Positions 1 to 34,912 of a DNA stretch of 34,912 bases are shown in pieces. The stretch is from positions 1 to 34,912 of the IMG/VR virus record IMGVR_UViG_3300046805_000140. One strand, written 5' to 3'. Under the pieces are notes generated by a model. It had not been told where the DNA came from. It saw only the letters and a list, made by a program, of their open reading frames with translations, and did no database searches. The position numbers and the translations under genes are program-made. Source of the DNA: a virus (Duplodnaviria; Caudoviricetes). Within the stretch, counting starts at the first letter, position 1, and every line of letters begins with the position of its first letter.

Positions 1-459
1 GATTGCTGCAGATTGTGCAGCGTTAGCCTTTGAAGTAGCATCTGCTGCTGCTGTTGAAACTGCAGCGTTAGCCTTAGATGTTGCATCTGCTGAAGCAGTT
101 GCTTCTGCTGCTGCTTGTGCAGCATTTGCTTTACTTGTTGCATCTGCTGATGCTGTAGCCTCTGCACCACTCTTGGCATTATTAGCCTTAGTTGTAGCAT
201 CTGTTGCTGCTGCTGCTTGCGCTGCTGCTGCTGCGCCTGACGCATCAAATACGCCTGACTTAATATTTAGTTCACCAGCGACAACTTCCATCTGTGTTGA
301 TTCAACGGAGGTAACAAGTGTAGTTCCTCCAACAATACCAACGATGTAGTCTTCTGAAGCCTGGTTTTCTGTAAGGATGTTAAATCCATTGATTGTACCT
401 GTTGTACCTTCAACTACAAGACCGCTTTTGATCTTAAAGTTTTTATTTACTGTTGCCAT
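1..459 (-). CDS. Tail fibre/virion protein, N-terminal part (runs off window), with Ala-rich ADATSKANAAQ repeats
   Basis: ATG at 459 with GGAG RBS; open frame MATVNKNFKIKSGLVVEG... with repeated DAT(T/S)KAN units; not in ORF track because it is truncated. Confidence 0.8.
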   Translation of the reverse strand, partial: MATVNKNFKIKSGLVVEGTTGTINGFNILTENQASEDYIVGIVGGTTLVTSVESTQMEVVAGELNIKSGVFDASGAAAAAQAAAATDATTKANNAKSGAEATASADATSKANAAQAAAEATASADATSKANAAVSTAAADATSKANAAQSAAI

Positions 460-471
460 TTTTTTATCTCC

Positions 472-918
472 TTAAGCCTTTAATCCAATACGTGCATAAC
501 GTACGGTTATAGGTGTAATACCGCTTTCTGGAGTAACCACTAGGGCTACGGTATTTCCAGTGCGGGAGACAGTAATGGTGCCAATATTCCCATTGTTGTC
601 GATTGTTCCATATTCGCTGACTGATACTCCTGTACCGTCAACCAAAATTGTTAGTTCTGTAGCATAAAACTTATTTACGCCACCAGATGTGTGTGCAATA
701 GATATAAGATATTTGACCATTCGCCAAGTTGTTGCGTCAAAGTTATCAACAGTTGTTGGGTTCTGAATATCATAGATTGCAATTTCATTATTACCAGCAG
801 ATCCAAGATCTGTTGATTGTGCAGATGTAGTATCAATTAGATCTACATAGTCTTCTTGCGTTGGGCGGTCACCAGTTTGAAACTTGGTTTTTACGCCTGA
901 GAGGGATATCTTTGCCAT
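472..918 (-). CDS. Putative virion/tail protein
   Basis: 148 aa, beta-rich Thr/Gly/Val composition; in tail cluster; TGTTATAAT 6 nt before ATG. Confidence 0.7.
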   Translation of the reverse strand: MAKISLSGVKTKFQTGDRPTQEDYVDLIDTTSAQSTDLGSAGNNEIAIYDIQNPTTVDNFDATTWRMVKYLISIAHTSGGVNKFYATELTILVDGTGVSVSEYGTIDNNGNIGTITVSRTGNTVALVVTPESGITPITVRYARIGLKA

Positions 919-947
919 GTCTAAATTATAACACTATTTTTTAAATC

Positions 948-1172
948 TTAAAGTATATAGTTACTGAATCCAATGAGTTGAAGTGGGATTGGCGGGGGAT
1001 TAGATGAACTGTATCCAGGAACCTTTATAGATGTAAACCTTACTCTAAAGGGTAAGTCTGATGAAATGGAAACTGAAGGATTTTTAAAAACAATGGTAGA
1101 CTTTACGGCTCCTACCTGATATATGTTCTTTACTTTATTGGTTGAGTCTTCTAAGATTAAGGATGTTGCCAT
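948..1172 (-). CDS. Hypothetical protein
   Basis: 74 aa; TAATG coupling with upstream gene. Confidence 0.7.
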   Translation of the reverse strand: MATSLILEDSTNKVKNIYQVGAVKSTIVFKNPSVSISSDLPFRVRFTSIKVPGYSSSNPPPIPLQLIGFSNYIL

Positions 1173-1579
1173 TAATCAGTTACATCTTCAAGGATAATCA
1201 TGCTACCCTGGCAAACTGTCCATACAATTTCCCCATTGGATACTTGAATATCAAAGATGTCTCCAGTTTGAAGAATTAAAGATTGTGAAGATGATAGAAA
1301 TACTGTAAACTCTCCAACCAAATCATCTGCATCTGCTTCTGGAAGCAATTGCATAATTGTAGTTGCGTCATCTGTAATAATTGGAGTTAGTTGAGATGTA
1401 TTTGGTCTTTTAACTTTCATAGAGATCGTCCAGTCTGAAACGATCAATGGAGTCTTAGAGTCATCCTCTAGATAAACCTTAAATCCAGATGTATCACCTC
1501 TTACAACAGTCCAATTAACAAATGGTGGTTTTTCACCAATGTTATAAAGGCTTTGGGATGAGTTTCTTAGGATTGCCAT
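1172..1579 (-). CDS. Putative baseplate/adaptor-like virion protein (paralog of 7150..7524 and 5947..6294)
   Basis: WTVVRGDT...FDIQV...VWT..G...I..DV pattern shared with 7150..7524. Confidence 0.65.
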   Translation of the reverse strand: MAILRNSSQSLYNIGEKPPFVNWTVVRGDTSGFKVYLEDDSKTPLIVSDWTISMKVKRPNTSQLTPIITDDATTIMQLLPEADADDLVGEFTVFLSSSQSLILQTGDIFDIQVSNGEIVWTVCQGSMIILEDVTD

Positions 1580-1597
1580 TTTTTAATTATACCACAA

Positions 1598-2116
1598 TTA
1601 GGACATTCCATTTTTCAATGCGCCCCAAGTACCGTTTCCTTTTGCTTCTACAACAATAATCCCATGGGCTGCATCAGAGTTAGCAACTACACCTACTGCT
1701 GCTGCGCCTGCTGCTGGTCTAGTTGTTGTAAGACCTCCACCATCTTTTACATATAGGATAGATCCGTTTGCAAAAGAACTTGTAGCAACATCTGGCATTA
1801 CACCAGAAACCACTACCACTCCTTCTGAGTTATTTGCAATGCTTGTTTTAGTTAAACCAATAATAGGGTTTGTTGTTGAAGGAAGAGCAACAGCAATAGT
1901 TGTTTTAGTACTAAACCCTGTTGCATATACTGGAGTTGCTGCGGGTATAGTAGATCCCGTCACATTTTTAACATCTAATTTCATATAAGAAAGACCAAGA
2001 CCCTGAAGAACTCCTTCAAGAGTAGTGACTAAAACCTCTATATCCCCGTGTACATTGACATTATCGTCAACTTGAGGATATGGTAAATTATATGTATCTG
2101 ATTGACCCGTTGCCAT
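1598..2116 (-). CDS. Putative tail/structural protein
   Basis: N-terminal YNLPYP..D motif typical of actinophage minor tail proteins; Gly/Ala/Thr-rich C-terminus. Confidence 0.65.
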   Translation of the reverse strand: MATGQSDTYNLPYPQVDDNVNVHGDIEVLVTTLEGVLQGLGLSYMKLDVKNVTGSTIPAATPVYATGFSTKTTIAVALPSTTNPIIGLTKTSIANNSEGVVVVSGVMPDVATSSFANGSILYVKDGGGLTTTRPAAGAAAVGVVANSDAAHGIIVVEAKGNGTWGALKNGMS

Positions 2117-2207
2117 AATTACATTATATCACTAACTTTGCACCAATATACGTCTATTTAAATAATTAATTATTTTTTTATTATCTTACTATTAAACACC
2201 CCTTGGG

Positions 2208-2237
2208 TTGACTTTGACCAAGAATTGATGTTATACT
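2208..2237 (+). promoter_or_regulatory. sigma70-type promoter of transglycosylase gene
   Basis: TTGACT-18nt-TATACT with extended TG. Confidence 0.6.
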
Positions 2238-2285
2238 TATCAGTAGACACCTAACAAGGTGTTGTTGTTTTCTAAGGAGGAAACT

Positions 2286-2843
2286 ATGATTAAATTTATC
2301 GAAAGAAACAAAGAGATCATTAGCATACTCAGTATCGGAATGTTGGTTACTGTATTGACTGGAAATGCCAATGCCTCGACTAACAGCAATAACAATTTTA
2401 GTACTGAACTGGCTCAGCCTTTGGAATCTGCCTCGAAAGAGGTTTTTTTGGTTTCTAAAGCAAAGAAACTAGAGTCTTTTGAAAATAAGACACACCTTAC
2501 AGACCTTGAACTTAAGGAACTTCTGTCTTTGGTTGGTTTTAAAGGGAAAGACCTAATTGTTGCTTGGGCTGTAGCAAAAAAAGAATCTAATGGAAGACCA
2601 TTAGCATTCAATGGGAACCATAAAACTGGTGACTCGTCTTATGGAATGTTTCAGATCAATATGATTGATGCTCTGGGGCCAGACCGTAGAACTAAGTTTG
2701 ATCTTGAGTCAAATGCAGAGTTATTCAATCCCGTCAAGAATGCAGAAATCGCATATTATATGACCAGTGGCGGAGACGATTGGTCTTCTTGGAAGGGTAT
2801 TACCCCCAAGACAAAACAATGGATGTTAAAATTTCCTAAGTAG
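2286..2843 (+). CDS. Membrane-anchored/secreted lysozyme-like lytic transglycosylase (SLT/Rpf-like fold)
   Basis: AAGGAGG RBS before ATG 2286; N-terminal hydrophobic helix; AVAKKESNG (catalytic Glu), SYGMFQIN, LFNP..NA..A, WSSW motifs. Confidence 0.85.
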   Translation: MIKFIERNKEIISILSIGMLVTVLTGNANASTNSNNNFSTELAQPLESASKEVFLVSKAKKLESFENKTHLTDLELKELLSLVGFKGKDLIVAWAVAKKESNGRPLAFNGNHKTGDSSYGMFQINMIDALGPDRRTKFDLESNAELFNPVKNAEIAYYMTSGGDDWSSWKGITPKTKQWMLKFPK

Positions 2844-2854
2844 TATAAAAAGAG

Positions 2855-2884
2855 ATAGGGAGCCGAAAGGCTCCTTATTTTTTT
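2855..2884. terminator. Bidirectional intrinsic terminator
   Basis: ATAGGGAGCC-GAAA-GGCTCCTTAT with A-tract before and T-tract after, between convergent genes. Confidence 0.8.
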
Positions 2885-3128
2885 ACCATTTTCCAATAGG
2901 ACATTTTGCTGAATTTAATTTAGACTTGACATTCATGAAGCAACCACATTTTTTACATTGATTTGTTATTTTTCTTAATTCTGGGCACTCATGACAAATA
3001 GACATTCTTAAATCTGCTAACTCTGCTGTTGCTGGTAAAGTCATAGGGTTTAACAAGTCTAAAGGAGTAACCCCATTTTTTTCTTTATACTGTTCCCATC
3101 TGCTTTTAGGCATTTTGGGCTGCGTCAT
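2883..3128 (-). CDS. Small Cys-rich protein (CxxC...CxxCGC...CPxGKW; DUF6171-like)
   Basis: Cys pattern in translation; start may be 3113. Confidence 0.7.
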   Translation of the reverse strand: MTQPKMPKSRWEQYKEKNGVTPLDLLNPMTLPATAELADLRMSICHECPELRKITNQCKKCGCFMNVKSKLNSAKCPIGKW

Positions 3129-3555
3129 AGGCTGCCTGACGCTGGGCTATCTCTTCATCTGTAATAAATGGTGGTAGTCCTTCTGTGGACATATCAAGAA
3201 CAACAAACTCATTATTTACAAACTTTGCGTTTGGAGCAATTACATATCTTCCATACGGATAGGCATTTAAATCTTTAATTGTTGGGTTACTTAATAAAAT
3301 GCTTCCAAAATATTCAGTTGTCTGTAGTTGATCAAGTTCAACTCCATTTTCAAGAATAGAAATAACTATGCTGTCCGTAGCATTGTCTTGAGAGATTTCT
3401 ACAAAAGAATCTGCACGAAGTATCATATCGGCAGCCCAATTATAAAACGGTGCATCGTAGACCACATCTTCATCAATAATAAAAGCAAGGGCTGAGCCTC
3501 GCTCATCTGGATTATCCTTATTCCATGAATAAGTAATATCGTTGTCTGTTAACAT
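3106..3555 (-). CDS. Hypothetical acidic protein
   Basis: 149 aa; GGGAG RBS and TGCTATAAT upstream. Confidence 0.7.
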   Translation of the reverse strand: MLTDNDITYSWNKDNPDERGSALAFIIDEDVVYDAPFYNWAADMILRADSFVEISQDNATDSIVISILENGVELDQLQTTEYFGSILLSNPTIKDLNAYPYGRYVIAPNAKFVNNEFVVLDMSTEGLPPFITDEEIAQRQAAYDAAQNA

Positions 3556-3588
3556 TTATAACTCCCTTTTTAATAATTATAGCACAAA

Positions 3589-4140
3589 CTAGCAAGCACG
3601 GCAAGAGCAAGTAGCACAGGCAGCACCTGAACCAGCACCACAACAGTTTGAAAAATTACAAAATGATGGATAGGCTGCTACGTCTGCAGAAGTACATCGT
3701 GTGTAATCTCCTCCAGTAGGTGGTGTAGGTGAAAATCCAAAGACTGTAAATGGAGAAAATCCAAAAACGTTAAATGGAGAAAACCCAAAAACTGTAAATG
3801 GTGAAAATCCAAAGACTGCAAAAGGTGAAAAACCAAATACTGCAAATGGGGGTGTTGGAGAAAAACCAAAAACAGAAAATGGCGTAAAAGCAAAGTTTCT
3901 CCAAGTGATATTTACTGGTGTTTCGTAGTCTTGTGCTGTTGCAGATGTTGGTGTTTGAGAAATTACCTTATTATGATTTGCTAATTCTGCTGCTACATCA
4001 GAAGGTGACTCTGTTATTGTTCCAACCGTAAACCCTTCTGTAACGATCTGTGATTGTGCTGTAGTCTTGTCTACTCCAAGCCAACTTGGAAGAAGTTTCA
4101 TACCCTTTGATTGTGCCCAGCGTCCAATCCAACCTAACAT
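3589..4140 (-). CDS. PASTA-domain protein with tandem FxVFGFSP repeats and 8-Cys C-terminus
   Basis: LPSWLG...AQ..I...GF..G...VISQTP...V.I matches PASTA; six 8-aa repeats; Cys-rich tail. Confidence 0.75.
   Translation of the reverse strand: MLGWIGRWAQSKGMKLLPSWLGVDKTTAQSQIVTEGFTVGTITESPSDVAAELANHNKVISQTPTSATAQDYETPVNITWRNFAFTPFSVFGFSPTPPFAVFGFSPFAVFGFSPFTVFGFSPFNVFGFSPFTVFGFSPTPPTGGDYTRCTSADVAAYPSFCNFSNCCGAGSGAACATCSCRAC
3727..3879 (-). repeat. 24-nt coding tandem repeat (six FxVFGFSP units)
   Basis: Repeating GG(T/A)GAAAA(T/A/C)CCAAA...AAA units, diverged at synonymous positions. Confidence 0.9.
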
Positions 4141-4147
4141 GGCTTAC

Positions 4148-4777
4148 CTACGCAATCAAATCGCCAATTAAGACCCAAGTGTTGGTATCTGTTTTAACAA
4201 TTGTTGCTCCAGACCATCTTGAGGCAATATTCTTATTGCTATTTTTACTTAATATTGTAACTCCTGAACCTTGAACAAATGTAACGGCTCCAGTTCCTAA
4301 TCTTAAAACATCAAATCTAGTTCCAAGAGGAAAAGCCTTTGAAGAATTTGGAGGTACTGTAATTGTAGTACTTGATGCAGAATCAAAGGTAATAGTCTTA
4401 CCAGCATCATCTAGTGATGGCTCATAACTTGCAATTTTTGAAAGAAGGGTTGTGTATCCATGAATATATTTCCAACTTGTTCCATCATAAAATTGTAGTT
4501 GATTAATTGCAACTGCAGATGCGTCTTGTTTTACAAAACAAACCAATCCACGAACTGGAACTGGTAGCGCTGCATCTCTTGCTGCTGGATCTGCAAAGTT
4601 ATTTACGCCAGCCTTATTTTTAATAGCATCTTCAAAAGTTACTACGTTTTGCCAGTTTTGAGTTCCTGACCAAGTGTAATTTGCAACAGTGTTTGTGCTT
4701 CCACCGATTGCATACCAAGAACTGGTTGCCTCATCATATACATATGCTGTTTTTGGAGAACTATTAATAGTTGCCAT
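4148..4777 (-). CDS. Putative tail fibre/minor tail protein
   Basis: FADPAARDAA..P..G..C, YDGTSW, and C-terminal D.GKTI....TITVP...FP.G...W.L.GDL module; ATG 4777 coupled to upstream small ORF. Confidence 0.75.
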   Translation of the reverse strand: MATINSSPKTAYVYDEATSSWYAIGGSTNTVANYTWSGTQNWQNVVTFEDAIKNKAGVNNFADPAARDAALPVPVRGLVCFVKQDASAVAINQLQFYDGTSWKYIHGYTTLLSKIASYEPSLDDAGKTITFDSASSTTITVPPNSSKAFPLGTRFDVLRLGTGAVTFVQGSGVTILSKNSNKNIASRWSGATIVKTDTNTWVLIGDLIA

Positions 4778-4893
4778 TACTCTGCCCACCCCATTGCTCT
4801 AATTTCTGATTCAGTCATTCCAACAACTTGAACTAGTTTAGCAATTGCTCTTTCTTTTAATATCTCTTTTTCTGTTTCTTCTACATTAGCCAT
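4777..4893 (-). CDS. Small protein MANVEETEKEILKERAIAKLVQVVGMTESEIRAMGWAE (tail-chaperone-like)
   Basis: 38 aa, TAATG overlaps at both ends; below ORF-track cutoff. Confidence 0.7.
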   Translation of the reverse strand: MANVEETEKEILKERAIAKLVQVVGMTESEIRAMGWAE

Positions 4894-5333
4894 TATGCAC
4901 CTATTGTCTTCCATGTAGAAGTTGCAGAATCATAAATTTTCATAAGTAGTGGAGAACTTCCCTTAACTACCCATAACGTTCCATCTGTTGGTGATGTTGG
5001 TGTTCCAGAAATATAAATTGCTGTTGGATTTACTGGTGAAACGCCTGGTGTAGAAGATGAGTCAAGCCATACATATCCTTCAGATACTGTGGTTGGTTCG
5101 GTAGCAGAAACTGTACCTCCAGCACCAAGGGCATTAATTGCATCAATAGAATCTTGAATTGTTTTTAGATGATAAGCAATCGATGGGTTAACAAGTTGTG
5201 CTTCATCTGTGTTTGAAGTTAAATAGGTGTTTGAACCATAGTGATAAAGTCTTAGGGCAGCCTGAATGTCTGCATTAGCGTCATACCCTGGTATTTTTGT
5301 TGGATAGATCGAACCAATATCTGCGTCAGCCAT
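4893..5333 (-). CDS. Putative minor tail protein
   Basis: Repeated S.TEP....G.VWLD / SGTP....DG.LWV modules typical of tail fibres. Confidence 0.7.
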   Translation of the reverse strand: MADADIGSIYPTKIPGYDANADIQAALRLYHYGSNTYLTSNTDEAQLVNPSIAYHLKTIQDSIDAINALGAGGTVSATEPTTVSEGYVWLDSSSTPGVSPVNPTAIYISGTPTSPTDGTLWVVKGSSPLLMKIYDSATSTWKTIGA

Positions 5334-5353
5334 TATGAATCACCTCTCATTTA

Positions 5354-5947
5354 TTATACCACGATAGATATTGCTAGGCTGATTGTTTTAACAACATCAT
5401 CAAGCGATACCCATGATCCCGAAGTATATTCCATTGCATTAAAGGTAAGTGGCAGAACTTGGTCTCCACCAACTGTAGTAGTTATTGAGCCAACCGATAC
5501 GGATGAAGATGTTGGCTTATCATTTAAAATTGTGTATTGAACATTGAAGTTGGCACTTGTAAGGCCTTGGGCAGTATCTAAATCTAAAATATTTATTAGT
5601 GGAACCTGAACAACTCTTGAACCTGCAGTAAAGGTTCCTGCAACATTGTCATAGTAGATGTTTGGTGTTAACTTTACTATTGGCTCCCATGAAAAAACTG
5701 AAGAAGCGTTTGAGACATACTGGTACAAATATCCATATCCTGTAAGGTCTGTATTTAAAACGTTAACACATAAATCGTATGCTTGTGGTGTAATTAAAGA
5801 TGGTAAAGAAGTGTTTGGGTTTCCCTTTGAAGTAAAAATGTTTGAGCCTCTTGGTCCTGGCTCTCCAAAATCAACCGATAGTTGGATCTCTGAAGGACCG
5901 CCTAAAACCTGTATCTCGTCTGTTGATAACAAAACTTCTACTGTCAT
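5354..5947 (-). CDS. Putative virion protein
   Basis: 197 aa; GEPGPRGS then G.GNP motif; coupled to upstream gene. Confidence 0.7.
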   Translation of the reverse strand: MTVEVLLSTDEIQVLGGPSEIQLSVDFGEPGPRGSNIFTSKGNPNTSLPSLITPQAYDLCVNVLNTDLTGYGYLYQYVSNASSVFSWEPIVKLTPNIYYDNVAGTFTAGSRVVQVPLINILDLDTAQGLTSANFNVQYTILNDKPTSSSVSVGSITTTVGGDQVLPLTFNAMEYTSGSWVSLDDVVKTISLAISIVV

Positions 5948-6294
5948 TACGCACCAGTCACATCTGCTGTTACAGAAATTGTTCCCTTTAACAATGTATA
6001 AACACTTTCAACTCCATTTGAAATCTGAACATCATAATAATATGTTGTGCCAGCAACCAGAGATCTTCCAATTGACGGAGAAATTTTACAAGTAATGTAT
6101 GAATAAGTTGCATCAATAATTGCAGAGGCCGAAGCAGAAAAAGTAGGAGATGGACCAACGGAATTAGCAATTTTAAATAAGGCTGTTTGATTTTCTAAAC
6201 TATAAACTGCGCCATTTGCTGTTTTTGGGTAAATGATAAACTCGTAGGTGTCACCCTCGTAGTAGTTAATATTATATGTTCCTGGAAATGCCAT
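5947..6294 (-). CDS. Putative baseplate/adaptor-like (BppU-N-like) protein
   Basis: YEGDT...YYYDVQI...TLLKG.I.V..DVT; AAGGAGG RBS. Confidence 0.7.
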   Translation of the reverse strand: MAFPGTYNINYYEGDTYEFIIYPKTANGAVYSLENQTALFKIANSVGPSPTFSASASAIIDATYSYITCKISPSIGRSLVAGTTYYYDVQISNGVESVYTLLKGTISVTADVTGA

Positions 6295-6316
6295 GTAGTC
6301 CTCCTTCTTAATTATA

Positions 6317-7033
6317 TCATGAAACAGATACGTAAATGCTCTTTATTTTAAGGCTTGCATCAAAATCTGTTCTTGCCTGCGGGACTAATCCAGAAGACCA
6401 CAGAGACTTATCCTCAATGTAAAACTCCTGATCTATTGAAAAGTTATATGTATGCTGATATTTAAAGCAACCAACAAACTTTACTACAGAATGATCCATT
6501 CCAACAAAACTAGATCTTAGCCACAATTCTGTATTGTTAACATAAGTCTCTAATTCGACATTATAAGTTACCTTTACGATTGAGCCAATCTTTAAACCTC
6601 TAAATGTAAGCATTCCAGCATCTTTGTTATAGAGTTCTGTTGATAGCGCTGGTAGGTATTCGCTGTTGCTGTATTTTCCTAAACAATCTACCGCCAAAGA
6701 AACCCATCCAGAATCTCCACGTGAAATACCTAAAGAATATGCAAATATGTTTTTATTATGATAACTTGCCCATCCTGGCTGTTGTCCAGATACTGAGACT
6801 AATGATTGACCATCTTTTCCTTTGGCTCCTGTATCTCCTTTTGGGCCTGGGGGACCTGGAGGCCCTATTTCACCCTTGTTACCAGTTGGACCACGTTCTC
6901 CTGGTGCTCCTGGAACTGGTATGTAAACAATGTTTGATTGTGATGACTCATTTGATTGCTGTAAGACTTTGCTGGCATACCCATCAGAAGCCTTTGTGCC
7001 TTCTGGAAAGCCCATACTCTTGCTAACTGTCAT
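6317..7033 (-). CDS. Collagen-like (Gly-X-Y) repeat virion protein
   Basis: GAPGERGPTGNKGEIGPPGPPGPKGDTGAKGKDG. Confidence 0.8.
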   Translation of the reverse strand: MTVSKSMGFPEGTKASDGYASKVLQQSNESSQSNIVYIPVPGAPGERGPTGNKGEIGPPGPPGPKGDTGAKGKDGQSLVSVSGQQPGWASYHNKNIFAYSLGISRGDSGWVSLAVDCLGKYSNSEYLPALSTELYNKDAGMLTFRGLKIGSIVKVTYNVELETYVNNTELWLRSSFVGMDHSVVKFVGCFKYQHTYNFSIDQEFYIEDKSLWSSGLVPQARTDFDASLKIKSIYVSVS

Positions 7034-7048
7034 TGCACCCTACCCCTC

Positions 7049-7150
7049 TTACTTGTTGACTTTAAAAACCTTTACATCGCCATTTGAGGTAGTCACTCTT
7101 ACTACTGGAGGGATGTTAATTTTGTTATTTCTAATTTTTACAACGGCCAT
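7049..7150 (-). CDS. Small basic protein MAVVKIRNNKINIPPVVRVTTSNGDVKVFKVNK
   Basis: 33 aa, TAATG-coupled to 7150..7524. Confidence 0.6.
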   Translation of the reverse strand: MAVVKIRNNKINIPPVVRVTTSNGDVKVFKVNK

Positions 7151-7524
7151 TATAAAGACCCACTAACATCGCCTAGCACTGAGATAGTTCCTGAAACTGG
7201 AGTCCAGACAACACTTCCCATAGTTACTTGTAGGTCAAAATTAAGATCTGCAACCTTTGATTTATACCCTGTTCCCCAATTTGTACTCATGTCTGGAGTT
7301 ATCTTAACCTCAACAAAACCATTTCCAGGAACTGTAATTAATTCATCAATAATGTCTGTTTTTGGATCATAGGTAGAAGCAGCAAAAGTCCAGGTAGAGG
7401 TATTGTATCTTGTAACCTCATCATTTTCAAGGAAGTCAACAATAATCGAAGAAGAGTCTCCACGAATAACTGTCCATTTTATAATTGCTGGATCAGCGCC
7501 AAAGTTACCAATTGTAGATGCCAT
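7150..7524 (-). CDS. Putative baseplate/adaptor-like virion protein
   Basis: Similar to 1172..1579; leaderless TGGTATAAT-6nt-ATG. Confidence 0.7.
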   Translation of the reverse strand: MASTIGNFGADPAIIKWTVIRGDSSSIIVDFLENDEVTRYNTSTWTFAASTYDPKTDIIDELITVPGNGFVEVKITPDMSTNWGTGYKSKVADLNFDLQVTMGSVVWTPVSGTISVLGDVSGSL

Positions 7525-7817
7525 AATACAACATTATACCAGTATATAAAGAAATGCCTAATACCTAGACTGGGTGGGTATCAGAGAACAGAACTAGGTA
7601 TTAGACTTAATAATTATATCATAAAACGGACAATCCAGACATAAGATTAAAGTTTATCAAATCGTTATAATTGAAGATGTCCGTTTTGTCTATTAAAGAA
7701 TCAATTGTCAAAAGTGGGATAGTGTATACTTAAAATATATAAGAAAAAAGAACTATCTTTAAAGTTTAATATTTATATATCTTATATATTATATATATAG
7801 CAAATAGGCAAATTAGA

Positions 7818-8084
7818 TTATTTATCGTTACTAGCAATGTGCTTAATCAAAATCTCATACATGTCGTCGAGTTTCTTTTCTTGGCGATCTCTAGATTTTA
7901 TAGAGTCAATTCTCTGATCATCCAAAGCGGTTTCTAATCTCGAAATTTGGTCCTTCATCGATGATCCAGAATTGGGTTTAAGTTCGCTCAAATAATGTCT
8001 TACCAACCATTTAATCGCAAAAGCAATTGAGGATACAATTGTAAGTATCGCTACTATTAGGGAGGCCCAGTCTTGGATTGTCAT
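7818..8084 (-). CDS. Membrane protein of actinophage lysis-cassette type (TM helix + ELKPNSGSSMKD + coiled coil)
   Basis: Start reassigned to ATG 8084 (MTIQDWASLIVA) with TATAAT just upstream. Confidence 0.7.
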   Translation of the reverse strand: MTIQDWASLIVAILTIVSSIAFAIKWLVRHYLSELKPNSGSSMKDQISRLETALDDQRIDSIKSRDRQEKKLDDMYEILIKHIASNDK

Positions 8085-8261
8085 AACTATATTATTATAA
8101 CCCGTGTTTTGAAAAATATTAAACGCTTTTAGTTCGTCGCCGAAATAGAGGTTATGAAACCACACTATAGACAATGTATGAATGCAAGCATTCGTTATGT
8201 CTAAGTTGGTGTTACATTCCACAGTACGGTATAATAGATAGTCTAGGAAAGGGTATTTTAA

Positions 8262-8447
8262 ATGTACAGAGATGAAGCAATTGAACTGATGTGCGAAACT
8301 GTTAATAACTATAACAGACAAGCCATTGGACATGGAATGATGAGTGCTGAAGATATGGAAAGTTATATTACAGCCAATGCAGAAAGTTTAAAGTTTATGA
8401 ATTCACTACTTTATGACACACTTAAGGAAAATGGCGTTATAGCATAA
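8262..8447 (+). CDS. Hypothetical protein
   Basis: 61 aa; GGTATAAT promoter and GAAAGGG RBS upstream. Confidence 0.7.
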   Translation: MYRDEAIELMCETVNNYNRQAIGHGMMSAEDMESYITANAESLKFMNSLLYDTLKENGVIA

Positions 8448-9179
8448 ATGGTTAATTATAGTGTAGCACCTGTTCTGGTAGAAAACATATTCTCTGATGA
8501 GGAGTATGCATTTTTGTATGACCAAATAAACAAGACACCAGACCAACAAATTAGAGAGGTAGAGGATACTGGATATATAGCAAGATCGGACCCTACCAAA
8601 AACTACATTGGAAAAATCATTAAGAAAAAAGTAGAAGAGTTATCGGGACATGATCTTGAAAAGTATATGGTCCACCATGCTAGGTATACCTTAGAGTCAA
8701 ACAACATTCCAAGGTTATATCCACACTATGATCGTGGACTAGAGTTTGCAACATTTACCATTAGCATAATTTTGGATTCAACTTTTGACTGGGATTTATT
8801 TTGTGAAGGAACCAAGTTTCCTGTAAAGAAAAATCAAGGTGCATTTTTTAGCGGGAGTCATCAAGTCCACTGGAGACCTCCTCATGAGTTTAAAGAAAAC
8901 GACTATTACGATATACTCGTATGCCAGTTCAGGGTAAAGACAAATACAGAGCATTTAACAGATGAGCACAGATCAACTATGGATGATAAAGTAGGAATAC
9001 ACGTGTCTCAATACTATAGAGATTATCCACCATTTGGAGAAAATGGGAAAGAGTTCCTTCAAGAAGAGTATATAGTCAAGGATAGAAGCATTACCGAACT
9101 ATCCGAGTCATTGGGTATGCCTGCAGAGGCTTTATCTTATTTTTTAAGAAAATACGAGTTCCCCATGAAGAATAAATAG
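8448..9179 (+). CDS. 2OG-Fe(II) oxygenase-like protein with C-terminal helix-turn-helix
   Basis: PHYD...HWR iron/2OG motifs; C-terminal FLQEEY...SITELSE.LG....LSY.L. Confidence 0.7.
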   Translation: MVNYSVAPVLVENIFSDEEYAFLYDQINKTPDQQIREVEDTGYIARSDPTKNYIGKIIKKKVEELSGHDLEKYMVHHARYTLESNNIPRLYPHYDRGLEFATFTISIILDSTFDWDLFCEGTKFPVKKNQGAFFSGSHQVHWRPPHEFKENDYYDILVCQFRVKTNTEHLTDEHRSTMDDKVGIHVSQYYRDYPPFGENGKEFLQEEYIVKDRSITELSESLGMPAEALSYFLRKYEFPMKNK

Positions 9180-9192
9180 TGTATAATAAAGA

Positions 9193-9847
9193 TATGCCTA
9201 CTCCAATCAAACCAGTTGTAATTGACAACATATTTTCAGAAGATGAGATAGAGTCTATCTATAATTCAGTCGCAAAAGTCTTTGCAAAGGGTCTTGCCGA
9301 TCATGATGATAAGTATTATTATATGACTAAGTTGACTAATAACGGCTTTGTTGCAATTTTAGATCCCTCGAATTTTAACTCAGAGATTAAAGACAAGTTT
9401 ACAGCAACTGCAGCAAAGGTTATTGATAACCCTAGAGGCGTAGGATTTTTATTTGCTAGATATACATTAGACTCTGGATCATTTCCTTCCCTTATGCCTC
9501 ATTGTGATAAGTCAGAGATGAAGATGGGCTTATACGGTACCGTCGAACTTAGAAAAACCTTAGATTGGGATTTCTATGTAGAAGATGAAAAATTTGATAT
9601 GGCTTTTAATCGATCAGTATGGTTTACAGGAACACACCAACCACATTGGAGACCAGATATTGAGTTTGGTCCAAATGACTATTACGATATTATAATTTGC
9701 CAAACAGTCTCATTGGATGACCAATATTTACTTACTGAAGAAGATAGAGATATCATGGATAGTAAGGCTGGAGAGACAGAGCAAAAGTATAAGCATCTTT
9801 TCCCTAAAGGACTTGCCAAACAATACGAAGTAGATGGCTGTCAGTAA
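9193..9847 (+). CDS. 2OG-Fe(II) oxygenase-like protein (paralog of 8448..9179)
   Basis: ARYTL.S...P.L.PHCD...HWRP...DYYDI shared with upstream gene; start at ATG 9193 after TATAAT. Confidence 0.75.
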
Positions 9848-10016
9848 ACTTATTCAAGACCCTAAGTGGTTGCAAGAACAATATGTCGATAATGAAAAAA
9901 CAATAGACCAATTGGCTCAGATGTGTAATGTAGATAGAAGTGTTGTTATCTATTATTTAAATGAGTTTCGTATATACCGCAAATATAATAAGGATGTTCA
10001 TCCTAAGCGTTGGTAG
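9834..10016 (+). CDS. Small helix-turn-helix protein
   Basis: WLQEQYV...KTIDQLAQMCNV....V.YYL..F.I. Confidence 0.7.
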   Translation: MAVSKLIQDPKWLQEQYVDNEKTIDQLAQMCNVDRSVVIYYLNEFRIYRKYNKDVHPKRW

Positions 10017-10179
10017 GTCTTCCTAAGTCTTCCCAGAAAATTTCTCTACCCATGCTATCTGTAATAGGCATAGGCTTTGACTCATATTCAGCACATACCG
10101 AATCTGAAAATAATTTTACTGACAAGTTTGGCTTTTCTTCATATTCTAGCCAGTTTTCAAAATTATCTAAAATTCCCAT
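10003..10179 (-). CDS. Hypothetical protein MGILDNFENWLEYEEKP...
   Basis: 58 aa; TGGTAAAAT 6 nt before ATG; preferred over antisense ORF 10010..10216. Confidence 0.65.
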   Translation of the reverse strand: MGILDNFENWLEYEEKPNLSVKLFSDSVCAEYESKPMPITDSMGREIFWEDLGRPTNA

Positions 10180-10291
10180 AGATCCATTTTACCATAAATC
10201 TGAATATTTTGTCTAGATGTATGATACACATAATGTAACAAAAAAAGTGAAATAAATAGTGTGCCCATAATAGACACACTACCTACCCCAT

Positions 10292-10492
10292 CTAATTAGA
10301 GACTAGTGACCCATGCTTTTTACCCTGTATCCACCCACTGTGAATTCCGATAAGTGGTGCGTCAATACATACTGCAGTTCCAATAGGTAATGTTGCACTA
10401 AATAATTCAATGAATTCTAATACATGTTCTTTTGTATCGAATTCCATTCCTCTAGTAGTGCCTGTTGTTGTTGTTAGTGTTACTTTTATCAT
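10292..10492 (-). CDS. Small protein, homolog of 12428..12625
   Basis: VTL.T..G.T......K..V..FI......LP.G..V.I.....GI-SG...G aligns; frame is open further to 10591. Confidence 0.7.
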   Translation of the reverse strand: MIKVTLTTTTGTTRGMEFDTKEHVLEFIELFSATLPIGTAVCIDAPLIGIHSGWIQGKKHGSLVSN

Positions 10493-10565
10493 TTGATCTT
10501 CTTTCTTGTAATGGTCTCTGTTGTAGTTACTTATTGTTCCCCCGCTAGCGAGGTGCGCCCTGCGC

Positions 10566-10703
10566 CTATCTAGTTCTGCTGACACATTCACACTGTGTTA
10601 CATTTATTGTGTCTGTACCTACTGACACATAGGCAATAGTCTCGCAATTATCGCAAATCCACATTCCTGCGATTGGACCTAATTCATCAAATATATTTCC
10701 CAT
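10566..10703 (-). CDS. Small Zn-ribbon-like protein (CDNC...CEC)
   Basis: 45 aa, starts 2 nt after stop of 10706..10894. Confidence 0.6.
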   Translation of the reverse strand: MGNIFDELGPIAGMWICDNCETIAYVSVGTDTINVTQCECVSRTR

Positions 10704-10705
10704 TG

Positions 10706-10894
10706 TTACTTACTCGCTTTCTGTAGTGCGACATAGCGCTTGACTATGACTTGAGCCTTCTCAAATCCGTATTTGTTATTTAGTATTTGGCATTGGCGTA
10801 GGCTCAATGCGTATGTAGTAGGGTTATTCTTACTTAGTATGCTAGAGCCATACTCTGCTACTAGTTCGTTAGTTATTTCGTTAGTGTAGTTCAT
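10706..10894 (-). CDS. Hypothetical protein
   Basis: 62 aa; AGAAAGG RBS. Confidence 0.7.
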   Translation of the reverse strand: MNYTNEITNELVAEYGSSILSKNNPTTYALSLRQCQILNNKYGFEKAQVIVKRYVALQKASK

Positions 10895-11049
10895 GATAGA
10901 CTACCTTTCTTTTTATTCGATAACCTTGTGTTATCTTTTCCTTGACCTAGGTTATTTGCTCTTATTTGCTACGCTCATACTATTTCTAGTCTTATTTGGT
11001 AGGCTCAGAGGCTCACTAGGATTTCTTATTCAATTTTTCTTATACTAGA

Positions 11050-11125
11050 AGTATAGCATAAAAATGTCAAAAAGTCAAGTTTAGACACGGACAATTCGGA
11101 CATTTCCTGTGTGATATGCGTCACA
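11050..11125 (-). promoter_or_regulatory. Strong promoter with upstream TGTGA-N6-TCACA box
   Basis: TTGACT-17-TATACT (11078..11050); perfect box 11110-11125. Confidence 0.75.
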
Positions 11126-11237
11126 TTCCAAGCGTGAAGCATAGGATAAGGGCTATCCCTACGCCTATGAAGGCTCCTATAGGGGCATAGTCTGCGTTCT
11201 CGTCTAGCCAATCAATCAATGCTGTAAATGGGTTCAT
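11121..11237 (-). CDS. Small membrane peptide MNPFTALIDWLDENADYAPIGAFIGVGIALILCFTLGM
   Basis: 38 aa; GAAAGG RBS; directly below promoter 11287-11315. Confidence 0.65.
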   Translation of the reverse strand: MNPFTALIDWLDENADYAPIGAFIGVGIALILCFTLGM

Positions 11238-11286
11238 GTTAGTAACCTTTCGTTTAGTAGTTATATTTTAACTATCTAATACTGCA

Positions 11287-11497
11287 AGTATAACATAGAT
11301 ACCCTGAAAAGTCAAGGCGACACGCCGTATATTTAATGTGATCTACACCACAGAAAAAAGCCGACTCGAGTTATCCACATGATGCACATCACACTACGAA
11401 TTTACGCTTAAGTTATCCACATGATGTACCTCACAGTGGCATTTGTCTATAATGTCCGTTTTGTACCCCCCTAAATGTCAGACCCCCCTGCTATACT
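11287..11497. promoter_or_regulatory. Divergent promoter hub with two DnaA boxes
   Basis: Leftward TTGACT-17-TATACT (11315..11287); CGACACGCCG 11318; TGTGA-N6-CCACA 11337; GCCGAC 11360; TTATCCACA 11371 and 11413; rightward TGTCAG-10-TATACT 11476-11497. Confidence 0.75.
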
Positions 11498-11547
11498 TAC
11501 AGTATAAAGAAAGTTGAGAAAGGTTCTCAAACTAGAAAGGAATTCAA

Positions 11548-11730
11548 ATGAATTCAAATGTAATAATCACAGTGTGTAAATCACACGTCCCTAATAAGTC
11601 TGCTATCTCAGACGTTAATGATGAGCAATTCACTTTTTGTGAAGTTTGCGAAAATAACATTGAACGTTGGTATAACGATACTGACCCTGAGCGTCTACCT
11701 ATGTGGACAGATTGGAAGGTTTCTAAATGA
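11548..11730 (+). CDS. Small Zn-binding protein (CxxH...CxxC)
   Basis: 60 aa; GAAAGGA RBS. Confidence 0.7.
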   Translation: MNSNVIITVCKSHVPNKSAISDVNDEQFTFCEVCENNIERWYNDTDPERLPMWTDWKVSK

Positions 11731-11897
11731 CAAATAGAATTTTTGAACCTTTTGCTACTGTAAGCAATTACCCTAAAGGCATGATGAACTTATGCCCTTG
11801 CGGTCAGGTTGTATTAGCCCCCGCCCTCTATCATGAGGGTCAGCCTTATTGGGAAAATCCTAATAAGTGTAAAGAATTATTCGAAGGAGTAAAATAA
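11727..11897 (+). CDS. Small hypothetical protein (CPCG)
   Basis: 56 aa; ATGA overlap. Confidence 0.65.
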   Translation: MTNRIFEPFATVSNYPKGMMNLCPCGQVVLAPALYHEGQPYWENPNKCKELFEGVK

Positions 11898-12040
11898 TGC
11901 CAGTATTTGAATTCACTACATTCATTGACATTGTTGCTAATAACTATGATGAAGCAATTAACGAATTTGATTTTAAATTAAAACACGGAAACATAGATAG
12001 AAGCACTGTCTATGTTGCAGACATTGAGGAGAAAGAATGA
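11897..12040 (+). CDS. Small acidic protein
   Basis: 47 aa; GGAG RBS; TAATG overlap. Confidence 0.65.
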   Translation: MPVFEFTTFIDIVANNYDEAINEFDFKLKHGNIDRSTVYVADIEEKE

Positions 12041-12126
12041 AAACACTTCAAGAAAAATTAGATTTAGTTTCTAAAGAATTAGAACCAATACTTTGGGAAT
12101 TACTAAATGAAATTGAAAACGAATAA
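12037..12126 (+). CDS. Small acidic helical peptide
   Basis: 29 aa; GAGGAG RBS; ATGA overlap. Confidence 0.6.
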   Translation: MKTLQEKLDLVSKELEPILWELLNEIENE

Positions 12127-12135
12127 ATAAAAACC

Positions 12136-12167
12136 AAGATCGCAGAAATAAAAAAACTGCGATTTTT
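12136..12167 (+). terminator. Intrinsic terminator
   Basis: ATCGCAG-loop-CTGCGAT followed by TTTT. Confidence 0.6.
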
Positions 12168-12170
12168 GGA

Positions 12171-12394
12171 GCCGACGCACTCGGGCGTGTCGCCCTTGTT
12201 AAGATGTGATGTAAATCACCTCCGACACGCCGTGTTTGGATTTGACTTTTGAGGTTTCTTCTGCTATACTTCTAGGTATAGAAAAAAAATAAATAAGGAC
12301 AGATAAGGCAATGAGCCTAGCAAATAAATGTGACGAGTATCACAGTGAGCCTAGCGAATAAATGCCCTAAAATGTCAGCCCCTAATGGTAAGAT
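12171..12394 (+). promoter_or_regulatory. Cassette regulatory block with two tandem promoters
   Basis: GCCGACGCACTCGGGCGTGTCG; TGTGA-N6-TCACC 12205; CGACACGCCG 12223; TTGACT-17-TATACT 12242-12270; TGTGA-N6-TCACA 12329; TGTCAG-10-TAAGAT 12373-12394. Confidence 0.75.
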
Positions 12395-12427
12395 AGTCTT
12401 ATCAACTAAACGAAAGGAAGTCAATAA

Positions 12428-12625
12428 ATGACTTACACTGTAACACTAGAAACCTTTTCAGGTTCTACAAAAAAAATCAACCTCGCCTCTAAGGGTGCAG
12501 TTGCTCAATTCATCTCAACCTACCCAACACAATTACCTGTTGGCGTATCTGTAAAAATCGCTTGCGATACTCTTGGAATTAGTGGCACACTTCGTGGCAC
12601 TTCAACACTTATCCCCTCAAACTAA
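12428..12625 (+). CDS. Small protein, homolog of 10292..10492
   Basis: 65 aa; GAAAGGA RBS; alignment by eye. Confidence 0.75.
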   Translation: MTYTVTLETFSGSTKKINLASKGAVAQFISTYPTQLPVGVSVKIACDTLGISGTLRGTSTLIPSN

Positions 12626-12642
12626 GAATAGGAAATAAATAA

Positions 12643-12849
12643 ATGACTAAAGTAGAACACTCTCTAAAGTTCGTAACAGAGTTCGATGAAACTCACCCAA
12701 TCGCTAAGCAAGCCTTGTCGATACCTCACTCAGATTTAGTGGCCATGCTTGAAGGAGTGCTAAAGGACCTTTTAGTTCCTGCAATTGCTTCAACACTTGA
12801 GGACATAAATGCTCGTGGCTCTTACGCAATTCTTAAGGTGGCAGAATAA
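12643..12849 (+). CDS. Hypothetical protein
   Basis: 68 aa in operon. Confidence 0.7.
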   Translation: MTKVEHSLKFVTEFDETHPIAKQALSIPHSDLVAMLEGVLKDLLVPAIASTLEDINARGSYAILKVAE

Positions 12850-13025
12850 TGATGACACGCAAGGACTACGTGGCCACTGCTGAAATTCTTTCATCTTTCA
12901 AAGATTTGATTGGTGATGAATTTACTTTCGCTGATTTGGTTGATGAGTTTGGTTCAATGTTTGAAGCAGACAATCCAAAGTTTGACTTTTCAAAATTCAG
13001 AGAGGCGTGTGAAAATAATGGATAA
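12849..13025 (+). CDS. Small phage protein MMTRKDY...F..DNPKFD..KF..AC
   Basis: 58 aa; TAATG overlap; motif seen in many phage early proteins. Confidence 0.7.
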   Translation: MMTRKDYVATAEILSSFKDLIGDEFTFADLVDEFGSMFEADNPKFDFSKFREACENNG

Positions 13026-13170
13026 ATACTATTTTGATTTTGGAACAGTAATTGCAGTAATGATTGCGCTTATTGGTTCTATGATAGTGATTAGTTATGC
13101 TATGGTAGATAATTTTTATTTACGCCGTGAACTAAACGAAGCGTATCAAGAATTAGAAAATAAAAACTAA
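13018..13170 (+). CDS. Small membrane protein
   Basis: Start reassigned to ATG 13018 (GAGG RBS); one TM helix plus coiled tail. Confidence 0.65.
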   Translation: MDKYYFDFGTVIAVMIALIGSMIVISYAMVDNFYLRRELNEAYQELENKN

Positions 13171-13176
13171 AAAGAA

Positions 13177-13202
13177 ATCCTGAACACGATCTAAAACTGT
13201 TC
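13177..13202 (+). ncRNA. Compact H-type pseudoknot element, copy 1
   Basis: ATC-CT-GAACA-C-GAT-CTAAAAC-TGTTC. Confidence 0.6.
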
Positions 13203-13214
13203 CCAATTTTTGGG

Positions 13215-13418
13215 GCCGACGCACTCGGGCGTGTCGTGCTTTACGTACGATGTGATTTTTCTCACACACTTTGAGCGTCTCACTATTTGGATTTACTCGC
13301 TAGTAAGTTGATAATTTATGACTAATAGGCTAGACTTACATAGTAAGAAAAAATAAATAAGAAAGTCTATTTATCTACGGCGTGTCTAACACAAAATGTC
13401 AGCCACCTATGGTAAGAT
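13215..13418 (+). promoter_or_regulatory. Cassette regulatory block with two tandem promoters
   Basis: 22-nt exact repeat of 12171-12192; perfect TGTGA-N6-TCACA 13251; TTGATA-17-TAGACT 13308-13336; CGGCGTGTC 13378; TGTCAG-10-TAAGAT 13397-13418. Confidence 0.75.
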
Positions 13419-13450
13419 AGAATTATCAACAAAAAGAAAGAGGTTGGCAA

Positions 13451-13657
13451 ATGTCAGCAAATGTCTATACAATAGAACACCTACTAGTAGGAACACAGTA
13501 TCGCTCCCGAACACTATCAGGAGAAATTATCTCAGCAGAAAAACACCCTAACGCAGTTTGGTATCAGGGTTGCGAAAGTTATCTAGTGGAAGTGCGCCCT
13601 AGTAATTTTGGAAAAGTCGTATGTCGCACAGTAGCAGTAAAGGTAGAAAATAACTAA
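13451..13657 (+). CDS. Small beta-rich (SH3-like?) protein
   Basis: 68 aa; GAAAGAGG RBS. Confidence 0.7.
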   Translation: MSANVYTIEHLLVGTQYRSRTLSGEIISAEKHPNAVWYQGCESYLVEVRPSNFGKVVCRTVAVKVENN

Positions 13658-13779
13658 TGGGATACATAGAGATTTTTAGAATTGACAATGAGGGTGCAGG
13701 TTGGATAGACTTGGACAATGCAACACCTAGCGAATTGCTAGATTTAGAAATTGGACTATTTCAGGAAGGCGCTATCTAA
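13657..13779 (+). CDS. Small acidic protein
   Basis: 40 aa; TAATG overlaps on both sides. Confidence 0.65.
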   Translation: MGYIEIFRIDNEGAGWIDLDNATPSELLDLEIGLFQEGAI

Positions 13780-13931
13780 TGGGAGTAATGAAAGAATTGC
13801 ACTTAGAAATAACTACTTGCGACCTATGCTATGGCACAGGTTGGCTACACTTTGGCACTAGCGAGGACTACGATACAGAGTCTTGCGATTGCAACCCACA
13901 CCAATTATTTATCACTAAGGAGAATGACTAA
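13779..13931 (+). CDS. Small Zn-finger protein (CDLCYGTG...CDC)
   Basis: 50 aa; TAATG overlaps. Confidence 0.65.
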   Translation: MGVMKELHLEITTCDLCYGTGWLHFGTSEDYDTESCDCNPHQLFITKEND

Positions 13932-14149
13932 TGAATGACTATCTATACGCAGTAACTTCAACGAATGACAGTAGCCCTAGCCCTGAATGGGTTGGGCGTT
14001 ATAGCGATGCACTATCTGCAGTTGGTGCGTTCATGGCGTGCAATGATTTTGGAGATGCAAAAGAATACCGCACAATAAACATGTCAGAGCCTAGTGGCAA
14101 GATGCACACTAAGGTATTTTATCGTAATGGAAATGTAGGAGGTAAGTAA
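13931..14149 (+). CDS. Hypothetical protein
   Basis: 72 aa; AAGGAG RBS. Confidence 0.7.
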   Translation: MNDYLYAVTSTNDSSPSPEWVGRYSDALSAVGAFMACNDFGDAKEYRTINMSEPSGKMHTKVFYRNGNVGGK

Positions 14150-14422
14150 ATGGGAAGTGTTACAGCAATTGGAATTCAAGATAGTGTGTTAGATTTAGAA
14201 ACACAATTAGCCTATCACTTACAGGGTAATCACTATCCTCCCGTACCACTATCCATGGTTCAGCCCTGCATAGATGCTATTGACGCATACTATGATGAGG
14301 ACTATGAGCGATTTATTGCTATGCCTGAAGGCGTATTCTATAAAGGAATGAGCCACGCACCTGCACGAGCAATTATAGACCAACACCATTTATCTTTTTG
14401 GCTTCCAGAGGAGGAATACTAA
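14150..14422 (+). CDS. Hypothetical phage protein (HL..NHYPPVP...HHL..W)
   Basis: 90 aa; AGGAGG RBS. Confidence 0.75.
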   Translation: MGSVTAIGIQDSVLDLETQLAYHLQGNHYPPVPLSMVQPCIDAIDAYYDEDYERFIAMPEGVFYKGMSHAPARAIIDQHHLSFWLPEEEY

Positions 14423-14665
14423 ATGTCTGATACAATGATTGCTATGGATTTATTACACGCAGACAATCTCAAGCCAGATCAATTGATGCTTGGTGATTTA
14501 ATAAAAATTGGCGATGACATCGTTGAAATTATTTTTATTGAAAGTGATTCTACTGGAGATAACTATGACATACAAACCGAAAATGAATTTGGTGAAAAAG
14601 AAGTAACACAGTATAGTTATACTGATGAGATTCCTCTTTATGTTTTTATTGAAGAGAACGAGTAA
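14423..14665 (+). CDS. Small acidic protein
   Basis: 80 aa; GAGGAGG RBS. Confidence 0.7.
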   Translation: MSDTMIAMDLLHADNLKPDQLMLGDLIKIGDDIVEIIFIESDSTGDNYDIQTENEFGEKEVTQYSYTDEIPLYVFIEENE

Positions 14666-14699
14666 AAGTATTTTTATGCACTTCCCCGCATAAAAATGC

Positions 14700-14778
14700 G
14701 CCGACTCCGACGGCGTGTCGCATGTGAGATTTATCACAATTACGTAGTTTGACATTTTTCCCCCTTGTATGCTAAGAT
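14700..14778 (+). promoter_or_regulatory. Cassette regulatory block
   Basis: GCCGAC 14700; CGGCGTGTCG 14711; perfect TGTGA-N6-TCACA 14723; TTGACA-18-TAAGAT 14749-14778. Confidence 0.75.
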
Positions 14779-14784
14779 TAGTTT

Positions 14785-14931
14785 ATGAAGATACAAAAAA
14801 GCCCTGAGGAATTACGTAGACTAATGGAGTTACGTCGCTCTAATGCTGCCTCTTTTGTGCCCTCTAAAAATAGATATAAAAGGATTAGACAAAGTACTAG
14901 AAAAATGCTAGACTTATCTAAAGAACAATAA
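14785..14931 (+). CDS. Small basic protein (ELRRSNAA motif)
   Basis: 48 aa; leaderless start 6 nt after -10. Confidence 0.65.
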   Translation: MKIQKSPEELRRLMELRRSNAASFVPSKNRYKRIRQSTRKMLDLSKEQ

Positions 14932-14944
14932 AGGAGACCCCCGA

Positions 14945-15121
14945 ATGACATATGAAAATGATGAAATGCTAGATGAATACTATGCAACTGTATGCCCCTC
15001 ATGCAAAGAAAATGCGGTAGACGCATATGAAGAAAAATGCACCCATTGCTTACTAGAAGAAATGTCCGTACACTATAACGAAGACATTGCTCTAGAAATG
15101 AGCCTTGGCCTTGACTACTAA
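14945..15121 (+). CDS. Small Zn-finger protein (CPSC...CTHC)
   Basis: 58 aa; AAGGAG RBS. Confidence 0.65.
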   Translation: MTYENDEMLDEYYATVCPSCKENAVDAYEEKCTHCLLEEMSVHYNEDIALEMSLGLDY

Positions 15122-15845
15122 TACACTTAAACTAAAAAGATCTAATGATAGAAAGGTGGCTAACCTTGTCACAAAAAATGGAAAACAAGCAGCAATCGCA
15201 AATACCTTTGGCCTACCTGCTGGAAAGGCTTTCTCGTGCCCTGGTGCCACTAGTGTATGTGAAAGCGTATGCTACGCAGGAAAACTCGAAAAACTCTTCA
15301 AGGGCGTAAAGGCTAACCTATTACACAATTGGGAGTTACTAAAAGACGCTGATCATGACACGATGAGCCTATTGCTTACTGATATGATAAATGATTTCAA
15401 GGCAGACTGTATCAAGAAAGACGCTCCCATGCTATTCCGTATCCACTGGGACGGAGATTTCTTTAATGATACTTATACACAAGCATGGAAAGATGTCATC
15501 CTTAACAATACTGATATTCAATTTTGGGTATACACACGTGTTAAGTCTGCAGCCCTTATGCTAAAGGATATAGATAACCTGTCTCTTTACTTTAGTACTG
15601 ATAGTGAGAATGTAAAAATTGGTGTTGATCTAAAAATAAAATCTGGTGTACGCCTTGCATACCTTGCTAAGAACTTTGCAATAGGACAAGCAGACATGAA
15701 AGAAATGATAGGCAAGCCTGGTGCTAAGTGTCCTGAAAATCTAAAAGCCATTCCACTTATCTCAACTAATGGTAGCGCTTGCGTTTCTTGCGGATTGTGT
15801 GTATACTCTAAAGCAGACATAGTTTTTTCTGCTACTAAGAAATGA
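15105..15845 (+). CDS. Gp88-like protein (radical-SAM-like Fe-S fold)
   Basis: F.LPAG...CPGAT..C...CYA.K, FRIHWDGDFF, FWVYTR, C-terminal CP...C..C.LC. Confidence 0.75.
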   Translation: MALTTNTLKLKRSNDRKVANLVTKNGKQAAIANTFGLPAGKAFSCPGATSVCESVCYAGKLEKLFKGVKANLLHNWELLKDADHDTMSLLLTDMINDFKADCIKKDAPMLFRIHWDGDFFNDTYTQAWKDVILNNTDIQFWVYTRVKSAALMLKDIDNLSLYFSTDSENVKIGVDLKIKSGVRLAYLAKNFAIGQADMKEMIGKPGAKCPENLKAIPLISTNGSACVSCGLCVYSKADIVFSATKK

Positions 15846-15937
15846 GATAATAAATAATGAAACTATTTATTGCAACGTGTATTCTTCTACTAATAATTTT
15901 TATTTATCAGTGACTTGATAGATCCCCGAAAATGCGG

Positions 15938-16049
15938 GTCGGCGGAAAATCTTTGATTTGTCAAGTTACGACACGCCTTTAAGATGTGATTAAGGACACA
16001 CCCCAAAACCTCCACAGGATTTGTATTTATGACATTTTTTTGCTATAAT
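15938..16049 (+). promoter_or_regulatory. Cassette regulatory block
   Basis: GTCGGC 15938; TTGTCAAGTTACGACACGCC; TGTGA-N6-ACACA 15985; TTGTAT-17-TATAAT 16021-16049. Confidence 0.7.
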
Positions 16050-16092
16050 TATTACATAAGGAAAAAACAACTACCCGAAAGGAAAGACCCCT

Positions 16093-16263
16093 ATGACACT
16101 ATCAGGATACACATACCAAATTGGTGACCTATTCACCACTAGCAAAACAGGCGTTACAGGTCGTATCGCAGGTTTCGAGCCAATGTCTAATAAGGTTACC
16201 AGAGTTAGCCTAGTTTTGTCAAATGGCTCACGCCGTTTGGCTATGGTAAAGACCTCTAAGTAA
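16093..16263 (+). CDS. Small SH3/KOW-like protein, paralog of 16371..16535
   Basis: 56 aa MTLSGYTYQIGDLFTTSKTGVTG...; GAAAGGA RBS. Confidence 0.75.
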   Translation: MTLSGYTYQIGDLFTTSKTGVTGRIAGFEPMSNKVTRVSLVLSNGSRRLAMVKTSK

Positions 16264-16370
16264 TCTCAAAATGTGAGAAATGTCAGGTTTCGATTTGACA
16301 TTTTTACAACCAAAATGTTACACTTAGGTGTAAGCAAATAACAACCCCTAACAGAAAAGGAAAAAACAAA

Positions 16371-16535
16371 ATGACAGTATCAGTAGCAACTTACAAGGTT
16401 GGCGACACTTTCACAACACAGAAGTCAAAGGTTACAGGAACGATTATGGAAATCAACCCTAACGCCAACGGAACAGTTCGTGTGAAGTTAGATGTAGAGG
16501 GAACAACTCGCTACACAACTTGGAAAGCACAGTAA
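16371..16535 (+). CDS. Small SH3/KOW-like protein, paralog of 16093..16263
   Basis: 54 aa MTVSVATYKVGDTFTTQKSKVTG...; own TTGACA-18-TACACT promoter (16295-16324). Confidence 0.75.
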   Translation: MTVSVATYKVGDTFTTQKSKVTGTIMEINPNANGTVRVKLDVEGTTRYTTWKAQ

Positions 16536-16561
16536 TCTAACAAGCCAGTTAGATAGTAACT

Positions 16562-16591
16562 TAGTCCTGAGCATGACTACTAAAACTGCTC
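16562..16591 (+). ncRNA. Compact H-type pseudoknot element, copy 2
   Basis: TAGTC-CT-GAGCA-T-GACTA-CTAAAAC-TGCTC. Confidence 0.7.
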
Positions 16592-16626
16592 AACACCCCC
16601 ACTAACAGAAAAGGAAACAGACCCAA

Positions 16627-17049
16627 ATGGCAAGAGGAAAAGCAATCTCAGTAAAGATACCTACACAACGAGTAATCGCAGGACTAGAAGCATCACTAGC
16701 AAAACTAGAAGCAGACTACGCATCACAGGAACAAAAGGAAGCACAGTATCAAGAACTATACAAGGCTTGGCAGAAAGAGTTAGCAGATTTCGCTATTACT
16801 AATTTCTCAAAGGCTGAGAACATCAGAACTAACTTCCGTCATTGGAACAAAAACCTAAACATTGACTTCGACATCACAGTAGTAGAAGGTCAATTCCCTG
16901 CTGAGCCTGTAAAGGATTTTGATACAATCCATCAGCACACCTATCGTGAGCAAAAAGAGGAAATGCAAAATGCAATTCGTATCCTCAAAATGACAGATGA
17001 GGAAGTTGTAAATACTTCCACATACAATGCGGTTGCTCGTTATCTCTAA
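16627..17049 (+). CDS. Hypothetical coiled-coil phage protein
   Basis: 140 aa; GAAAAGGA RBS. Confidence 0.8.
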   Translation: MARGKAISVKIPTQRVIAGLEASLAKLEADYASQEQKEAQYQELYKAWQKELADFAITNFSKAENIRTNFRHWNKNLNIDFDITVVEGQFPAEPVKDFDTIHQHTYREQKEEMQNAIRILKMTDEEVVNTSTYNAVARYL

Positions 17050-17055
17050 ATGAGG

Positions 17056-17191
17056 TTGGGTGGGGTGTAAAAGCCCCACTCCAATTCGCCAGGCTGATTA
17101 GGGCGATCACAGAAATACTATAGAGCAAGGCTACTGCAGGCCTAAAGAAGCAGACATCCTGAGCAGGATCCAAAAAGGCTCCCCGCAAGGG
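17056..17191 (+). ncRNA. Multi-hairpin structured intergenic RNA ending in pseudoknot copy 3 (17156-17181)
   Basis: Stems GTGGGGT/GCCCCAC, TCGCC/GGCGA, CTGC/GCAG, then ATC-CT-GAGCA-G-GAT-CCAAAAAG-GCTC and CCC-GCAA-GGG. Confidence 0.5.
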
Positions 17192-17255
17192 TCCTTGACA
17201 AATGTCAGTGGCCAGTAGTACAATTAAACTAACCAACAAACAGAAAGAGGCCCCC

Positions 17256-17675
17256 ATGGACCAGTCAACAAATATCGTAGTAAATGCAACAGAAGAGTTT
17301 CTTCGTGATTCGCTAGCAAAAGCAACATTGCGTGTTACACAACTTGAGGAGCACATCCAAAAGGTAACCCAACGTTCATATGCAGATTCTGCAGAACGTA
17401 ACCGCATTACAGAAGAAATGCAAGAATGGACCCTAGGCGCCCTAGAGTCAGGAACTATCAATGAAACAGAAGCAGAAGAGATTGCTGCAATTGTTGGATT
17501 TGAACTAACAAAAGAATTTGAAGTTGAAGTAACAGTTTTGTATTCAATGACAATTAATGCACGTGATGAAGAGTCTGCACAAAATGCGGTCCACGATATT
17601 GATTTTGATACTGTGCAATACAATGATGAAAATATTTCATGGTTGTCTGCCAGTGTTGACCGTGTAGAAATTTAG
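17256..17675 (+). CDS. Hypothetical acidic protein
   Basis: Start reassigned to ATG 17256 (GAAAGAGG RBS; promoter TTGACA-18-TACAAT 17195-17224). Confidence 0.8.
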   Translation: MDQSTNIVVNATEEFLRDSLAKATLRVTQLEEHIQKVTQRSYADSAERNRITEEMQEWTLGALESGTINETEAEEIAAIVGFELTKEFEVEVTVLYSMTINARDEESAQNAVHDIDFDTVQYNDENISWLSASVDRVEI

Positions 17676-17725
17676 TAGGGGGCTACTAAACCAAAGACAT
17701 GTCGCATGTCTCTAAACTAGGCAAG

Positions 17726-17754
17726 GGCCCTAAGCATGGCCATGTAAACTGCTT
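17726..17754 (+). ncRNA. Compact H-type pseudoknot element, copy 4
   Basis: GGCC-CT-AAGCA-T-GGCC-ATGTAAAC-TGCTT followed by T-tract. Confidence 0.7.
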
Positions 17755-17774
17755 TTTTTATTTGCAAAAAATTC

Positions 17775-17895
17775 GCCGACCCATTTTTCTTAATTTGTCA
17801 AGTTACGAACCTGTGATTAAGATCACCTGAAAAATGTCCGATTTATCCCTATCTAACTATCCTGATTTGCATTTGTCAGCCCATCCTGCTATACT
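17775..17895 (+). promoter_or_regulatory. Cassette regulatory block
   Basis: GCCGAC 17775; TTGTCAAGTTACGA; TGTGA-N6-TCACC 17812; TTGCAT-17-TATACT with TGTCAG at 17874. Confidence 0.7.
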
Positions 17896-17930
17896 TAGAA
17901 TTCAACAACAAAAAGAAAGAAGGAAAACCT

Positions 17931-18953
17931 ATGGCACATGACCTAGAAATACAAAACGGCAAGACATCTTTTGCGTCTTTCCGTGAACCTGCATGGCATG
18001 GATTGGGTACTGTATTCACAGAAGAAAAAACAACCGCAGAAATGTTAGAGGCTGCAAGTCTCAATGGTTGGAATGTTCGTCTTGAGGATTTAGAAACCCC
18101 TACACATCTAACAAGCGACAAGGCATACCAGTATGTTTTGCGTACTAACCCTACAGACTCAACACAGACAGACATTCTTGGTGTCGTTGGTGAGCGCTAT
18201 CATGTTATGCAGAATGAAGATTTATTTTCATTTGGTGATAACATTCTTGATGGTGGTGGGCGTTGGGAGACTGCTGGTTCAATCAAGGGTGGGCGTGTAG
18301 TATTTGGCGCTCTTGCTCTTGAGCGTGAAACAATTCTTGACCCTAATGGTGTATCTGATAAGGTAAAAACTTATTTGCTCATCAACACATCACACGATGG
18401 CTCAATCGCTATTCAAGCAAGCATAACACCTGTTCGTGTTGTGTGCGCTAACACTCTCAACCTTGCTCTTGGTGGCGTAGGTCGCAAGAAGAATAAGAAC
18501 ATCAAGCAATCTTTCAAGATTCGCCATACACAAACTGCAAGCGGTAAGGTACAAGTTGCTCGTGAGACTCTTGGTCTTGCTAACGCTTACATGGACGAAT
18601 TCGACATCATGGCTAAGGCAATGATTGAGAAGCAAGTCAATGCTAAGCAATTCAATGACATTGTTCTTGCTGCTTATACAAAGCCTGAAAAAGATTCTAA
18701 GGGTGCTGTAAAGAAGTGGGAAAACAAGATTGACATCATCAACGACATCTACACAGGCGAATTCAATGGAATGATTGCTGGTAATGCGTGGGGTGCTTTC
18801 AATGCTCTAACTGAGCGCCTTGATTGGTATCGTTCTGCTCGTGGTGGTTCTAACGAATCTATCCTTGCAAGCGCAAGCGGATTTGACCCTGCTATCAACG
18901 CAGAAAAGAATCGTCTGCTAAAAGTTGTACAGAATGTAATGCAACTCGCATAA
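17931..18953 (+). CDS. DUF932 family (TIGR03299 phage/plasmid-like) protein
   Basis: MAH......REPAWHGLG, LGVVG.RY...QN, ETAGS..GG..VF, YLL..TSHDGS, TPVRVVCANTL, IRHT, AWGAFNA.TE..DW. Confidence 0.9.
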   Translation: MAHDLEIQNGKTSFASFREPAWHGLGTVFTEEKTTAEMLEAASLNGWNVRLEDLETPTHLTSDKAYQYVLRTNPTDSTQTDILGVVGERYHVMQNEDLFSFGDNILDGGGRWETAGSIKGGRVVFGALALERETILDPNGVSDKVKTYLLINTSHDGSIAIQASITPVRVVCANTLNLALGGVGRKKNKNIKQSFKIRHTQTASGKVQVARETLGLANAYMDEFDIMAKAMIEKQVNAKQFNDIVLAAYTKPEKDSKGAVKKWENKIDIINDIYTGEFNGMIAGNAWGAFNALTERLDWYRSARGGSNESILASASGFDPAINAEKNRLLKVVQNVMQLA

Positions 18954-18959
18954 CAAAAA

Positions 18960-18987
18960 AATTCCTAAGCATGAATTAAAACTGCTT
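18960..18987 (+). ncRNA. Compact H-type pseudoknot element, copy 5
   Basis: AATTC-CT-AAGCA-T-GAATT-AAAAC-TGCTT, 3 nt before tRNA-Asp. Confidence 0.7.
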
Positions 18988-18990
18988 CAC

Positions 18991-19064
18991 GATTCGTTAG
19001 ATCAATTGGTTAGATCGCTACCCTGTCACGGTAGAGGCTACGGGTTCAAGTCCCGTACGAATCG
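18991..19064 (+). tRNA. trnD: tRNA-Asp(GTC)
   Basis: Acceptor GATTCGT/ACGAATC, D-stem GATC/GATC, anticodon arm CTACC-CTGTCAC-GGTAG, T-loop TTCAAGT, discriminator G; no encoded CCA. Confidence 0.92.
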
Positions 19065-19224
19065 CAATAAATAAATATGCAACGCAATGCATAAAAATCG
19101 GGCCGACCAAAAATGTCAACTCTAAATTTAATTACGAACATCGGCATATTTCCCCTAAAATGTCAAACCATAAAATCTTTACGAAGAACTTGACATTTCC
19201 CCCAAACCATGCAATAATTAATAC

Positions 19225-19383
19225 ATGACCCAAACCCTAAGAGTACAAGAACTAGTTGACCATATCTATGATGAAAACTTAAATCATTTTGAGTTTCATG
19301 AAAACATGGGTGGAGAAGATTGTGACTGCCACCTACACATAACCCTAGAAACCATTGTAAAGTATTGGGAGGAACTATGCTAG
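19225..19383 (+). CDS. Small hypothetical protein (CDCH)
   Basis: 52 aa; leaderless after TTGACA promoter at 19190. Confidence 0.65.
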   Translation: MTQTLRVQELVDHIYDENLNHFEFHENMGGEDCDCHLHITLETIVKYWEELC

Positions 19384-19529
19384 GCTATACAGAAACAGAT
19401 ATTGCAGTAATGACAGATGCTATGGAAGATGCTATCAAATCAGGTAGATTGTCTTCTGAGATAACAGATGGTTTGGAGAAGGCTATGTCTTTCTTTGATG
19501 GCCTATGGGCAGAAGGGTACTTTGACTAA
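19377..19529 (+). CDS. Small hypothetical protein
   Basis: 50 aa; GGAGG RBS. Confidence 0.65.
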   Translation: MLGYTETDIAVMTDAMEDAIKSGRLSSEITDGLEKAMSFFDGLWAEGYFD

Positions 19530-19639
19530 TGCATAATCATTATTGGGAATGTGATGATGTACCAGGATATTTTTACTGTGCCTGCGGAGTTACGGCTATC
19601 CATAACAGAGAAACAGGATTGAAGGACATCCATGACTAA
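19529..19639 (+). CDS. Small hypothetical protein (H.HYW...CACG)
   Basis: 36 aa; TAATG overlap. Confidence 0.55.
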   Translation: MHNHYWECDDVPGYFYCACGVTAIHNRETGLKDIHD

Positions 19640-19721
19640 AGAAGATATCATTGTTATATGTGAACAGGCTATTGATGCCTTAGAAGAAGTCCGTGCCTAT
19701 TTAGTTAATCAAGGAGACTAA
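19632..19721 (+). CDS. Small helical peptide
   Basis: 29 aa; AAGGA RBS. Confidence 0.55.
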   Translation: MTKEDIIVICEQAIDALEEVRAYLVNQGD

Positions 19722-19722
19722 T

Positions 19723-19953
19723 ATGTGGAGTAAATATACATTTGTTTGTGACCCTGATGAGTGTGATGCCCTGGTTGAGTTTACTGTTAGAGATGGCTTT
19801 GGCTTTCCCCTGGGATCTGTAGAGATGACCTGCCCATGTGGTAGGAAGTTAAATTATATTAGTTATGAAGATGCTTGGGAGCCTATCCTTGCAGATGTGA
19901 CGAAGATCACACCCAGAGAAGTTGTAAAAATCAACACAAACCCCTATAATTGA
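19723..19953 (+). CDS. Small Zn-ribbon protein (CDPDEC...CPCG)
   Basis: 76 aa; AAGGAG RBS; 3' end contains a perfect TGTGA-N6-TCACA (19896) and a promoter. Confidence 0.7.
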   Translation: MWSKYTFVCDPDECDALVEFTVRDGFGFPLGSVEMTCPCGRKLNYISYEDAWEPILADVTKITPREVVKINTNPYN

Positions 19954-19956
19954 TAT

Positions 19957-20109
19957 ATGGACCTAAACACATTCAAAGAATATATAAACCTACACCTAAT
20001 CAGTCTTGAACAAGACCTTGAAGAAAACCCTGCCTCTATCCATGTGGTAGATATCGAGGGACAAATCTATGCTACTAAACATCTAATGGAGGTTCTTAAT
20101 GAGCGATAA
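19957..20109 (+). CDS. Small hypothetical protein
   Basis: 50 aa; leaderless, TATAAT 6 nt upstream. Confidence 0.65.
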   Translation: MDLNTFKEYINLHLISLEQDLEENPASIHVVDIEGQIYATKHLMEVLNER

Positions 20110-20338
20110 GTATCCCTTCATCCCCGAACATTTGACAAAGGCTTTAGAGGACACATCTATCCCCCTTATTGACCTAATGCATGGCCACCTCAAAGTAGAA
20201 ATGCTGGAGGTAGAAGAGGCAATGAAAGATAATCCTGATAGATTCCTACAGGGGTATATCGAGGCCTTGACAAATATGTATTGCATGACGTATAATTTAT
20301 CTATAGAAAGAAAACACATAGAGGAGACCCTAGTATGA
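20099..20338 (+). CDS. Hypothetical protein
   Basis: 79 aa; GGAGG RBS. Confidence 0.65.
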   Translation: MSDKYPFIPEHLTKALEDTSIPLIDLMHGHLKVEMLEVEEAMKDNPDRFLQGYIEALTNMYCMTYNLSIERKHIEETLV

Positions 20339-20562
20339 AACCACAAGAAATGTTAGAAAGCATGATTGACAATGCTTGGACAGATTTCAATGAAATCGCA
20401 CAGGCAGAAGAAGAAGATGGCTACTCAGACGCAATGCAGTCTATGGAGCGCACAGAGGCTCAGGGGTATGCAGAAGGACTATCAGTTGCATACTCTCTAG
20501 TATATGACAAACCTTATAATCCAAAAGTTTCTATCTTTGACCCATACGACAGGGATAACTAA
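20335..20562 (+). CDS. Acidic hypothetical protein
   Basis: 75 aa; GAGGAG RBS; ATGA overlap. Confidence 0.7.
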   Translation: MKPQEMLESMIDNAWTDFNEIAQAEEEDGYSDAMQSMERTEAQGYAEGLSVAYSLVYDKPYNPKVSIFDPYDRDN

Positions 20563-20997
20563 ATGAACAATGAAAGATTCATTGAAATGGATTTTGATGA
20601 ATGGTGTGCTACATACAAACCAATCAAGAATCATATAGACAAAGACTCTTCATTTAATGGAGAGATGTTTGAGACATATGGTGATGAGGTCGCTTTCATA
20701 AAGGAGCAGGATAATTCTTATATCTGGACTTATGGCGATGGCGATGATGGTGGTTCTTATATTTGGAATGGCTGGTCTTTTGTTAATCGTATTGGTTACT
20801 TCATTACTGAGGTCCCTTGCCCAATTGACACTACAATCCAAATCAAAGTTAGTTCTTATTGGTACTACTGCGAAGGCTGTAGTGCAGAGATTGAGGACGA
20901 CGGACAATTAATCAATGAGAAGTTCTATGACTTCGATTGCTGCCCACAATGTGCTACACCCCAACAACTAAAGGAGATAGAGGAAGCCAATGCCTAA
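20563..20997 (+). CDS. Hypothetical phage protein (FETYG.E...IWT...G...VNRIGY.IT) with C-terminal Zn finger
   Basis: 144 aa; CEGC...CPQC. Confidence 0.75.
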   Translation: MNNERFIEMDFDEWCATYKPIKNHIDKDSSFNGEMFETYGDEVAFIKEQDNSYIWTYGDGDDGGSYIWNGWSFVNRIGYFITEVPCPIDTTIQIKVSSYWYYCEGCSAEIEDDGQLINEKFYDFDCCPQCATPQQLKEIEEANA

Positions 20998-21181
20998 GTA
21001 CACCGTAACTGCAACACGAGAGACCTACTATGAGTTTGAGGTCGAGGCTGAAGATGAACTTGCTGCTGAAGATCAAGTAAGACAGTTAGAGATTGAAGAT
21101 GACATTGAAACTTATGCCTATGACTGGTATCCTTTAGAGATAGAATCCGTTGAAGAAGAAGAAGAGGAAGAGGTAGAATAA
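20990..21181 (+). CDS. Highly acidic small protein
   Basis: 63 aa; roughly 40% Glu/Asp. Confidence 0.7.
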   Translation: MPKYTVTATRETYYEFEVEAEDELAAEDQVRQLEIEDDIETYAYDWYPLEIESVEEEEEEEVE

Positions 21182-21528
21182 TGGGAGCACGTATTAACTT
21201 TGTCTTTAAAGACAGCGAAGAGGGCCCTCTCGTGGTCCTATACAGTCACTGGGGACAGGATGAATGGGAAAGGGACCTGGCCATGGCTCTACAGCATGCA
21301 GCCCCTCGCCTAGGAGATTCAGCCTATGGCACCCGTATGATTATTAGTTATCTTATGCAAGACTCTATCTTGGATGAGACAGGTTTTGGTATCTATGCTA
21401 TTAGTAATGATGGCTATGACCTAGGAGAACAGACCGTGCTTATTGACTTCACTACTAAGACTGTTACTGATAATGTTTCAGTCGACTTTGATAAATTTGT
21501 GGCTGCTTATTCGCCACTTCCTGTCTAG
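21181..21528 (+). CDS. Hypothetical phage protein (MGAR...LYSHWG...R..D..Y..R)
   Basis: 115 aa; TAATG overlap. Confidence 0.75.
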   Translation: MGARINFVFKDSEEGPLVVLYSHWGQDEWERDLAMALQHAAPRLGDSAYGTRMIISYLMQDSILDETGFGIYAISNDGYDLGEQTVLIDFTTKTVTDNVSVDFDKFVAAYSPLPV

Positions 21529-21553
21529 GCTGGGTCGCTTAGACAAACTAAAT

Positions 21554-21600
21554 AAGGTGACAGGGGCGCCTGAGGGGTCTTGCGCTTCTGTCCCTTTTTT
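21554..21600 (+). terminator. Intrinsic terminator
   Basis: GACAGGGGCGC...GCGCTTCTGTC stem followed by T-tract. Confidence 0.7.
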
Positions 21601-21625
21601 GATACAATAGATACGAGGGAGAACT

Positions 21626-21829
21626 ATGCGTATAAGTAAACGAGTTACAGAGGAAGAAAAGGTAGCAATAAAACTAGGTAACATTTTGTCAGACTTGCGG
21701 GTAGACATAGAACTAGTTGGAAGATACTTAGCACGCTCTACCCCCACGGTAGTGTATAATCGATTAGTAACAGTAACAGAGTCAGCAACCTATGAGAAAG
21801 AGGATAAGCATAATGAGTACAAGTACTAG
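21626..21829 (+). CDS. Hypothetical protein
   Basis: 67 aa; TGATACAAT and GAGGGAG upstream. Confidence 0.7.
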   Translation: MRISKRVTEEEKVAIKLGNILSDLRVDIELVGRYLARSTPTVVYNRLVTVTESATYEKEDKHNEYKY

Positions 21830-22076
21830 TTTTGAGAAGCGTTGTCAAATCCTATCAGACCTATGGATTACATACGGAAATGAGCCAGAACTATCTGACT
21901 TCGTATCATACAATGACCTAGGTTTGGCATTAGCATTTGCAATCAGTGAAGACATCGTAAAGACTACAACAGTAGCAGAGTCATACATACATGAGAGTTT
22001 CGATCTACTCCTAGAGTCCATGAAGTTAGAAGATACTGGATTTGAAGGTTTGGATGAAGTCTTCTCTAAAGGTTGA
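21813..22076 (+). CDS. Hypothetical protein (YNDLGL.LA)
   Basis: Start reassigned to ATG 21813 with GAGGA RBS. Confidence 0.7.
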   Translation: MSTSTSFEKRCQILSDLWITYGNEPELSDFVSYNDLGLALAFAISEDIVKTTTVAESYIHESFDLLLESMKLEDTGFEGLDEVFSKG

Positions 22077-22081
22077 GAGTT

Positions 22082-22102
22082 GGGGCGAAAGCCCCTTCTT
22101 TT
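22082..22102 (+). terminator. Intrinsic terminator
   Basis: GGGGC-GAAA-GCCCC-TTCTTTT. Confidence 0.75.
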
Positions 22103-22120
22103 AATTCGGCTCGGCGATTT

Positions 22121-22916
22121 GCAAAAAAGGATTACGAACCGACCAAAATTTTTCCTGGATTACGATCCAAGGTATTACGATCCCAAACATTATATCCCCA
22201 AACCTCTTATTTGTCAAATCCTTATAGCGTGGTATAATAAGAGCATGACTCCAAGACACTTTGCAGAATATGCCAAGAGAGATCCTAAGCAATATCAGGC
22301 ATTCTCGGATTCAATGTGGAATGGTTTTGTATCTATCACTAAGCATGTTCCTATTATGGGAAGATTCTTTTCCTTTACCCCCGATTTTATTTACGAAGTA
22401 GCAGAAACGCCAGAGCAGGCCGAAAGTATTGGCATTGGACTTGGCGAGGTATACAATTTTTCCCAGGGGATAGAAAATAACCCTGATATTGATACCAAAT
22501 AACCCCTATATAAACACATAGAAAACAATAGAAAACATATTGTTTTTATTTGATTTCATTTAAAAAGATTACGAAACATATAAAAAATCTCCCAAATTTG
22601 TCGATAATTATGCGTAGCATAAAAACTTGACAAATTGGGACAAACAATGTATACTTCGCTATCGGAATATGGCAGATATGTGGGATATAAAGGTTTGACA
22701 AAGGTTTGGATATGTGGTATAAGATGTTTGGATAGGGAGGTTTGGCAAAAAGGATTACGAAGCCCCTCTATAAAAGGGCTCTATACTCCACTATCCTCCA
22801 CTTCACTCCACTTCTAGGCTATTTAATAATATAATCAGTAAGATCTATCTGTGGATAAAGGTGTGGATAACTAACATTTTATGGGTATTGACATGTGGAT
22901 AACTATGTGATATCCT
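22121..22916. repeat. Origin/terminus-like repeat region: ATTACGA iterons, CTCCACT x3, three DnaA boxes
   Basis: (G)GATTACGA at 22129, 22157, 22567, 22752 and variants at 22171, 22390; CTCCACT at 22786/22796/22806; TGTGGATAA at 22850/22862/22894. Confidence 0.7.
22245..22502 (+). CDS. Hypothetical protein
   Basis: Start reassigned to ATG 22245 after TGGTATAAT. Confidence 0.5.
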   Translation: MTPRHFAEYAKRDPKQYQAFSDSMWNGFVSITKHVPIMGRFFSFTPDFIYEVAETPEQAESIGIGLGEVYNFSQGIENNPDIDTK

Positions 22917-22922
22917 TGATAT

Positions 22923-23042
22923 ATGACATGTACAAAGTATGGATGCAACTATGAACTAGACCTTGATGGTCAAGTAACCTGTACTGTTTGTGGGGCTATG
23001 GATGATGATATCCAGCCTGTTAACCTTGATGTGATAGAATAG
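22923..23042 (+). CDS. Small Zn-ribbon protein
   Basis: 39 aa; leaderless after TTGACA-17-TATCCT. Confidence 0.6.
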   Translation: MTCTKYGCNYELDLDGQVTCTVCGAMDDDIQPVNLDVIE

Positions 23043-23046
23043 TCTA

Positions 23047-23235
23047 ATGCTAACACTCATTCTAATACTAATCACCTGGTATGCTACTAAAGTCTACTAC
23101 ACTAAAAGTCTAACTATTGAAACAACTAAGACAGATCCAAATATGGTTCATGCCAGATGTGCCAAGTGTTCTCAAACCATCTACACCCATGTGGATAACC
23201 TTCGTGTTCCATACTACTGTTTGGCGTGTAAGTGA
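23047..23235 (+). CDS. Membrane-anchored Zn-finger protein
   Basis: N-terminal TM; CAKC...CLAC. Confidence 0.65.
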   Translation: MLTLILILITWYATKVYYTKSLTIETTKTDPNMVHARCAKCSQTIYTHVDNLRVPYYCLACK

Positions 23236-23238
23236 ATC

Positions 23239-23364
23239 ATGGACAAGTTAGAGTCCTCATACAATAAGTTTATGGGCTATCGCATAGCCTGTACCCAGTG
23301 TGATGTTTTATATATCAAACCAAATGATACTCCATTTGTCTGTCTTACCTGCCTATCAGATTGA
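23239..23364 (+). CDS. Small Zn-finger protein (CTQC...CLTC)
   Basis: 41 aa. Confidence 0.55.
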   Translation: MDKLESSYNKFMGYRIACTQCDVLYIKPNDTPFVCLTCLSD

Positions 23365-23379
23365 TGGTATACTGTTTAA

Positions 23380-23901
23380 ATGAGATTAGTAGTAAGAGCC
23401 TATCCAAGATCTGGATCTAACTTTCTATCTCTCAATCTTACTATTTGGACAGACCAGCCAACAGGAGTCTCTCACCTTACAAGCAAGTTAAGAAAAGACC
23501 ATAAGGCAGTCCATATAATCAGAACACCTATTGACTCAATAGCATCTATGATATGGGTTAATGAACAACAAAGCATAGGCAAAGAACTAAAGATAGAGTC
23601 TCGCATAAATGATTATATTGACTTTTATGAATACATGTTGCCAGATACATATACAGTTTGCTTTGATAAACTAATTAAAGAGCCAGCCAAGGTAGTTAAA
23701 GATATCTTAGAACACTTTAATATGGAATATACCAGACATGAGATTGAAAGACCTATCGATAGAATGGTAGAAGGCTTTCATGCAACATCTAGAGGAACAA
23801 CAAGGTTTGATGATATCCATGATGCTGTAACTGCTCATCAGTCAGAGGGTATGGATAGATGTCATGAACTCTATACTAACGCAAGAGCCTTGTGTCGTTA
23901 A
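23380..23901 (+). CDS. Sulfotransferase-fold (P-loop) protein
   Basis: YPRSGSNFL (5'-PSB-like), IIRTPIDSIAS (3'-PB-like), F..L..EP. Confidence 0.75.
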   Translation: MRLVVRAYPRSGSNFLSLNLTIWTDQPTGVSHLTSKLRKDHKAVHIIRTPIDSIASMIWVNEQQSIGKELKIESRINDYIDFYEYMLPDTYTVCFDKLIKEPAKVVKDILEHFNMEYTRHEIERPIDRMVEGFHATSRGTTRFDDIHDAVTAHQSEGMDRCHELYTNARALCR

Positions 23902-24230
23902 AAATCGGGGGACATAACAACCTTGATAGTCTTATTGACCATACGGATCAAGCCTTTCTTTGATATCCGTGATGCATCAAATGTCTCCGTATAACCTCCT
24001 TGTGGCATATCTTCCTTATGTAGGAATGGCTTATGCTTCTTCTTAAGTGTTTGTATTACTAGGGATTCTACGGCTCTTGCCTTATCCCGTTCGAAAAAGT
24101 GCCAATAGGATACTAGGATCCATCCTTTGGTCCTATGAGAGGCAAACCTCTTACCTGTGATATCTGAGATACCCACCTTAATAGCCTTGTGTATGGGGCT
24201 GTAGAGGATGTATAGGATGGCTTCGTTCAT
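23898..24230 (-). CDS. GIY-YIG/T5orf172-like nuclease
   Basis: LYIL......KVGIS.....R...H...A..VE...GGYTETF; leaderless start 24230. Confidence 0.75.
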   Translation of the reverse strand: MNEAILYILYSPIHKAIKVGISDITGKRFASHRTKGWILVSYWHFFERDKARAVESLVIQTLKKKHKPFLHKEDMPQGGYTETFDASRISKKGLIRMVNKTIKVVMSPDF

Positions 24231-24279
24231 ACCCCTATTATACTTGACATACAATGCCAAATTGGGATACAATAGAGTT

Positions 24280-24399
24280 ATGACGCATATTACGAAGTGC
24301 CCTACATGTCACCTATTGATTGAAGATGATACTTTTTGGGAGACTCATCAAACCATGTCAGATGGTCATATCTGGTGCACTAAGAAAGGCAAGCGATGA
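24280..24399 (+). CDS. Small Zn-binding protein
   Basis: CPTC...H...H..C; TTGACA-17-TACAAT upstream. Confidence 0.6.
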   Translation: MTHITKCPTCHLLIEDDTFWETHQTMSDGHIWCTKKGKR

Positions 24400-24602
24400 T
24401 TAATATGGAGATACCAGATCCATTTCAAACCTTTGTATCAAAGAAATATGCAAATGCTAAAGGCTATGTCCATGATTGGTTTAGCGGTGAATGGTCTTAT
24501 ACTTGCTCTACTTGTAAAGAAGGTCTTTCTGGTCCGTCCCGCAAAATATTAACAAAGATAAGATTGTTTCATACTAGGAATGAGTGTTTAAATGGCTACT
24601 GA
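24396..24602 (+). CDS. Small Zn-finger protein
   Basis: CSTC...H....C; ATGA overlap. Confidence 0.65.
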   Translation: MINMEIPDPFQTFVSKKYANAKGYVHDWFSGEWSYTCSTCKEGLSGPSRKILTKIRLFHTRNECLNGY

Positions 24603-24687
24603 ATGCAGTCATACTTGGTATATGCGTGAAGATGGTATACAATGTACTAAGTGTTTGGTTATATGGGAGAGCGATGAAAGAACCTAA
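24592..24687 (+). CDS. Small Zn-ribbon peptide (CSHTW...CTKC)
   Basis: 31 aa. Confidence 0.5.
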   Translation: MATECSHTWYMREDGIQCTKCLVIWESDERT

Positions 24688-24790
24688 GATTATACAGATG
24701 GACTGGAAAGCACTAGGATATGAAAGGATGTATGTAGATGGACGGATCAAGTGGGTTCCTCAGCAGATCAAAAACGATTCAGAGGACTAG
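24674..24790 (+). CDS. Small hypothetical protein
   Basis: Start reassigned to ATG 24674 (GGGAG RBS). Confidence 0.5.
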   Translation: MKEPKIIQMDWKALGYERMYVDGRIKWVPQQIKNDSED

Positions 24791-24998
24791 GATAGTACCA
24801 TTACGATGGATAGGTAATTTCCTTGGTGAATATGCAGGCAATCATTTAGTTAAGGCTATTGATTTAGATGAGGCATTAGATAGTAATTTAGGATTTCGTT
24901 ATAAATACCACGCCAAAATGTGGAAATATCTTAATAAGCCTTATGAGTGGTGGGGTACTTCCTATACTATAGATATGGAAGCGTGGAGAGAAAACTAA
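24738..24998 (+). CDS. Hypothetical protein
   Basis: 86 aa ORF; start uncertain. Confidence 0.55.
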   Translation: MDGSSGFLSRSKTIQRTRIVPLRWIGNFLGEYAGNHLVKAIDLDEALDSNLGFRYKYHAKMWKYLNKPYEWWGTSYTIDMEAWREN

Positions 24999-25066
24999 CA
25001 GATGTCGAGTCGAAGACTCGTATGGTTGTTTAAGTATCTCTATTTTCGCCGAACTTTAAAAGCGTA

Positions 25067-25315
25067 TTAAGCGATTTCGCCCGAACCTGTAATCGATCCA
25101 GCGCCGTCAATACCTTTAGGGAATGTGTATAGAGTCCAAGAACCGTTTGGTGCTCCGCCCACTTCTGGTGCGTACCCTGGGTTGCCTGGGTTGCCAGTGC
25201 GAATGAAATAGTATCCTGCTATACCGTAGGGGTTACCGTCTGTAAGAACTGTTGCTCCTAAACCGTAGTACCCTCCATTGTTATAGAGACCTTGATAATT
25301 TGGTGGAGTTGTCAT
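25067..25315 (-). CDS. Gly/Tyr/Pro-rich hypothetical protein
   Basis: 82 aa; TGATATAAT 7 nt before ATG. Confidence 0.7.
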   Translation of the reverse strand: MTTPPNYQGLYNNGGYYGLGATVLTDGNPYGIAGYYFIRTGNPGNPGYAPEVGGAPNGSWTLYTFPKGIDGAGSITGSGEIA

Positions 25316-25371
25316 AAGATTATTATATCATCGTATTTGACATAGCCTGCCAAGCACGGTATAATTAAAGT

Positions 25372-25515
25372 ATGACAAACCAAGAGATAGCAAAACTATT
25401 GGATCAAGAATCCTATCGCATATGGGACACTACTAAGGTTATTAAGAATCAAGACTATCACGATGGATTAGTAAAAGGACTAAAGATGGCATCTAAATTG
25501 GTGGCTAAACTATGA
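25372..25515 (+). CDS. Small hypothetical protein
   Basis: 47 aa; TTGACA-17-TATAAT leaderless. Confidence 0.65.
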   Translation: MTNQEIAKLLDQESYRIWDTTKVIKNQDYHDGLVKGLKMASKLVAKL

Positions 25516-25685
25516 GCCTAGACGAAATGACATTACGAGAAGAGATTGCAAGGGCTATTGAAGCCATTTCAATTGAAGAATCTGTAACTAATGCAGTTGG
25601 TATGCGTATGCTTGCTGCAAAGGTAGCAAGAGGAGAAGATAATTATATGACAAACATGTTTGAATTGCAGGTTGATTTCGAATAA
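25512..25685 (+). CDS. Small hypothetical protein (LREEIARAIEA)
   Basis: 57 aa; ATGA overlap. Confidence 0.65.
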   Translation: MSLDEMTLREEIARAIEAISIEESVTNAVGMRMLAAKVARGEDNYMTNMFELQVDFE

Positions 25686-25709
25686 TTGCTCGTATGATAT
25701 AATTATATA

Positions 25710-25847
25710 ATGATTGCAACTAGAAACGAAGATAAATGTCACTATTGTGATAAGGCTGGGTTATATACTCAACTTGTTGGAGAAGATCCAGACTATTCTA
25801 TGGCTCTAGTATGCAAACGGCATTTGATCTTTGACATGTCGTCCTAA
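25710..25847 (+). CDS. Small Zn-finger protein (CHYC...CKRH)
   Basis: 45 aa; leaderless TGATATAAT. Confidence 0.65.
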   Translation: MIATRNEDKCHYCDKAGLYTQLVGEDPDYSMALVCKRHLIFDMSS

Positions 25848-25865
25848 GTATGATATGATTGTTAT

Positions 25866-25991
25866 ATGAAAAATACTTATAAGTGTCCAGAATGCAAAAC
25901 CTCTATTGTAATTACTACTAAGGTTCATTCTCTTCCTGAATCCATCATGTGTCCCTGCGATATTGTGATGCCATTAGAATCATCTAAATAA
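25866..25991 (+). CDS. Small Zn-ribbon protein (CPEC...CPC)
   Basis: 41 aa; leaderless. Confidence 0.65.
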   Translation: MKNTYKCPECKTSIVITTKVHSLPESIMCPCDIVMPLESSK

Positions 25992-25992
25992 A

Positions 25993-26211
25993 ATGTGGTC
26001 TTGGGTCTTAGCCTTCATTGGCGTGTCTGGAATATTCTTGGTTGGTCGTAAGACTATCTGGGGATGGATAGTCTTGTGCGTTAATGAATGTCTATGGATC
26101 GTATACGCCTTAACAACAAAGCAATATGGTTTTATATTTGCAGCAGTAGCATATGGAATCGTATACATTAAATCATTTATGCATTGGAGAAAAGATGAAC
26201 TTTCAGTCTGA
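25993..26211 (+). CDS. Three-TM PnuC/SemiSWEET-like membrane protein
   Basis: W......G..G..L.GRK..WGW......LWI.Y....QYG......Y......F..W. Confidence 0.7.
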   Translation: MWSWVLAFIGVSGIFLVGRKTIWGWIVLCVNECLWIVYALTTKQYGFIFAAVAYGIVYIKSFMHWRKDELSV

Positions 26212-26632
26212 GTCAAAAAGGTCTGGGGATAGGTTTGAAGACTTAGTTCTTTTAGATTTACAGGCTAGAGGATTTAATAAGATAGATAAGAATGTATACA
26301 TGCCACGTACTGGATGTGAGGTAGACTTTGTTGCCCATGGGGATAGGTTTGAATATGTAGAGTGCAAGGGTGGTCTTGAAGGTGAAAAGAAGCGTCCTGG
26401 TGCAAAGAGAACAGACAATGTAAAGAAGGCTGTTGCTAACGGATCAATCATGAAGAAGGTGTATGAGGAGATGTACTATGTTGTATATTTTTCTGACACA
26501 CCTGAGCCAGGATCTTATTCAGATGAGATGATACACATAGCATTAAAGTATGGTATTATTGATGAGGTGAGATACCTACTGCCAAGCAAAGAAGAGCAAG
26601 CAGTACAACTATTTGAAGGAGCATTACAATGA
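26195..26632 (+). CDS. PD-(D/E)XK nuclease
   Basis: G..FE..V...L...GF, EVDFVA, YVECKG; ATG 26195 with GGAG RBS. Confidence 0.75.
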   Translation: MNFQSESKRSGDRFEDLVLLDLQARGFNKIDKNVYMPRTGCEVDFVAHGDRFEYVECKGGLEGEKKRPGAKRTDNVKKAVANGSIMKKVYEEMYYVVYFSDTPEPGSYSDEMIHIALKYGIIDEVRYLLPSKEEQAVQLFEGALQ

Positions 26633-26931
26633 AACTAGAAGCAGGAATTGGGTACCTAACAGAATGGTACAAGAATAACGATGGATCATTAGTTAGAGAT
26701 TTTACATTTAGAGATTTTGGTAATTACGTATGGATTGTTAAGCAGTTTGCAAAGCATGAAGATGAGACACAGGTTGGTATGAATATGGCTCATCAGTTAG
26801 ATCCAAACAGTGGTGGCGTAACTGAAAGAAGTGTTGATGATATTTGTAACAAGGCACTTCGCAAAGAAGATGCTCTTTATACTGAGTTGCAGTTTACACA
26901 CGACTGTACATGCTGCGCTGCATCAATCTAA
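26629..26931 (+). CDS. Hypothetical protein
   Basis: 100 aa; AAGGAG RBS; ATGA overlap. Confidence 0.7.
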   Translation: MKLEAGIGYLTEWYKNNDGSLVRDFTFRDFGNYVWIVKQFAKHEDETQVGMNMAHQLDPNSGGVTERSVDDICNKALRKEDALYTELQFTHDCTCCAASI

Positions 26932-26952
26932 AACTATTAGTAAGGGAAGTTT

Positions 26953-27636
26953 ATGACTGGTAAGTTAGTTGTTGGCTCTATGCCAATTGGAAATCCAGAT
27001 GATATCACTATTAGAATGCTTAAGGCTATACATGATTGCGATATTATTTATTCTGATTACTTACCAGATAATATAAACAATCTTTTAAAGTTATATAGTA
27101 TAGAGAAAGAAGTTGTTGTTCTTAATAGTACTAACACTATGCATGCAGACATGGATCAGGTTAATGATGTTGTGCTGCTTATATCCCGTGGTAAAACCGT
27201 TCTTCTTGTTGCTGGTGAGGGACAAGTAGGCGTTGCTGATCCAGGAACACAATTTATACAAGCATGTATAGAAAAGTCTTTGCCGTATACCGTGCTTCCT
27301 GGACCTAGTGCATTCATGACTGCGTTTGTTGCTAGTGGAATAGTTAATGGTGATTTCTTTATATCTTGCAACATGTCAAAGCCAGAGGATGTTTTAGAAA
27401 GATTTAGAACATCTGGAACTCCCGTAGTTGTCTTGGTATGGCAAGATAAACTAACACCTATACTAGAACATGTAAGAGATTGTTTTTCAATAAACAAGAT
27501 TATAACTCTTGCATGTGATATGACCATGGATTCAGAAATGTTCTTAACTGGAACAGCAAAAGAATTATTGGCTAATCCAAGGTTTAAACTAATTAATCAA
27601 TCAACAAAGATTGCATTAGTTATGCATGACAACTAA
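26953..27636 (+). CDS. rsmI: RsmI-like tetrapyrrole-methylase-family SAM methyltransferase
   Basis: GKL.V...PIGN..DIT.R, G..V.LV...G...V.DPG, LPGPSA..TA...SG. Confidence 0.75.
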   Translation: MTGKLVVGSMPIGNPDDITIRMLKAIHDCDIIYSDYLPDNINNLLKLYSIEKEVVVLNSTNTMHADMDQVNDVVLLISRGKTVLLVAGEGQVGVADPGTQFIQACIEKSLPYTVLPGPSAFMTAFVASGIVNGDFFISCNMSKPEDVLERFRTSGTPVVVLVWQDKLTPILEHVRDCFSINKIITLACDMTMDSEMFLTGTAKELLANPRFKLINQSTKIALVMHDN

Positions 27637-28196
27637 GACAGGAACCTAGTAATAGCATACTTTGTTCCAGATTTAATTGGTAAAGAAGTATGAGAAAATA
27701 GATAAGACGATGGGAATATTAGCAAGGTATCTGATATAGGGCTTACAATTTTATCAAAGTTGTGAAATTGTAAATCTCCACCTTCATAGTTATCGTTTAC
27801 ATAGTAAACAAGTGAGACTCTAGACTTGAATGATCCGTGGTCATCGTGATGTCTTTTAAATGTATTTCCCTCTTCATATTTTAAACACTGCCAATGTGTT
27901 GATCCTAGAGGGCTAAAGGTTGCTTTATATTCAGTACAGTAATCATAAAGCCTATCGGTTATTGGCCTCAACAGTTCATTAAGTTTTACTGCTGTTTCAT
28001 CTACAACTTTGTCAGTTGCAGCAAAAGATATCTGCCAGAAGTTGTGTTTATCTTTATTTGGTGGACGATCCCATGTTTTATTTAAGGTGTTTGCATACTC
28101 TTCAACGTCAGGAATAACGTCGATACCTTGCAGTACATTGTGATATCTGTGAACACCAGGCATAAGCAATTCATAATCAAACATACTACTTTCCAA
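27633..28196 (-). CDS. Prolyl-4-hydroxylase-like 2OG-Fe(II) oxygenase
   Basis: KY.EG..F..HHD, SLVYYVNDNYEGG.L.F, IFPS...F.H...P..SG.KY. Confidence 0.85.
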   Translation of the reverse strand: MESSMFDYELLMPGVHRYHNVLQGIDVIPDVEEYANTLNKTWDRPPNKDKHNFWQISFAATDKVVDETAVKLNELLRPITDRLYDYCTEYKATFSPLGSTHWQCLKYEEGNTFKRHHDDHGSFKSRVSLVYYVNDNYEGGDLQFHNFDKIVSPISDTLLIFPSSYLFSHTSLPIKSGTKYAITRFLS

Positions 28197-28734
28197 ATCC
28201 TACTATTACAAACCTATCTGCATCCCTAACCTCTGACACTTCGTGAGTAAAAAGATAGGCTGATGGGAAAACTAAAAACTCATTTTTCTTTGGCTGTATT
28301 CTTAAATTTATTAATGGGAAAAATATTTCACCACCAGTATAGTCATCATTTATATATAAAACAGTTGATACACGTCTAGGGTGACTAAAAGTATCATCTT
28401 TGTGTGCTCCAAAAAAACAGCCTGGCTCATAAATCATTGCTCTAGGTGTTTCATGTTCAAGAAGTTCAACATCATATTTTTTGCAATAGTCTAACAAGAT
28501 CTCATCTAACTTTTTAATTTTATCTAAAACACTAACAGCAAAGTCATCGTTCTTAAATAGTACATATTGGTGATAAGATCTGCTTAACTTTCCAGGGTTT
28601 CTGTGGTCTGGCCAGGTATCGTGTTTCCATTTATCAGAGGCTGAACTATCTTTCATGTATGACAACAAACCATCGATATCATCAAGAACGTTGCTATAAA
28701 GAACAACTCCTGGGAATAATTCTTTTTCTTCCAA
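28186..28734 (-). CDS. Prolyl-4-hydroxylase-like 2OG-Fe(II) oxygenase
   Basis: HKD, YINDDYTGGEI.F, FPS...H.V...R. Confidence 0.85.
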   Translation of the reverse strand: MEEKELFPGVVLYSNVLDDIDGLLSYMKDSSASDKWKHDTWPDHRNPGKLSRSYHQYVLFKNDDFAVSVLDKIKKLDEILLDYCKKYDVELLEHETPRAMIYEPGCFFGAHKDDTFSHPRRVSTVLYINDDYTGGEIFFPLINLRIQPKKNEFLVFPSAYLFTHEVSEVRDADRFVIVGFGK

Positions 28735-28735
28735 G

Positions 28736-29467
28736 TTAGTAAGTTTCTTCTATTTTAAACTGTTGCTTGTTTAATTCAGAAATATAACTTAACTTTGCCT
28801 TGTATGGGTTTGGAAGTTTGTTTAATCTTTTTTGTTTTTCAACCTCATCGATGTTGCAGAAGAAGGCAACCATTGTATATCTTGGCTCACCCTCACCAAT
28901 ATCTGTAATTCTGTGCTCGTATATGTAGGATGATGGGAATAAAAATAGTTGATTTGCTTTTGGCTTTATCTTTACACCAAAGTGAATGAATTCTAGTTCC
29001 CCGCCTTCGTATGCATCATTAGGGTAGTAGACCATAGAAACTGTTCTTGGTGTACCATATGAATCATCTGGGTGCATTCCAAAATAATCTCCTACTTTAA
29101 ATTTACTAATTCTCCACCACTCACGGCTTCTAGTATCTAGATCGTAGTGCCATTGGTATGAGTCTACAACCTCTTCAAATGCTTCACAAAGCATCTCATC
29201 TCTTCCGTCTTTGTCTCCTGATTTAACCCATGCGCTAACACCTTGCTTACCAACTTCTTTTGGAATGGGATTTCCGTCAGCGTCAATAATATAATCTTCT
29301 CTTTCAAACTTGCCTTCTGCATCTAGTGTTCTCATAAAATCCATGCCACCATCCCATACATTATCGTATATGTGCACTCCAGGTGCTGGGGATGTGTATT
29401 CAAATGCATTACCTTTTCTACTTACGGTAATCATTTTTTCTTTGTTGGCTAACTTGTCTTGATCCAT
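28736..29467 (-). CDS. Prolyl-4-hydroxylase-like 2OG-Fe(II) oxygenase
   Basis: HPD, YPNDAYEGGELEF, FPS...H.I...RY; ATG 29467 with GAAAGAG RBS. Confidence 0.85.
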   Translation of the reverse strand: MDQDKLANKEKMITVSRKGNAFEYTSPAPGVHIYDNVWDGGMDFMRTLDAEGKFEREDYIIDADGNPIPKEVGKQGVSAWVKSGDKDGRDEMLCEAFEEVVDSYQWHYDLDTRSREWWRISKFKVGDYFGMHPDDSYGTPRTVSMVYYPNDAYEGGELEFIHFGVKIKPKANQLFLFPSSYIYEHRITDIGEGEPRYTMVAFFCNIDEVEKQKRLNKLPNPYKAKLSYISELNKQQFKIEETY

Positions 29468-29575
29468 GGTGAATTCTCTTTCTTGTAGACTATACAATTA
29501 TAGCACATTGTGATATAATAAGTATACCTGCCCAAATGGGGGTAAATTAACTTATTCGCTTGAAAGGGGAATAAC

Positions 29576-29989
29576 ATGGTAACAACAACCTTGGATCTTT
29601 TTAATGATCCTTTTTTTATTGGCTTCAACAGAGAGTTGAGTCGCCTAAACACAGCACATAAAACAAACTCACACACATATCCTCCTTATGATCTTCTAAA
29701 ACTAGATGAAGACACATATAGAATCTCATTGGCTATTGCTGGATTCTCCAGGGAAGATATTAATGTATCAGTAGAAAATGGAACTCTTATCATTAAAGGT
29801 GAGATTGTAGAAGTAACAGATGCTGAAGTGGTCCACAAGGGCATTGCTGGTCGTAGATTTGTACGATCCTTTGCTCTTGGAGAATACATGGAAGTAACTG
29901 GGGCTGAAATGAAGGATGGTATGCTACACATTAATGTAGACCGTATTGTGCCTGAAGATAAAAAGCCAAAATCTATTGAAATTAAGTAG
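29576..29989 (+). CDS. hsp20: Small heat-shock protein Hsp20 (IbpA-like)
   Basis: YPPYD, LAIAGF, L.IKG, HKGIA.R.F.RSF.L, A.MKDGML.I, PE..KP..I.I. Confidence 0.92.
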   Translation: MVTTTLDLFNDPFFIGFNRELSRLNTAHKTNSHTYPPYDLLKLDEDTYRISLAIAGFSREDINVSVENGTLIIKGEIVEVTDAEVVHKGIAGRRFVRSFALGEYMEVTGAEMKDGMLHINVDRIVPEDKKPKSIEIK

Positions 29990-30002
29990 TATAATTGGAT
30001 AA

Positions 30003-30118
30003 CATTCCGAAACCAAGACTTTAAAAGGTTTTTGTAACGGATGCTCTATCGATTAGAGAGTTAGCAGGAGTCGAATCTTCGTGGCTAATAGACCTGAGCA
30101 GTAGTCTATAAACTGCTC
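30003..30118 (+). ncRNA. Structured intergenic RNA ending in pseudoknot copy 6 (30088-30118)
   Basis: TATAAT at ~29990; stems CATTCCG/CGGATG, AACC/GGTT, CTCTA/TAGAG, TTAGC/GCTAA; then ATAGAC-CT-GAGCAG-TA-GTCTAT-AAA-CTGCTC. Confidence 0.6.
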
Positions 30119-30175
30119 ACCTTGACTTTCTGTGTCTTATAGGGTATACTTATTATATAACCGATTGGAGTAAAT

Positions 30176-30268
30176 ATGATTCACTCTTTATTTTTAATTC
30201 CCGCTTTTATTGCTGGCTATTTTGCATGCTATTTAGCAATGACATACAGAGTAAACCAAGATGACTAG
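30176..30268 (+). CDS. Small membrane peptide
   Basis: 30 aa; TTGACT-17-TATACT promoter and GGAG RBS. Confidence 0.6.
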   Translation: MIHSLFLIPAFIAGYFACYLAMTYRVNQDD

Positions 30269-30365
30269 AACACTGGTCTGTCCTGTTTGTAAAAAAGAAT
30301 GGGAACTTCGTTGGGGCATCATGGCAAATGAAAGTTTATCTAGACATACAAAGGAGCACAAATAA
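30261..30365 (+). CDS. C2H2 Zn-finger peptide
   Basis: CPVC...L.RH...H. Confidence 0.6.
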   Translation: MTRTLVCPVCKKEWELRWGIMANESLSRHTKEHK

Positions 30366-30523
30366 TGGCATGTTCATGCGGATTTTCTACTGACTATCCA
30401 AACTGTAATGGAACACACAAGGTAGTAAAAACAGTAAAGACAAAGTTGTTGCAAAAGATTAATGAGATTGAATTAGATCCAGATACCAAAGCAACCGTAT
30501 TAAAAGCAATTACTGAACTTTAG
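30365..30523 (+). CDS. CDGSH-type iron-sulfur domain protein
   Basis: CSCGFSTDYPNCNGTH fits C-x-C-x2-S-x3-P-x-C-D/N-G-S/T-H; AAGGAG RBS. Confidence 0.75.
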   Translation: MACSCGFSTDYPNCNGTHKVVKTVKTKLLQKINEIELDPDTKATVLKAITEL

Positions 30524-31049
30524 GACCTTTAAACCCTATACCAATATTGTATCTTGGACTACCAGTCATTGGCTTTACCTCATGTAAGAACTTTGACTGG
30601 TATATAAGTATGTCTCCAGGGTTTGGCTTGTACTCTATACCATGATCTGGAAAGTTTATTTCTCCCCCAGAAAAATCATTATTAATATAAAACATACATA
30701 TAAAGTTGTCCTTATTTTTTAACTTATCATCCTTATGAACACCCATGCCACCATCTAATAGTTTAGATACAGTTATGAACTTTTTCTTTAGTTCCATGTT
30801 GTCAATATTATATTTTGTCATGTAAGAATATATTGGATCAACCACACACTTTAGAAACTCTGATCTAAGAAGTGTCGCATCGTAAGAGTCTGTATCGCAA
30901 ATGAAGTTCGGCAATTCCATTGTAAGGTGTGGCCTTCTGGATACTTCTGCTAGTGGATATGCTTTAGATGCTGATTCTATCAAGGATACCCAAGACTTTG
31001 GGTTTATGGGGACATTGAATAGTTCTATCTTGTCTGCTAAAGTAATCAT
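30510..31049 (-). CDS. Prolyl-4-hydroxylase-like 2OG-Fe(II) oxygenase
   Basis: HKD, YINNDFSGGEI.F, HEV.P...RY. Confidence 0.85.
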   Translation of the reverse strand: MITLADKIELFNVPINPKSWVSLIESASKAYPLAEVSRRPHLTMELPNFICDTDSYDATLLRSEFLKCVVDPIYSYMTKYNIDNMELKKKFITVSKLLDGGMGVHKDDKLKNKDNFICMFYINNDFSGGEINFPDHGIEYKPNPGDILIYQSKFLHEVKPMTGSPRYNIGIGFKGPKVQ

Positions 31050-31648
31050 GCTTCTCCAAATAATTTTTTGTGATTTATATTTTTAGATATAAAATCTTTA
31101 TAGTCTTTATATTCTACCACTAGTGGGTCAATCCACCAGTCTTCAAAAGCAATTGAAAAATATTTTAAGTCTTCTACTACTAAGACATATCCAAGATCTG
31201 ATAATATTTTTTGAGACTCTATCTTGTTAGATATATTGTCATATCCATTGTGCTCATATGTTATTACGGAGAACCTGTACTTATCCATAGGAAGGGCTTT
31301 TAAAGCCTCTAGCGTGGCTTCTGCGGGGTGTATATCCATCTGTAAGTAGTCTAACTGGGATGGAACATCATTAGATAAGAAATAGTTTAAGTAATCAAAA
31401 GATATTGCATCTTCGCACAAGGTTTTATTTTTTCTAGTTAGGTTGTAGTTTTCTGCACGGACTGGATCATTCTCAAAAGATACTCCACTCCAACCATACT
31501 CAGACTCAAGTAGGTAGGTGTTGCTATTTTTGGTAGGCCACCCAGCACCTAGTTCAAGGTAAAAACCATTTGTCTTTTCCTTTAATACATTTAAAACAAA
31601 AGACTCTTGATGTGCTTGACTACGGCTTTTTGGGAATAGTTTTATCAT
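31046..31648 (-). CDS. FkbM-like SAM-dependent methyltransferase
   Basis: GFYLELGAG.P..NSNT..LE...GW.G, DYLQMDI, F.VIT.EH, FEDWW. Confidence 0.8.
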   Translation of the reverse strand: MIKLFPKSRSQAHQESFVLNVLKEKTNGFYLELGAGWPTKNSNTYLLESEYGWSGVSFENDPVRAENYNLTRKNKTLCEDAISFDYLNYFLSNDVPSQLDYLQMDIHPAEATLEALKALPMDKYRFSVITYEHNGYDNISNKIESQKILSDLGYVLVVEDLKYFSIAFEDWWIDPLVVEYKDYKDFISKNINHKKLFGEA

Positions 31649-31769
31649 TGTTATGCTTGACTAGGTATGGCTCTATTCTAGATTTAATTCTGCCATCTTT
31701 GTATAGTCTTACAATCCAGCCATCTTTGATCTGCATTGGGTTAAACGAGTGTGCTTTTTTCTTTGGCAT
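31620..31769 (-). CDS. Small basic protein MPKKKAHSFNPMQIKDGWIVRLYKDGRIK...
   Basis: 49 aa; TAATG overlap; GGAG RBS. Confidence 0.6.
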   Translation of the reverse strand: MPKKKAHSFNPMQIKDGWIVRLYKDGRIKSRIEPYLVKHNNDKTIPKKP

Positions 31770-32446
31770 TATATCTCCGTCCAGAATAATGATAGTGTAT
31801 ATCTGATACCGCTTGTTACTTTTTCTACCCCATGCATATGGTTACTATCACCCTTAAAACAGATCATCATATTATCTTCTGGTTTAATGTGTAGATTATC
31901 ATAATGAGGGAAGTATAACTCTCCACCATCAAAATCACTATTAATATAAATCATAGTGGAAAAATGTTTTGTCTTATAGTTTTGTTTAAAAAGTTCTATG
32001 TATTCATCAGTCATGCCGAACTCATGCATGTTGTCATAATTGTTTTCTTCATTATCTAAAACGTAGTCTACGTGAGGTCTTTGTTCTCTTCCCACTCTCC
32101 AACGATTCAACAAATACTGCTCATTCTTAACCTTTGTGTTAAATCTTTCTTCTATTTGAAGTTTTGCATCTTCTAAAATTTTATAATACATTGTTAAATC
32201 AAGGTTGTTTTGTTCTAGTATTGCTCTTTTATGTGGAGAAAGGTTTATAGACATGCCTTTCCAGTCTTTGATTCCAGTCCAGTAATCATCTGTTACTTCT
32301 TCTTGCTTTGGATATGATACGTTAAATTCATGATCCCAGTGTGCTTCTGTTTGAGTAACTATATCATTACGAATTTTATTAAACTCTTCTGGACTTAAAA
32401 AATCTTTTACAATTCTATAGTTTGGGTTTGTGTTATCAATAATCAT
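31769..32446 (-). CDS. Prolyl-4-hydroxylase-like 2OG-Fe(II) oxygenase
   Basis: PHVD, YINSDFDGGELYF, HGVEKVTSG.RYT. Confidence 0.85.
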   Translation of the reverse strand: MIIDNTNPNYRIVKDFLSPEEFNKIRNDIVTQTEAHWDHEFNVSYPKQEEVTDDYWTGIKDWKGMSINLSPHKRAILEQNNLDLTMYYKILEDAKLQIEERFNTKVKNEQYLLNRWRVGREQRPHVDYVLDNEENNYDNMHEFGMTDEYIELFKQNYKTKHFSTMIYINSDFDGGELYFPHYDNLHIKPEDNMMICFKGDSNHMHGVEKVTSGIRYTLSLFWTEI

Positions 32447-33432
32447 ACGGTGTAGGTTTCGTTTTGTACTCTTGTATAATCTTTTCCAAAGTCAGCAAAC
32501 AATGCTTTATCTTTTTCACGATTAACAATACCCCTTGACCATGAAAATCCTGCGTCTCCGCCCCATGCAAGCCACATGATGTATCCGTTAGATGGGTTTG
32601 CTGAGTTACCCCAGTCCTTACCCTTCTTGTCTACTTCATGTCGTGAGAAGTATGAGTACATTCTTTTAACAGTGCTAAGAGAGATTGATTCTCCTCTTGC
32701 TAGTTGACCTGCACGAGTCCATCCTACAGATGTTCCAGCACCATTTGCTTTTCCATCTTCTTTAAACTTGATTGCTCTACGAGCAGCAGATCTTGCTCCT
32801 GCTGGTGGCGAGTATCCATCTGCCTTTGAAACTGTATCTGTATCATATTCAACTGTGTCATCATCTTCAAATAGATCATCTGCTTTTGCAGCAGGAACAC
32901 AGTTAGGAACTGGCTTACCATTATCTCCTGGTTTCATTCCTCTTTGTACATATCCATCCCAACAAGGTGCTTGCTTATTTAAATCAGGGCAGCAATTGCT
33001 TTTCATCTCCCCTGCCTGACAGACAGGACAGTTATCGCAGTTTACATTTAATTCTTTACATGTTGGACATCCGCAACCCTCATAGGCCTTGCCTTGATAT
33101 GTATCTGTTGGCATCATTGAGTCATCTGCTTTGCCCATCTGAGCATCAAACATTGCCATCCCTATTTCTGAATCCATTGTGTGATTTTCCATTTCTACTT
33201 TAGTAGCATCTTTGTACATCATTCCAATACTGTATGCTGTTGGTTTCCATGTACCGTTTTCTTCTTTGTAAACTCTAACAGCCATTGCTGGATTTTCTGG
33301 TGGCATTGACTGAATAGCGTACTCTGTTCCAGGAACTCCATACACTCCACCTTCTGTCATTATGTGTTCAACCATCCCATGAACTATTCCTTCGGATGTG
33401 GACCCCATTACAAAGTCACCTTCAATTATCAT
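32443..33432 (-). CDS. Multidomain phage protein (Tudor-like N-terminus, Cys cluster, CWDGY...GMK...PNCVP module, head-associated GWTRA...YFSRH...WGG domain)
   Basis: 329 aa; motifs read from translation; leaderless TGGTATAAT. Confidence 0.65.
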   Translation of the reverse strand: MIIEGDFVMGSTSEGIVHGMVEHIMTEGGVYGVPGTEYAIQSMPPENPAMAVRVYKEENGTWKPTAYSIGMMYKDATKVEMENHTMDSEIGMAMFDAQMGKADDSMMPTDTYQGKAYEGCGCPTCKELNVNCDNCPVCQAGEMKSNCCPDLNKQAPCWDGYVQRGMKPGDNGKPVPNCVPAAKADDLFEDDDTVEYDTDTVSKADGYSPPAGARSAARRAIKFKEDGKANGAGTSVGWTRAGQLARGESISLSTVKRMYSYFSRHEVDKKGKDWGNSANPSNGYIMWLAWGGDAGFSWSRGIVNREKDKALFADFGKDYTRVQNETYTV

Positions 33433-33491
33433 AATTAAATTATACCATGCTGATTTGACTTACCCCTATGACCTTGATATACTTATAATAT

Positions 33492-33565
33492 GCACCAGTA
33501 GCCAAGTTGGTTAAGGCACCGAACTCATAATTCGGCTATCATAGGTTCAAGTCCTATCTGGTGTA
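33492..33565 (+). tRNA. tRNA with CAT anticodon (elongator Met or Ile2)
   Basis: GCACCAG/CTGGTGT acceptor; CCGAA-CTCATAA-TTCGG; TTCAAGT T-loop. Confidence 0.88.
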
Positions 33566-33587
33566 CAATATAACTAAATAATGTTTT

Positions 33588-33661
33588 GCGGATGTTGCAT
33601 ATTGGTAGTGCCTCTGCCTTCCAAGCAGAAGGGGTCAGTTCGATTCTGATCATCCGCTCCA
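33588..33661 (+). tRNA. trnG: tRNA-Gly(TCC) with encoded CCA
   Basis: GCGGATG/CATCCGC; TCTGC-CTTCCAA-GCAGA; ends TCCA. Confidence 0.92.
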
Positions 33662-33662
33662 G

Positions 33663-33735
33663 ACCTCTGTAGTTCAGTGGACAGAACGTTGGACTTCTAA
33701 GCCAAGCGTCACAGGTTCGATTCCTGTCAGGGGTA
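33663..33735 (+). tRNA. trnR: tRNA-Arg(TCT)
   Basis: ACCTCTG/CAGGGGT; TTGGA-CTTCTAA-GCCAA (one mismatch); TTCGATT T-loop. Confidence 0.88.
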
Positions 33736-33737
33736 CT

Positions 33738-34337
33738 TTATTTTAGGTTGTGAAATCCTAGAGAAACTCCTGCACGGGGCTGTACTGTTTTTACGCTATG
33801 AAATCTATTCTTTGGACAAAAGATCATGTCTCCAACATTTAGTTCAAATATGTGGGATACGTCTTCTTCTGTAAGATCTTTTGCCTCTTTTTCTGATTCT
33901 TTGTATATTTTCCAAATACTGCTACCTTGTAGTTGCCAAAAAAATACGTTGTCGTAATCTGAATGTATGTTGTCGTTGGTTGATGCATCCGTTGTAAAAT
34001 TAATATATATATGATGTCCTTCGCTGGGCCTTTCTTTCTTAGCATGTTTAGACTTTTGAAATAGTTTTTCTATACTATCAACAACCATGGATATTTTTTC
34101 ATTCCTATCTGCTTTTCTTATCTTAAACCCTTTTCCATTATAGTGTGATTGATTGGTGTTTACATTATTTAGAATATCATTGTTTACTAATATAAATAGT
34201 TCATCCCAAGATACATTAAACGAAACCTTTTTGTTAAATTTAAATGGCTCTGCGTTTTTATAATTACTAATACACTCTTCTTCACTTAGTAATGAGTCTA
34301 AGTAAAATAGTCTTTGTTCTGTTGAATAGTCACTCAT
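33738..34337 (-). CDS. JmjC/cupin-family hydroxylase (ROX/YcfD-like)
   Basis: HSD..NVFFWQLQG...W.I, L..GD.IF.P...FH.V. Confidence 0.8.
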   Translation of the reverse strand: MSDYSTEQRLFYLDSLLSEEECISNYKNAEPFKFNKKVSFNVSWDELFILVNNDILNNVNTNQSHYNGKGFKIRKADRNEKISMVVDSIEKLFQKSKHAKKERPSEGHHIYINFTTDASTNDNIHSDYDNVFFWQLQGSSIWKIYKESEKEAKDLTEEDVSHIFELNVGDMIFCPKNRFHSVKTVQPRAGVSLGFHNLK

Positions 34338-34346
34338 AGTGAATGT

Positions 34347-34364
34347 GGGGGGCCGAAGCCCCCC
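34347..34364 (-). terminator. GC hairpin with cUUCGg tetraloop after holin
   Basis: GGGGGGC-TTCG-GCCCCCC on minus strand; no clear U-tract. Confidence 0.55.
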
Positions 34365-34370
34365 AACACC

Positions 34371-34643
34371 TTAGCCCTTCTTGGCCTTCACTGCTGTTTT
34401 CTTGACTGGTGCCTTCTTCTTTGGCGCAGTCTTAACTACACGATCTACCTCTGCAACACTTGGTAACTTACCAAATGCTGGATCGTTAGGGTTTGCTGCT
34501 CTTAGTGCAACGGGAATTACTGCTGATAGCAATGAGAATGCGAGATCCTTTGGATCTGTCACTCCTGCCATGTATAGCGCTGCAGCACCTGCGAGTACTG
34601 ATCTTCCGTAAGATGCTAGAGCATTCTTAATTTGTGTATTCAT
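34371..34643 (-). CDS. Holin-like membrane protein with Lys/Ala-rich tail
   Basis: ASYGRS.LA......G..DP......PV.LR..NP.D.AFG; AGGAGG RBS. Confidence 0.7.
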   Translation of the reverse strand: MNTQIKNALASYGRSVLAGAAALYMAGVTDPKDLAFSLLSAVIPVALRAANPNDPAFGKLPSVAEVDRVVKTAPKKKAPVKKTAVKAKKG

Positions 34644-34652
34644 TTTTTCCTC

Positions 34653-34811
34653 CTAGGATATAACTCGTGTTAGTGTTGTAAAACCAATCCATAGACCAAT
34701 AATTCCTGCGACTCCCGCAAAAACTGGTGGTGCTGGTACTGGCAATTTGAATGCAGCAAACACGACGCCACATCCAAAACCTGTTAGTGTTGATAGAAAA
34801 ACATCTTTCAT
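34653..34811 (-). CDS. XapX/DUF1427-like small membrane protein
   Basis: 52 aa, G...G.VF...KLPVPAPP...G..GI.G...G. Confidence 0.75.
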   Translation of the reverse strand: MKDVFLSTLTGFGCGVVFAAFKLPVPAPPVFAGVAGIIGLWIGFTTLTRVIS

Positions 34812-34912
34812 AAAACTTCCTCTTCTTCGTTATCTTTTGGCAGCATATCTATAAGTTTATCATACGCTGGGATGATTTGATGAAATAATTGATCTGTTGG
34901 CAAGTTCATTAC
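34808..34912 (-). CDS. C-terminal fragment of hypothetical protein
   Basis: Open frame to window edge ending ...YDKLIDMLPKDNEEEEVL*; ATGA overlap with next gene. Confidence 0.55.
   Translation of the reverse strand, partial: VMNLPTDQLFHQIIPAYDKLIDMLPKDNEEEEVL

Follow-up and report, generated by a model that had tools for sequence, protein, structure and literature searches.

Small dispersed RNA pseudoknots at phage gene ends: a predicted fold resembling coremin and a possible barrier to exonucleases

The DNA examined is IMG/VR record IMGVR_UViG_3300046805_000140 (Duplodnaviria; Caudoviricetes), positions 1 to 34,912; this whole stretch of 34,912 nt is called the window below. Scattered between its genes are seven copies of a repeat that is predicted, from compensatory changes, to fold as an H-type RNA pseudoknot of about 28 nt (Table 1). 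An earlier note on this DNA had described six of them on the + strand, and the coordinates and stems it gave all hold, as does the placing of copy 5 just ahead of tRNA-Asp. From the upstream stop to P1 the distances are 6, 26, 106, 50, 6 and 98 nt for copies 1 to 6. Its account needs amendment in part: the uniform pattern it proposed applies in strict form to five copies, the copy at 17156 being the exception, and the "degenerate seventh" that it suspected at 17695–17723 is a real element, which ends at 17722 and represents a conserved variant rather than a decayed copy. A promoter match lies between the copy and the next ORF in five of the seven cases, and a scan behind the copies for terminators found no convincing one. 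The next ATG lies 35 nt downstream of copy 2, and a promoter scan of this interval gave no match. The start of the 139-aa ORF is inferred from promoter and Shine-Dalgarno sequences.

Table 1. Pseudoknot copies in the window, with neighboring genes and promoter-like sites
Feature	Coordinates	Strand	Remarks
Small ORF	13018..13170	+	Upstream of copy 1; no PHROG family
Pseudoknot copy 1	13177..13202	+	P1 3 bp, P2 GAACA/TGTTC; 6 nt past stop of ORF 13018-13170
Promoter-like site (TGTCR-N11-TANNNT)	13397..13418	+	Downstream of copy 1; consensus match only
54-aa ORF	16371..16535	+	Upstream of copy 2; no PHROG family
Pseudoknot copy 2	16562..16591	+	P1 5 bp, P2 GAGCA/TGCTC; 26 nt past stop
140-aa ORF	16627..17049	+	Between copies 2 and 3; no PHROG family
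Pseudoknot copy 3	17156..17181	+	Variant: 4-bp P2, AAAAG junction; promoter match 13 nt downstream
Promoter-like site	17195..17224	+	Downstream of copy 3; consensus match only
139-aa ORF	17256..17675	+	Upstream of tandem pair
Seventh copy	17695..17722	+	Conserved 9-nt-loop variant, P1 AGAC/GTCT, tandem with copy 4
Pseudoknot copy 4	17726..17754	+	P1 GGCC/GGCC, P2 AAGCA/TGCTT; then U-rich run, then promoter match
Promoter-like site	17874..17895	+	Downstream of copy 4; consensus match only
340-aa ORF	17931..18953	+	phrog_1221, function unknown; 52% identity to Streptomyces phage proteins
Pseudoknot copy 5	18960..18987	+	6 nt past 340-aa ORF stop, 3 nt before tRNA-Asp
tRNA-Asp(GTC)	18991..19065	+	3 nt past copy 5
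Hsp20 gene	29576..29989	+	Upstream of copy 6; phrog_432, E 9e-38
Pseudoknot copy 6	30088..30118	+	P1 6 bp, 3-nt L2; 98 nt past Hsp20 stop, -35 match 3 nt downstream
Sigma-70-type promoter match	30122..30150	+	Directly 3′ of copy 6; consensus match only

A strict descriptor (P1 of at least 3 bp, CU, 5-bp P2 and a linker ending in AAAC) matched the window five times, against a mean of 0.04 (maximum 1) in 100 dinucleotide shuffles. A loose one gave six matches against 1.0 (maximum 6); since this overlaps the shuffle range, only the strict form clearly exceeds chance within the window, and homologues settle the rest. The element is carried by 69 of 77 homologous spacers for copy 2, by 65 of 80 for copy 3 (11 of them with the AAAAG junction), by all 62 for copy 4 and, in a scripted count, at 79 of 80 positions for copy 5, the eightieth (L022) having a single P2 mismatch. 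The only positional homologue of copy 1 is in L001, and L082, L083, L126, L141 and L166 share the context of copy 6. The AAAAG junction in place of AAACU recurs at 25, 11 and 3 homologous positions. A relaxed descriptor also matches 18354–18375, within the 340-aa ORF; this we regard as chance.

Both stems covary, as the earlier note had proposed, and the covariation of each was judged in homologue sets that had not been picked on that stem. Among 97 IMG/VR matches selected on the core only, P1 is paired at three positions in 97, 96 and 96 cases, with all four Watson-Crick types at two of the three. P2 is 98% paired in 42 distinct sequences selected by position only, with double changes at three pairs and U·G at one. 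The conserved core comprises the C-G closing pair (U-A in 3 of 122 distinct matches), the CU loop, an A-U pair and the AAAC linker. The loop is C-U in 100/100 strict homologue matches, and its second position is U in all seven window copies; the A-U pair is found in 39 of 42 positional homologues, in all 20 copies of the seventh type and in 6 of 7 window copies. The loop base before P1′ varies (U, A, C), the last loop base being C in 19/182, 11/133 and 21/116 copies of three data sets, and P2 has a preferred sequence, GAGCA, in 73 of 100 strict homologue matches. In the seventh copy, P2 consists of three pairs, a purine-purine pair, a 1-nt bulge and an A-U pair, with the spacer AAACUA; the purine pair flips between G·A, seen in 11 of 18 cases, and A·G, seen in 7.

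The core is present in about 5,400 IMG/VR and 440 GTDB stretches from many phyla, and the family is present in prophages, conjugative elements and bacterial chromosomes as well. The earlier note could not assign it to a named family, and Rfam searches returned no match for the element in the window (E<=5) or at 20 homologous loci; the fold did not turn up in the literature searched. In 80 relatives, a set that is not independent, all 252 strict matches are in sense orientation (388 sense and 7 antisense with the relaxed descriptor). By heuristic gene calls, none of 182 copies lies within a long ORF. The frequent antisense or intragenic copies that would have spoken against the pseudoknot did not turn up. 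The cultured phages among near-full-length matches have hosts mostly in Firmicutes, Actinobacteria, Cyanobacteria and Alphaproteobacteria, with no Escherichia, Salmonella or Pseudomonas phage among the matches listed; crAss-like and Vibrio phages also carry the knot. RNase J, scored by an RNase_J_C match, is found in 28 of 50 hand-picked carrier genomes, and the 22 negatives include two chromosome-level genomes and one isolate. Among the neighboring genes scanned, none is common across unrelated phyla and element types.

Placement follows the end of the upstream gene. In spacers of at least 80 nt, the upstream stop is at most 14 nt from the knot in 28/103 (4.3 expected), 14/39 (2.6) and 16/34 (1.9) cases, and the next start is at most 30 nt away in 0 (9.6 expected), 9 (5.9) and 3 (4.4). 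Stop triplets 8 nt upstream of the knot reach frequencies of 0.24 and 0.20 against about 0.05–0.08 at most other offsets, and in three data sets the spacing has a hard edge at 7–8 nt and a peak at 8–11 nt. The pattern precedes 79/121, 19/34 and 1/6 tRNAs with a gap of 3–9 nt and directly follows none in the same sets, an asymmetry due largely to a single orthologous site (tRNA-Asp in 93 of 99 cases; about eight independent placements); the order stop, knot, tRNA is seen in Arthrobacter phage Molivia too. In three Saccharibacteria elements (L267, L275 and L293) the knot sits about 8 nt past a stop and at most 10 nt from the end of a convergent gene, with no sense gene behind it. Other settings are more varied. 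In crAss-like phages the coding piece of a permuted tmRNA begins 4 nt downstream of the knot, which is located in a segment expected to be discarded and has no evident ORF in front; 26 of 116 GTDB copies overlap a stop codon that ends a short peptide gene, and an ordinary terminator often follows; and scaffold or major-capsid genes follow the knot in Firmicutes phages and a microvirus. No copy sequesters the next gene's Shine-Dalgarno sequence, the start being at least 9 nt and mostly at least 17 nt away.

The reading we consider best, tentatively and with somewhat less than even confidence, is that the knot is a compact barrier that keeps 3′-to-5′ exonucleases off the 3′ end of the upstream message. 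The invariant bases would form major- and minor-groove triples that make it hard to unwind, and the 7–8-nt edge would be the reach of a terminating ribosome, so that the knot could stay folded on translated mRNA. A new 3′ end would arise downstream, where RNase P removes a tRNA 3–9 nt further on, where an endonuclease cuts, or where read-through reaches the region of the next promoter; trimming by PNPase, RNase R or RNase II would proceed back to the knot and stall there, and every small gene cassette could thus gain a stable end without a terminator hairpin. Of the four roles that the earlier note offered, this one, a 3′ exonuclease block or processing signal, seems to fit best. Attachment to the upstream stop and not to the next start, the occurrence before tRNAs and never directly after them, the Saccharibacteria copies without a downstream sense gene, carriers both with and without RNase J, and window promoter matches behind five of seven copies with no convincing terminator all speak for it. 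Small pseudoknots are used to protect the 3′ ends of engineered RNA (PMC13042712). Against a 3′-end barrier stand the tmRNA copies in a segment expected to be discarded, the GTDB copies that overlap peptide stops with terminators behind, and the copies before scaffold and capsid genes, where protection of downstream RNA makes more sense. Stop-hugging would also be expected of a ribosome-stop signal or of simple genome compaction, and the sole characterized look-alike blocks the opposite (5′) direction.

That look-alike, the closest known relative, is the coremin Xrn1-resistant RNA (xrRNA-C) of plant viruses, a likeness that the earlier note missed, as it did how widely the family occurs, with members in prophages, conjugative elements and chromosomes. 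Coremin is known from beny-, cucumo- and other eukaryotic RNA viruses (PMC6546385, PMC10520033), whereas the carriers of the phage knot are DNA phages, conjugative elements and bacterial chromosomes. Coremin requires a first hairpin in which pairing counts over sequence, with a C-G (or U-A) closing pair (PMC6546385); both folds have a first stem of 3–5 bp of this kind, a pyrimidine that starts the loop and a penultimate loop A that faces the U of an AAACU spacer. Coremin loops of up to 8 nt are known, and coremin is often located at or just past stop codons, as the knot is. The seventh copy resembles the coremin proposal in its G·A pair next to A-U and its AAACUA spacer; the six standard copies have a Watson-Crick pair where G·A is proposed for coremin. 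The coremin loop consensus is YG(N)nAD, with an octaloop exception (PMC10520033), but the phage loop has U at position 2 and may end in C, P2 is a 5-bp Watson-Crick stem, and the placement points to the upstream gene's end. Coremin's second hairpin is lacking: one lies directly downstream in 13%, 21% and 18% of copies against 26%, 19% and 28% in shuffles, a count that leaves out tRNA-followed copies and could miss a 2-bp minimal hairpin (PMC10520033). Without the loop G and this hairpin, the phage knot is not a member of coremin. It shares with Watson-Crick coremin (xrRNA-WCC; PMC10321173) a canonical second stem that joins the loop to the bases past AAAC and is backed by compensatory changes, and an A-minor role has been proposed there for the spacer adenosines. 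That RNA has a 4-nt loop, depends on a G in L1 and on G-C pairing of the spacer C, and requires a second hairpin for Xrn1 resistance (PMC10321173); the knot has CU as L1 and U, A or C, rarely G, opposite the spacer C.

By analogy with coremin, the knot might instead work as a 5′ roadblock that, after an upstream cut, stalls RNase J, or an RNase E that scans from a 5′-monophosphate end, and stabilizes the RNA downstream, be it the next genes, a tRNA precursor or a small 3′-UTR RNA. The features common to both folds, with the G·A pair that the seventh copy adds beside the A-U, speak for this; so do the block of bacterial RNase J1 by a flavivirus xrRNA (PMC5760640), the hosts of the cultured phages and the location before scaffold and capsid genes and the tmRNA piece. 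We nevertheless think it somewhat unlikely, given that coremin strictly requires the second hairpin, not enriched here, and needs a G at loop position 2. The knot also shows no overall tie to downstream starts, never occurs directly behind a tRNA, the place at which a new 5′ end forms, and is carried by crAss-like and Vibrio phages and by the 22 hand-picked genomes with no RNase_J_C match. The hard edge and the 8–11-nt peak would also suit a signal that blocks post-termination sliding or re-initiation and so insulates the next gene, tRNA or promoter region. PMC7518266 offers a precedent in the ribosome termination structure (RTS), in which stable structure directly past E. coli stop codons limits re-initiation, and in vitro coremin stalls ribosomes both during scanning and during elongation (PMC10520033). 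The RTS as described there is a statistical folding signal without conserved sequence or topology, unlike the one defined fold with invariant bases seen here. For many copies there is no start close downstream that could be insulated, the tmRNA copies have no evident ORF ahead of them, and the stop of the peptide class lies inside the knot; a plain hairpin would suffice, leaving the invariant core unexplained. We judge this role unlikely.

The unpaired invariant bases (CU, AAAC), the GAGCA preference in P2, the terminator-like placement ahead of promoters and the U-rich tails of a minority might instead betray a binding site for a protein of host or phage, or a signal to RNA polymerase (pausing, factor-dependent termination or antitermination). 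This is quite improbable for a motif found in unrelated phyla and in different types of element, with no shared neighbor among the genes scanned: triples could account for the invariant bases, P2 changes are compensatory and so keep pairing and not sequence, and a U-tract follows only 12–14% of copies. A general role as a terminator, which the earlier note had offered in noncanonical form, is not supported: six or more U within the next 9 nt are found in only 25/182, 16/133 and 14/116 copies (one of seven in the window), and copies precede tRNAs, the tmRNA piece and scaffold genes that belong to the same run. A self-cleaving RNA or endonuclease site separating polycistronic transcripts would suit boundaries that require processing (gene/gene, gene/tRNA, the tmRNA intervening segment), but is very improbable with only about nine invariant bases per 28 nt and no Rfam ribozyme match; it would be redundant immediately before an RNase P site, and the accessible portions of the coremin literature do not mention self-cleavage. 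In size and topology, including an A-rich third loop, the preQ1-I aptamer and ToxI pseudoknots are similar. The preQ1-I riboswitch has an invariant ligand-pairing C and an expression platform in the 5′ leader, and type III antitoxins form a tandem repeat array upstream of the toxin gene. A preQ1-like sensor or ToxI-like decoy, the latter another suggestion of the earlier note, is the reading to which we give hardly any credence. The family models of Rfam have no match (E<=5), the copies are single and dispersed at gene ends with no array before a toxin gene, the variable loop base before P1′ leaves no invariant ligand-pairing base, and the next Shine-Dalgarno sequence is never sequestered; neither a preQ1-I riboswitch nor a type III (ToxI/AbiQ-type) antitoxin is supported as a general role. 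A PF13958 (ToxN) search had no match in this record, which is about 32% complete, and its control had none anywhere. Recoding pseudoknots have spacers of about 4–7 nt, which the start of the first stem about 4–7 nt past the stop resembles, and the BWYV-type (luteovirus/polerovirus) frameshift and stop-readthrough pseudoknots are likewise compact and H-type, with a C in a short L1 and an A-rich L3. Recoding is not supported as a general role either: a slippery heptamer precedes the stop in 2/97, 0/62 and 0/42 cases, stops are mainly UAA, and read-through frames are short and scattered.

It is possible, if doubtful, that the knot is the branch of the coremin fold found in prokaryotes: a mechanical block of about 28 nt that works without protein and would fix where RNA segments end against exonucleases from either direction, used by phages, conjugative elements and some bacteria, with the G·A/A·G variant of the seventh copy as a natural intermediate that would reveal the pairing of the noncanonical coremin pseudoknot. 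If so, this would be the first natural nuclease-resistant RNA family common to bacteriophages and eukaryotic RNA viruses. A defined RNA fold in thousands of viral contigs and many bacterial phyla is in any case absent from Rfam. Should the knot block exonucleases, phages could adjust individual genes within a long transcript using neither terminators nor proteins, and synthetic biology would gain a 28-nt stabilizer. The structure of coremin is unsolved according to its literature (PMC6546385, PMC10520033, PMC10321173), and the phage family offers deep natural covariation that bears on it, including the flipping G·A pair. Phages Labelle and Molivia are cultured carriers with harmless hosts, in which function can be tested directly.

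The knot, a predicted H-type pseudoknot of ~28 nt with the plan P1-CU-P2-loop-P1'-AAAC-P2', is a real and very widespread element, uncatalogued and structurally akin to coremin, the Xrn1-resistant xrRNA-C of plant viruses. All six copies that an earlier note had reported in the window are present where it placed them (see table). A strict descriptor gives 5 matches in the window versus 0.04 in 100 shuffles, and a loose one 6 versus 1.0 (maximum in shuffles, 6). When 97 copies from outside the window, all with P2 GAGCA, are used to train a covariance model, four window copies score E<=0.0015 and the most divergent pair reach E values of 0.18 and 5. Nested folding, applied to each of the six copy regions, yields z-scores of -1.2 to +0.5, which are uninformative either way, the method being blind to pseudoknots. 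Rfam has no match to the knot: a scan of the window returns only tRNAs, and a scan of 20 GTDB loci nothing relevant.

The fold is conserved, and the covariation of both stems proposed from the window copies recurs in homologues. At least three P1 pairs form in 139 of 143 distinct IMG/VR core matches. Among the 97 of these with the commonest spacing, selected on the fixed core alone, the inner variable P1 positions are paired in 97/97 and 96/97 with all four Watson-Crick types, the C-G closing pair occurs in 96 and the outer pair in 75, and none of 500 shuffles reaches the pairing score. P2 was assessed in sequences selected purely by position behind the 340-aa ORF upstream of copy 5, where the element is found in 56/56 distinct segments from 80 loci. 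With one longer-linker sequence left out, 42 distinct 29-mers align. Pairing in their P2 reaches 98%; at three pairs both bases have changed together, in 7, 4 and 1 sequences, and two sequences carry a U·G pair. All are kin, so that the covariation cells are not independent events. A structure-first scan of the 80 relative loci, with AAAC as the only fixed element, returns C-G plus CU in 100/122 distinct matches and nine P2 sequences. All 252 occurrences, spread over 80/80 loci, lie on the sense strand, as the window copies had suggested, and shuffled loci give 1. At the sites homologous to copies 2, 3 and 4 the element is present in 69/77, 65/80 and 62/62 loci (background 0.0005).

What had been called a degenerate seventh copy near 17695 is indeed an element, in tandem with copy 4, but it is a conserved variant with a 9-nt loop rather than a decayed one. 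The purine pair beside its invariant A-U was read in 22 loci (18 distinct), picked by position with no demand for pairing: 11 of the 18 have G·A there and 7 have A·G, and none has G·G or A·A. The seventh copy carries G·A, the pair that the authors of the coremin papers propose for that motif. In 20 sequences preselected for pairing, the three pairs beyond this purine pair form throughout and change in a compensatory way.

Stretches with the exact core number about 5,400 in IMG/VR (extrapolated from 2/64 parts) and about 440 in GTDB (from 18/64 parts), with P1 also formed in 111/121 GTDB core matches. GTDB record titles name Saccharibacteria, Firmicutes, Chloroflexi, Aminicenantes, Cyanobacteria, Actinobacteria and Bacteroidota, among others, many of them metagenome bins that may be misbinned phage contigs. 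By eye, the knot was seen in the following cultured carriers: Mycobacterium phage Labelle (host M. smegmatis), Arthrobacter phage Molivia, Staphylococcus phage StauST398-3, Vibrio phage D456 (with a CC loop), Lentibacter phage ICBM3, crAss-like cr7_1 and a microvirus; 83 Staphylococcus records match it. A weak search of E. coli genomes (28 Gb) with one 34-nt query gave no match. In some outside loci several knots are packed into a short stretch. The motif was not found in the literature searched, beyond which most subscription papers lie. Among works mentioning coremin, the titles and abstract openings listed name no phages or bacteria, and the accessible part of bioRxiv 10.64898/2026.09.22.753630 does not mention the motif. 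The core strings are absent from six supplementary files of PMC10690425, whose accessible text describes 10,006 candidate viral RNAs; the motif may sit unnamed in three others. A match in a Tombusviridae preprint proved a chance string.

Placement follows the preceding stop codon. Over three copy sets of 182, 133 and 116 (the second from IMG/VR, the third from GTDB), the distance from upstream stop to closing C is cut off sharply at 7-8 nt and is commonest at 8-11; it is at most 14 nt in 97/182, 63/129 and 44/100 copies and below 7 nt in 0, 1 and 2, as judged from ORFs of at least 45 aa called by a simple heuristic. Stop triplets peak 8 nt upstream independently of gene calls. Given this spacing, P1 begins ~4-7 nt past the stop, about where the mRNA enters a ribosome that is terminating. 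In spacers of at least 80 nt, excluding tRNA-followed copies and 28 peptide-class loci (described below), knots close to the upstream stop number 28 versus 4.3 expected, 14 versus 2.6 and 16 versus 1.9, and those close to the next start 0 versus 9.6, 9 versus 5.9 and 3 versus 4.4; 9/39 long-spacer IMG/VR copies lie 18-30 nt ahead of a start. Knots also stand 5' of tRNAs, mostly 3-9 nt away (93/99 cases are a single tRNA-Asp site), and the tRNA-neighbour scan never found one within 60 nt after a tRNA. In Arthrobacter phage Molivia the order is stop, knot and tRNA-Gly. Downstream of the seven window copies comes a promoter match in five cases, a tRNA in one and an ORF in one. Gene orientation is non-discriminating, 48/67 copies lying between co-directional genes.

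Locations of knots and neighbouring features, in the window unless a fetched outside locus (L) is named
Feature	Location	Remark
Knot copies 1-6	13177, 16562, 17156, 17726, 18960, 30088	
Seventh copy	17695-17722	9-nt loop
340-aa ORF	17931-18953	phrog_1221
Promoter-like TGTCR-N11-TANNNT	11476, 12373, 13397, 17203, 17874	heads small-gene cassettes
Second intergenic repeat and palindrome	13214-13270, 14698-14740, 15938-16000, 17775-17830, 19100-19110	
Longer structured spacers	17052-17150, 29995-30087	before copies 3 and 6
Hairpin	17055-17086	ahead of copy 3; further stems in these spacers
2OG-Fe(II) oxygenase-like genes	28736-32446	at least 3, around an Hsp20 gene
Packed knots	L196:301-470, L231, L306, L332	flanked by short direct repeats in L332
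Knot ahead of scaffold genes	L256, L265, L269, L337	Firmicutes phages/prophages
Knot between minor head and scaffold/major capsid genes	L337:3000-3030, L256, L265, L269, L342	unrelated Firmicutes phages; in a microvirus, ahead of the capsid gene
Knot before tmRNA coding piece	L339:1074-1430, L343-L367	crAss-like gut phages
Peptide-class loci	L218, L222, L230, L245, L255, L260, L270, L276, L287, L292, L319 and others, plus L234	
Apparent conjugative elements	L219, L267, L271, L275, L283, L293, L223, L241	

According to the accessible text of PMC10321173, PMC10520033 and PMC6546385, coremin and the knot share a short first stem, a C-G closing pair and a pyrimidine as first loop base, as well as a penultimate loop A opposite the U of AAACU. 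Xrn1 resistance there requires a loop G at position 2 and a second hairpin, both missing from the knot, which is therefore not a coremin member, although by analogy it may operate like one. Its base triples are predicted, and in vivo it would presumably fold in this way. The knot is probably a nuclease barrier, acting in one direction or the other. A flavivirus xrRNA blocks RNase J1 (PMC5760640), and RNase J is scarce in beta- and gamma-proteobacteria (PMC3997798). An RNase_J_C match is present in 28 of 50 carrier genomes, hand-picked and biased to long contigs and Gram-negative phyla so that no enrichment can be read from them; its absence from 22 indicates that RNase J is not required. More specifically, the preferred reading, at somewhat less than even odds, is that the knot shields the 3' end of the upstream message. 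Several contexts do not fit an exclusively 3' role: placements ahead of scaffold genes and shortly 5' of a microvirus capsid gene, in tmRNA, in a peptide gene and near starts. In crAss-like gut phages (25 stretches, 21 distinct, retrieved with a purpose-built pattern) the intervening segment of the permuted tmRNA holds one or two knots, with 4 nt between the last of them and the coding piece.

In the peptide class (26/116 GTDB copies) the knot overlaps the stop codon of a gene for a ~20-aa Cys/His peptide, and a normal terminator often comes behind. The peptide (18-26 aa, roughly MKRF..PR.AHC..GC...S) is apparently encoded by a stand-alone chromosomal gene with its own promoter and Shine-Dalgarno, its stop codon being a UGA inside the knot or a UAG immediately before it. 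Carriers include Aminicenantes, Thermodesulfobacteriota, Deltaproteobacteria and Anaerolineae; neighbours vary (HldE-like, PHP phosphoesterase, ArsR/ArsM, MerA, PerR-rubrerythrin). The peptide has no NCBIfam match, and its motifs were not found in the literature searched. Selenocysteine read-through of the UGA was rejected: subsequent frames differ, some stop before it or at once again, and NCBIfam gives no match. A recoding role for the knot was likewise rejected. A boxA-like site is ruled out because P2' changes with its pairing partner. A tRNA-like acceptor mimic would call for ACCA, which follows just 16/182, 13/133 and 1/116 copies, and a promoter-proximal leader for a -10 box, found near upstream in few of the copies remote from a stop.

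The window record is a linear viral contig (completeness estimate 32%), and another record, L001, is essentially the same genome. The window's 340-aa ORF is 52% identical to Streptomyces phage proteins, e.g., of Bmoc (Stanwilliamsviridae), in positions 1-20,000 of which the knot was not found; the host is presumably a freshwater actinobacterium. The relatives are 80 loci around this ORF (88-100% identity, the best 80 of 382). Lake metatranscriptomes contain up to 0.47 of the knot region's words, as contigs only. Single contigs span copies 1 and 3, and near copy 6 one ends at 30085 and others start at 30169-30174; as strain mixtures and possibly DNA, these give no readable ends or levels. Apparent conjugative elements of Saccharibacteria carry knots after DUF3768/DUF2958/DUF7249 genes, others after ArdA antirestriction genes; in some of the former the knot faces a convergent gene, which in L267 encodes a relaxase-like Replic_Relax protein. 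The promoter-like motif has 14 matches in the window versus 3.3 expected. The cassette promoters are preceded by another intergenic repeat, GCCGAC ... GGCGTGTC, and behind this repeat comes a TGTGA-N6-TCACA-like palindrome, presumably CRP/GlxR-like. In relatives, the structured sequence that fills the longer spacers ahead of copies 3 and 6 appears conserved.
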